Below are positions 1-64,000 of a stretch of DNA of 64,000 bases, one piece after another. Source of the stretch: Squalus acanthias. Its lineage: Eukaryota. Position numbers and translations under genes: made by a program. The stretch is taken from positions 1-64,000 of the forward strand of contig JASTWF010000070.1 of NCBI GenBank assembly GCA_030390025.1, in the 5' to 3' direction. The notes beneath the pieces are model-generated. The model had not been told where the DNA came from, did not search any database, and was given only the letters and a program-made list of their open reading frames with translations. The number at the start of each line of letters is the position of its first letter. The first letter of the stretch is position 1.

Positions 1-240
1 CTATCTATCTATCTCTCTATCTATCATCCTATCTATATCTTTAGTTTCACCTATCTAATGATTTTCAGCAACATTTTTAATTTGTTCTCGTGATGTGGGT
101 GACGCGGGCAAATCTAGCATTGATTGTCCATCCCTCGTGGTTGAGAAGGTGGTGGTGGGTCTCCTTGAACCTTCTGCGAGAACCAGAAGGCTCGGGTAAC
201 GGGATTGTTTTAAATAAAAGGTTGTTTTTTCTTTCTTCAG

Positions 241-355
241 AGCCCCGCTACAAACCAGCTGCACTTTACTGCTTTACGGGAGGTCGTCGGCGGCGCTTCT
301 CCTTCTGCTGATAGTTGTTGTCGCCGCGGGAAGGGCTGCAGGAACCGGCGGTCAG
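241..355 (+). pseudogene. Frameshifted transmembrane exon of a D-type VJ-C1 receptor paralog (D'); its upstream exons lie left of the window
   Basis: Aligns to the intact 117-nt TM exon at 50979-51095 with the same ttcttcag acceptor and CAG|GTAGC donor, but is 115 nt (two 1-nt deletions); one frame still reads LLLYGRSSAALLLLLIVVVAAG. Confidence 0.8.
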
Positions 356-649
356 GTAGCGGTTGTCGGGAGGCGCTCCAACTCCACGGCGCTCCCAATC
401 AATCCATTTATTGTGTCGTTTGCTCATTACATGTTAGTGGGCGGTTCAGTGTGAAATGTGTGCATTTTTGCTCCACACATGGAGCTTCCTTTCTTTGTTT
501 TTTAATCCAACGTTTAAGATTCATACTTGATTCTGTGAAACTTTGCATAGTGAACATTACTGGATAGACTGATTGTTTGTAAAACTGCGAAAGTAGATTA
601 AAAGCGTAGATCTGGATATTTTAAGTTTGTAATTATAAATAATAACAGA

Positions 650-1130
650 ATGATGATTCACCAGGATGATACCGGGGCTAAAAGGGTTAAATTATGAGGA
701 CAGGTTGTACAGACTCGAGCTTGTATTCCCTTGTGTATTGAACATTCAGGGGTGATCTAATTGAGGTGTTTAAGATGATTGAAGGATTTCATCGGGTAGG
801 TAGAGAGAAAGTATTTCCTCTGGTGGGGGATTCAAGAACAAGGGGGCATGACCTTAAAGTTAGAGCCAGGCCGTTCAGGGTGATGTCAGGAAGCACTTCT
901 GCACACAAAGATTAGTGGAAATCTGGAACTCTCTCGCCAAGAAGATGTTGAGGCTGGGGGTGTCAATTGGAAATTTCAAAACTGATATTGATAGATCCTT
1001 GTTGGGTAAGGGTATTAAGGGTTAAGCAACCAAGGCGTGTAGATGGAGTTAAGATACAGATCAGCCATGATCTGACTGAATGTCGGAACAGGCTCGAGGG
1101 GCTGATACAGCCTCCTCCTGTCCCTCTGTT
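650..1130 (+). mobile_element. CR1-type LINE 3' fragment
   Basis: Degenerate RT C-terminal region (GDLIEVFKM...FPLVG...RGHDLK) followed by the typical 3' tail. Confidence 0.8.
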
Positions 1131-1180
1131 CCTATGATGATGATGTGGGCTATGATAATGGTTTCTGTTTTCTCTCATAG

Positions 1181-1224
1181 ACTCTTTACGCCCACCTGCG
1201 TTTCATGCGGTTCCGACCCTCTGA
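1181..1224 (+). pseudogene. Terminal cytoplasmic exon of D' (TLYAHL), frameshifted after the motif
   Basis: tctctcatag acceptor then ACT CTT TAC GCC CAC CTG; one G missing versus 54137-54181; the preceding cytoplasmic exon (51239-51297 in gene D) is absent from this copy. Confidence 0.7.
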
Positions 1225-2209
1225 CGGGAAAGGAAAGCGAGCGCCTGCCGGATATGACTGTTGTGGAGACAGTTCCTCTGCTTTGCTCTCACTGTGGGAT
1301 CAGTTAAGACACGCTCATTAACAATTCAAGCCACCTGTTCCTCAATTCGTGTGCCGCTTCCGCGTGCTTTTGGGATCCATTGACAGGAAATTGGCAAGCT
1401 CATTCAGAAGAAGAACCAGCGCAGTAGAGCCCTGAGGTGTAAACCCTTCCGAGAGACTTTGATACGCCGGGTTCAAGTCCCAAAGCACCACAGAAATCCG
1501 ACTATTGGAAGCAGTGGCGTGCCGACTGGAGAGTCTTTAACACCGAACATATCCGGCGCAATTTCAAGCGCATTTTGCAAATGGGATATTTCGCCCCAAG
1601 CGGAAATTCGAAACATATTTAAATTCTCTCTTACGCATCGTCTGCTATTCTTAAGATCACACATCGCCTGCAGTTTTCGGTTCAATCTCGACTGTTTCTC
1701 CTCTCTTGCATTGGCGTTTTAGGATTAATTGTGAATCTTTGTATGTGAGCACGATATAATTCAATAATCTTTACAATGCATCAGTGTCCGAGTTACAAAT
1801 ACAATAAAACAGGTTTTGAAACCCCAGCATTGTGTTTTTTGATTCCAGCCCTTTGATCGTTCAGTCCAGATGCGCTCAGTGTATCTCTGACGCCGATTTA
1901 CAAGGCACATTTACAGAACAAATGTGAGGCGGTTCAAAAGTGGGGCTCAGGACCGACTGGGCAGCTCAGGCACTGCCTCCGGATTTAGGCTGCATTGATA
2001 TTAAAGCTGGATTGTAAGTGGACCCCGAGCGTTCTCTACTTCTGTCCTGGGAGTGAACTCTGTCACATTTACTATCGAAAGTAGATTATTTTAAATCCAT
2101 CTGCTCTTTTTAATAATGCAGTTTAAGTGATTTCGTCAGCAAATTTATGGTGGCTTTTACCCACTATTAGTTTCTATTAGTTCTTAGAAAATACGTTTTC
2201 AAAATGGGG

Positions 2210-2910
2210 TAGAGGATCTGGGGTGCAGATACACAAATCACTAAAAGTAGCGACACAGGTTAACAAGGTCATTAAAACAAGCAAAACAAGCACTGGGGTT
2301 AATTTCTCGAGGGATAGGAATTGAAAAGCAGCGAAGTTGTGTTGAACTTGTATCGAACCTTGGTTAGACTACACTTGGAACACTGTGCACACTTTTGGTC
2401 TCCATATTTATCAAAAAGGACATTGAGGCACTGGAGACGGTGCAAAAAAAGATTTACAAGGATGATACAGAACTGAGAGGTTATAACTATCAGAAAGATT
2501 GAGCAGGCTGGAACACATTTCTCTCGAAAAGAGAAGACTGAGGGGTGACCTGATAGAGGTCTTTAAGATTATGAACGGGTTTGATAGGAAGAGGAGATGT
2601 TTTGGACTTGTGAGGAGACCAGAAGTAGGGGCCATAAATAGAAGATAGTCACTAATAAATCCGATAAGGAATTCAGGAGAAAATTCTTTACCAGAGAGTG
2701 GTGAGAATGTGGAACTCGCTACCACAGGGAGTGGTTGAGGCGAATAGCATAGAAGCATTCAAGGGGAAGCTTGATAAACACACGAGGAAGAAAGGATTAG
2801 AAGGATATTGTGATGGGGTGAGATGAAGAGGGGTGGGAGGAGGCTCGTGTGGAGGAGAAACCCCGGCACGGACCAATTGTTCCGAATGGCCTGTTTCTGT
2901 GCTGTGAACA
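2210..2910 (+). mobile_element. CR1-type LINE 3' fragment
   Basis: Degenerate RT C-terminus (RLRGDLIEVFKIMNGFDR; RVVRMWNSLP) and 3' tail. Confidence 0.8.
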
Positions 2911-4400
2911 CTTTGTAACTTTGTAAAGCAGAACCCTTCGGCTGTGACTGAAAGCGGTTTGCTGGTGATGTTAATAATTCGCAGCGGGTAACACAATTCG
3001 CTCTTCACATTCGGAAATCGGGCAAATATAAGAGTAAAATTCAAAGGCTGTTTCGCCGAGATGCTGTGATATATTTCGGGTACACCTTCGATTTCATATA
3101 TATTTAAAAGCTGGGTATGAGGTCTTTGGTGTGGTGATTAATGGATAATTGAGCTGGTTATTAGGCTTTGATCTCATCGAGAAGCTCTTGTAATTCATGT
3201 ACCGAGGGGATATAAACATGCCGAAATTAACATATTTTGCTGTCAAAATATTCTGCACAGATATTGCAAAGAGTATTTGGAGACACTTGTCACAAGGTCG
3301 CTGCAGGTGAAAAAGGCCATTCTACCAAACGTAGCTCAGGACTCCAGAAAGGTTCTGACCTTCTCGCCCATCAGGGCAGCCAAACTGTTACCTAAATGAC
3401 TCCAGGGGTTTTCATTCACACCAGAGGACCATTCCATGTGCTGATCACTCCTTGTGTGTTGAACTTCCAGTAATCAGTCTTCAATTTGCTTTTTAGTATT
3501 CGAACTAATTATCCTACTAGCGACAGGAACATTGGAACGGGAGGAGGCCATTCAGCCTCTGGAGCCTGTTCCACCATTCAATTTGATCATAACTGACCTG
3601 CAGGTTAACTCCATCTACCCGTCTTGGTTCCGTATCTCTTAATACCCTAACCCAACAAAAATCTATCACTCTCAGTGCTGAAAATTTCAATTGACACCCA
3701 GCCTCTACATCTTTTATGGAGAGAGCGTTCCAGATTTCCACTACCCTTTGTGTGAAGAAGTGCTTCTGACATCACCTCTGAACGGACTTGGTCTAATTTT
3801 TAGGTTATGCCCCCTTGTTCTGAATCCCGCCCCCCAAACAGAGGGAATAGTTTCTCTCTATCTACCCAATCAACTGCTTTATCATTTTTATCACCTCAGT
3901 TGGATCACCCCTTAAACTTCTAAACTCAAGAGAATACAAGGCTAGTCTATGGAACCTGTCCTTAGAATTTAAACCTGTTTTATCCTGATCACATTTATTA
4001 TAAGTGAAATATTGGTCGATAGGAACCTCTCGTGCATCGTTACATTCGAAGAATAATTTATTTTATTTACACACAAGCATTTGCAAATAAAAATCTTGTT
4101 ACTAACGGGAACTACAGGATGAGCAGGAAAGGTTCAGATAAACACCAAATCGAGAAGTCCCTGCTCTTAATGTTTGTCTCACGCTTGAATTACACTAATG
4201 CAGTGGAATATCTTTACAATACTCAAAGCACGTTCGTTACATTGAACAGAAAGAGTCTTTGCAACCTCCGGCGAGTGCAGGGAGATAGTTTAGATGTTTG
4301 ACGGGATTCTCCGTGACTCCATTCTTATTCCCGAAGGCTGTGGGTTCTTTTGTAAGTCCGGTCTCCTCCCGCATCCATCGGATAGAAACCCTCCGGGTTC

Positions 4401-4487
4401 TCATCCGCGACCCGCCTTCTTTTTTGATGACTTTTCCGAGGCAGTAAATTCCAGAGAGGCGTAAAGATGCTGGTCTCGAGGGCCGCC
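4401..4487 (-). CDS. Gene A terminal cytoplasmic exon GGPRDQHLYASLEFTASEKSSKKKAGRG* (ITIM-like)
   Basis: tttcctgtctcag acceptor, phase-0 frame closing at TGA 4401-4403; frame and stop conserved in paralog 58391-58477 (ILYASL); AATAAA on the minus strand near 4057-4067. Confidence 0.7.
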   Translation of the reverse strand, partial: GGPRDQHLYASLEFTASEKSSKKKAGRG

Positions 4488-4559
4488 CTGAGACAGGAAA
4501 CATTGACATTTCAAGATATTTAAAGGCAGGTCAAACTATCTCGTCCTGCAGTCGCGTTT

Positions 4560-5610
4560 TATGGAATCATAGAATTATGCAGCACAGAAGCAGGCCATTC
4601 GGTCCATCGTGCCTGTGCTGGGTCTTTGAAAGATCATAAGAACATAAGAACATAGGAATTAGGAGCAGGAGTCGGCCATACGGCCCCTCGAGCGTGCTCC
4701 GCCATTCAATAAGATCATGGCTGATCATCGACCTCAACTCCTCTTTCCCACCCGATCTCCATATCCCTTGATTCCCCTAGAGTCCAAAAATCTATCTATC
4801 TCAGTCTTGAATATATTCAAAGACTGAGCATCCACACCCCTCTGGGGCAGAGAATTCCAAAGATTCACAACCCTCTGAGTGAAGAATTTCCTCCTAATCT
4901 TAGTCTTAAATGGCCGACCCCTTTTCCTGAGACTATAGCCCCTAGTTCTAGACACTCCTGCTGGGGGAAATAACCTCTCAGCATCTACCCTGTCAATCCC
5001 CCTCAGAAACTTGTAGATTTCAATGAGATCACCTCTCATTCTTCTAAACTCTAGAGAGCATCGGCCCAATAAATTCAATCTCTCATCATAGGACAGCCCT
5101 CTCACCCCAGGAATTAATCTAGTGAACGTTCGTTGCACCGCCCTTAAGGCAAGTATATCCTTCCTTAGATAAGGAGACCAAAACAGAGCACAGTACTCCA
5201 GGTGTGGTCTCTCCAAGCCGCTGGACAATTGTTGCAAGGCTTCCTTACTCTTATACTCCAACCCCCTTGCAATAAAGGCAACATGCCCTTTGTCTTCCTT
5301 ATTGCATGCTGTACCTGCATGCTTGCTTTCTGTGTTTCTTGCACGAGGACACCCAAATCTCTCTCAAGACAAACATTTAAAAGTTTCTCACCATTTAAAA
5401 AATATTCTGTTTTTCTATTCTTCGTACCAAAGTGAATAACCTCACATTTCCCTACATTATACTGCATCTGCCACTTTACTGCCCACTCTATCCAATTAGT
5501 CCCGCTCTTCCTGCTTTTCCCCACAGACCTGCACATAATTATCCTTCGAATACTTATCCAATTCGCTTGTGAAATTTAGCATTGAATCTGCTTCCACCAC
5601 CCTCTTTCTA
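4560..5610 (-). mobile_element. CR1-type LINE 3' fragment(s)
   Basis: ORFs 4734-5261 and 5165-5536 encode the RT C-terminus (RPHLEYC..FWSPYLRKDI, RRMRGDLIE, WQMQYNVGKC); agaacata tail repeats at about 4635-4655. Confidence 0.92.
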
Positions 5611-5904
5611 AATTTGAGAATCTTTTGCTTAATATGTCCACACAAGTACTGTCTGAATAATGTTTTAACAAACAGAGGAGCACAACTCGTAAAGCAGCTT
5701 AACCCAGAAATCACCAACATTTTATCAGAAAACTTGGATGATGAGTCTATTTGTTTGACTGGATGGTCACATCAAAACAATCCAATCAGACGGCCATGTT
5801 TCGCCATCTCCAAGGTTACGTAGATCACAATCACTCAAACACAATCAATCATATCCAACCAGAATCACACACACACGCCATCACACATCATAACAGAAAG
5901 AAAG

Positions 5905-6718
5905 ACTAGCCTTTCTACAGCATCTTTCATGATCTCAGAACGTTCCAAAACGCTTTACAGCCAATTAAATGCTTTTGAAGTGTAGCCACTGTTGAAATGT
6001 AGGAAACGCGGCAGCCAATTTGCGCACAGCAAGCTTCCACAAACATCCATGTGATAATGACCAGAACATCTGTTTTTTCGTGATGTTGATTGAGGGATAA
6101 ATATTGGCCGAGGACACTAGCGAGAACTCTGCTGCTCTTCTTCGAGTGACTTATTTTACGTCCACCTGAGAGGGCAGACGGGGCCTCAATTTATCATCTC
6201 ATCTGAAAGACGGCAGCTGCGACGGTGCAGCACTCCCTCAGTATTGCCCCTCCGAAATGCAGCGCTCCCTCAGTACGGCCCCTCCGACAGTGCAGCACTC
6301 CCTCAGTACTGCCCCTCTGACAGTGCAGCGCTCAATCAGTACTGCCTCTCTGACAGTGCAGCACTCCCGCATTACTGCCCCTCCGACAGTGCGGCGCTCC
6401 CTCAGTATTGCCCCTCCGGCAGTGCAGCGCTCCCTCAGTACTGCCACTCCAACTGTGCAGCGCTCCCTCAGTACTGCCCCTCCGACAGTGCGGCGCTCCC
6501 TCAGTACTGCCCCTCCGACAGTGCGGCGCTCCCTCAGTACTGCCCCTCCGACATTGCGGCGCTTCCTCAGTACTGACCCTCTGACAGTATAGCGCTCCCT
6601 CAGTGCCGCACTGGGAGCGTCAGCCTTGAATTTTTTTGCGCAATTCTCTGGAGTGGGACTTGAACCCATGACCTACTGACCCAGAGGCAAGAGTGCTACA
6701 CACGGAGTCATGGCTGAC
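5905..6718 (-). mobile_element. tRNA-derived SINE (Deu-domain/SacSINE1-like) with internal minisatellite
   Basis: tRNA-like head with B-box (GGTTCAAGTCCC on minus) at about 6655-6715; core ggaaacgcggcagccaatttgcgcacagcaagc recurs across the window. Confidence 0.75.
6219..6605. repeat. 33-bp minisatellite, about 11-12 units, amplified from SINE body
   Basis: Unit ~cctccgacagtgcagcgctccctcagtactgcc, giving 11-aa periodic ORFs (SDSAALPQYCP); no spacers. Confidence 0.92.
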
Positions 6719-6719
6719 A

Positions 6720-6850
6720 ATCACACACACGCACGCTCACTTACACACTCACAAAACCTCATACATACACACACACACTCACTCTCTCAGGCACTCACTC
6801 GCAGACACACACACACAATCTCATACGCACACACACACTCACACACACAC
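6720..6850. repeat. CA-rich microsatellite
   Basis: Interrupted (CA)n tract. Confidence 0.85.
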
Positions 6851-6886
6851 ATTCTATCCAAACAGTTTCCTTCTTCGACGACTTAC

Positions 6887-6909
6887 CATAGAAACATATT
6901 TTGACTTAT
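6887..6909 (-). CDS. Gene A candidate cytoplasmic micro-exon (x)KSKYVSM
   Basis: aatttcacag acceptor, ATG|GTAAGT donor, 23 nt; phase 1 to 0, which exactly bridges the upstream exons to the phase-0 terminal exon. Confidence 0.55.
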
Positions 6910-7363
6910 CTGTGAAATTATTCTGGCTGTCGTATTATTCCTGAATCTTCATAATAATATATTAAAAACAGTATCTCGGCCGGATTGGGGGTGGTGGGTG
7001 GGAGCGGGGGTTGGTGGGGGGAGCGGACATGGATTCAATGTAGAGATAAAAATAATATAAAATAGCAAAAATCTGTAAATCTGAAATAGAACCTGAAACT
7101 GCTGGAAATCCGCAGTTGAATCTGGTGAAGGCATTCTACCCGGAACATTAACCTATCCTTTCTATTATCAGATGGGAAGAGGGCTGCGGGATATGTTCTG
7201 TTTCCAGTTGGAGCAACGAATGGGATTCGCTGCAAATTAAGATGATCTGGACTATGACCTGCTCAATGCCAACCGTATGAAATATCCAGCATGTGGCGCA
7301 TTGCACCCATCCCAGAAATCACCAAGTTCCTGTATATTATTGCAACAGGTTCAATGAACTTAC

Positions 7364-7417
7364 TTACATGTATTGCACCCTGATGTGTCCGCTTCGCCTC
7401 CATTTGACGGGTGTCAC
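7364..7417 (-). CDS. Gene A optional candidate cytoplasmic exon GDTRQMEAKRTHQGAIHV
   Basis: taatacacag acceptor, GTAAGT donor, 54 nt phase 1-1; skippable without frameshift; an alternative donor 4 nt away makes it ambiguous. Confidence 0.3.
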   Translation of the reverse strand: MTPVKWRRSGHIRVQYM

Positions 7418-7499
7418 CTGTGTATTAACAGTTACGAATATGTATTTAAATATTATCAATTCTGTCTAATCTATAATTAATTATAGAGGCACCATGCGC

Positions 7500-7772
7500 A
7501 AATGGTCCACTAATATGACAATGGTCCATTAATACGCCAATGGTACCCCAATATGCCAGTGGTCCAACAATATGCAATGGCACCTCAATATGCCAATTGT
7601 CCCCCATACGCCAATGGTACCCCAATACGCCAACTCTCTCCCACTATGCCAATGGTCCACCAATAATATCTCAATAATATCTCAATAAGCCAACGAACCC
7701 GTAATACGCCAAGAGTACCCCAATGCGCCAATGGTCCACCACTATGCAAATGGTACCCCAATACGCCAATGG
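7500..7772. repeat. Degenerate ~19-bp minisatellite
   Basis: Repeated aatggt(a/c)c(a/c)ccaata(t/c)gcc units. Confidence 0.8.
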
Positions 7773-7984
7773 ATAGACACGGGCTATCCATCCCCGGTGT
7801 CTGGCGGCTATTGTCCATCTGATACGCAATTGTCAGCATTAATAACCAATAATTAGCCTTTCTGTAGAACCAGCAGAACGGAGCACGATGGCAGGACATT
7901 TTATTGCCTGGAAATGAACTTATTGATCTTTGAAATATCCTGCGATTGATGTTTTATCTGCACCAACATTTCAATCCAACTCAC

Positions 7985-8037
7985 CCGGGTGTCGCTCATT
8001 TCTTCCGGCTCTTATCGTTCTCTCTCTCAAATTAAAA
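7985..8037 (-). CDS. Gene A cytoplasmic exon 2 (S)FNLRERTIRAGRNERHP
   Basis: ttttcttcgcatacag acceptor, G|GTGAGT donor, 53 nt phase 2 to 1, matching the phase-2 end of the previous exon; acceptor conserved in the inverted relic at about 13399. Confidence 0.65.
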
Positions 8038-8254
8038 CTGTATGCGAAGAAAAATATTAAACAAGCATTACTTCTTTTACATCGTTTGTCACATGCCATA
8101 AATATCGAGAACAGAATTGTGGAATGGACTTTGAATCAATCTTAAAGGACGTGGAAAATATTGAAATTGGAGTTGGGGTTGACTGGTTTTGACACATGTG
8201 TTAAATACAGTGAGACTGTTACTGATGAACATTGTAAATGGTTCAGTTACTCAC

Positions 8255-8285
8255 CTTTCCTTGTGGGGTCTCTTGACTCGTTCTT
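8255..8285 (-). CDS. Gene A cytoplasmic exon 1 EERVKRPHKE
   Basis: ttgtttcag acceptor, AG|GTGAGT donor, 31 nt phase 1 to 2. Confidence 0.7.
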
Positions 8286-8383
8286 CTGAAACAATTAACT
8301 GTAATTAGTATTTAAAGCTTCTAGAAGGGAATCACATTAAACAAACATTTATTAAAATATTCCGTATAAACGTAAATTCTCAC

Positions 8384-8485
8384 CTGATCTGTTGCTTTTA
8401 TGATTCCAAATGAAAATGAGGATCAATACCAGAACCAGGATCACCGAGACAGTTATTGCAACGGGAAGGGTCAGAATGCACCACC
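8384..8485 (-). CDS. Gene A transmembrane exon (G)WCILTLPVAITVSVILVLVLILIFIWNHKSNRS
   Basis: tttctctctgtag acceptor, CAG|GTGAG donor, 102 nt phase 1-1; uninterrupted hydrophobic run followed by basic residues. Confidence 0.85.
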
Positions 8486-8759
8486 CTACAGAGAGAAACA
8501 CTTAGAAAATGCATCTGGGTCAAATCATTACTTTCTGGGATACTCTGATGAGAAACGTGAACCAGTTACAATGTAGGAGCATCAAACCCGGGGTGTGAAA
8601 GGACAAACCAGCCAATGCGACTAATATTGGACAAGTGAAAGCTCATAATGGAATAAATTGCACTAGTTTGGTGGTTTAGGCAAATTGACAGACGGCACCC
8701 TCAGTACTGCCGCATAATTTTACTAATGCACAATCAAAACATCCTATTTGAAAACTGAA

Positions 8760-9450
8760 TCATAGAATGATTACAGCACAGAAGGGGGCCATTCAACCCA
8801 TCGGGTCTGTGCGGGCTCTTTTGTGGAGCTAAGCAATTAGTCCCACTCCACTTCTCTTTCCCCATAGCCCTGTTCATGTTATCCCTTCAAGTATTTATCT
8901 AATTGTCTTTTGAAAATTGCTATTGAACCTGCTTCCACCGCCCTTTCAGGCAGCACATTCCAGATCACAACAACTCGCTGTGTAAAAAAATCAGCTCATC
9001 TCGCCTCTGGTACTTCTGCCAATCAAATTAAATCGGTGTCCTCTGGTTACCGACCCTTCTGCCAATGGGAAAAGTTTTTTCTTATTTATTCTGTCAGAAC
9101 CCTTCATGATTCATGATTGAATCTCCTCTTAACCTTCGCTGCTCTATGGAGAACAATCCCAGCTTCTCCAGTCTCTCCACATAACTGAAGTCCCTCATCC
9201 TTGGTACCATTCTAGGAAATCTCCACTCTACCGTCTCCAATGAATTGACATCCTTCCTAAAGTGTGGTGCCAAGAATTAGACACAATACTCCAGCTGTGG
9301 CCCAACCATTGCTTTATAAATGTTTAGCATAACTTCCTTGCTTCTGTACTCTGTTCCTCTATTAATAAAACCAAGCACCCCATATGTATTTTTAACAGTC
9401 TTCTCGACTTCTCCTGCCACCTTCAAAGATTTGTGCTCATACACCCCCCA
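8760..9450 (-). mobile_element. CR1-type LINE 3' fragment
   Basis: Tail catagaatgattacagcacagaagg...ccattc and degenerate RT C-terminus on minus. Confidence 0.8.
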
Positions 9451-10155
9451 TGTTTTATTGTGATAAACTGAAACGATTACACAATTTCAGTGAAGCTTCA
9501 TAACCTGATTATATGAAATTATATTTCACGGGGAGAGTGGGGATTGATAAGGGGGGTTCGGGTCTTTAAAACAGCAAACGAGAAAATAAACGGGTGGAAA
9601 TGAGCGAGCGTCTGATGCCAGCAGACGCGTTCAGCCAACTATTTCACCGCATCTCTTGACTAGTTTCAGGTCAGAAAGCGCGTTCACTCCAATCCATTCC
9701 AGGATGCGCTGCCTGAAAGGGCGATGGAAGCTGATTCACTAATAACTTTCAAAAGGGAATCGGATAAATAATTGAAGGGGAGAATTTTGCAAGGGCTGTG
9801 GGGAAAGAGCTGGGGCGGAGTGGGATTAATTGGATAGCTCTTTCAAAGAGCCGGCTCAGACACGATGGGCCGAATGGCCTCCTTCTGTGCTGCATCATTC
9901 TATGATTCCAAAATGACCCGCAGAAATTTAAAGTCAGCCAAGAGCGGAGGAAGTAGCTACAAGACCTGGGACGGAGGGCAACCTTAGCTTATTTCAATGT
10001 ATTTTATAACGCACTATTCTCCTGATATATAGATATTCATGCTTATCCCGTGGTGTTGCTTTATTTACAGACTTCAGGCGATTAGGAGCGAGTGAACTAC
10101 TCCAACTGACGCTAAAGCTCAATACTGCCATTCGCCATACAGATCACCGACTTAC

Positions 10156-10475
10156 CTGCCACTGTTTTGGGCGCGACACGCTCTTGGCCCAAGATTTGTC
10201 CTTGGAACCCAGCTCAACAATACAGGCGCAGACCCCGCCGCTTCTCCAGGCTTCCCCCGAGACCATCACATGGCTTCTGATGCTGTAGGTCCCGTCCGGG
10301 CCCAGTGTACCGGAATCGCTGCGTCCCTCGGTCACCTCTCCGGTAACGTTCCAGTAAAGAGCAATCTGGTTCAAGGAGACGCCAGTGACCAAACACACCA
10401 AGGGGACGGTGTCCCTTAAATGCGGCTCCCCCGGCAGAGCAAACACCAGCACAGCCGTCTTGGGTGTGGAACTGT
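10156..10475 (-). CDS. Gene A C1-set constant-like Ig domain exon
   Basis: DSSTPKTAVLVFALP...VPLVCLVTGV...LYWNVTG...DGTYSIRSHVMVSGEAWRSGGVCACIVE; gtccag acceptor, CAG|GTAAG donor; as written it ends in phase 0, discordant with the phase-1 TM exon. Confidence 0.88.
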
Positions 10476-10565
10476 CTGGACAGGGATTGGGACACAGTTA
10501 ACTCTTACTTTACACCGAATGATATTGCTGTGCATGATCTGAATTCAATTTGGTTTTGCTCTTAC

Positions 10566-10898
10566 CTCCAACCAGCAGTGTGGATCCATTCCCGAGCGGT
10601 GCATAGCTACCGCTAGCAGCACAGTAATAGGAGCCGGTGTCAGCCACCTGTACATTGCGGATTTCCAGGATCAGTATATATTTGGTGTGTCCTTTTTTAG
10701 AAGTAAACTTGCAATCGGTCCGATTACAGGATGGGATATCGATTAGTCTCGGGGCTTCACCCACATGCTGCTTGTACCAGAAATAGCTATTCACCAAATT
10801 CACTTCATAAATCTCGTGACATTCCAATTTGACCGACTGGCCGACTCCGGCTGTCACTGTGAAGGGGCTCCGAGACTGGATGGGCTGCGATTCTGCAA
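10566..10898 (-). CDS. Gene A single-exon germline-joined VJ-type Ig domain
   Basis: VKLEC...YFWYKQHVGEAPRLI...LEIRNVQVADTGSYYC AASGSYAP LGNGSTLLVG; 333 nt phase 1-1; J-like G-x-G strand contiguous with V, no intervening RSS. Confidence 0.92.
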
Positions 10899-11099
10899 CT
10901 AGAAGGATTATTGTGACATTAGAAGTGATTATTGAGCGATAGAAAGAAGCCGCGTTGAAACACCTCGCCTGTAATTTAAGAACAGCATCATTATTGCCTT
11001 CAGTTATTGCTGGTTATATCCATTCTCTAGTTTGCCTTTACTTCGCCTTATAGAAGGACTAGAAAGTAAACCAACATGATCAACAACAACTTTCTTTGA

Positions 11100-11412
11100 T
11101 ACAGCGACTTTAACGTAATTAAGCGACCCAAGGCGCTTTACCCAAATTTGACACCTACCACAGAAGGAGATATTAGGACAGGTGACCAAAAGCTTGGTCA
11201 AAGAGCTAAGTGCTAAAGAGCGTCTTAAAGGAGGGGAGAGAGGCGGAGAGGGTTAAGGAGGGAATTTCAGAGCTGAGGGCCCAGGCAGCTGAAGGCACGG
11301 CCACCATTGATGGAGCGATGGAAATCGGGGAATGCGCAAGAGGGCAGAATTGGAGGAGCGCAGAGATCTCGGAGGGTTGCAGGGCTGGAGGAGGTTACAG
11401 AGATAGGGAGGG
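11100..11412 (-). mobile_element. L2-type LINE 3' fragment
   Basis: PPYLCNLLQPCNPPRSLRSSNSALL region and tail shared with 19150-19450 and 33900-34230. Confidence 0.65.
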
Positions 11413-11532
11413 GGAGAAAATATCAGCCCAAAAGTTGTTAGTTCGGTCACATTTTCAACTTAGTAAACACAGTCCATTGTTTCCAGTTTTTGGCTGATTC
11501 CATTTAGGAGTTTGGAACCGTGTCTCACTCAC

Positions 11533-11587
11533 CGTAAGGCCAGAACACGTGGACAATGAGGATCAGGGAAAAAGTTGCCTTGAACAT
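11533..11587 (-). CDS. Gene A leader exon MFKATFSLILIVHVFWPY(V)
   Basis: ATG, 18 mostly hydrophobic codons plus 1 nt, G|GTGAGT donor, phase 1 matching the V exon. Confidence 0.82.
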
Positions 11588-11808
11588 CTTGAGGCCGGAG
11601 CCGCGCTCAGTTATTCCCGTGCTCGCTCTCAACATTCTGCATTCGGAGTGGGCGCCGAGTGACCCGAGCGCACACACAGTTGATTACACCCCCTTCAGAT
11701 ACGGTGGAAACTATTCCGCGCTAAGCCTTTGCGTGTGTATCTTGTTGGATGCCACGCCTCATGCATTTTACATGTGGGCAGTGCCTGAACGTCACAGCGG
11801 TCAGTCTA

Positions 11809-11816
11809 ATGCAAAT
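11809..11816 (-). promoter_or_regulatory. Octamer ATTTGCAT about 220 nt upstream of the gene A ATG
   Basis: Perfect ATGCAAAT on plus, i.e. ATTTGCAT in gene A sense; TGACG half-site about 15 nt closer to the gene. Confidence 0.4.
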
Positions 11817-11939
11817 TGCAGGATGGCCATAAAGAGCTTTCGATTATATTTCGGAGAGGGTGCCAGAAAGGTTATGGTTTGGATGCGTGCACTTGTCATT
11901 GTTCTGAATTTTAATTTTGGCAGTTAAAGTTGAGAATTG

Positions 11940-12345
11940 TATTTAATTCATTCACGGGATGTGGGCGTCGCTGGCAAGGCCAGCATTTATTGTCCATCCC
12001 TAGTTGCCATTGAGAAGGTGGTGGGGAGCCGCCTTGTTGAACCGCTGCAGTCCCGTGAGGTGAAAGTGCTCCCACAGTGCTGTTAGGGAGGGAATTCGAG
12101 GATTTTGACCCAGCGACGATGAAGGAACGGCCGGTATTTGTCCAAATCAGGATGGTGTGTGTGACTTGGAGCGGGGAACTTGAAGGTGATGGTGTTACCA
12201 TGCGCCTCCTCTCCTTGTCTTTCTAGGTGTTGGAGGTCGCGGGCTTGGGAGGTGCTGTCGGAGAAGCCTTGCCGAGTTGCTGCAGTGCATCTTGTAGATG
12301 GTACACACTGCAGCCACGGTGCGCCGGTGGTGGAGGGAATGGATA
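11940..12345 (-). mobile_element. Non-LTR retroelement 3' fragment (second family; also at about 14010-14280)
   Basis: Recurrent end gggatgtgggcgtcgctggcaaggccagcatttatt.cccatccc; degenerate NTGRSFIVAGSKSSNSLPNS on minus. Confidence 0.65.
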
Positions 12346-13224
12346 TTTAATGAATGATATTGAGGCTCAGAATAGTATCAATTACTTCTGTGCTAACACT
12401 GGGCAATGCAGATAAACAGGACGCGGTGTCACATGGAAGGGGAGGCTGTAAATGTGGTCAATGTACTCGAGTCGGCTCTCTGTTAAGTTGAATCTACCCT
12501 GGGTGACAACTGTCTTTTGTGTGCGGTTGAACATGTTGCCTGACTGTTTGAAATTTCTGTGTGTGGGCGGCTAATCTGCAGAAACAGGAAAACCACAGAG
12601 AGCTTCTAGCTCGGACATTATTTTCCAGCTGAAGTCAGATACTCGGCCAGCCGTTTCCGCAACTCACTGCACTTTGCACATCTCCTCGCAAGCGGCCCGA
12701 GCAGCGTGATCTGTGGTATTCAGAGCAACAGGCGCGGTCACAGTCAAAGCGCCTCTTCGCTGCCAACGAGCTGGCCCCTCTCTGCTTCAAGCTCAGACTC
12801 GCTTCTTTGTCAGTTGAGGTCAGGCATTTCCGCATCACTGTTCAGAAATTCAGTAAGATACTAAGTGGTCTGCTCAACTCAAAACCAATTCTACCAGAAA
12901 TTAATTCTAAAATTAAAATTGATGTAACTTTCTCTTAGCTCCCAGTTTCCATACCGCTTCATTCTTCTGAAGATGGCCACCCTTGACATAGGTTCCATAG
13001 GCGCCTTCCATAGAATTACACAGAATGTGCAGCACAGACACAGGCCATTCGGCCCACCTGGTCTGTGCCGGTGTTCAACCTCCACAGGAGCCTCCTCCAT
13101 CCCCTCTTCATCTCACCCCATCAGCATATCCTTCTATTTCTTTCTCCCTCATGTGTTTATCTAGCTTCCCCTTAATTGCATTTATGCTATTCGTCTCAAC
13201 CACTCACTGAGGTAGCTTTCAAGC

Positions 13225-15050
13225 ATTGTGTCGAAACTAGTCAACCCCAACTCCGATTTCAGTGGTATATTATTTATATTTTCTACGTTCTTTTAAGATT
13301 GATTCAAAGACCAACCCACAATTCTATTCTCAATATTTATGGCACGTGACCAAGGATTTACCATAATTAATGCTTGTTTCATATTTTGTTCGCGTACAGT
13401 TTTAGCTTCAAAGGAATGTTTCGCCCCGTGAACAGAGAGCAGGCCGCGGTCTACGTCATCTTAATTTCCATCCAATCCCCATTATCGCTCCGAATGGAAA
13501 CAGAGCGAATCCATCAACCCCACTGGTATCTACTGATAGAAATGATCAGTTAATGTCTTTGGCTTAATGCCTTCGACAGACACTCATCCGCAGTGTCATT
13601 CCAGCAGTTTTTGTTTGTATTTCATATACCCAGATTTTACAGCGTTTTTATTATTTCTACAGGGAGTCGAGGCCCCCCAGCCCACCCCGCTGTGGTGATT
13701 GTTTTTAATACTTTAGCCACAGGAATTATTATATAGATGCAGAAATGCGACGACATTCCTGGATAATTGTGAAGATAACTCAAACTATGTTGCTAAATGG
13801 CTTCCATGCTAAGTCGATATACAAGACTTAAGATTGCGTTTCTGTGCATGTGTATGTCTGTGTTTATACGTGGGTGAGTCTGTATTTTTATTTGTGCGTG
13901 TGTGTGTGCGTCTGTGTGCGTGTATATGTGTCGAGGTGTATATGTGTGTGTGCATGTGTGAGTATGTCTGTGTGTATATGTGTGTATCTGTGTGTGTGTA
14001 TATATTTCTCTTTATTCATGGGATGTGGGCGTCGCTGGCAAGGCCGGCATTTATTGCCCATCCCCAGTTGCCCTTGAGAAGGTGGTGGTGAGCTGCCTTC
14101 TTGAACCGCTGCAGTCCCGTGTGGCGAAGGTGCTCCCAAAGTGCTGTTAGGGAGGGAGTTCCAGGATTTTGACCCAGCGACGATGAAGGAACGGCCGATA
14201 AATTTCCAAGTCAGAATGGTGTGTAACTTGGAGGGGAACTTGGAGGTTTTTCCATGCGCCTGCTGCCCTTGTCCTTCTAGGCGTACGTTTATGTGCGTAT
14301 GTGTTTGTGTAAGTGTGTGTATGTAAGTGTTTGTATGTGTTTTTGTATCTGTATGTTTCTGTATAACGAGAAACTGTTGCTATCTGTCTACGCCACTAAG
14401 CAGCGAGCTTGGCCCTCCTAACTGGCAAACAGCGTTTTCATTGAGCTCCCAGGCACACGCAGACTCTTCGCTTGCGTGCAGGGGCGCCATAGCAGCGGTT
14501 TACATTCTCTTAAACTAATGACCAGGGGCCATTGTTCGGAACTATGCCCCTTGACCCTGGAAATAATTTTTCTGGCAGATGGCGTATGACGAAACGGCTG
14601 ATTGGATTGGTTTGACGTGTCAACCAATCAAACAGTGCAGCTGTCTGAATGGACACTTTCATTTAAAAAATTATCTTTTTGTTTTCTAACTTGTGATTAT
14701 TTATGATTAATGTCCGTCTACTGTTGCCTATAAACAGTAAGCCAGATCCGTGTCTTATGGAGAACGAGTAAGCTCATGTAAACGCGATTCAAATATTTAT
14801 ATATTTCCCTGTTTTAATATGTTTTCCAGGCTCGGGGCGGCCCGCGTGACCAGACTCGACATATCGGCGGATTTTGCTGCATTGAAAATGTCATGAAAAA
14901 AGAAGGCGGGAAAGAGGCGAGAACACGAATGGGTTCTATCAGATTTACGAAAGAATCCACAGCAGGCGGAAACAGTAATTAAACTTGCAATGTAAAGCCA
15001 CAGAGACTCTCAACAAACACCTAAACTATCTCAAACTAAGGAGCTTAAGA
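13225..15050 (+). pseudogene. Inverted, decayed relic of the 3' half of an A-type receptor gene
   Basis: Reverse-complement similarity to about 8200-8030, 7250-6870, 5820-5750 and 4500-4270, including the acceptor at 13399 and a degenerate terminal exon at about 14830-14925 (GGPRDQ... with the tyrosine motif lost). Confidence 0.7.
13835..14360. repeat. TG-rich microsatellite interrupted by a retroelement fragment
   Basis: Interrupted (TG)n tracts at 13835-14005 and 14285-14360. Confidence 0.8.
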
Positions 15051-15069
15051 TGATTAAAGTTGATAGAAA

Positions 15070-16085
15070 ATAGAAAGACTTGCATTTCTATAGCGCCTTT
15101 CACCACCACCGGACGTGTCAAAGCGCTTTACAGCCAATGAAGTACTTTTTGAGGTATAGTCCCTGTTGTAGTGTAGGAAACGCAGCATCCAAATTGCACA
15201 CAGCAAGCTCCCACAAAGACCAATGTGATAATGACCAGTTCATCTGTTTTTTAGTGATGTTGGTTGAGGGATACATATTGGACAGGACTCCAGGGTAAAC
15301 TCCCCTGGGTTTCCTTGATATATTTCCATTGCATCATTTACGTCAACCTGAGAGGGCAGACAGGGCCTCATAAGAACATAAGAAATAAGAAATAAGAGCA
15401 GCAGTAGGCCATACGGCCCCTCGAGCCTGGTCCACCATTCAATAAGATCATGTCTGATCATCGACATCAACTCCACTTTCCCGCCCTCCTCCATATCCCG
15501 TGATTCCCCTAGAGTCCAAAAATCTATCGATCTCAGCCTTGAATATACTCAAAGACTGAGCCTCCACAGCCCTCTGGGGCAGAGAATTCCAAAGATTCAC
15601 AACCCTCTGAGTGAAGAAATTCCTCCTCATCTCAGGCTTAAATGGCCTACCCCTTATCCTAAGTCTATGCCCCCTCGGTCTAGACACCCCAGCCAGGGGA
15701 GACAACCTCTTAGCATGTACCCTGTCAATCTCCTTCAGAATCTTATATGTTTCAATGAGATCACCTCTCATTCTTCTAAACTCCAGCGAGTATAGGCTCA
15801 TTCTATACAATCTCTCATCATAGGACAGCCCACTCATCCCAGGAATCAATCTAGGGAACCTTCGTTGCACCGCCTCCAAGGTAAGTATATCCTTCCTTAG
15901 ATAACAGACCAAAACTGTTCACAGTTTAGTGCTTCATCTGAAAGACGGCAGCTCTGACAGTGCAGCGCTCCCTCAATACTGCACTGGGAGTGTCAGCCTA
16001 GATTTTTGTGCTCAAGTCTCTGGAGCGAAACTTTAACCCACCACTTCCTGACTCAGAGGCGAGGATGCTACCAACTCGGCCACAG
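15070..16085 (-). mobile_element. Deu-domain SINE split by a CR1 LINE 3' fragment (about 15370-15925)
   Basis: SINE core at 15070-15368 resumes at about 15930; ORF 15448-15912 encodes the CR1 RT C-terminus. Confidence 0.8.
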
Positions 16086-16099
16086 ATGTCTCTCCTTTA

Positions 16100-17160
16100 G
16101 ATAAAGGGAAAATATTTCCTCTGGCGGGGGGAGACCAGAACAAGGGGGCATAACATTACAATTAGAGACAGGCCGTTCAGGGATGATGGCAGGAGGCACT
16201 TCTTCACACAAAGTGCAGTGGAAATCTTGAACTCTCTCCCCGCAAAAGCCTTGAGGTTGGGGGTCAATTGAAAATTTGAAAACTGAGATTGATAGATTTT
16301 TCTTGGGTAAGGGTATTAAGGGTTACGGAACCAGGGCGGTTAGATGGAGTTAAGATAAAGATCAGCGTGATCTCATTGAATGGCGGAACAGGCTCGAGGC
16401 GCTGAATGGCCTCCTCCTGTTCCTATGTTCCTATCTCTGTGCACTCGCCAGGATTTACGTAGAATGTATTGCTTTTTCAAACACCGCTTAGTGTATTCTA
16501 AAGATAATCCTGTGTATCAGTAGGATGGCGGTATGCAACTAACTTAAAACAACGAGGACTTTCTGGTGTTTCATTTTTCTGCACTTTTTGCCTTGACTGG
16601 TGCCACTGTAGCAAGTTAGTGACCAGTTTGTTGGAAATTTCCCGCAAGCAAATTAAAAAAAGTTTTTCTAAAATAGTACAATGCACTAGAAGTTTAAAAT
16701 CATAGACTCATAGAATGATTACAGCACAGAAGTTGCCATTCGGCCGGTCGAGCCCGTGTCGGCTACCCTCAAGAGCACTTCTGCTAGTCCCACTCCATGC
16801 GCCCTTTCCCAATAGCCCTGCAAATTTCTTTCCTTCAGATATTTTCCAATTCCCCTTTGAAAGCCACGATTGGGTCTGCCTCCACCACCCTTTCAGGCAG
16901 TGCATTCCAGATCCTAACCACTCGCTGCGTAAAAAGGTTTTTCCTCATGTCGCCTCGGTTTTTTGTCAATCACCTTAAATCCGTGTCCTCTGGTTCTCGG
17001 CCCTTCTGCCAATGGGAACAGTTTCTCTCTATCTACTCTGCCTAGACCCCTCACGATTTTGAACACCTCTATCAAATCTCCTCTCAACCTTCTCTGCTCT
17101 AAGGAGAACAACCCCAGCTTCTCCAGTCTATCCACGTAACTGAAGTCCCTCATCCCTGGA
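16100..17160. mobile_element. Two CR1-type 3' fragments (about 16100-16435 plus; about 16700-17160 minus)
   Basis: ORF 16914-17153 LFSLEQRRLRGDLIEVFKI; typical tails. Confidence 0.8.
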
Positions 17161-17669
17161 ATTGATGAATTGTTATTTTGTAATTAGAATCCGTCATGAT
17201 TTCTTGAATGAGAAGAGGATTGCTGATGCTGGATATGATAAATATGTGTCCAAACATCCTACCTCCAAATTGGCCAGCAGGTCTCTCAAAGAAGTTCTTG
17301 ATTTTAGTGTATATTTATGTTGGCCGCTAGGGGCGCTGTGTCGCGAGTTTCCATTCAGTGCATATTGAAACCAGGCCTCATCATTCGGAGTACTGTGCAT
17401 TCTGACCAATTTACCTTAGGCTAATTAAGTAAACGGGACTGATTGATTAACTGTTTATTAATGTTGCTTATTGCTTGAGAGGTTTGTTCACGCCCGTTAT
17501 ATTTCTGAAATAAAAGATTGAGAAACCGTGTTCTTCCCCAGAGTACAGTAGTGATTCACACTGAACTAGGATAAGTAAACCATTGCTTGTTCAGGTGTTA
17601 GCAATGGTGCAGTTGCTACCACTCTCGCCTCTTGACTCGGAAGTTTGTGGGTCCAACTCCCATTCCAGA

Positions 17670-18060
17670 TTTCAGGATGTCCCAAAACGCTTAGAGACAA
17701 GGCTGTACTTTTAAAGTGTAGTCACTGTTGTAATATAGGAAACGCTGCAGCCATATTGCGCACAGCAAGCTCCCACAAACAGCAACGTTATGGTTTCCAG
17801 ATAATCTGTTTTAGTGATGTTGGTTGAGGGATAAATTTTAACCAGGTGAACCCCAGCTCTTCTGCGAAATAGTGGCCGTGGGATCTTTTACGTCCAACTG
17901 AGAGGGCAGATCGGGCCTCGGTTTAGCATCTCATCCGAAAGGCAGCACATCCGACAGTGCGGCGCTCCCTCACTACTGGCACTGGGTTATCAGCCTGGAT
18001 TATGTGCTCAAGCCTCTGGAGTGGGACTTGAACCCACTACCTTTTGACTCAGAGGCGAGC
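17670..18060 (-). mobile_element. Deu-domain SINE copy
   Basis: Same core and tRNA-like head as 5905-6718. Confidence 0.7.
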
Positions 18061-18801
18061 AGGAGAGGATGTTATATTCTGCAAATGCTGAAATGAACGC
18101 TCTCCGAACAGAGATATCAACCACAAGGCTATTTGAGGACAGAAGATCCACTACTTAACCGACCAACACCAGACCATACTTGGGAAGGCCTGAACCCCTC
18201 CGATGATACCTGGGAGAAGTTTTCTAAAAATTGTTCTTGTGAATAAAATGCAATCCACAATAAATGAATACCTACCGGTATCTGCACACGTGTGTTTAAA
18301 GACCACCTGCACCTTGTGCAATAGAAAGTGTTGCAGAAATCTATTCTATTCCACAATTTGAGAAATATCCAGCAATGACACATTGCAGTAAGTCGAAGAT
18401 ATATTAAGTGTAACTGGAATTGTTGGTAACCATGTTCTGCTGGAGCTTGCTTGATGTTGTAAGGGAGTTAAGGAGAAATTTCCAGAGATCTTTTCTTCTG
18501 AAATTTAGCATCACTGGCGTTTGTAGAGGAAGGTTTACATCCAATGGATATGGTTAGCATTCATTACCTGATGGCAGAAACACATCTTTCTATTTATTCA
18601 TGATGGTTTTGTGTGTAACCATTGCTTGCATTTAATTGAAAAATTTGTTGTCGCGAACATTCTTGATTGAATGATGCTTATTCCCCAATGTTTGTTTCTA
18701 GAATCATGATTAAGTTGTTAGATATGTGTGTGAATCACAATATCAAAGCAAAATTGTAAACTATATCTCATTGTACTTCCTGCGCATGTTCGCTGAGCTA
18801 T

Positions 18802-18892
18802 CAGAGAGAGAGAGAGAATGAGAGAGAGACAGAGAGAGAGAGAAAGAGAGAGACAGAGAGAGAGAGTCAGAGAGACACAGTGAGAGAGGGAG
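18802..18892. repeat. (GA)n microsatellite
   Basis: Interrupted GA tract. Confidence 0.9.
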
Positions 18893-19149
18893 AGTTGCTG
18901 TAGTTTGCGTCAGGAATTCTATTTGCTGTAGTTCGTACAGACTCTTTTTAAATAGACTCTGTAGACTGTTTGCTGTACTGCGCTGCTTAAATAAACTCTG
19001 TTTGCTGAGCAAATAAGGTTTGTTTGCTGTAAAATAGGCTGTTTGCTGTGAGTCCTGTCTTAAGTCCCGATCCAACTCCAACAACAACAGCCACTGCTAG
19101 TTATACAGCGCTTTTAGCGTCGTAAATGTCGCAAGGTGCTTCACAAGAG

Positions 19150-20020
19150 CGTTTTCAGAAAAAAATTACTCCAAGCCACTTAATAACTATCGATATATTA
19201 GGGCAGATAACCAAAAGCTTGGTCAAACAGGTAGGTTCTAAGTAGCGTGTTAGAGGAGGAGCGAGAGATAGGGAGTTGGAGAGGTTCAGGGAGGGAATTC
19301 TAGAGCTTAGGGCACAGGCAGCTGAAAGCACAGCCGGCAATGGTTGAGAGATTATAATTGGGGATGTTCAATAGGTCAGAATTAGAGGAGCACAGATATC
19401 TCGGAGGATTGTGGGACTGGAGGAAATTACAGAGATGGGATAGTGAGGCCGTGGAGGAATTTGAAAACAAGGATGAGACATTTAAAATCCAGGTATTGCC
19501 TAAACGGGAGCCAATGTAGTTCAGCGAGCACAGGGGTGATCATTGAACAGGTATTGGTTAGAATTAAGACACGGTCAGACGAGTTTTGGATGACCTCAAG
19601 TTTAAGTAGGCTGGAATGTGGGAGGCCGGCCAGAAGTGCTTTGGAATATTCAAGTCTAGAGGTCACAAAGGTACGGATGAGGGTTTCAGCCGCAGATGAG
19701 CTGAGGCAAGGCCGGTGTTGGGCGATGTCACAGAGGTGGAAATAGGCAGTCTTAGTTATGGTGCAGATATGTGGTCGGAAGATCATCTCAGGGTCGGATA
19801 TGACAACAAGGTTGTGAACAGTCTGGTTCTGCCAGGGAGAGTGATGGAGTCCATGGCGAGGGAGTGGAATTTGTGCCGGGGACCAAAGACAGTGGCTTCG
19901 GTCTTCCCAATATTTAGTTGATGTAAATTTCTGCTCATCCAGTGCTGGATGTTGGACAAGCAGTGTGACAATTTAGAGAGAATGACTGGGTCGAGAGAGG
20001 TGGTGGTGAGGTAGATCTGA
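19150..20020 (-). mobile_element. L2-type LINE 3' fragment
   Basis: ORF 19427-19786 TKTAYFHLCDIA..RPCLSSSAAETLIRTFVTSRLEYSKALLAGLP and NIQHWMSRNLHQLNIGKTE are L2 RT C-terminal motifs. Confidence 0.85.
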
Positions 20021-20059
20021 CACAGTGGTGTCAATAGACGCGCTGACTTGGCTATTGGC

Positions 20060-22143
20060 CATAGAAACATAGGAACATAGAAACATAGGAGCAGGAGTAG
20101 GCCATTCAGCCTCTCGAGCCTGCTCTGCCATTCAATATGATCATGGCTGATCCTCCATCTCAATACCATATTTCCGCTCTCACCCCATACCCCTTGATGC
20201 CTTTTGTGTCTAGAAATCTATCTATGTCCTTCTTAAGTATATTCAGTGACTTGGCCTCCACAGCTGTCTGCGGTAGAGAATCCAACAGGTTCATCACTCT
20301 CGGAGTGAAGAAATTTCTCCTTATCTCAGTCCTAAATGTCCTACCACGTATACTGAGACTGTGACCCCTCGTTCTAGACCTCCCAGCCAGGGGAATCATC
20401 CTCTCTGCATCCAGTCTGTCTAGCCCTGTCAGAATTTTATACATTTCAATGAGATCCCCTCTCATTCTTCTAAACTCTAGTGAATACAGGCCTAGTCGAC
20501 CCAATCTCTTCTCATACGACAGTCCTGCCATCGCAGGAATCAGCCCGGTGAACCTTCGCTGCACTCCCTCTATGGCAAGTATATCCTTTCTTAGATAAGG
20601 AGTCCAAAACTGCACACAGTACTCCAGGTGTGGTCTCACCAAGACCCTGTATAACTGTAGTAAGACATCCTTGTTCCTTTACTCAAATCCTCTTGCAATG
20701 AAGGCCAACATACCATTTTCCTTTCTAACTGCTTGCTGCACCTGCATGATTGCTTTCAGTGACTGGTGTACAAGGACATCCAGGTCCCTTTGTACATCAA
20801 CATTTCCCAATCTATCACCATTTAAATATTACTCTGCCTTTCTGTTTTTCCTACAGAAGTGGATAACTTCACATTTATCCACCTGCATCTGCCATGTATT
20901 TGCTAACTCACTCAACTTGTCTAACTCGCCTTGAAGCCTCTTTGCATCCTCCTCACAACTCACAATCCCACCAAGTTTCGTGTCGTCAGCATACTTGGAA
21001 ATATTACATCCAAATCATTGATATATATTGTGAATAGCTGGGGCCCAAGCACTGATTCCTGCGGTACCCCACTAGTCACTGCCTGCCACCCGAAAAAGGT
21101 CCATTTATTCCTACTCTCTGATTCCTCTCTTTTAACCAATTTTCTGTCCATGCCAGTATATTACCCCTAATCCCACGAGCTTTAATTCTGCACACATTAG
21201 CTCTTATGTGAGACTTTATCAAAGGCCTTCTGAAAATCCAAATACACCACATCCACTGGTTTTCCCTAATCTATTCTACCAGTTACATCCTCAAAAAACT
21301 CCAGTAGGTTTGTCAAACACGATTTCCCTTTCATAAATCCATGTTGACTTTGTTTAATCCCGTTGATATTTTCTAAGTGCCCTGTTATCACATCCTTTAT
21401 AATAGACTCTCGCATTTTCCCTACTACTGATGTTAGGCTGACCGGTCTGTTGTTCCCTGTTTTCTCTCTCCCTCCTTTTTTAAATAGTGGAGTTACATTT
21501 GCCACCCTCCAATCTGCAGGAACTGTTCCATAATCTATAGAATTTTGGAAGATGATAAACAATGCATCCACTATTTCCATGGCTACCTCTTTTAGTACTC
21601 TGGGATGCAAATTATCAGGCCCTGGGGATTTATCAGCTTTCAGTCCCATTAATTTCCCCAGCGCTATTATTTTACGAATACTAACTTCCTTTAATTCCCC
21701 CTTCTCACGAGACCCTTCGTTGCCGAGCATTTCTGGGAAGTTATTTGTGTCCTCTTCCGTGAAGACAGAACAAAAGTATTTGTTTAATTGCTTTCCATTT
21801 CCTTGTTACTCGTTATAAATTATCCCGTTTCTGACTGTAAGGGACCTAAATTTGTCTTCACAAATCTTTTTCATTTTTACTTAATTGTAGAAGTTTTACA
21901 GTCCGCTTTTATGTTCCTTGCAATTTTACTCTCATACTCTATTTTTCCCCTCTTAATCAATCTCTTGGTCCTTTTTTGCTGAATTCGAAAATGTTCCCAA
22001 ACCTCAGCCTTGCTACTTTTTCTGGCAACTTTATATGAGCCTCTTTAGATCTAATACTGTCCTTAATTTCTTTAGTTAGCCATTGTTGGGCCGCTTTTCC
22101 TTTTGTGTATTTGCGCCTGAAAGGAATGTATAACTGTTGCATT
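20060..22143 (-). mobile_element. 5'-truncated CR1 LINE (about 2.1 kb), present only in duplication unit 1
   Basis: ORFs 20160-20642, 20960-21151, 21266-21730 (KSPGPDNLHPRVLKE, QHGFMKGKSCLTNL, SGVPQESVLGP); empty site at about 34765-34785. Confidence 0.92.
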
Positions 22144-23462
22144 GTATGTGGAACTACAGTTTCCAAAGTGCAGTGCGCTGTGTGGCCCGCGCTCTGCAAT
22201 GATTGGTTCTCCAGTCAGCCGTGTCATTGTCAGCAGTGACAAAGCTCTTGTTTCCTGTGCAATGTTGAGAGAGCAGCTCCAGTCACAGCACCAAAGCCCC
22301 TTTAATAATTCTAACAGACCAGAGGAATCAATGATCAGTTCAAGCGCAGAAACAGAACCAAGCACCTGGGCTTCACCGAAAAGACCCTTGTACAGGTGAG
22401 AACCAATCCCTGCGCGAATTCAGTGCCGGCTGCTTCAGGAGGCGAGAATCCTGCGGCCGCTCTGTGTGTTTTACAAAGGAACAGGGGAATACCTAACTTC
22501 ACAGATGCACAATTCAGATATTTATTTATGAAACAAAAAATATTATTCCTTTGACGCGAATGTCTCGAGCAAACCCAATTATTAACAATTTAATGCATTT
22601 TCTTTCGCGCTCAAGTAACTGACACCAATCAGTTTCAATCTGACTTTTAAAAACATGAACCAAGACTCAGTACGGGGAGTTAGGGATTGACTCCAAACAG
22701 GGGAAGATTTCAACATCACAGAGCCCCAGAAACAACTGAACCTGCCGCTTAATTATTCAGCTGCAACAGGGTTTAAAACGGGAGCTGCGCGCATTAATCG
22801 GACTCGCAGTAAATTAAAGGCAAGGTGTAATTTTATTAATATTGTGCCGAGTTTTATTTGCCCTCCTGAGTTTTAAAGGGGATGACTCAGAATATAATAG
22901 AACAACTTCTCTTTAATCCTAGGCAGGGTGTAAAATGCCGCTTTCTTCCCCTATTTCTCATTCATCTAATTCGCTCTTTACTCCACCTCATGAATATTCT
23001 CATCAGAAATGTATTTTCAGACTGAAGCCCAAATCATATTTATCAATTGAGACACCAATTTTAAAGGGATTGAAAAATCCAGGGTTGTCTTGCTGCTGAT
23101 TTAGAGAAAGGGAAGTCAGTGTATTATGAAATATGTATTTTAGGGGGAAAAGATTATTTTAAAATCTGATGCAGTATATCAGAGAGCAACAGCGCTTTAT
23201 CAGAAGGATTCCGGCCGAAGTGCATCAGCTGATCCGTATCTCTACAAACCGCCCCTCGTTGTAGAACACAGACTAAATATTCATTAAATGCCAAAATCTT
23301 CGAAATCTTGGAACTTTCACTTAGCAGATACTCCAATTGGATTTTAAACATTTTCAAATGAAAGGTTTAAGATTCTAATAATTTAATCAGGCACAAATTG
23401 ATTTAAATAAAAATACCCGAATTAAAAATCTGCCTCCTTCCTTTTCCTGGCCCCTCCCAGCC

Positions 23463-23470
23463 ATTTGCAT
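23463..23470 (+). promoter_or_regulatory. Ig light-chain promoter octamer ATTTGCAT with adjacent TATA-like TAATAAAT
   Basis: Perfect octamer about 130 nt upstream of the ATG, conserved at 36098. Confidence 0.85.
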
Positions 23471-23601
23471 ACCGGGTAATAAATAGACCCGGAGGCTCGG
23501 GTTTGCAGACACTGTAACTGGACCGGGTCCCGGAGTTTACAGGAACAGCGCATGATTCAGTCGGAATTTGAGCGGTGGCTTTTGGCGCTTCTCCGGAGAA
23601 A

Positions 23602-26600
23602 ATGGCTCCAGCGTTGCATCTTCTGTGGGCTCTGCTGATCCATTTAACAGGTGAGAGACGGATGGTTTTAGTCACGGGTTTATCCGCAACTAAATCGGTT
23701 CAATACCGAGAATCGAGCGGTTTTCTCTCCGTGTTTATTGACGTATTAACATCCTATTAGCTCCAAGTCTCTGAATGAGTTGATTTTTTTCTTTTATTGA
23801 AGGTGTCCTGGCGGCTCCCGTCCTCAATCAGTCCCCAATATCCGATCCTGTCTCCGCGGGTCTGACCGCCCGGTTACAGTGTGCGATGGAGAACGGGGCT
23901 GTGGGCAGCAAACGCGTGGAATAGTTCCGACAGCGACCCGGGGAAGCTCCGGTGTATTTGATATATCACAAGCATGATGGCACCATCTACCGAGGTACCG
24001 GCTTCACAGACCGTTTTCAACCTTCCAGCGACGCCTCCGGTAACAGTTACATTCTGACCATCGGAACCCTGGTGCCCGGTGACTCCGCCGTCTATTACTG
24101 TGCTGTCTGGGACACGGAATACAGCTTCGGACCGGGGACCGTCTTGAGTATAAAGAGTAAGTGACTCTCTCATTCTATCATTTACATTGTTTCAATTATT
24201 ATTAATTTACAGTCGCTTTCATTCCCGGGCGCCAGAGAAATCTCGATTCAGTGAATTTTGATGTTGGATCTATTTATACCCAAAAAATGTTAAACTTGTC
24301 AGAATTGGAATTGTTGAAGCGCCTCGTGGAATAATACTGCGCTGAAATGAAGTTTGACACCATTTCCTGCTCCCATTCAATAGGGGAGATGAGGAGAAGT
24401 GTTCTTTTTACGCAGCGAGTTGTTGTGATCTGGAACGCGCTGCCTGAAAGGGCGGTGGAAGCAGATTGAATAGTGACTTTCAAAAGTGAATTGGATAAAT
24501 ACTTGAAAAGGATAAATGCAGAGCTTTAGGGAAAGAGCAGGGCAGTGGGAATAATTGGATAGCTCTATTCAAAGAGCCGGCACTGGCACGATGGGCTGAA
24601 TGTCCTCATCGGAGAACTGATTGATAAAATAGTGACAGAGGAACAGGAGGAGGCCATTCAGCCACTCGAGCCTGTGTGAAAAAGTGCTTACCTCCTCAAT
24701 GGCCGGGCTCTAATTTTAAGTTGATGTCCCCTGGTTCATGATTCCCCGACCGGAGTAAATCGTTTCTCTGTGTTGACCCGATCGAATCCTTTTTCACATT
24801 TTAAACACCTCGATCTGTATCACCTCTGAATCTTCTAACCTCAAGGGAATACAGGCCAAGTTTATGCAACCCGTCCTCGTAATTTAACCCTCTAAGCGGC
24901 GGTAGCATTCGGGTGCGGCAAGAGAGAGAGACAGAAACAGAGAGAGAGGAAAGTTCGGAGCTGCACTGTGTAGTTCTGACATTGGGCACTGAATATGTCA
25001 CTATGTTACACTGAGACTTGAACAGGAGAAAATTGCAGGGCTCTGCGGAAAGAGCAGGGGAGTGGGACTGATTGGAGAGCTCTTTCAAAGTGCCGGCACT
25101 GGCACAATGGGCCGAATGGCCTCCTTCTGTGCTGTATGATTCTATGCTGTTCCTTACTTCTTCTCGATGTGTATGTGGAATTATTCCTATTGTCCAGAGT
25201 CTGCACCGCCCGATTTTAAATAGATTGCTCGGAGCCGGCGAGAGAGTTAGCGGGGAATGCCAACCCATTTACCGCCATTTACAACTTTCAATGTTGCTGC
25301 TGGTTTTATTCCTGTGGCGTATTGTGCCCCTGACTGCAGCCGTCGGTTGTCCGGCTCTGGGCTGGGAGAGAGAGAGGACCCTCCCGAGACCCGCTGTCCC
25401 AGCACACAACCGGTTGGATCGACTCCCTGTCGCCAGCAACACCGGGACTAGTCAGGATTGTATTCATTTGCCGGGACTGGTTTTATCCCGAATTTCCTGC
25501 TGCGATATTTAATCTGTCTCAGGTCATTATTTGCAATCTCCCCGCTGTTTATAGAGCAGAACCGCCGCTTTACCTTGGAGCGGCACAATGACAATTACTG
25601 ACCAGCCCCGTGTGTGTGAGTGAGACTGGGTGATGCTTGTTGAAGGGAGCTTTCTCTCCACCTCATTCTCTCGCTGCTGACCCTCTCCCTCCCCCAGGCT
25701 GTGTCTGCTGACTCTCCCTGTCCAGTGTCCCCCCGGGGATAGCGCCGAGGTCTTTAAAATTATGAAACGTTTTGATAGAGTAGACACAGAGAGAATGTTT
25801 CCACTGGTGGGGAAGGTCAAAACTATGAGCCATCAATATAAGAGAACACCAATAAATCAAATAGGGATTTTGTTACCCAGAGAGTGGTGAGAATGTGGTA
25901 CTCACTACAACACGGATTGATTGAGGAAAATAGTATAGATTTAAGGGGAAGCTAGATAAGCACATGAGGGAGAAGGGAATAGAGGGTTATGCTGATAGAG
26001 TTAGGTGTGGACGGATGGGAGGAGGCTGGAGTGGAGCATAAACGCCGGCATGGATTGGTTGGGACGATTGACTGTTTGTGTGCTGCATATTCTGTGTAAT
26101 TCTATGTAAAGCATTTACAATATTGGTAGGCAGAGTCACTACATTAATTCCCAGCCCGTGTACAATGTCCTCTCTTTATTCAGTGAGCTCTTCAATACCC
26201 GGTAAAAGACACGGCTCAATTATCATCCCCGCAACATTTAAAGCCGATCAGTTTCTAACTCGCAATTCCACATGAATATGATTCGCAAACAAAACTTCCG
26301 GGCAGTTATGGAATGATACAGCACAGAAGGAGGCCATTCGGCCCATCGTGCCTGTGGCGGCTCTTTGAAAGGGCTGCATCAGTTTGAGATATCAGAACAT
26401 AATGTGGACTCTCGGTGAAAAGCGATTCACTGCTCCGTGATTTCACCACTTTAATGTTAACACTGAACGGATTTTAAGACAATCAAACGCTTTATTATAT
26501 TCAAGTAAAAAGCCAAAAAAACTGCAATTACAGGAAATTAAATAAAAACAGAAAATGCTGGGAATACACGGCCGGTCGGTCAGTGTCTGTAACGGGAACA

Positions 26601-27324
26601 GACAGGTTAGTGCGGTTCCGGGGGTGTAACCTGCACCTGAACTGGTCAGTTACTGATCTTTCCGCCTCACTCATGCTGACAGACCCGGTCTGTATTTCCA
26701 GCATTTTCTAGCATTTTCTGTGTTTAGTTTTCAAAAAATTCAGGAAGAATGCAATAAAGAAAGAAAGAATGAAGTACTTTTGAACCAAGTCACTTTTGTA
26801 ATGTAGGCAGATGAATTGGCAGAGGAGCAGAGGAATTAGAGATTTAAGAATTTATTGGAACTCCTGTATTAATCAGTAATTTATTTGAAAGTGAATGTTG
26901 TTCGGGGGTTCTTTGGGGTCTTTGATTTCAGATCAGAGCGTCCCACTGCTGACGGATTCCATAAACTAATGAATTTTCTCTGCCCCCACACGCAGGCAGC
27001 GAGGATCGAAGCCCCTCGGTTCTTCTCCTGCCTCCCTCCTCGGACGAAATCGGCTCGGGCTCGGCCACTCTGTCCTGCCTGGTCAGTCGCTTTAAGCCGG
27101 GCTTGGTGCGGCTCCGCTGGAGCGTGGATGGCCAAGAGACAGACAGCGGGGTGACGACAGGCGCCGTGTCCCCGGACAGCGATCAAACCTACAGCCTGAG
27201 CAGTTACCTGAGAGTCCCCGCCGCCGCCTGGAACAAGGGCTCCAGCTATTCCTGCAGCGTCAGCCACGGCTCCCTGAGCTCGCCTCTTCTCAAGACCATC
27301 AGCGCCTCTTCGTGTTCCGACTGA
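23602..27324 (+). pseudogene. Germline-joined Ig light chain, sigma-2/sigma-cart (type I) class, copy 1; exons 23602-23650 (L), 23803-24156 (VJ), 26996-27324 (C)
   Basis: MAPALHLLWALLIHLTGVLAAPVLNQSPISDPVSAG...IYRGTGFTDRFQPS...GDSAVYYCAVWDTEYSFGPGT matches elasmobranch type I light chains from recall; in-frame TAG at 23922-23924 replaces the conserved FR2 Trp; splice sites canonical; AATAAA 27624-27629. Confidence 0.88.
26996..27324 (+). CDS. Ig light-chain constant exon, copy 1 (frame intact)
   Basis: SSEDRSPSVLLLPPSSDEI...ATLSCLVSRFKPGLVRLRWSVDG...TYSLSSYLRVPAAAWNKGSSYSCSVSHGSLSSPLLKTISASSCSD*, with C-terminal H-L bond Cys. Confidence 0.93.
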
Positions 27325-27699
27325 GGCGGTGCGAGTTGGCAGTGGTGTTTGATTTTTGCTCGTGTTTAATGTAATGAAACAGATCATTCGATGTGTGCAA
27401 TCAACGTTTTTTGCAATGTAATCGCTGTAGCAATTTCAGTTGTTAGCAAACAAGCTGAATGTTTAATGATATCAGAAGAGAACAAAATGATTGTGAGATG
27501 GAACTTTCTGTACAATTGTCCCCAATTTCTTGTGTGTAAACTTTCGCTGTGTGTAGAATGTGGACAGATTTCCCCTTAGTCTGTGATCATATTGTGATTG
27601 GCAACTTGTGTATCACAGCTCTTAATAAACATGAAATGCTGCCACGAGCCTAAAACGGTCCGTCTTTACTCAGCACTTAAAGGGACATTGAGTGGATTA

Positions 27700-28905
27700 C
27701 ATAGAATGTACAGCACAAACAGAATATTCAGTCAAATCAGTCTATGTCGGTGTTTATGCTCCACACGAACCTCCTCCCACCCCTATTTCATCTCACTCCA
27801 TCAACATATCCTTCTATTCCTTTCTCCCTCATGTACTCATCGAGCTTCCCCTGAAATGCTTCTCTGCTATTCGACTCAGCTACTCCATATGGTAGCGTGT
27901 TCCACATTCTCAGCACTCTCTGGGTAAAAAGATTGCTCCTGTATTCCCTATTGGATTTCTTAATTTTAAGGTTATGCTTCCTTGTTCTTGACGTCCCCCC
28001 ACCGGAGGAGTGGTTTTATCTCTGTCTACCCTATCAATCCCTCACAAAATCCTAAAAACCTCAATCAAATCACCCCTTATCATTACATATTCCAGCCAAT
28101 ACAAGCCTAGTTTATCTGATCTCTCCTCGTAATGTAAACCTTGGATCCCTGGTATCATTCCGGTGAATCTGCGCTGAACTCCCTCCAGTATATTCTTTCT
28201 GATATGGTGTGTCCAGAACCTGTACACAGTGCTCCAGATACTGGATTATTTAAGTAGGGTGGGAGAGAGAAACCAGGCCACTACCGGACTGTCAGTTTAA
28301 CGTCAGTTGTGGGGAAGTTAACATAATCTGTCATTAAGGATAGAGTGACTGATCACTTCTGCAAATATGAGCTGATCAGAGCGGGCCAACATGGCTTTCT
28401 TAAAGGTAAATCATGTCTGACTAATGTAGTTGCATTTCTTGAGGAGGTCACTAATCAGATAGAGAAAAGAGTGTCTATGGATGTTATCTATATGGACTCC
28501 CAGAAGGCATTCAATAAGGTTCTACATTAAAGATTATTGGACAAGTTGAGACCCCATGGAATTGGGGGGAGCCTTTTGATTTGGGTTGGAGTTTGGATGG
28601 GAAGTAAGAGAGAGAGAGTCGGGATAAAGAGTAGGTACTCAGATTGGCGGGATGTGACAAGTGGTGTTCCCCAGGGATCTGTTCTGGGGCCTCAATCTTT
28701 CCACCGCATATATTAATGAGTTGGATGAAGGAATAGGGAGTTGTATATCCACGTTTGCAGGTGGTGTTAAATTAGGAGGCACAGTAACTTGTGTAGATGG
28801 GAGCAACAATTTGGAAGGGGATATGTACAGGCAGTGAGTGGAGTGAAATATGACAGATGTCGCTCAATGTGGGGGAGTGTGAGGTAATCCACTGTGGACC
28901 TACTC
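27700..28905. mobile_element. Mosaic of CR1 LINE fragments in both orientations
   Basis: ORF 28042-28227 (minus) RT C-terminus; ORF 28345-28530 (plus) QHGFLKGKSCLTN...QKAFNKV. Confidence 0.8.
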
Positions 28906-29674
28906 CTGTTCCTGTGCTCCTAGATCAGCAAGTGAAGATTCTGAATTTGGTTAATCATACACGTGAAATGTCCAGAGAACACTGGACAGAGAGTGTCGCC
29001 AATGAGCATGTGGAAGGCTGGTGGGGGAGGCGAGTTTACCTATTAATCCTGCGTGCGTACGTAAATAATCACACGTAATATGAACGTGATGACGGCCGAG
29101 CACTGTGCTTACCTTGCATAATTAAATAGCTGCGTTTGTGAGTACAATTGAGATCATTCTCATAGCACTGGAGGTGCTATGTTTCTATAAGTGTATTGAT
29201 AAATAAAGATTATTAATCTCTCAGTATCTTGAGTCCACCAGTATATATTACAGTGAAGGATAAGGATTATTCTGACGCCACACATCTCGTGGCTGTTTGA
29301 TTTCCAAACCTTAAGCTTCTGTAGATCGGTGCTGAGAACCCATGTGTCACTTTGGCGCCCTAGCTTCAAAAGTGAAATTATTCCATTGCAGGCCATTCAT
29401 TAAAAAGCGCCAGGCATCATTCCGGGATTAGATTACGAAAGAGATTGCTAAAACTCAGTCTGGTTCCGTTGCTCAATCAAGTATTGAAAGGGGACATCAT
29501 CCAGGTCGGAAAAGCACAGATAATGAAGTTATGGTCAGGGTCTTTGGGATGGGCTGTGAACGAGGAACTGAAGGATAGCATAGGAACTACACGCGGGGCA
29601 GCAAAAGAGGAACAATGAACAATTCCCACACAGTATCGTAGATCGGTGTCAAAGACTCCCTGTGGTGACACTTA

Positions 29675-31386
29675 GACCGCGATTTCCCCTAACTGGGCGA
29701 GTCCGTGGCGGGCGAGGTCGTTGGCGGGTCCCGGTCTCGCTGCTGGCTGCATCGCGGCCTCCGACATGACTTTCTTCTGATTGGACTTGTTGAGCCCCCG
29801 CATCGAGTTTCCCGGCCAATTGAAGGAAGCGGGCCTGATGACGTCATTTCATGGCGCGTCATCAGCCGGTTTTATTAAAGGTACCATGCACAAATTTAGT
29901 TTGACATTTGAGCTGTTCCTCTTCTGCAGAATTGAAGTGCGGCAAACATTGACAAGCACTTCACAGAGTTGCACGGTCGCACCCAAGCTCTCCCATGACT
30001 CCCTCCAGAGCACGTAGGAAAACTCTTTTCCCTTCCAAAGAGACCTCCCCAGGAGACCAACGCAGCCTGGTTGCACATTGCACAGGAGGACACAAGCAGG
30101 GATATCATCAGGAGGACCAGGCTTCAGTGTCGCAAACCTTTCAATGATCTCAGTAGAACACGAAACGTAATGCAAAGACACACTCAACCTCATCCTGCTG
30201 TGCCACTCATCACATCCCCATCACTCTGTCTTCCCTGTCCTACTCCTGCACAGGCTTACTCACACCAACTAACCTTGCACCTCTACCCATCACTCTCTAT
30301 CTACATTATCACTTCCACATCTCACTAGCCACCCCTCACACTCACCCTAATCCTAGTCCAATCATACCAACTAACAACACATCAGGGTTTTGTGTTTTAG
30401 CCAATGTTCATTTGACATTTCTGCTAATGTGCTATCGACAGCTTGGTGTGCTATTTTGGAAGTGGCTTAGTGAGTTGCAGTGAATGGTAAAACATAATCG
30501 TACCCCCACCCCCGCAATGCTGATGAGTGGGAAAGGAATGGCTTGGGCATTGTAGGGATGCTTTACGTTGTTGGTGTGGGGTAGTGCCACCTGGAGCATC
30601 ATGTGGCAGCCAGGGTGTGGAGCGTCAAGTGAAGTAAACCTGGCCACGATGAGCCCATCCCTGGCGTCCCGGGCAGCAATGTGGTTGGGTGCTGATGCCC
30701 GCTGTCCTGTGCAGCATCAGGTGATTGCGGAGGAGGTTGGTGTGGTTGTTGATGCTGCTGTTGTGCCTGGTGATGCTGGTGTTGCGGCTGAACGTGCTCG
30801 CATTCTGAGGACCAAGGTGAGAGAATATAAACGGTACCCATGCAGATGGAATAGATGGCAGGTGAACTTGAGTTGAGAGAAGGAATCTGTCAATGGTGAC
30901 AGCAGTCGTTCCAATGAGGTGACGCAGGGCAGAGAGTTTGCTCCAAACACTTGCAAACTGCGTAAAGCTCAATCTCGCTTCCAAATGCAGTAAGCAATAG
31001 CTTTTGAGCTTGGAAAGTGAACAGCTGTGAGAAGGGAGCTTTTAAGCACATTTCCAGATGTCAAGTAATGAGATGATTCCATGACCATTCAACTCACGCC
31101 CAGCTTAACAGATGTAATCCCCAGTAGCCTGGGCCCCGTTGGCGAGCTGGTAAATTCTAAAGGTGAGCTCAAAATTGTTGTTACTCCGCTGTTAACAAGG
31201 TCATAAAGGCCTGAATTGCCTCCCCCGCCGCTGCGTGTCGGGTCTGTTCAGCGCTGACAGACCCGGCATCAGGTAAAGGCGCGTGGTGGCGGGTTGACAG
31301 CGGGGTCCCGACCACTGTAAAAAAACACACTTTCCCACCTGACCCGCCACCGATCCCGCCCACTGAAAAGATGGAAAATCCCCCCC
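29675..31386. mobile_element. Internally deleted PIF/Harbinger-like DNA transposon
   Basis: Plus-strand Myb/SANT-like remnant AWLHIAQEDTSRDIIRRTRLQCRKPFNDL (about 30060-30150); convergent minus-strand remnant ending AARDARDGLIVARF (about 30635-30685); imperfect inverted ends; boundaries approximate. Confidence 0.6.
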
Positions 31387-32489
31387 GAAGATTGCAGTTA
31401 GACTTTAGGTTGGTGTCGGTTAGTACAGACCGAGCTGGAGTTTTCCGTGGTGATAGCGGGCCAGATCGGTGGGGGATCGGGTGGGGATGTTGATATTTTT
31501 GTCAGCGTGTCAGGATCCCGCCGTCATCTCGCGCCCATGCCCCTTAGTGCAACGACAGCACGATGTGAGATTAAACTTCAACTGTGATGTGGCCATGGTC
31601 CCTTTAAAGATCTTTGCTGAAAACGCGTCATGAATGACGTCACCAGACCCGCTCCATCTCATTGGGCCTGGTAATGCGCTGGGCGGGCTTAATAGGCCCC
31701 ATTGAGGTAAGTTAATTATCCACAGCTTGATGGAGCCAGCAGCGGCGTCGCGACCCGCCTTGGCCACCGCTCACACCGGACCCGCCCAGCTAAGCAAAGA
31801 TCTGGCATTGACTCCAAAGCGAAAGGACAATCCTGGAGGTGTGAATTCGGCGAAATGACACTCCTGTCACTTAAAGTGCTCCACTTTTTCGACTACCTCG
31901 CAGATTTCTGAACATTTCAAATTTTTACTGTTGGGAGTGAAACTGCGTGGATCCCAATCTGTCCCGCGCCCTTCTCTAAACCTCTCCGCCTCACTCTTCA
32001 CCTTTAAGACCCTCCTTAAAACCCACCTCTCTGAGCAAGCTTTTGGTCACCTGTCCTAATATCACCTTATGTGGCTCGGTGTCAAATTTTGTTTGTTAAG
32101 CGCTCCTGTGAAGCACCTTGGGGCGTTTTACTACGTTAAATGCGCTATATAAATGCAACTTGCTGTTGATGCTATGTAACCTACATAAAGTGAGCTTAGA
32201 ATACGTTATTGATCCAGCAATTCATTCCTGAACCCTAGATGACCTGGGAACTGTATTGGAGGATTGGCTGGGAATAAGATGGGCGGGAGAGAGTGGGGGG
32301 TTAAATATAAAAAATGGGGCAACGCCACACCAGCCCACCGTAAAAAGCTCCTGCCGCCATATTTAAGCTCTCAGGCGGGAAACCTCATTATAATATTTAA
32401 ATCAGTTTCCCACAGTGCAGTTGGGAGCCTAACTTATGTTTAACGGCTGCGAGCCGGGATTCCCGGAGCTCAGGAAATCCAGTATCGAA

Positions 32490-32815
32490 ATCTTCCCTTA
32501 ACCTTCCATGCTCTAAGGTGAACAATCCCAGCCTCTCCAGTCTCTCCACATAAGTGAAGTCACGCATCTCTGGTACCATTCTAGTAAATCTCCTATGCAC
32601 CCTCCCCAAGGTCTTGACATCCTTCTTAAAGTGTGCTGCTCAGAAATGGCCACAATACTCCAGCTGAGGCCTAACCAGTGTTTATAAAGGTTTAGCATAA
32701 CGTGCTTGCTTTTGTTACCTATGCCTCTATTTTAAGAGTCTTCTCAACTTGTCCGGCGACCTTCAAAGATTTGTGTCCCTGAACCCCAGGTCTCTCTGCT
32801 CCTGCACCCACTTCA
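32490..32815 (-). mobile_element. CR1-type LINE fragment
   Basis: RRFTRMVPEMRDFTYVERLERLGLFTLE in ORF 32397-32609. Confidence 0.8.
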
Positions 32816-33384
32816 CTAACTGAAATGGAGCTATAAACCCTGTCAACATGTTTCCAGAAAGGCGCACTTTACTAGTAATAATTAATAATTCTTCACGTTT
32901 CCTGCTTTCCATATTAATCTCCGGTTGTGATAATTTATAAATGCCAACTTCCTCATTGCTATATTTCTCCTGCATAATTTACTTCTATGTGAGTAGATGC
33001 GATGTGTGCAGCTGTATTATGGAATTAGGTAACATGCTAAATACTGTAAAAAAAACTAATAGCTCCTCTGGGTAACACACACATATGTAACAGTAACCTA
33101 TTTTACGCACATTATTTGTATTGTGTAACTATCACTGCATTTTGCTGGATAAATGACCCAGTTTTTACCGGGAGAGGTTGCTATAGCTTCGGTCATGAGT
33201 TCTGTTTGCTGTAGTTCTAAGCGACTCTTTTTAAATAGACTCTGTAGACTGTTTGGTGTAATGCGCTGTTTAAATAGAATCTGTTTGCTGTGTAAATAGA
33301 GTTTGTTTGCTGTAAGATAGACTGTTTGTTGTGAGTCCTGTCTAAAGCCGCGTCCTGTATCCTACAGCAAGAGCAAAAAACAAC

Positions 33385-33830
33385 TTGTATTTATATAGCC
33401 CATTTAACGACCACTGGACATCCGAACGGGCTTTACAGCCAATTAATTACTTTTTGAAGTGTAGTCACTTTTGCAATGTAGCAATTGCGGTAGCCAATTT
33501 GCGCAGAGCAAGCTCCCACAAACAGCAATGTGATAATGCCCAAATCATCTGTTTTAATGATATTGATTGAGTGATAAATATTGGCCTCAGGACACCGGGG
33601 AGGAGTCCCCTGCTCTTCTTCGAAAAAGTGGCTGTGGGTTCCTGTACATCCACGGCACCTCGGTTTAACGTTTAATCTGAAAGACGGCACCTCCGACAGT
33701 GCAGCGCTCCCTCAGTACAGCACCGGGAGTGTCAGCATAGATGTTTGTGCTCGAGTCTCACGGAGTGAGGAATTGAACTCCCAACTCTCTTGACTCAGAG
33801 GCGAGGGTGCGACCCTCTGAGCCACAGCGT
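33385..33830 (-). mobile_element. Deu-domain SINE copy
   Basis: Core and head as in the other copies. Confidence 0.7.
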
Positions 33831-33899
33831 CAACGGATCACTTTTAACGCCATAAAACCTCACAAAGTGCATCACAAGAACGTCATCTAATAGGACAAT

Positions 33900-34730
33900 A
33901 AACCACATAAGGAGACATTAGGACAGGTGAACAAAAGCTTGGTCAAGGAGGAAGGTTTTAAGGAGCGTCTTAAAGGGGGAAAGGCAGGTAGAGAGGGGGA
34001 GACGTTTAGGGGGGTAATTCCAGACCTTAGGGCCTTGGCAACTGGAAACTCGGCCGCCAATGGTGGGGCAATTAAAATCAGGGAGAATTGGAGGAGTGCA
34101 GAGATTTCTGAGGGTTGTAGGGCTGGAGGAGGTTACCGAGCTAGGGAGGGGGGCGAGATCAAGGAGGGATTTGAAAACAAAGACCAGATTTTTAAAATCG
34201 AGAAGTTGCTTATCGGTGGGCCAATGTAGGTCAGTCAGCACAGGAGTGATGGGTGAAGGGGAGTTGGTACGAGTTCAGTCACGGGCAGCAGAGTTTTGAA
34301 TGACCTCAGGTTTACGGAGTGAAGAAAGTAGGAGGAGTCCCAAGAGTGCATTGGAATAGTCACGTCCAGAGATAACAAAAGCACGGATGAGGCTTTCAGC
34401 AGCAGGTGAGCTGACCTGGGGCGGAGTCGGGCGATGTTATGGAGGTGGAAATATGCTGTCTTAGTGATGGCACAGATATGTGGTCGGAAGCTCAGCTCAG
34501 ATATGACATCAAGTTTGCGAAATGTCTGGTTCAGCCTCAGAGATTTACCAAGGAGACGGATAGGGTCAGTGGTGAGCGACAGCAATTTGTGGCGGAGACC
34601 AAAGGCAATGGCTTTGGTAATCCCAATATTTAGTTGGAGGACATTTCTGCTCATCCAGTGCTGGATGCTGGACAAGCAGTGTGGTAATTTAGAGAGATTG
34701 GAGGGGTGGAGGAGGTGGTGGTGATATAGA
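33900..34730 (-). mobile_element. L2-type LINE 3' fragment (counterpart of 19150-20020)
   Basis: SIQHWMSRNVLQLNIGITK...RPHICAITKTAYFHLHNIARLRP in ORF 34235-34831. Confidence 0.85.
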
Positions 34731-36097
34731 GCTGACACAGTGGTGTCAATAGACACGCTGATCTTGGCTATTGCCCAATGTGGAACTACAGTTCCCAAGG
34801 TGCAGTGCGCGGTGTGGCCAGTGCTCTGCAATGATTGGTTCTCCAGTCAGCCGTGTCAGTGTCAGCAGTGACAATGCTCTGGGGACCTTTGCAAGGTTGA
34901 GAGAGCAGCTCCAGTCACAGCACCAAAGCCCCTTTAATAATATTAACCGACCAGAGGAATCAGTGATCAGTTCAAGCGCAGAAACAGAACCAAGCACCTG
35001 GGCTTCACCGAAAAGCCCCTTGTCCTGGTGAGGACCAATCCCTGCCTGAATTCAGTGCCGGCTACTCCAGGGGGCGAGAATTCCTCCGGCCGCTCTGTGT
35101 GTTTTTCTAAGAAACAGAGGAATACCTAACTTCACAGTTATACAATTCAGATATTTAATAAACAAAAAATATTATTCCTTTGACGCTAATATCTCGAGAC
35201 AACCCAATTATTAACAAATTGCTACTTGTTTCTTTCGCCCTCAAGTAACTGACACCAACCAGTTTCAATCTGACTTTTAAAAGCATGAACCAAGACTCAG
35301 TGTGGGGAGTTAGGGATTGACTCCAAACAGGGGAAATGTTCAACATCACAGAGCCCCAGAAACAACTGACCGCGCCGCTTAATAATTCAACTGGAACAGG
35401 GTTTAATACGGGAACTGCGCGCATTAATGGGCCCGCAGCAAATAAAAGGCGAGGTGTCATTTTATTAATATTGTGCCGAGTTTTCTTTGTCCTCCTGAGT
35501 TTTAAAGGGGATGACTCAGACTATAATTGAACAACTTCTCTTTAATCCGGGGCAGTGTGCAAAATGCCGCTTTCTTCCCCTCTTTCTCATTCATCTAATT
35601 AGCTCTTTACTGCGCCTCAGGAATATTCTCATCAGAAATATATTTACATACTGAATCCCAAATCATATTTCTCAATTGAAACCTCAATTTTAAAGGGATT
35701 GACAAATCCGGGGTTGTCTTGCTGCTGATTTAGAGAAGTGGGCGTCAGTCTATTATGAAATATGTATTTTAGGGGGAAAAGATTATTTTAAAATCTGATG
35801 CAGTATATCGGAGAGTAACAGCGCGTTATCAGAACGATTCCGGCCGAAGTGTATCAGCTGAACCGTATCTCTACAATCCACCCCTCATTTTTCTGGGGTA
35901 GAACACAGCCTAAATATTCATTATCGGAAAATTCTTCGGAATCTTGGTACCTTCCCTGAACAGAAACTCCAATTAGCGTTTAAACATTTGTATATTAAAT
36001 GTTTAAGTTTGTAATAAATTAATCAGGCACAAATAGATTTAAATAAAAATCCCGAATTAAAAATCTGCCTCATTCCTTTTCCTGGCTCCTCCCAGCT

Positions 36098-36105
36098 ATT
36101 TGCAT
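36098..36105 (+). promoter_or_regulatory. Ig light-chain promoter octamer ATTTGCAT
   Basis: Perfect octamer plus TAATAAAT, same spacing to ATG 36237 as in copy 1. Confidence 0.85.
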
Positions 36106-38734
36106 ACCGGTAATAAATTGACCCGGAGTCTCGGGTTTGCAGACACTGTAACCGGACCGGGTCCCGGAGTTTACAGGAACAGCGCACGGTTCAGTCAGAA
36201 ATTTGAGTGGCGGCTGTTGGCGCTTCTCCGGAGGAAATGGCTCCAGCGATGCATCTCCTGTGGGCTCTGCTGATCCATTTAACAGGTGAGAGACGGATGT
36301 TTTTAGACACGGGTTTATCCGCAACTAAATCGGTTCAATACCGAGAATCGGGCGGTTTTCTCTCCGTGTTTATTGAGGCATTAACGTCCTATTTGCTCCA
36401 AGTCTCTGAATGGGTTGATTTTTTTCTTTTATTGAAGGTGTTCTGGCGGCTCCTGTCCTCAATCGGTCCCCAATATCCGATCCTGTCTCCGCGGGCCAGA
36501 CCGTCCGGTTACAGTGTGCGATGCAGAACGGGGCTGTGGGCAGCAATCGTGTACTGGTTCCGACAGCGACCCGGGGAAGCTCCGGTGTGGGTGCTAACAT
36601 ATGAAACAGATAATGATATATACCGAGGCACCGGCTTCACAGATCGTTTTCAACCTTCCAGAGACGCCTCCGGTAACAGTTACATTCTGACCATCGGAAC
36701 CCTGGTGCCCGGTGACTCCGCCGTCTATTACTGTGCTGTGTGGGCTCCGGGATACATCTTCGGACCGGGGACCGCCCTGAGTATAAAGAGTAAGTTACCC
36801 TCACATTCTATAATTGACATTGTTGCAATTTTTAATTTACACTCGCTTTCATTCCCGGGCGCCAGAGAAATCTCGATTCAGTGAATTTTGTTGTTGGATC
36901 TATTTATGCACAAAAAATGCGAAACTTTTCAGAATTGGAATTGTTGGAGCGCCTCGAGGTATAATACTGAGCTGAAATGAAGTTTTACACCATTTCCTGC
37001 TCCCATTCAATAGGGGAGATGAGGAGAAGTGTTCTTTTTACGCAGCGAGTTGTTGTGATCTGGAACGCGCTGCCTGAAAGGGCGGTGGGAGCAGATTCAA
37101 TAGTAACTTTCAAAAGTGAATTGGATAAATACTTTACGTTATGAATTAATGTAAACAGTAAATTGGTTTAGGAAGGCTATAAAATCCTTGGAGAGGTTGC
37201 AGAGCAGATTACCTGTAATAGAACCAGGGATGAGCGAATTCAGTTATGTGGAGAGACTGGAGAAGCTGGGATTGATCTCCTTAGAGCAGAGAAGGTTAAG
37301 GGGAGATTTGATAGAGGTGTTTAAAATTATGTAGGGTTTGATAGAGTAAATAAGGAGAAGCTGTTTCCACTTGCAGGAGGGTCGGTAACCAGAGGACACA
37401 GATTTAAGATAATTGGCAAACACTGGAGGGGAGAGGAGAAGAATATTCTTTGCCCAGCGAGTTGTTGTGATCTGGAACGCACTGCCTGTAAGGGCGGTGG
37501 AAGCAGATTCAATAGTAACTTTCAAAAGGGAATTGGATAAATACTTGAAAAGGATTAATGCATGGCCACGGGAAAAGAGGAGTGGGAGTAACTCCTCGAT
37601 CAGATCGCCCCTGAATCTTCGAAAGTCAAGGGAATACAAGCCACGTTTATGCAACCCGTCCACGTAATTTAACCCGCCAAGCCCCGGTATCATTCGGGTG
37701 CAGAAAGAGACATAGATAGAGAAAGAGCGAGAGGAAAGTTGTGAGCGACACTGTGAAGTTCTGGTAGTGGACACTGAATATGTCACTATGTTACATTGAG
37801 ACTTGAAGGGGAGAAAATTGCAGGGCTATGGGGAAAGAGCAGGGGAGGGGACTAATTGGAGAGCTCTTTCAAAGAGACGGCTCAAGCACGATGGGCCCAA
37901 TGGCCTCCTTCTGTCCTGTGTGATTCTTTGCAATCCCTTACTTATTCCCTTAGTGTATGTAGAATTATTCCTATTGTCCAGAGTCGGCACCGCCCGATTT
38001 TAAAAAGATTACCCGGAGCCGGCGGGAGAGACCCCGGGGGAATCCCAACCCATTTACCGTCAATTGCAACTTTCAAAGTTGCTGCTGGTTTTATTCCTGT
38101 GGCGTATTGTCCCCCTGACCGCAGCCGTCGGGTGTCCGGCTCTGGGCTGGGAGAGAGAGAGGACCCTCCCGAGACCCGCTGTCCCAGCACAGAACCGGTT
38201 GGATCGACTCCCTGTCGCCAGCAACACCGGGACTAGTCGGGATTGTATTCGTTTGACGGGACCGCTTTTATTCTGAATTTCGTGCTGCGGTATTTAAACT
38301 ATCTGAGCTCATTATTCGCAATCTCCTCGCTATTTATAGAGCAGAACCGCCGCATTACCATGGAGCGGCGCAGTGACAATTACTGACCAGCCCCGTGTGT
38401 ATGATTGAGACTGGGTGATGCTTGTTGAAGGGAATTTTCTCTCCATCTCATTCTCTCGCTGCTGACCCTCTCCCCTCCCCCAGGCTGTGTCTGCTGACTC
38501 TCCCTGTGCAGTGTCCCCCCGGAGATAGCGCCGATTCTCCTGGGTTGATCTGTCGGGTCCCGCTACCGCCCAGTGTTGAACGGATCACTCCGGGACCAGC
38601 GAGACTGACCTGATCCCGAGAGAGAAATCAGTTTATACGCGCGGGGAGGAATCCTTACTTGCCTCTGTAGCGAGAATCTTTTACAATCCTTGTTCCCCAT
38701 TTCACTGGAAATATCAAACAGTGAAAACCCTTCA

Positions 38735-39130
38735 TCAAAGAGAAGGCTGAGGGGTGACCGAATAGAGGTTTTTAAAATGATGAAAGGTTTTGATGGAGTA
38801 GTTGCAGAGAGAATCTTTCCACTTGTGGGGAAGAGGATGACTAGAGACCATCAATATAAGATAGTCACCAAGAAATCCAATGGGGAATTCAGGGGAAACT
38901 TCTTTACCCAGAGAGTGGGGAGACTGTGGAACTCGCTACCACAGGGAGAGGTTGAGGCGAATAGTATAGATGCATTTAAGGAGAGGCTAGATAAGCGCAT
39001 GAGGGAGAAGGGAATAGAGGGTTATGCTGATAGAGTTAGATGAGGAAGCATGGGAGGAGGCTCGAGTGGAGAATAAACGCCGGCATGGACTGGTTGGGCC
39101 GAATGGCCTGATTCTGTGCTGTATATTCTG
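38735..39130 (+). mobile_element. CR1-type LINE 3' fragment in the J-C intron
   Basis: RRLRGDRIEVFKMMKGFD...FFTQRVGRLWNSLP in ORF 38690-39043. Confidence 0.85.
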
Positions 39131-40048
39131 TGTAATTCTGTGTAAACCATTTACAATATTGTTAGGCAGAGTCCCTACATTAATTCCCAGCCCGTGTACA
39201 ATGTCCTCTCTTTATTCAGTGAGCTCTCAAATACCCGGTAACAGTCTCGGCTTAATTATCATCGCCGCAACATTTAAGCCGATCAGTTTCTAACTCGCAA
39301 TTCTAAAAAAAATACGAATTGTTAAAAAAACTTCCGAATCCTATACAATGATATAAGGAGGTCACTCGGCCCATCGTGCCTGTGGCGGCTCTTTGAAAGG
39401 GCTGCATTAGTTTGAGATATCAGAACATAATGTGGACTCTCGGTGAAAAGCCGATTACAGCTCCGTGATTTCATCTCTTTAAAGTTAACACTGACCGCAT
39501 TTTAAGACAATCAAACGCTTTATTATTTTCAAGTAAAAAGGGAAAAAACTGCAATTGTAGGAAATTAAATAAAAACTGAAAATACTGGGAATACACGGCC
39601 GGTCTGTTATTTTCTGTAACGGGAACAGTCAGGTTAGTGCGGTTCCGGGGGTGTAACCTGCACCTGAACTGGTCAGTTACTGATCTTTCCGCCACTCACA
39701 TCCTGACTGACCCGGTCTGTATTTCTGCATTTTCTGTGCTATTTTACAAGAAAGAAAGGGAGACTTGCCTTTCTCCAGCGCCTTTCACGACCTCAGGACG
39801 CCCCAAGGCGCTTTACAACCAATGAAATACAGTTGAACCAAGTCACTGTTGTAATGTAGGCAAAAGAATTGGCAGAGGAGCAGAGGAATTAGAGATTTAA
39901 GAATTTATTGGATCTCCTGTATTAATCAGTAATTTATTTTAAAGTGAATGTTGTTCGGGGTTCTTTGGCATCTTTGATTTCAGATCAGAGCGTCCCACTG
40001 CTGACGGATTCCAAAAACGAATTAATTTTCTCTCCCCCCCACACACAG

Positions 40049-40377
40049 GCAGCGAGGATCGAAGCCCCTCGGTTCTTCTCCTCCCTCCCTCCTCGGAAGA
40101 AATCGGCTCGGGCACGGCCACTCTGTCCTGCCTGGTCAGTCGCTTTAAGCCGGGCTTGGTGCTGCTCCGCTGTAGCGTGGATGGCCAAGAGACAGACAGC
40201 GGGGTGACGACAGGCGCCGTGTCCCCGGACAGCGATCAAACCTACAGCCTGAGCAGTTACCTGAGAGTCCCCGCCGCCGCCTGGAACAAGGGCTCCAGCT
40301 ATTCCTGCAGCGTCAGCCACGGCTCCCTGAGCTCGCCTCTTCTCAAGACCATCAGCGCCTCCACGTGCTCCGACTGA
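40049..40377 (+). CDS. Ig light-chain constant exon, copy 2 (open frame, core Trp mutated)
   Basis: 329 nt, near-identical to 26996-27324; LVLLRCSVDG vs LVRLRWSVDG. Confidence 0.85.
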
Positions 40378-42160
40378 GGCGGTGCAAGTTGTCGGCGGAG
40401 TTTGATTTTTGCTCGTGTTTAATATAATTAAACAGATCATTCAATGTGTGCAATCCACGTTTTTTGTAATGTAATCGCTGTAACAATTTCAGTTTTTGGC
40501 AAACAATCCGAATGTTTAATAACTGAAGTGACTGAAATGATTGTCCAGCTTTGTGAGATGGAACTTTCTGTACAACTGTCCCCAGTATCTTGTGTGTCAA
40601 CTTTCGCTGTGTGTAGAATGGGGACAGATTTCTCTTTAGTCTGTGATCATATTGTGATTGGGAACTTGTGTAACACAGCTCTTAATAAACATGAAATGCT
40701 GCCACGAGCTTAAAGTGGTCCGTCTTTAATCAGCACTTAAAGGGACATTGAGTGGATGACATAGAATGTACAGCACAAACAGGACTTCCAGCCCAACTGG
40801 ACCATGCCTGTGTCTATACTCCGCTCGAGCCTCCTGCCAGCTTCCTCATCTAACACTATCAGCATAAGCCTCTATTCCGTTCTCCTTCATGTGTTTATCA
40901 AGCTTCCCCTTAAATGCATCGATACTATTCGCCTCAGCTATTCCCTGTGGTAGCGAGTTCCACATTCTCACCACTCTCTGGGTAAAGAAGTTTCTCCTGA
41001 ATTCCACATTGGATTTATTAGTGACTGTATTATATTTATTGGCCCCTAGTTCTGGTCTTCCCCCACAAGTGATACATCTTCTCTGTGTCTACCCTATCAA
41101 AACCTTTCATAATTTTAAAGACCTCTATCAGGTCACCCCTCAGCCTTCTCTTTTCTAGAGAAAAGAGCTCAGGCCTGTTCTATCTTTCCTGAAAGATATA
41201 TCCTCTCAGATGTGTTTCATCCTTGTAAATATTTTATTATGGCTTCTCTGGTGCCAGATTCGGGGGGCACAGAGAGCTCGGGGTAGATAGTGATGAATGG
41301 GGTTACAGAGATAGGGAGAGGCGAAGCCATGAACGGATTTGAACAAGGGGATGACAATTTTAAACGGGGGGCCTTGGGGGATGAGGAGTCCCTGCAGTTC
41401 AGCAAGACCGTAGATGGTGAGTGAGTGGGACTTGTGGGGGATGGGCTACGGGCGGAAAAGTTCTGGATCAGCTCAAGATTACCAATTGTCTTAGGTAGGG
41501 CTGCCGCGAGCATTGGACAAGTCACGTTAGGAGGTAACAAAGGCTTGGATGAGGGTTTAACGGCAGGTGGACTGAGTTAGCGGGGATGGCAGGAAAGGTT
41601 ATCTAGTTGAAAGTAGGCGGCCTTTGAGACGGACAAGTCATAGGCCGGGGAACTCAGATATGGGTGCAATAGATCCCTGAGATTGCGAACAGTCTGGGTC
41701 GATTGAGACCGGGAAGGGGGCGAATCAATGGGCGAGGGTGGCGAGTCTGTGGCGAGAGAAGGAGTGCTTTCCTGGGGAAAAGATTCCCTAGTATAAAGTT
41801 CCAAAACTCGACATGGAGAGCACATTCAGGTACAGGTGACCAGCTCTGCCACCTCGCTTTCAGATGTTGTCAGCTTCAGCCAGATGTGATCTGGAGCCAG
41901 CAGAGAGGGGTCATCCTGGCATTTCCCAGCTACACACGGTTTGGCGCTATTTTAATTCAGTCTGGGGGTGAGCTCAGTATAGGCGTTACTAATCGGTACC
42001 CCGACCCACCTCACCCCTCCCGCCGGTACATGTACAGTTATGGTCAGTGCGATAATCTGCATGAGAGACGGTAACAGTGCTACATAAGCGACTGCCTCAG
42101 AATCAACACAACCCATAGTTCAGGCCGAGAAACGTGCATCTTATTTTCCCAGTTAGGATC

Positions 42161-42325
42161 ACAGGAACAGGAGGAGGCCATTCAGCCCCTGGAGCCTGTT
42201 ACACAGGAACAGGAGGAGGCCATTCAGTCCGTGGAGCCTGTTACACAGGAACAGGAGGAGGCCATTCAGCCCCTGGAGCCTATTACACAGGAACAGGAGG
42301 AGGCCATTCAGCCCCTCGAGCCTGT
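42161..42325. repeat. 42-bp tandem repeat x4 at the tail of a minus-strand CR1 fragment (to about 42715)
   Basis: Unit acacaggaacaggaggaggccattcagcccctggagcctgtt. Confidence 0.88.
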
Positions 42326-44717
42326 TCCGCCATTCAGTTAGATCATGGCTGATCTGTATCTTAACTCCATCTACCTGTCTTGGTTCCATAACCCTTAATA
42401 CCCTTTCCCAACAAAAATCTATCTCTCTCAGTTTTGCTATTTTCAATTGACCCCCAGCCTCAACAGCTTTTTGTGCGAGAGAGTTCCCGATTTCCTTTGT
42501 GTGAAGAAGTGCTTCCTGGCATCACCCCTGAACGGCCTGGCTCTAATTTTAAGTTGATGCCTCCTTGTGCTAGACTCCCCCCGCGCCCCCCCCACCAGAT
42601 GAAATAGTTTCTCTCTCTCTACCCTATCGAATCCTTTAATCATCTTAAGCACCTCAATTAGATCGCCCCTTAATCTTCTATATTCAAGGGGATTCTAGCC
42701 TAGTCTGTGCAAATCTCACCCTTTTTGGCCGCAGTAGCGTTTGGTTTGGTCTCTTGTGCCGTTTAGTGTATTTGCTTCCATATGCTCAACAGTGAGTGAT
42801 TTTACTCCAATCTCTCCAGATTTCGCCAGTCTTTAATGCTAATTCCAGCTCCTGAAGGTTTTTGACTCTACTCTGAAGCTGGCCGAGGGCTGGGATATCT
42901 CCCACGTGTTATGGGGCGCTTCTGTACTCAAAAGTTAGGCAGACTACGAATCAGTTTCCATCTCGCAGTAACGTGTAATACTAATCGGGAATTCTGGCCC
43001 AACCAGACCCCTGAGAGGAGTGCTGTGTTGCCGGACCGGGAGCCAATGTAGGTCAGCGAGCACAGGGGGTGATGGGTGAATGGGACTTGGTGCGAGTTAG
43101 GATACGGGCCAGCAGAGTTTACACCCCTGATTATTCTCCTTTACAGAGACTGGGATACCAGCATCCCAGAACCAAATTTACTCCGAACGACCGCTCTACC
43201 ACTACGGGCTCCACTGATGTCCTGAATTGATTGTGCATTGTGGGTATCATTGTCCATTGAACATTGCAATTTTTCTGGGAGTCACAGGAAGGAAGTGATC
43301 CTCACTCTGCTTCCAAACCTCAGCTCTGAAGTGTGAAAAGGAGTCGCCAGGGGGTGACAGAGAAACGCCATCAGACACTCACCCTTATCACATGTTGCCT
43401 CCAGGGGGCGTTTGGTTAAATGAACGACCCCATTCAGATTTAAGTTTCAGCTATATAAAAATTGAATCATTAATCTATTTTGAGACTAATTGACTGGAAA
43501 TAATTATTGAGTTGTTGGGATGTCAGAGCGATAAAATGAATGTTGTTTCGCATTGTTATTATGAAATATTCAAGTACTTTGATGCTGGGAGTTTGTGGAT
43601 CACAGCGTGGTACACAAGAACAGAAGAAATAGGAGCAGGAGTAGACCATTCCGCCCTTTGAGCCTGCTCCGCCATTCAATAAGATCATGGCTAATCTTCG
43701 ACCTCATCTGCACTTTCCTGAACTATCCCCATATCCCTTGATTCCCTTAATAGTCACAAATTTGTCGTTCTCTATCTTGAATATACGCAACGACCGAGCC
43801 TCTACAGCCCTCTGGGGTAGAGAATTCCAAAGATTCACCACCCACTGAGTGAAGAAATTTCACCTCATCTCAGTTCTAAATGGCCGACCCCTTATTCTGA
43901 GACTGTGACCCCTGGTTCTAGATTCCCCAGCCAAGAGGTATACACTCTTACTGCTATTTTCTGGCATAAGCTGTTATTTTAAAAAGTATATTCTTCAGAT
44001 GTAAAGGTTTATCAATCAGTTACCTAAAACATGGCCATTAGATTTTACAGTGAATTATGCTGCGAGTTAATCTTATTTACCTGGATTCACTCCTGTGAAT
44101 AATTGGTTACCTGGATAATTCTGGGAATTAAGAAATGTGGATTGTAGACAGCACCCAGTTGAACTCCGTTTATTCAGTCTCTATTAATTGTCCATCCCTG
44201 TTTATAGGTTATAACTATCAGGCAAGATTGAACAGGCTGGGGTTCTTTTCTCTAGAAAGGAGAAGTCTGAAGGGTGAGCTGACAGAGGACTTTAAGATTA
44301 TGAAAGGGTTTGATAGGGTAGACATATAGGAGATTTTCCACTTCTGGGGGAGATCAGAACTAGGGGCTATCAATATAAGATAGTCACTAAAAAATCCAAT
44401 AGGGAATTGAGGAGAAACTTTTTTTTACACAGTGTGGTTAGAATGTGGAACTCGCTACCACAGGGAGTGGTTGAGGCAAATAGCATAGATGCATTTAAGG
44501 AGAAGTTAGATAAACACGTGAGGCAGAAAGCAATAGAAGGATATGGTGATCGGGTGAGATGAAAAGGGATGGGAGGAGGCTCGTGTGAATCATAAACACC
44601 GGCATGGACATGTTGGGCCGAATGGCCTGTTTCTGTGCTGCACATTCTCTGTAATTCGATGTAGTGAAGGGATTGCAGTGAAAGAGTCTTTTGCACATCT
44701 CTCACTCTTTCCTGGCT

Positions 44718-44954
44718 TTCTCTACAGTTTTCCCCGACACGCTCTTCTCCATATTTTAGCTGGAGAAGTCTAGTGGAACAGCACAAAGTACAGACAGCGC
44801 CGCTGCTCCAAGTTTGCACCGAGACACTGATGTGACTTCTGTTGCTGTAGGTCCCGTCCGGGTCTATTGTACCGGGAATCGGTGCGTCGCTCTGTAACCC
44901 CGTCTGGAAACATCCCAGAAAATAGCATTCCGGTTCGAGGAAGCACCACTGACC
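44718..44954 (-). pseudogene. Decayed C1 exon of the A/D receptor family
   Basis: Across three or more frameshifts reads VSGASSNRNAIFWDVS/VTERRTDS/GTIDPDGTYSNRSHISVSVQTWSSGAVCT/CAVP...KSVSGKTVE, homologous to 10156-10475 and 48199-48501. Confidence 0.85.
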
Positions 44955-45769
44955 CTACACGGTAAGGAGACTGTCCTTCTAATAAACTTTGAATTTGCAG
45001 GAATGGGTTTTTTGTTACTTTCGTGCCGACTCCGTACAGGTTTGATACAAAGATTAAAGTCCATGAACATCGGAACAGGAGGAGGCCATTCAGCCCCTGG
45101 AGCCTGTCACACACTCAATTAGATTATGGCTGATCTGTATCTTAGCTCCATCTACCCGCCTTGGTTCTGTGACCCTTAATACCCTCACCCAACAAAAATC
45201 TATCGATCTCAGTTTTGAAATTTGCAATTGATCCCTAGCCTCGACAGCTTTTTGGGGGAGAGAGTTCCAGATTTTCACTACCCTTTGTGTGAAGAAGTGC
45301 TTCCTGAACGGCCTGGCTCTAATTTAATTAACAAACTGTCCATTCGTTGTAAATATATGGAACCTGAATACACAAACCCTCTTGCTGCTCATTTTGCATG
45401 TACAGAATTCAAAGGGAGTGAACCTTCCCCGCATTCACTGCCATTACACGGAACTCCGATGGACAAAAGTCTTCTATATTGATTGCTTTTGAATGCAACA
45501 GGAAAACCTATCAGTTAATTCTCATTTTGCATAATTCCAGGGGCCGAAACCCTTTCCCATTCATCCCATTAGAAGGATGATGATCACCAACTACCTATGT
45601 GCAAAATACCAAAGGGTCAAACCTCATTTTTGTTTGATACACCAAATGTAATGTAGGCAACTTTGATGCAATCTTTATCAAAGTTAAGGTATTCTATATT
45701 AATGCAGTGTTTGATTGCTCAGACACAGTATCTGACACAACATGAATGTGTTGCAAAACATTGAATGCA

Positions 45770-46405
45770 ATCAAACTCCCACAAACAGCAGTGTAATAAT
45801 CATCAGGACATCTCATTTATTGATGTTGACTGAGGTATAAATATTGGCCCAGGACACCGAGGAGAACTACCCCTGCTCTTCTTCAAATAGTGGCCCTGGG
45901 ATCTTTCACAGCCACCTGAGAGAGCAGACGGGGCCTCGGCTTAACGTTGCGTCCGAAAGTCGGCCCCTCCAACAGTGCAGCGCTCCCTCAGTACTGCTCC
46001 TCCGACAGTTCGGCGCTCCCTCAGTACTGCTCTTCCAACAGTGCGGCGCTCCCTCAGTACTGCCCCTCCAACAGTGCAGCGCTCTCTCAATACTGCCCCT
46101 CTGACAGTGCGGCGCTCCCTCAGTACTGCCCCTCCGATGGTGCGGCGCTCTCTCAGGACTGACGCTCAGACAGTGCGGCACTCCCTCAGTACTGCCCCTC
46201 TGACAGTGCGGCGCTCCCTCAGTACAGCCCCTCCGACAGTGCGGCGCTCCCTCAGTACTGACCCTCCGAGAGTGCGGTGCTTCCTCAGTACCGCACTGGG
46301 AGTGTCGGTCTGGATTATGGGCTCAAGTCGCTGGAGTGGGACCTGAACAAATCCCTGACCTTCTGCCTCAGAGCGAGAGTGCTACCCACTGAGCCACGGC
46401 TGACA
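45770..46405 (-). mobile_element. Deu-domain SINE with internal 33-bp minisatellite (about 45962-46295)
   Basis: Same unit and SINE context as 6219-6605. Confidence 0.8.
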
Positions 46406-47767
46406 CAGAATGAGTAACAGGATCAAATCCTGCAACAAAGAGACAGGCAGCATTCAGATACTGGGTGAAACAGTTATCGAAAGAAAGACTGTCACCTCAT
46501 ATAGCACGTCCCAATACTGGCACTGGCGTGTCGGCATAGATTTTTGTGCTCAAGTCTCTGGAGTGGAACTCTGAACCCACGACCTTCTGACTCGGAGGCG
46601 AGAGTGCTGCCCACTGAGCCGCGGCTGGTATAATAACAGATGATTGCACCTTTCTTCAATCTGGTCTATTTTTGTTGGTACAAGTAAGGGTGTATGAATG
46701 AATGGGTTCTGGACCAATAAAAAGCAACACTCGGAATAGGATCATGCCCTCGCGCCCACACGAATGACACAAGCAGTCCGGTGTGTGCAATTCAGCACTG
46801 CGTGCCTTCAGTTCATTGTTTAATCAGCCTGCACTGCACGCCGCCTTTCACGCCTGTTTAACACGAGCTGGAATGCATTGCCCTTTGCAGGCAGACCTGT
46901 GCGTGGGCGTTTAATGTGTCAACAGGAAACCGCAGCGAGCCTTGCCATTGCGCTGTATTTTCCAGCCTGCTATTTTTAAAACGCAAGCACGCAATTTCCG
47001 CAGCTCTGCCTTTCACATCTCTTGCGAGCCGGGCCCAGCGCAAAGACATCCCAGCAAAGTGTTCAGTGTGCAGCTCACAGCAAGCACCTCGGTCGCCGAC
47101 AATGAGCTTCTTAACTCCCTGCGCGCTGTTCCATCTCTTTCCAGGTCAGTCTTATGTGCTTCTAATACATGGCGGAATTCAAGCGTAAGATCATTGAGCT
47201 GGTCAGACAAGTAGAAGATAGCGCGCTGTATTCTCTAATATTATTGTCATGTTGAAGGACTGGATTATCTCAGGCGAATGAAATTAGACCAAATGTCAAT
47301 ATTTTCCATCTATTGGATGTCCCGTCTGCCCTCTCAGGTGGAGCGAAAAGATCCCACGGCCACTATTGGAAGGAGAGCTGGGGAGTTCTCCTCGGTATCC
47401 TGGGGACAATATTATATTCCTCAATCAACATCACAGATTACCTGGTCATTACCATATTGCTGTTTGTGGGAGCTTGCTGTGCGCAATTTGGTTGCCGCGT
47501 TTCCTACATTACAACAGTGACTACACTGCAAAAGGTAATTCATTAGCTGTAAAGATCGTAATTCCTTTCTTTCTTCCTTTCATTCCTTCTCCTGTTATAG
47601 ACTCAATTTTAACCCCCATCATTTGAGTCATTTAGATATTAGTATCCACGTTCATTAATGATCGGATGGTCCTATTCACAGTTTACTGCCGTACCCGTTT
47701 CTTTTTAGGAAGCGGTGTTTATTTCTGCCGTGTATCAGACCCTCTTGTGAACATGTTCTTCTCTCAG

Positions 47768-48106
47768 TTATTGTCTGTCAGGAAGTTTTCCGCCAGAATC
47801 CTCCGGTTCAGACTGTCTCCGTTGGAAGTATCTTTAAGGTGGATTGTCACACGGGTTGGTTAGCAGGAGAAGCTGTGCACTGGTACAAGCGGCAGCACCG
47901 AGAGCATCTACAGCTAGTTTACACCGTGGGAAAGTACATGCCTCCTGAAGGAAGATTTTCCGGAGAAGTTAACAACGAATCCAGTATTTACTCTCTGATT
48001 GTGAAAGATGTCCAGAGGAATGATTCGGGGGTGTATTACTGCGCAGCTAAGAAATATAGCCTAATGCCCTTGATATTCGGAAACGGCTCGAAATTGCTCA
48101 TTGCAG
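47768..48106 (+). CDS. Gene D single-exon germline-joined VJ-type Ig domain
   Basis: ttctctcag acceptor; IVCQEVFRQNPPVQTVSVGSIFKVDC...VHWYKRQ...GRFSG...YSLIVKDVQRNDSGVYYC AAKKYSLMPLI FGNGSKLLIA; 339 nt phase 1-1; CAG|GTAAG donor; no RSS; leader exon not securely located. Confidence 0.92.
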
Positions 48107-48198
48107 GTAAGAATTGCGATTGTTTTACTCATTTCATCATAAATAACGACCAATTTACGTCGAATATTAATGGTATCTTAACCCCCCAAACTCGCCAG

Positions 48199-48501
48199 GG
48201 TCTCCGGAAATCTTTCTCTTAGCTCCGCCGCCGGATGAAATTCCCTCGCTGGAAAGGGTCCCATTGATGTGTTTGGTGAAAAGCATGTCTCCCGGTTCCC
48301 TTCCCGTTCGCTGGAATGTTTCCGGACAGGTTACCGAGGAACCGAGCGATTCTGGGACAATAGAACCGGACGGGACCTACACTGTAAGGAGTCACATCAG
48401 CGTCTCGGCGGAAACTTGGAGCAGCGGCGCTGTCTGTACTTGCGCCGTTCCAATCAACTCCACTGGGGATCTGATCAGTGAAAGTGTCTCATCTCAGAGA
48501 G
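48199..48501 (+). CDS. Gene D C1-set constant-like Ig domain exon
   Basis: GSPEIFLLAPPPDEI...VPLMCLVKSMSPGSLPVRWNVSG...DGTYTVRSHISVSAETWSSGAVCTCAV; 303 nt phase 1-1; 92-nt V-C intron. Confidence 0.9.
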
Positions 48502-48819
48502 GTAACTATTGGCAGTGACACTTTACTAATATCTTCCGTGCTGATGTAAGAGTTAATTGTTCGCAATATCACTTTATACATTCAAAGTCTCTCCCTTTCT
48601 GCGTGTCCATGTAGAATTACCCAATCATTTACCCCTCTCAATGTTGCAGTGTTGAGCTTTCTGAATTATAAAGTCCATCTGTCTAGCTAGGCCATACGTA
48701 TATGGTGGGAGAGAAGGAATCTGTCTGAGCTGTCCATGCGTAAAATTGGAAAATATAATTGCCATTTCCAGTTTATCACTTTCTCTCTCGATGCCTGTAT
48801 GTAGATATCTGTATTACAC

Positions 48820-50480
48820 AGTATGTACAGCACAGCGACAGGCCATTCGGCCCAACAGGTCCGTGCCGGTGTTTATGCTCCACACGAGTGCCCTCCCATC
48901 CCACTTCATTATAAACCCATCAATATCCATCTATTCATTTCTCCCGCATGTATTTATCCAGCTTCCCCTTAAATGCATCTGTGCTATTCGTCTCAACCAC
49001 TGTCTGTGGTAGCGAGTTCCACATTCTCACCGCTCTCTGGGTAAAGAAGTTTCTCCTGAATTCCCAATTGGTTTTAATAGTAACTATCTTTTATTTGTGG
49101 CGCCGAGTTCTGATCCCAAGCGCCCCCACCCCCCGCCACAAATGGAACGATCTTCTCTACGTCGACCCTATCAAAGGTTTTGACAGAGTAGATAGCGAGA
49201 GAATGTTTCCATTTGTGGGGTAGAGCATAACTAGAGGCCATCAATATAAGATAGTCACCAAGAAATTCATTAGGGAATTCAGGACAAAACTTTTTACCCG
49301 GAGAGTGGTGAGAATGTGGAACTCGCTACCACAGGGAGTGGTTGAAGCGAATAGTATAGATGCATTTGAAGGGGGAGGCTGGACAACCATGTGAGGGAGT
49401 CGGGAATAGAGGGATAAGCTGATTGATTTAGATGAGGAAAGACGGGAGGAGGCTCGAGTGGAGCATAAACGCTGGAATGGATTGGTTGGGCCGAATGGCC
49501 TGTTTCTGTGCCGTATATCCTATGTAATCCTATGTAAACCCTTTCATAATCTAAAGTCCTCTATCAGGTCACCTCTCAGTCTTCACTTTTGTCGAGAAAG
49601 GAGCCCAGCCTGTTCAATCTTTCCTGATAGGCATAACGTCTCAATTCTGGTATCATCCTAGTAAATCTTTTTGTATCTTCTCCAGTGTCTCTATATCCTT
49701 TTTATAATATGGAACCCAGAAATGTTCTCAGTATTCCAAGTGTGGTCCAACCAAGGTTCTACAGAAATCTAACATAACTTCTCTGCTTTTCAATTCTATC
49801 CCTCTAGAAATGAACCCCAGTTCTTGGTTTGCTTTTATGGCCTTATTAACCTGCGTCGCTACTTTTAGTGATTTGTGTATCTGTACCTCCAGATCCCACT
49901 GCTCCTCTGCTCCATTTAGACACTTATTTTCCAAGGAGTATGTGACCTCCTTATTCTTCCGACCCAAACGGTTTCTGTCTAACGTTTCATCTAAGAGAGG
50001 AGAAAGGTGTCACTTGGGCTACCATATATCAGATGAGTTGCGGACAAACACTTAGAATCCGTAATTTGAACTGACTGTGGTGAGCATTTAAAAATGGCTG
50101 GGCTAGTTAAGGACAACCAGCAGCGATTTGTGAAAGTGGAGTCGTGTTTAACAAATTTAAAAGAGCTTTCGTGGAACGGACCGATTGGATAGTTAAAGGG
50201 ATTGCAGTAGATGTAACGTGTATGGAATTCCAGGAGGCGTTTGATAAAGTTTCGCACGAGAAGGCTGTTAGGAAACAATTTAGGGGTTTGGTGTGAAGGA
50301 GATGTGGCAGCATGGATGGAAAGTTAGATGACATTCAAAACATAAGGAGATAGGGTAAATGGGTATTCCTCGGATTGGCGAAGGATTTGAAGTGGTGCAT
50401 CCCAGGGGACAGAGTGGGCTTTGGGATTCGTTTTGGATTGATACAGGAATATGGAGAGAGAGCCGGATAATGGGATTAGT
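48820..50480. mobile_element. Nested and degenerate CR1 LINE fragments in the gene D intron
   Basis: RT C-terminal motifs in both orientations (e.g. ORF 49728-49967 GFISRGIELKSREVML...VGPHLEY). Confidence 0.75.
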
Positions 50481-50599
50481 TTTGGATCCATCTAGCAAAG
50501 AGCCGGCACAAACATGGAGGGCCTTTCAGTCTCCTTCTTTGTCCCACCCTTCGATAGATTCATGGTTATATAGTTCTGTCTGTCTATTTGTCTGCCTGT

Positions 50600-50790
50600 N
50601 NNNNNNNNNNNNNNNNNNNNNNNNNNNNNNNNNNNNNNNNNNNNNNNNNNNNNNNNNNNNNNNNNNNNNNNNNNNNNNNNNNNNNNNNNNNNNNNNNNNN
50701 NNNNNNNNNNNNNNNNNNNNNNNNNNNNNNNNNNNNNNNNNNNNNNNNNNNNNNNNNNNNNNNNNNNNNNNNNNNNNNNNNNNNNNNNNN
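50600..50790. other. Assembly gap (191 N), probably a TCTA/TCTG microsatellite
   Basis: Run of N; left flank begins a tctg/tcta repeat and the paralogous position (1-56) is a (CTAT)n tract. Confidence 0.9.
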
Positions 50791-50978
50791 NAATGATTTT
50801 CAGCAACATTTTTAATTTGTTCTCGTGATGTGGGTGACGCTGGTAAGTCTGGCATTAATTGTCCATCCCTAGCGGTTGAGAAGTTGGTGGTGGGCCTAAT
50901 TGAACCTTATGCGAGAACCAGAAAGCTCGGGTTACGGGATTTAAAAAAAATAAAAGGTTGTTTTTTTTCTTTCTTCAG

Positions 50979-51095
50979 GGCCCCCGCAACAAACCAACTG
51001 CAGATTACTGCTTTACGGGAGTTCGGCGGCGGCGCTTCTGCTTCTGCTGATGGTTATTGTCGCCGCGGGAAGGAGCTGCAGGAACCGGCGGTCAG
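50979..51095 (+). CDS. Gene D transmembrane exon GPPQQTNCRLLLYGSSAAALLLLLMVIVAAGRSCRNRRS
   Basis: Strong pyrimidine acceptor, 117 nt phase 1-1, hydrophobic run then Arg-rich stop-transfer; joined to C1 across the N gap. Confidence 0.8.
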
Positions 51096-51238
51096 GTAGC
51101 GGTTGTCGGGAGGCGCTCCAACTCCACGGCGCTCCCAATCAATCCATTTATTGTGTCATTGACTCATTACATGTTAGTGGGTCGGTTCAGTGTGAAATGT
51201 GTGCATTTAGACTTAGATTAAGTTTCTCTTTATATTAG

Positions 51239-51297
51239 GCAACACGAAGAGCGATCAGAAATTGACCGATTCGAGACCACGTGCACAAGAGAAGGAG
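51239..51297 (+). CDS. Gene D cytoplasmic exon 1 GNTKSDQKLTDSRPRAQEKE
   Basis: tttctctttatattag acceptor, GAG|GTAGA donor, 59 nt phase 1 to 0, exactly bridging TM and terminal exon. Confidence 0.68.
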
Positions 51298-51327
51298 GTA
51301 GATATGAAAATAATTGTTTTTGCTCAA

Positions 51328-53440
51328 CATAGAAACATAGAAACATAGAAGATAGCAGGAGTAGGCCACCGGCCCCTCGAGCCTGCTCCACCATTCAATG
51401 AGATCATCGCTGATCATCCAAATTCAGTACCCTGTCCCTGCTTTCTCCCCATATCCCTCGATCCCTTTAGCCTTAAGAAATATATCCAACTCCTTCTTGA
51501 ATATATTTAATGAATTGGCCTCAACTGCCTTTTGTGGTAGAGAATTCCACAGGTTCACCACTCTCTGGCTGAAGAAATTCCTCCTCATCTCTGTCCTAAA
51601 AGGCTTACCCCTTATCTTTAGGCTGTGACCCCTGGTTCTGGACTCCCACGCCACCGGGAACATCCTTGCTGCATCTAATCTGTCTAGTCCTGTTAGAATT
51701 TTATAAGTTTCAATGAGATCCCCTCTCATTCTTCTGAACTCCAGCGAATATAAGCCCAATCGACCCAATCTCTCTTCATACGTCATTCCTGCCAGCCCAG
51801 GTATCAGTCTGGTGAATCGTCGCTGCACTCCCTCCATGGCAAGAACATCCTTCCTCAGATAAGGTGACCAAAACTGCACACAATACTCAAGATGTGGTCT
51901 CACCAAGGCCCTGTACAACTGCAGCAAGACATCCTTGCTCCTGTACTCGAATCCTCTCGCGATGAAGGCCAACATTCCATTTGCCTTCTTAACTGCTTGC
52001 TGCACATTCATGCTTACCTTCAGCGACTGGTGCACAAGGACACCCAGGTCTCGTTGCACTTCCCCTTCTCCCAATCTATTGCCGTTCAGATACTAATCTG
52101 CCTTCTTGTTTTTGCCACCAAAGTTGATAACCTCGCATTTATCCACATTATACTGCATCTGCCATGCATCTGCCCAATCACCCAACCTGTCCAAATTATA
52201 CTGGAGTTTCTCGGCATCCTCCTCACAGCACACACGCCCACCCAGCTTTGTGTCGTCTGCAAACTTGGAGATATTGCATCTAGTTCCCTCGTCTAGATCA
52301 TTAATAGATATTGTGAATAGCTGGGGTCCCAGCACCGATCCCTGCGGTACCCCACTAGTCACTGCCTGCCACTCGGAAAAAGACCCGTTTATTCCAACTC
52401 TTTGCTTCCTGTCTGCCAACCAATTCTCTATCCAAGTCAGTACCTTACCCTCAATCCCATGTGCTTTACCTTTACACGCTAATCTCTTATGCGGCACCTT
52501 ATCGAAAGCCTTCTGAAAGTCCAAATACACCACATCCACTGGTTCTCCCTTATCTATTCTACCAGTTACATCCTCAAAAAATTCCAGTAGATTAGTCAAG
52601 CACGATTTACCGCTTGTAAATCCATGTTGACTTTGTCCGATCCTGTCACTGTTTTCTAAAGCTCTGCTATTACATCTTGTATAATGGACTCTAGCATTTT
52701 CCCCACGACTGATGTCAGGCTTACCATTCCACGTTTTCTCTCTGCCACCTTTTTTAAATAGTGGGGTTACATTAGCTACCCTCCAATCCATGGGAACTGT
52801 GGCAGAGTCTATAGAATTTTGGAAGATGACTAGCAATGCATCTACTATTTCTTGGGGCACTTCCTTAAGTACCCTAGGATGTAGTTTATCAGACCCTGGG
52901 GATTTATCGGCCTTTAATCCCGTCAATTTCCCTAACACCATTTCCCTACAAATACTGATTTCATTCAGTTCCTCCCTCTCATTAGATCCTATGTTCCCCG
53001 TCATCTCTGGGAGGTTATTTGTGTCCTTCTTTGTGAAGACAGAACCAAAGTATGTATTTAATTGATCAGCCATTTCCTTGTTCCCCATTATAAATTCCCC
53101 TGATTCTGACTGCAAGGGACCTACGCTTAACTTCACCAATCTTTTTCTCTTCACATATCTATAGAAGCTTTTACAGTCAGTTTTTATGTTCCCTGAAAGC
53201 TTACTCTCATACTTTATTTCCCCCCCTTTATTAATCCTTTTGTCCTCCTTTGCTGAATCCTAAACTGCTCCCAATCCTCAGGTTTGCTGCTTTTTCTGGC
53301 CAATTTATATGTCCTCTCCTTGGATCTTATGCTATCCCTAATTTTCCTTGGTAGCCACGGTTGTGCCACCTTTTTTGTTTTATTTTTATGCCAGACAGGG
53401 ATGAACAAATTCTGTAGTTCATCCATGGGATCTTTAAATT
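51328..53440 (-). mobile_element. 5'-truncated CR1 LINE (about 2.1 kb)
   Basis: ORFs 52093-53154 (YLDFQKAFDKVPH, SGVPQGSVLGP, KFADD) and 51424-52074; (catagaaa)n tail; absent from copy 1. Confidence 0.95.
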
Positions 53441-54136
53441 TTGATACCTTGCACTTATTTTAACCCAATGTTTAAGATTCATAGTCAACGAGTCTATAAA
53501 ACATTGCATAGTGAGCACTACAGGGTAGCACTGTTTTCCTTTTATGTAAAACTGCGAACGTAGATTAAAAAAATATAGATCTGGACATTTGAAATTGCAG
53601 AATGATGATTCACCAGCGTGATACCCGGGACTAAAAGGGTTAAATTATGAGGACAGGTTGCACAGACTAGGCTTATATTCCCTCAAATATAGAATATTAA
53701 GGGGTGATTTAATTGTGGTGTTTAAGCTGATTGAAGATTCGATGGGGTAGATAGAGAGAAACTATTTCCTCTGGTGGGGGGAGTCCAGAACAAGGGGGCA
53801 TCACCTTAAAATTAGAGCCAGGCCGTTCAGGGGTGATGTCAGGAAGCACTTCTTCACACAAAGGGTGGTGGAAATCTGGAACTCTCTCTCCCAAAAAGCT
53901 GCTGAGGCTGGGGGTCAATTGGAAATTGCAAAACTGAGAGATTTTTTGATATGTTCCTGCTGGGTAAGGGTATTAAGGGTTAGGCAACCAAGGCGGGTAG
54001 ATGCAGTTAAGATACAGATCAGCCATGATGTCATTGAATGGCGGAACAGTCTCGAGGGGCTGAACAGCCTCCTCCTGTCCCTCTGTTCCTATGATGATGA
54101 TGTGGGCCATGATAATGTTTCTGTTTTCTCTCATAG

Positions 54137-54181
54137 ACTCTTTACGCCCACCTGGCGTTTAATGCGGTTCCGACCCTCTGA
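54137..54181 (+). CDS. Gene D terminal exon TLYAHLAFNAVPTL* (ITIM/ITSM-like TxYxxL)
   Basis: ctgttttctctcatag acceptor, phase 0, TGA 54179-54181; AATAAA 54898-54903 conserved at 1803-1808. Confidence 0.7.
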   Translation, partial: TLYAHLAFNAVPTL

Positions 54182-55079
54182 CGGGAAAGGAAAGCAAGCG
54201 CCTGCCGGATATGACGTGTTGTGGAAAGTTCCCTCTGCTTTGCTCTCATTGTGGGATCAGTAAGACACGCTGCTCAGTAACAATTCAAGCCTCATGTTCC
54301 TCAATTGTGTACCGCTTCCGCGTGCTTTTGGGATCCATTGACAGGAAATTGGCAATCTCATTCAGAAGACCAACTGGCGCAGTAGAGCCCTGAGGTGTGA
54401 ACCCTTCCGAGAGACTTTGATACGCCGGGTTCAAGTCCCAAAGCACCGCAGAAATCCGACTATTGGAAGCGGTGGCGTGCAGCTAAAGTGTTCAATTGCT
54501 ATCTTCATTGACGTCTCACTGCGGCGATCTCACGTTCTCTTACCGACTTGATGTGCATTTATCAATAATTAACCCTCACTCGGAAGAGAGACTGACCAAT
54601 GCAGAACCGGCGTATCGCCTACTGGAGAGTCTTAACGCCGAACATAACCGGAGCAATTTGAAGCGCATTTTGCAAATGGGAAATTTGTCCCAAAGCGGAA
54701 ATTCTAAACATATTTAAATTTCTCTTTCACATCGTCTGCTTATCTTAAGATGACACATCGCCTGCAGTTTCGGTTCAATCTCGACATGTTTCTCCTGTCC
54801 TGTATTGACGTTATTAGATTCATTTCGCGTCTTTGTATGCGAGCACGATATAATTCAAATAATCTTTACAATGCATCAGTGTTGAAGTTACAAATACAAT
54901 AAAACAGGTTTTCAAACTCCAGCATTGTGTTTGTGATTCCAGCCCTTTGATCGTTCAGTCCAGATGTGCTCAGTGTATCTCTACCGCCGATTTACAATGC
55001 ACATTTATAGAGTAAATGTGTGCGGTTCAAAAGTGGTGCTCAGGACCGAATGGGCAGCTCAGGCACTGCCTCTGGCTTA

Positions 55080-55510
55080 AGGCTGCATTGATATTAAAGC
55101 TGGAGTTTAGAAGAATGAGAGGTGATCTCATTGAAACATACAAAATTCTTGCAGGGCTTGACAGGGTCGATGCAGGGAGCATGTTTCCCCTGGCTGGGCA
55201 GTCTAGAACCAGGGGTCACAGTCTGAGAATAAGGGGTCGGCCTTTTAGGACTGAGATGAGGAGAAACTTCTTCACTCAGAGGGTGGTGAATCTTTGGAAT
55301 TCTCTACCCCAGAGGGCTGTGGAGGCTCAGTCGTTGAGTATATTCAAGACAGAGAGCGATAGATTTTTGTACTCCAGGGAATCAAGGGATATGGGGATAG
55401 AGCAGGAAATTGGAGATGAGGTAGAAGATCAGCCATGATCTTATTGAATGGCGGAGCAGGCTCGAGGGGCCAAATGGCCGACTCCTGCTCCTATTTCTTA
55501 TGTTCTTGTG
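55080..55510 (+). mobile_element. Short CR1 3' insertion specific to copy 2
   Basis: LEFRRMRGDLIETYKIL...; empty site attaaagctggattgtaagtggacccc at about 2000-2026. Confidence 0.9.
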
Positions 55511-58390
55511 TAAATGGACCCCGAGCTTTCTCTGTTTCTGATCTGGGAGTGAACTCAGTCACATTTACCATTGAAAGTAAATTATTTTAAATCCATCTGC
55601 TCTTTTTTAATAAGGCAGTTAAGTGATTTCTTCAGCAAATTTATGGTGGTTTTTGCCCACTATTAGTATCTGTTAGTTCTTAGAAAATACGTTTTCAAAT
55701 GGGGTTCAGGATCTTGGGTGCAGGTACACAAATCACTAAAATTAGCGACACAGGTTAACAAGGCCATTAAAACAAGCAAAACAATCACTGGGGTTAATTT
55801 CTGGAGGGATAGAATTGAAATGCAGCGAAGTTGTGTTGAACTTGTATTGAACCTTGGTTAGACCACACTTGGAGCACTGTGCACAGTTCTGGTCTCCATA
55901 TTATAAAAAGGATATAGAGGCACTGGAGAAGGTGCAAAAAAGATGTACAAGGATGATACAGAACTGAAACGTTATACACATCAGGAAAGATTGAACAGGC
56001 TGAGGCACATTTGTCTTAAAAAGAGAAGGTTGAGGGGTGACCTGATAGAGGCCTTTAAGATAATGGAAAGGTTTTGATAGGAAGAGAAGTTGTTTTGACT
56101 TTTGAAGAGACCAGAACTAGGGGCCATAAATAGAAGATAGTCACTAATAAATCCAATAAGGAATTCAGCAGAAACTTCTTTACCCAGAGACTCGGGAGAA
56201 TGTGGAACTCGCTATCACAGGGAGTGGTTGAGGAGAATAGTATAGATGAATTTAAGGGGAAGCTAGATAAACACATGAGGGAGAAAGGGATAGAAGGATA
56301 TGCTGATGGGATGAGATGAAGAGGAGTGGGAGAATGCTCGTGTGGAGCAGAAACACCAACACGGACCAGTTGTTCCGAATGGCCTGTTTCTGTGCTGTGA
56401 ACACTTTGTAACTTTGTAAAGCAGAACCCTTCGGCTGTGACTGAAAGCGGTTTGCTGGTGACGTTAATAATTCGCAGCGGCAACACAATTCGCTCTTCAC
56501 ATTACAAAATCGGTCAAATATAAGAGTAAAATTCAAAGGCTGTTTCGCCGAGATGCTATGATATATTTCGGGCAAAGCTTCGATTTCATATACATTTAAA
56601 AGCTGGGTATGAGGCCGTTGCTGTGAAATCAGTCTTCAATTTGCCTGTTAGTAATCCGAACTAATTATCCTACTAGCGAAAGGAACATAGGAACAGGAGG
56701 AGGCCATGCAGCCCCTCGAGCCTGTTCCACCATTCAATTAGATCACAGCTGACCTGCAGGTTAACTCCATCTACCCGCCTTGGTTCCATAACCCTTAATA
56801 CCCTTGTCCAGCAAAAATCTATCAACCTCAGTTTTGAAAATTTCAATTGACCCCCAGCCTCTACACCTTTTATGGAGAGAGAGTTCCAGATTTCCACCAC
56901 CCTTTGTGTGAAGAAGTGCTTCCTGACATCACCCCTGAACGTCCTGGCTCTACTTTTAAGGTGATGCCCCCTTGTTCTGGACTCCCCCCAACCAGAGGAA
57001 ATAGTTGCTCTCTATCTACCCTATCAAATCCTTTAATCATCTTAAACACCTCTATTAGCTCACCCTTTAATCTTCTAAACTCTGGAGAATATAAGGCTTG
57101 TCTATGGAACCTGTCCTTAGAATTTCAGCCTTTTTGCCCCAGTATCGTCCTGGTGAACTTAGATCAGCTTTATAGAGCCCTACAATATATATTAACATTA
57201 ATGAGAACACGGTTGTTAGGAATTTATTCAAATCCTCAGGTAATTTATTGGACAGGTTCTGAGAGATTGATTTGAAAGGGTCTTTGTCAGGAACTGTTTT
57301 TGTTGCTCCTGAATCTCATTCGGTTGTACATGCTGATTCCAAAGTAATCAGAAGGGGAATACTTAGACTGATCTGACCCTGATGGATAAAGCAAAATAAC
57401 CACCTATGGTGCAATCCTGTCTCTGGTTGAATATCTTCTCCCAAAATTGTGCAAACCTGGGATCTTGAACATAGGAATTGCTAGACGAGAAAGGGCCAAG
57501 GTCCTTCCTTACTCTTATACTCCAACCCCTGTGCAATAAAGGCCAACATGCCAGTTGCCATACCTTCTACCATCCTGGTAATCGCATGATACAATGATAA
57601 TGCGGTTGTCATGGCAATCCATCCCTATCCACGAATCTACAAGAGACCCAGATCTGACGTGAGCAAACCTCCAGTGGTGGAGAGCTTTAGGAAACCACAG
57701 GTCCAAAGTCACCCATTCCTCCCAAGCCACGCTACACTCACCATCTGTCTCTGACATGTAGTTTTGACATTACTACACACAGCAAAACACACTACCCCAA
57801 AGGTAAAATGGAACCAGGCACAATTCCCCGCATCTCTGCCCGCGATTCTCTCCTGTTGTGATCTTAGTCTGTAAATGATTAAGCCTCTGGCTTCTCAGAC
57901 AGAGGATATCGCCACTAACAGTATCTCAATTCAGGACCGATATTGTCAGTTCAATAGTCATTGAAGTTTTATCCTGATCACATTTAATTATAAGTGAAGT
58001 ATTGATCGATAGGAACCTCTCGTGCATCGTTACATTCGAAGAATAATTTATTTTATTTATACACAAGCATTTGGAAAAAAAATGTTGTTACTAACTGGAG
58101 CTGCAGGATGAGCAGGAAAGGTTCAGAGAAAGACCAAACCGAGAAGTCCCTGCTCTTAATGTTGGTCTCACACTTGAATTACACTAATGCAGTGGAATAT
58201 CTTTACAATACTCAAAGCACGTTCGTTTACATTGAATAGAAAGAGTCTTTGCAAACTCTGGCGAGTGCAGGGAGATAGTTTGGATGTTTGACGGGCGTCT
58301 CCGTGGCTCCATTCTTTTTCCCGCCGGCTGTGGGTTCTTTTGGAAGTCCTGTCTCCTCCCGCATCCATCCGATAGAAACCCTCCGGGTTC

Positions 58391-58477
58391 TCATCCGCGA
58401 CCCGCCTTCTTTTTTGATGACTTTTCCGAGGCAGCAAATTGCAGAGAGGCGTAAAGTATCTGGTCTCGAGGGCCGCC
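58391..58477 (-). CDS. Terminal exon of a second A-type gene (A'), GGPRDQILYASLQFAASEKSSKKKAGRG*, canonical ITIM; upstream exons expected right of the window
   Basis: Paralog of 4401-4487 with the same acceptor, frame and stop; ILYASL fits [ILVS]xYxx[LV]. Confidence 0.68.
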   Translation of the reverse strand, partial: GGPRDQILYASLQFAASEKSSKKKAGRG

Positions 58478-58559
58478 CTGAGACAGGAAAATATATTAAA
58501 CATTGACATTTCTAGATATTTAAAGGTAGTTCAAACTATCTCGTCCTGCAGTCGCGTTT

Positions 58560-59600
58560 CATGGAATCAGAGAACGATGCAGCACAGAAGCAGGCCGTTC
58601 GGTCCATCGTGCCTGTGCTGGCTCTTTGAAAGATCATAAGAACATAGGAATTAGGAGCAGGAGTAGGCCATACGGCCCCTCGAGCCTGCTCCGCCATTCA
58701 ATAAGATCATGGCTGATCATCGACTTCAACTCCTCTTTCCTACTCGATCTCCATATTCCTTGATTCCCCTAGAGTCCAAAAATCTATCTATCTCAGTCTT
58801 GAATATACTCAAAGACTGAGCATCCACAGGCCTCTGGGGCAGAGAATTCCAAAGATTCTCAACCCTCTGAGTGAAGAAATTCCTCCTAATCTTCGTCTTA
58901 AATGGCCTACCCCTTATCCTGAGATTATGTCCCCTAGTTCCAGACATGCCAGCCAGGGAAAACAGCTTCTCAGCATCTACCCTTTCAACCCCCTCCAGTA
59001 TCTTGTATGTTTCGATGAGATCACCTCTCATTCTTCTAAACTCCAGAGAGAATAGACCCAATCTACACAATCTCTCATCATAATACAGCCCTCTCATCCC
59101 AGGAATCAATCTAGTGAACCTTTGTTGCACCGCCTCCAAGGCAAGTACATCTTTCCTAAGATAAGGAGACCAAAACTGTGCACAGTACTCCAGGTGTTGT
59201 CTCACGAAGGCCCTGTATAATTGTAGCAAGACCTCCTTACTCTTATACTCCTACTCCCTTTCAGTAAAGGCCAATATGCCATTTGCCTTCCTTATTACAT
59301 GCTATACCTGCATGCTAGCTTTCTGTGTTTCTTGCACGAGGACATCCAATTCTCTCTCAACACAAACATTTAAAAGTTTCTCACCGTTTAATAAATATAC
59401 TGTTTTTCGATTCTTCCTACCAAAGTGAATAACCTCACATTTCCCTACATTATACTTCATCTGCCACCTTACTGCCCACTCTATCCAATTAGTCCCACTC
59501 TCCCTGCTTTTCCCCACAGACTTGCACATTTTTATCCTTCGAGTATTTATCCAATTCGCTTTTGAAATTAAGCATTGAATCTACTTCCATCACCCGCTTT
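58560..59600 (-). mobile_element. CR1-type LINE 3' fragment (counterpart of 4560-5610)
   Basis: ORFs 58726-59229 and 59302-59529. Confidence 0.92.
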
Positions 59601-59928
59601 CTAAATTTGAGAATTTGCTTAATATGTCCACACAAGAACTGTCTGAATTAATGTTTTAACACACAGAGGAGCACAACTCTTAAAGCAGTGAACCCAGAAA
59701 TCACCACATTTAATCAGGAAACTGGGATGATGAGTCTATCTGTTTGATAGGATAGACACATCAAAAACAATCCAATCAGACGGTCATGTTTTGCCATGCG
59801 CCATCTACAAGGTTACATAGATCACAATCACTCACACACAATCAATCACACCCAGACAGAATCACACACACACAGACACTCAATCACTCACACACACACA
59901 ATCAATAATACCCAGACAGAATAACACT

Positions 59929-59959
<31 letters not shown>

Positions 59960-59977
59960 AATCACACCCAGACAGAA

Positions 59978-62900
59978 TAGAGAGTTAAATGAGTGGCTCA
60001 AAGACTGGTGTGGGAGAAATGGGTTTTGCTTCCTGGGACACTGGCACCAGTACTGGGGCAGGAGGGAGCTGTTCCGTTGGGACGGGCTTCACTTGCCCAG
60101 TGCTGGGACTAGAGTCCTGGCGGATCATATAATTAAGGCTGTAGAGATGGCTTTAAACTAACTAGTGGGGGAGAGGTTCCTAGAGAGCAAATAATAAAAA
60201 TGACAACAGAGAAGGTCATAGACTTAGGTAGCAGTGGGGAAATTAAAACCAGAGTCTGTCAGGAAGGGGCAGAAGATATGGAGTAAAAGGTAAAGTAATA
60301 AAAAGGGCAAAAGCAGGAACTAAGTGTCACAAAACATATTTGAAAGTTCTCTGTCTGAATGCACGTAGCATTCGTAACAAAATAGACGAGTTAATGGCAC
60401 AAATGATTACATATGGGTATGATCTTGTGGGCCATTACGGAAACATGGCTGCAGGGTGACAATGCCTGGGAATTAAACATACCAGGTTATTTAGCGATCA
60501 GGAAGGACAGGCAGGAAGGAAGGGGAGGTGGGGTGGCTATGTTAATAAAGGAAGGAATCACTGTAATGATATTGGGTGAAAAGATCAGGATAATGAAACA
60601 GTTTGGTTGGAGATAAGGAATAATAAGGGGAAAAAACACTAGTGGGCGTAGTCTATAGGCCTCCGAACAGTTGCAACTCTGTTGGACGGAGTATCAATCA
60701 GGAAATAGTTGAGGCTTGTAATAAGGGAACATCTTTAATTATGGGGGATTTTAACTATCATATTAATTGGACAAATCAAATTGGGCAGGGCTGCATTGAG
60801 GATGAGTTCATTGAGTGTATTAGGGATGGGTTTCTTGAGGTCAGTATGTAACTGAACCGACCAGGGGGCAAGCAACCTTAGATCTGGTCCTAGGTAACGA
60901 GACAGGATTAATAAAAAATGTCCTAGTAAAGGATCCCCTTGGAATGAGTGACCATAACATGGTTGAATTCCATATTCAATTAGAGGGTGAGAAGGTTGGA
61001 TCTCAAACAAGCGTGCTAAGCTTGAATAAAGGAGACTAAGAAGGTATGCGAGTGGTATTGAGTAGAGTGGATTGGGAAAATAGATTAAAGGGTAAGACGA
61101 TACATGATCAGTGGTGTACATTTAAGGAGTTGTTTTACAACTTCCAAAAAATATATATTCCACTGAGAAGAAAAGGGTGTAAAAGAAATGACAGTCATCC
61201 GTGGCTAAGTAAAGAAATTAAGGATAGTATTCGACTAAAAACAAGGGTCAAAAAGTAGCCAAATCTAGTGGGAGGACAGAGGATTGGGAAAACTTTAAAA
61301 GACAGCAAAAAATAACAGAAAGATTGATTAAGAAAGGGAAGATAGATTATGAAAGTAAATTAGCAAAAAATATAAAAACAGATAGTAAGAGTTTTTATAG
61401 TTATTTAAAAAGAAAAAGGGTGTCCAAAGTAAATGTTGGTCCCTTAGAGGATGAGACCGGGAAATTAATGGTGGGAAATATGGAGATGGCGAATACACTG
61501 AATGGATATTTTGTATCAGTCTTTACAGTAGAGGACACTAAGAATATCCCAACACTGGACAAACAGGGGGCTATAGGGGGGGGGAGGAGCTAAACACGAT
61601 CAAAGTCACTAAGGAAGTGGTATTCGGTAAAATAATGGGACTCAAGGCGGACAAATCACCTGGACCTGATGGCTTACATCCTAGGGTCTTGAGGGAAGTG
61701 GCGGTAGGGATTGTGGATGCATTGGTAAAAATTTTCCAAGACTCCTTGGACTCAGCAAAGATCCCGGCAGACTGGAAAACTGCTAATGTAACACCCTTAT
61801 TTAAAAAGGGCAGTAGACAGAAGGCTGGAAACTATAGACTGGTTAGCCTAACATCTGTGGTAGGTAAAATTTTGGAGTCCATTATTAAGGAGACAGTAAC
61901 GGGACATTTGGATAATCATAATTTAATAGGACAAAGTCAGCATGGTTTTATGAAGGGGAAGTCATGTTTGACAAATTTGCTGGAGTTCTTTGAGGAAGTA
62001 ACATACAGGTTGGATAAAGGGGAACCAGTGGATGTGGCGTATTTAGACTTCCAAAAGGCATTTGACAAGGTGCCACACAAAAGATTATTGCTTAAGATAA
62101 AAAATCACGGGATTGGGGGTAATATTCTGGCATGGATAGAGGATTGGCTATCTAACAGAAGGCAGAGAGTTGGGATAAATGGTTCATTCTCAGACTGGCA
62201 ATCAGTAACTAGTGGTATTCCGCAGGGGTCAGTGCTGGGCCCCCAACTCTTTACAATCTATATTAACGATTTGGAGGAGGGGACCGAGTGTAACATATCA
62301 AAGTTTGCAGATGATACTAAGATGGGAGGGAAAGTAGTGAGTGAGGAGGCCATAAAAAATCTGCAAGGGGACATAGACAGGCTAAGTAAGTGGGCAGAAA
62401 TTTGGCAGATGGAATACAATACTGGAAAGTGTGAGGTTATGCACTTTGGTAGGAAAAATAGTAGAGCAAGTTATTATCTTAATGGCAAGAAACTGGAAAG
62501 TACTGAAGTACAAAGGGATCTGGGGGTCCTGGTGCACGAAACTCAAAAGGTTAGTATGCAGGTGCAGCATGTGATTAAGAAGGCCAATGGAATGTTGGCT
62601 TTCATTGCTAGGGGGATAGAATATAAAAATAGGGAGGTATTGCTTCAGTTGTACAGGGTATTGGTTAGACCGCACCTGGAATACTGCATACAGTTTTGGT
62701 GTCCATACTTAAGAAAAGACATACTTGCTCTCGAATCAGTACAAAGATGGTTCACTCGGTTAATCCCGGGGATGAGGGGATGGACATATGAGGAGAGTTT
62801 GGGTAGATTGGGACTCTACTCATTGGAGTTCAGAAGAATGAGAGGCGATCTTATTGAAACATATAAGATTGTGAAGGGGTTGGATCGGGTGGATGCGGGG

Positions 62901-63378
62901 AGTTTGTTCCCGATGATGGGTGAAACTAGAACTAGGGGGCATAGTCTTAGAATAAGGGGCTGCTCTTTCAAAACTGAGATGAGAAGGAACTACTTCACTC
63001 AGAGGGTGGTAGGTCCATGGAATATGCTGCCACAAAAAGCTGAAGAAGCTACATCATTACATAAATTTAAAACAGAAATAGACAGTTTCCTAGAAGTAAA
63101 GGGAATTAAGGTTTACGGGGAGCGAGCAGGAATTTGGACATGAGTCTGGGTTCGGATCGGTCATGGCCCTGTTGGTGGCGTGGCGGGCCCAGGGGCCGTG
63201 TAGCCTGATCCTGCTCCTATTTCGTGTGTCCAATTCTGTTGGGTTCAGGAGATGGTTCTGTGATAGTAGATTGGCGGTTGGGATCAGATCAGCCATGATC
63301 TTATTGAATGGCGGAGCAGGCTCGAGGGGCCAATTGGCCTACTCCTGCTCCTATTTCCTATGTTCTTATGTTCTTAAT
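59978..63378 (+). mobile_element. CR1 LINE, about 3.4 kb: ORF1 end, disrupted endonuclease region, open 508-aa RT segment (61617-63143)
   Basis: ORF1 esterase-like end (ELNEWLKDWC...WDGLHL), APE motifs (NARS, AITETWL, GVVYRPP, IMGDFN), RT motifs (QHGF, YLDFQKAFDKV, PQGSVLGP, FADD), (ttatgttc)n tail; inserted in a CA-rich tract. Confidence 0.95.
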
Positions 63379-63644
63379 AACACACACACAGACACTCAAT
63401 CACACACACACACACATACACAATCAATCACACCCAGACAAATTCACACACACAGACACTCAATCACGCACAGACAAATACACACACACACAAAATCAAT
63501 CATGCCCAGGCAGAATCACACACACACACTCAATTACACACAGATACACACACACAAATACACTCACACTCACACTCATAGACACACGCACAATCAATCA
63601 TACCCATACAGTAGCACACACACAGGCCATCACACATCATAAAG

Positions 63645-64000
63645 AAAGAAATACTTTCATTTCTACAGCACCTTTCATGACCTTAGCACCTCCCAAAGCG
63701 CTTTACAGCCAAATAAATACTTTTGAAGTGTAGTCACTGTAGGACACGTGGCAGCCAATCTGCGCACAGCAAGCTCGCTCAAACAGCCATGGGATAATGA
63801 CCAGATCATCTGTTTTTTAGTGATGTTGGTTGAGGGATAAATATAGGCCCAGGACACCAGGGAGAACTCTCTGCTCTTCTTCGAGATAGTGGCGTGAGTT
63901 CTTTTCCGCCCACATTCCGGCCTCAATTGAACATCTCATCTGAAAGACGGCACCTGCGACAGTGCAGCGCTCCCTCAGTACTGCCCTCCAACAGTGCAGC
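63645..64000 (-). mobile_element. Deu-domain SINE (counterpart of 5905-6718), cut by the window edge
   Basis: Same core; first 33-bp units start at about 63955. Confidence 0.75.

Follow-up and report, generated by a model that had tools for sequence, protein, structure and literature searches.

Gene content of the window

The window, that is, the whole stretch of DNA analysed, comprises 64,000 nt of Squalus acanthias (GCA_030390025.1, JASTWF010000070.1, positions 1-64,000, forward strand). Exon probes placed its elements in the order D' >, < A, relic >, IgL1 >, IgL2 >, < C1 relic, D >, < A' (Table 1), which is exactly the order given in a preliminary description of this DNA, both light-chain clusters included. 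This order of receptors and light chains is confirmed as real. Only D and A' are open among the receptors of the window, A and D' being broken, and neither light chain could yield a functional chain, with a stop in IgL1 and a frameshift in IgL2. In other cassettes the relic retains its TM exon as well.

Table 1. Receptor genes, light-chain clusters and relics in the window.
Feature	Position	Strand	Structure	State
D'	241..1225	(+)	D-type receptor, 5' part lost at contig start; TM 241-355 (two bases shorter than that of D), last tail exon from 1181; first tail exon not found	Broken, frameshifted
A	4401..11587	(-)	Eight exons: leader 11533-11587, VJ 10566-10898, C1 10156-10475, TM 8384-8485, tail 8255-8285, 7985-8025, 7368-7417, 4401-4487 (last encodes HLYASL)	Broken; 1-base deletion at C1 end shifts frame, stop at start of TM exon
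Relic	13227..14944	(+)	Partial inverted copy of 3' half of A; last exon 14823-14940, 72% to that of A, without tyrosine motif	Last exon decayed
IgL1	23602..27324	(+)	Germline-joined sigma-2 cluster; L 23602-23650, VJ 23803-24156, C 26996-27324	Broken; TAG replaces conserved C-strand Trp
IgL2	36237..40377	(+)	Germline-joined sigma-2 cluster; L 36237-36285, VJ 36438-36789, C 40049-40377	Broken; 2-base deletion in CDR1
C1 relic	44774..44974	(-)	Inverted fragment of a receptor C1 exon; 82% to D (145 bases) and 76% to A (184 bases)	
D	47102..54181	(+)	Six exons: leader 47102-47144, VJ 47768-48106 (FGNG), C1 48199-48501, TM 50979-51095, tail 51239-51297, 54137-54181 (TLYAHL)	Open, 301 aa
A'	58391..58477	(-)	Last exon of next A gene (ILYASL); gene of eight exons running on to C3553:69065, mostly outside the window	Open, 339 aa

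Both A and D carry V and J in a single exon, with Pfam V-set and C1-set matches, one C1 domain each, a TM exon and a YxxL motif in the tail. The J-region motif was FGNG in D and degenerate (LGNG/LRNG) in A. The surroundings of A, D, IgL1 and IgL2 yielded no RSS-like site. The YxxL motif was present in 24/24 of the homologues listed. It reads I/PLYASL in A and TLYAxL in D. A cysteine precedes each receptor TM (invariant in 22 D rows) and the TMs are uncharged. The intron between V and C1 is about 90 bases long in the receptors, versus 2.8-3.3 kb in the light chains. The motifs make A (ITIM-type) and D (ITSM-like) likely inhibitory receptors, which would signal via tyrosine phosphatases and may form a disulphide-linked pair through the cysteine before each TM.

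For the V-domain loops of A, pN/pS was 3.6 (1.6-13.9; 13 sequences). No RNA data set is listed on record as containing D. The V-C1 splice of D was seen in one contig of a putative RNA run (X19), its short side of 25 letters lying below the bridging threshold, and that of A is suggested by depth arithmetic on one contig with 61 letters in the C1 bin. A PDB search with a D homologue returned generic antibodies only. The nearest ESM Atlas clusters had 99 and 51 chordate members of V-set plus C1-set structure and 290-297 aa.

The preliminary description had taken both light chains for germline-joined sigma-2, which the analysis bore out. Both are VJ-joined; their V exons grouped with skate 'type I' and horn shark sequences in a clade with 100/99 support, and their C exons fell in the sigma-2 clade (89/84) with 75% identity to skate type I. 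All 48 sigma-2 V exons examined on contig C3553 were germline-joined, and 36 of the 48 were open. An unjoined V-RSS...RSS-J sigma-2 relic lies at C24:46.64 Mb and seven of nine horn shark sigma-2 models have no J, which indicates that the clusters were once split. Positive selection on the light-chain loops was not seen, since pN was 0.26 but pN/pS was 1.0, from pairwise counts that are non-independent.

Organization and growth of the array

The same arrangement recurs along about 1.39 Mb of C3553, which holds 21 A and 23 D receptor genes and 48 sigma-2 V exons; the array also includes a D2 subfamily beside about 20 A/D pairs. Directly adjacent convergent (tail-to-tail) D/A pairs numbered 18, and A-D adjacencies were more frequent than in shuffles (19 observed vs 10.5, p = 0.002). 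Because the pattern recurs over this distance and the adjacency is non-random, the order is neither chance nor a mis-join. Positions 1-46289 of the window are 99.6% identical to C3553:223323-269610, so it may represent a copy made very recently or a haplotype that was not purged. The twin of D' lies at C3553:223560, as part of the D copy at 220211. Near-identical blocks of 46 kb (99.6%) and 67 kb (98.4-99.5%) are each present twice, and because of them the copy numbers are possibly inflated by haplotypes.

The stretch from A to IgL1, spacers included, was collinear at 84-92% with seven further cassettes within the first 464 kb, the twin not counted, and most cassettes differed by 8-16%. Since spacer DNA was duplicated along with the genes, the nesting of light chains inside the receptor array, as the preliminary description put it, holds as physical interleaving, but a mixed block duplicated as a whole explains it better than insertion into a receptor array does. 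The non-coding DNA of neighbouring A and D genes shares a history (Mantel r = 0.32, p = 0.015, 17 pairs; r = 0.26, p = 0.035 without the twin). That of the light chains showed no such correlation with its neighbours (r = -0.04 for A and IgL, 20 pairs; r = -0.01 for D and IgL, 13 pairs). Lock-step co-duplication of light chains with their neighbours left no signal in V exons or non-coding DNA and was rejected; as light-chain DNA does not track its neighbours, pure lock-step copying of cassettes is too simple.

The window is one repeat of the array, with sigma-2 clusters between tail-to-tail VJ-C1 receptor pairs; the array probably grew by duplicating a mixed block from the shark-ray ancestor. 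The inherited block (D > < A plus light chains) would have been duplicated repeatedly, and unequal crossing-over together with one large inversion centred near 380 kb may have built the array. The light chains would afterwards have duplicated locally and exchanged sequence independently, and copies would frequently die, in a birth-and-death manner. Joining of the light chains in the germ line would have been the work of RAG, an established mechanism; the receptors bear no trace of any past split.

Phylogeny of the receptors

In the C1 tree, A and D formed a clade with 100/100 support that included the chimaera A and lay outside the light chains (97/95), and sigma-2 was monophyletic without the receptors. 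The V tree held 54 of 55 rows, one D2 row having dropped out. No tree united the receptors with sigma-2. C1 identity of the receptors was 28-33% to sigma-2 versus 30-34% to lambda, and the top outsider in the receptor-C1 profile was sigma-2 C, with up to 70 bits versus 66 for lambda. Placement of the receptors as sister at the sigma-2 root was not rejected for single domains (AU p = 0.14 and 0.19). The same placement was modestly rejected for both domains concatenated (AU p = 0.034, with one extra VJ row that joined the group after the tree was seen). The concatenated tree put the receptors weakly near TCR alpha/delta V (94/85, unstarred), in a set of trees that took in no TCR constant domains. 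A SIRP-like V-C1 gene of the S. acanthias genome (C5) did not group with A or D.

A and D are paralogues, old and sister to each other, that lie outside the light-chain clade. As they lie outside that clade and the chimaera has A, a recent derivation from the light chains of the array fails. The earlier proposal, descent of the receptors from germline-joined Ig/TCR genes, is not supported as regards the light chains here, given the monophyly of sigma-2, C1 domains no closer to sigma-2 than to lambda, and the chimaera gene. The comparison of A/D with sigma-2 suggested at that time gave a separate A+D clade, the deep sister position being only weakly rejected.

Linkage in other species and flanking genes

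Of the 12 sharks and rays that could be tested, 10 had receptors and sigma-2 on one contig, 'same contig' meaning contigs of equal size, which is weak evidence for four ray chromosomes of 170-252 Mb. In Amblyraja and Narcine the two types of match were on different contigs. Two ray gene models fuse both types on one strand (P0293, IgL-IgL-D type; P0012, D-IgL). In the horn shark, rearranging sigma-2 shares a chromosome with the receptors, and in the white shark a sigma-2 match lies together with an A gene on a 6.0-Mb contig. The synteny check proposed in the preliminary description found the linkage in other sharks and rays. The profile search for receptors matched elasmobranchs only (43/43 matches listed), and no bony-vertebrate orthologue was among the matches listed, in word-limited and hence weak searches. 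The linkage was not found in the literature searched.

Two papers place gar and bowfin sigma-2 beside or within IgH (PMC5985310, PMC8423624), so the receptor linkage may be elasmobranch-only. The ancient linkage proposed earlier is supported back to the shark-ray ancestor, on the shared contigs and fused ray models, but not as far back as the jawed-vertebrate ancestor. Linkage of the array locus to IgH/PSMB5 was also considered, in view of a white shark chr27 gene labelled 'sigmaprime' in table S1 of PMC12227049. It was rejected on evidence from two other loci, the white shark 6.0-Mb contig and C284 of the S. acanthias genome, whose light chain, on a contig with IgW-type exons, fell outside sigma-2 in the tree.

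The flanking genes include PEX11 (presumably subtype 'B', from its exon pattern, the Atlas naming no subtype), MRPL24, HDGF and EST1-family genes, which look like those of the human 1q21-23 block. The labels EIF3J-like, IGDCC-like, SMG5 and ANKRD35-like are provisional; PDB searches with three of these exons returned nothing. Of 50 matches to MHC class I exons, none mapped to C3553, C24 or C185, and the link to the MHC raised in the preliminary description was not borne out. The flanks resemble the human block, not the MHC. That block is termed MHC-paralogous in a reference title in PMC5002277.

Origin of the neighbourhood

Assembly error would be a very improbable source of the interdigitation. 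Two blocks occur twice, and C3553, an unplaced scaffold, contains gaps, but there is no N from A to the C1 exon of D in the window and most cassettes differ by 8-16%. The linkage also reappears in independent assemblies, so that neither a mis-join nor a linkage unique to one assembly, both possibilities raised earlier, agrees with the data. It is also rather improbable that an ancient germline-joined light-chain (or TCR) gene gave rise to the receptors by gaining TM and tail exons before the chimaera-shark split. The common L / VJ / C1 exon layout, its introns in phase 1, the profile scores and the single-domain AU values are consistent with such an origin, but the concatenated AU value, the equal identities to sigma-2 and lambda, the short V-C1 intron, the uncharged TMs and the lack of an RSS remnant argue against it.

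A primordial linkage seems to us unlikely. On this view sigma-2 would have neighboured the receptor pair ever since the common ancestor of jawed vertebrates, and that pair would stem from the unsplit VJ-C1 gene that gave rise to light chains here. It would accord with the chimaera A gene, with the 1q21-23-like flanks, and with UrIg2 as a precedent at IgH (PMC12227049). PRARP, placed 'in the MHC', is moreover named among the VJ genes that point to a proto-MHC/antigen-receptor region (PMC10751288). Opposed to it are the gar and bowfin sigma-2 positions, the trees, which leave the receptors apart from sigma-2 and weakly near TCR alpha/delta V, and the lack of MHC class I exon matches on C3553, C24 and C185. 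Most likely, the neighbourhood is an old chance juxtaposition maintained by cassette duplication, not by joint function.

The origin of Ig and TCR has been argued from the positions of unsplit VJ-C1 genes relative to rearranging loci, and a two-domain membrane pair beside sigma-2 across sharks and rays gives this argument another locus to test, on a paralogous block other than those used before. It is a doubtful but conceivable reading that this is the third shark locus, after MHC/UrIg and IgH/TCR/UrIg2, with a RAG-split receptor beside unsplit VJ-C1 kin; from the first jawed vertebrates onward, sigma-2 would then have kept its place on a CD1-type MHC-paralogous block alongside the genes of an inhibitory A/D heterodimer, and no living form would come closer than this pair to the receptor of two chains and two domains that RAG invaded. 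Even if sigma-2 arrived later, the array shows an antibody light-chain repertoire expanding alongside a receptor family that is likely inhibitory. Many RefSeq 'light chain-like' and 'heavy chain-like' labels are explained as well, as these are really A/D-type receptors.

Comparison with known systems

The closest known system is PRARP/VJC1, a non-rearranging pair reportedly described by Fu and by Ohta and their colleagues in 2019. It is a gene pair with single-exon VJ, membrane-bound, with an ITIM or ITSM tail and disulphide-linked dimers on lymphocytes; it has a V-C1 form in non-avian species, and orthologues are reported from bony vertebrates. The likeness is one of these features; the homology searches returned no named PRARP sequence. 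Like PRARP/VJC1, A and D have a single-exon VJ without RSS and a V-C1-TM plan with an ITIM (A) or ITSM-like (D) motif in gene pairs. They differ in their number, with about 20 pairs plus the D2 subfamily, and in being interleaved with sigma-2 clusters.

Teleost NITR and SIRP-type paired receptors share with A and D a J-like V domain, ITIM tails and clustered birth-and-death expansion, but the second domain of NITR is of I/V type and that of A and D is C1. TCR chains have charged TMs; A and D, unlike a rearranging TCR chain, have neither a split V-J with RSS nor a charged TM residue.

UrIg, with three C1 domains, is linked to the MHC, and UrIg2, with about nine, to IgH/TCR alpha-delta; the available part of the paper describes no ITIM and does not mention A or D (PMC12227049). 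As far as that text goes, all are elasmobranch genes with an unsplit VJ and C1, and UrIg2 is likewise linked to rearranging Ig/TCR genes, but A and D each have a single C1 and a tyrosine motif and are linked to sigma-2, not to MHC or IgH/TCR alpha-delta. Sigma-2 (type I, NS5, sigma-cart) is known as L-VJ-C miniclusters, split and joined in different species, and the available parts of these sources do not describe the neighbours of the shark locus (PMC4279169, PMC5985310). The light chains of the array have the same minicluster form, unlike them in that about 48 joined copies are interleaved with receptor genes.

Gene content of the window

The window makes up the initial 64 kb of a contig (C3553) that is 1.68 Mb long in a genome of 3.7 Gb. 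Using one DNA probe per exon, we reproduced the gene order given in the preliminary description, in which germline-joined sigma-2 light-chain clusters (IgL1 and IgL2) are interdigitated with VJ-C1 receptor genes (A, A', D and D'). Splice-checked models showed that gene D is open (301 aa) with six exons (leader, VJ, C1, TM and two tail exons) and the C-terminus TLYAHL, and that A' has an open reading of 339 aa with ILYASL. Gene A has eight exons in its splice-checked model and a 1-base deletion at the C1 end, which leads to a stop in the TM exon; the deletion was not present in 19 of 21 A copies. The conserved Trp of IgL1 is replaced by a stop, and IgL2 carries a 2-base deletion. The relic in this order is a partial inverted copy of the 3' half of A, and the C1 relic is a partial receptor C1. 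No RSS-like sites were found around A, D, IgL1 and IgL2, the four genes scanned. LINE-type reverse transcriptase fragments, together with numerous SINEs and 33-base repeats, filled the introns and spacers of the window.

Organization of the array

Own-genome searches, each scoring 150 candidates and thus giving lower bounds, showed at least 21 A, at least 23 D-type and at least 48 sigma-2 V exons from 10 kb to 1.387 Mb of C3553. At least 18 tail-to-tail D/A pairs were directly adjacent, and the light chains formed 20 runs of one to five each, lying 5' of the receptors, with an inversion centre at ~380 kb. Gene order was strongly patterned, with 19 A-D adjacencies observed against 10.5 in shuffles (p = 0.002). 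The joined VJ probe aligned full-length to all 48 sigma-2 V exons found (36 open, 6 with stops, 6 with frameshifts). An open V together with an open C1 was seen in 14 of 21 A copies and in 10 of 23 D-type rows, the latter total including 6 divergent copies poorly covered by the probe. A second D subfamily, D2, lies chiefly near the array ends; horn shark, catshark and Mustelus have orthologues of it.

Within the first 464 kb, seven other cassettes carry the spacer from A to the first light chain at 84-92%, duplicated collinearly along with the genes, and this duplicated DNA is direct evidence for block duplication. In non-coding distances A and D tracked each other weakly and the light chains did not track the adjoining A or D, which counts against a simple lock-step model; we infer local duplication and gene conversion among the light chains themselves. 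Two blocks were present twice at 98-99.6% identity, so some copies may be haplotypes. The copy on C24 leads into single-copy genes and the matching C3553 block leads into more array; one of these placements may be a haplotype. The CDR3 of one joined sigma-2 copy (RIWDDKASTHIFG) is longer than the short form elsewhere, which suggests a separate second germline joining event or conversion.

Features of the array and related sequences in S. acanthias (C, contigs; L, excerpted pieces of the genome)
Feature	Location	Remark
Near-identical block pair	window:1-46289 vs C3553:223323-269610	99.6%
Near-identical block pair	C24:48840421-48907087 vs C3553:111253-178250	98.4-99.5%
D2	C3553:131678, 105814, 1067281, 1117534, 1227524, 1339562	~55% in V
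Joined sigma-2 with longer CDR3	C3553:501741 (L112)	
Unjoined sigma-2 cluster	C24:46639880-46640600 (L142, L143)	broken, V-RSS...RSS-J
Divergent joined sigma-2 V	C24:46647037	
More A, D and sigma-2 copies	C185:531369-919247; C3349:2198-37243	mostly broken, two other scaffolds
Joined VJ exon	C559:88219-88539 (L208, L232)	single-copy
Family of joined VJ exons	C262, C515, C3676, C3786 (L224, L229)	large
LRR-TIR frame	C3553:1614954-1614566 region, L214:1954-4566	single-exon, 871 codons
Dermatopontin-family exons	L096:4537-4908 + L098:3897-4124	C3553 ~1.43-1.45 Mb
LINE-type reverse transcriptase fragments	window:61542-63140 and 20060-22128	

Split and joined light chains

J was missing from seven of the nine sigma-2 models that lie on the receptor-bearing chromosome of horn shark. 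In the unjoined S. acanthias cluster a degenerate RSS follows V and another precedes J; the cluster adjoins a divergent joined V, and the array copy of C24 is 2.2 Mb away. Together these indicate that the linked light chains rearrange or formerly did. The short CDR3 of the joined copies is also that of the GenBank sigma-2 protein AES93003.1. Both the sigma-2 isotype and joining in the germ line are established (PMC4279169).

Linkage and chromosomal context

Contig sharing in other species was judged from the size of the contig reported for each homologue match. Receptor and sigma-2 proteins were on a common contig in 10 of 12 testable species (Heterodontus, Stegostoma, Rhincodon, Carcharodon, Mustelus, Pristis, Hypanus, Hemitrygon and two Mobula), so the proposed linkage holds outside this assembly. 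In Amblyraja and Narcine the contigs differed, with light-chain matches on 1.9-Mb scaffolds; the count leaves aside five species in which only the receptor had a contig and four in which only the light chain did. Sharing on 6-22 Mb chromosomes is close linkage, and sharing on large ray chromosomes is by itself weak evidence. Gene models of Mobula (P0293, IgL-IgL-D type) and of Hypanus (P0012, D-IgL) fused the two gene types on one strand, and their accession numbers in RefSeq were close together, which is no more than a rough proxy for proximity. The linkage is real and conserved in elasmobranchs, and its best explanation is an old juxtaposition that was copied by duplication of the cassette.

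PEX11 lies 82 kb beyond the last light chain with no intervening gap, followed past two gaps by a methyltransferase, MRPL24 and HDGF. The array-edge copy on chromosome-scale C24 is gap-free to an ankyrin gene and an EST1-family gene. C23 and C19 carry the other PEX11 genes, each in the vicinity of RGM genes, and unplaced scaffolds carry a fourth RGM and a second LIX1. This distribution places the array locus in the fourth copy of that paralogon, which we take to be human 1q21-23, the CD1 block. Linkage to the MHC, also raised previously, was not seen: none of the 50 MHC class I matches listed was on C3553, C24 or C185. In the excerpts of the published accounts, gar IgH is flanked by two joined sigma-2 genes (PMC5985310) and bowfin sigma-2 lies within the VH cluster (PMC8423624), so one lineage moved sigma-2. 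The S. acanthias contig also has a Toll-like receptor (LRR-TIR) frame between the array and MRPL24/HDGF, and exons of the dermatopontin family in the stretch from the array to PEX11.

Relationship between the receptors and sigma-2

The C1 tree, whose 55 rows did not include TCR constant domains, placed A and D in a single clade (100/100) separate from light chains (97/95); the V tree (54 rows) gave good support to each of A, D and sigma-2 and weak support at deeper nodes. C1 identity was 45% between A and D, and that of the receptors was 28-33% to sigma-2 and 30-34% to lambda; the S. acanthias and skate sigma-2 C domains were 75% identical. Forcing receptors and sigma-2 together was not rejected with either single domain (p = 0.141; p = 0.189) and was modestly rejected with both (p = 0.034, one VJ row having been added after the tree was seen). 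The trees, identities and constrained tests exclude derivation of the receptors from the neighbouring light-chain clusters. A very old sister link between the receptors and sigma-2 would be unlikely. Chimaera has an A orthologue.

In the concatenated tree the C559 VJ exon, which has a long branch, grouped with A and D. The large VJ family is related to sigma-type V domains, and its relatives in other sharks (P0173-P0189) are annotated as multi-V proteins.

Receptor features and comparison with known systems

The tail YxxL/I motif was present in all 24 homologues listed, most A sequences having I/PLYASL and most shark D sequences TLYAxL. The TMs are uncharged with a cysteine just before. The A V loops showed excess amino-acid change (pN/pS 3.6) and D C1 was conserved (pN/pS 0.42). 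The D V-C1 junction was found at a predicted GT-AG intron in one contig from a run presumed to be RNA. These features suggest that A and D are putative inhibitory receptors for variable ligands.

The anatomy of A and D presumably fits that of PRARP. In the excerpted text of PMC10751288, PRARP is named once and VJ-C1 genes in tetrapods are noted. Our literature search found no description of these receptors beside sigma-2; shark members or the linkage may already be mentioned in Fu 2019, Ohta 2019 or Flajnik 2023. UrIg2 is the precedent in the literature for an unsplit VJ-C1 gene adjoining Ig loci, but its domains and genomic place differ from those of A and D (PMC12227049).
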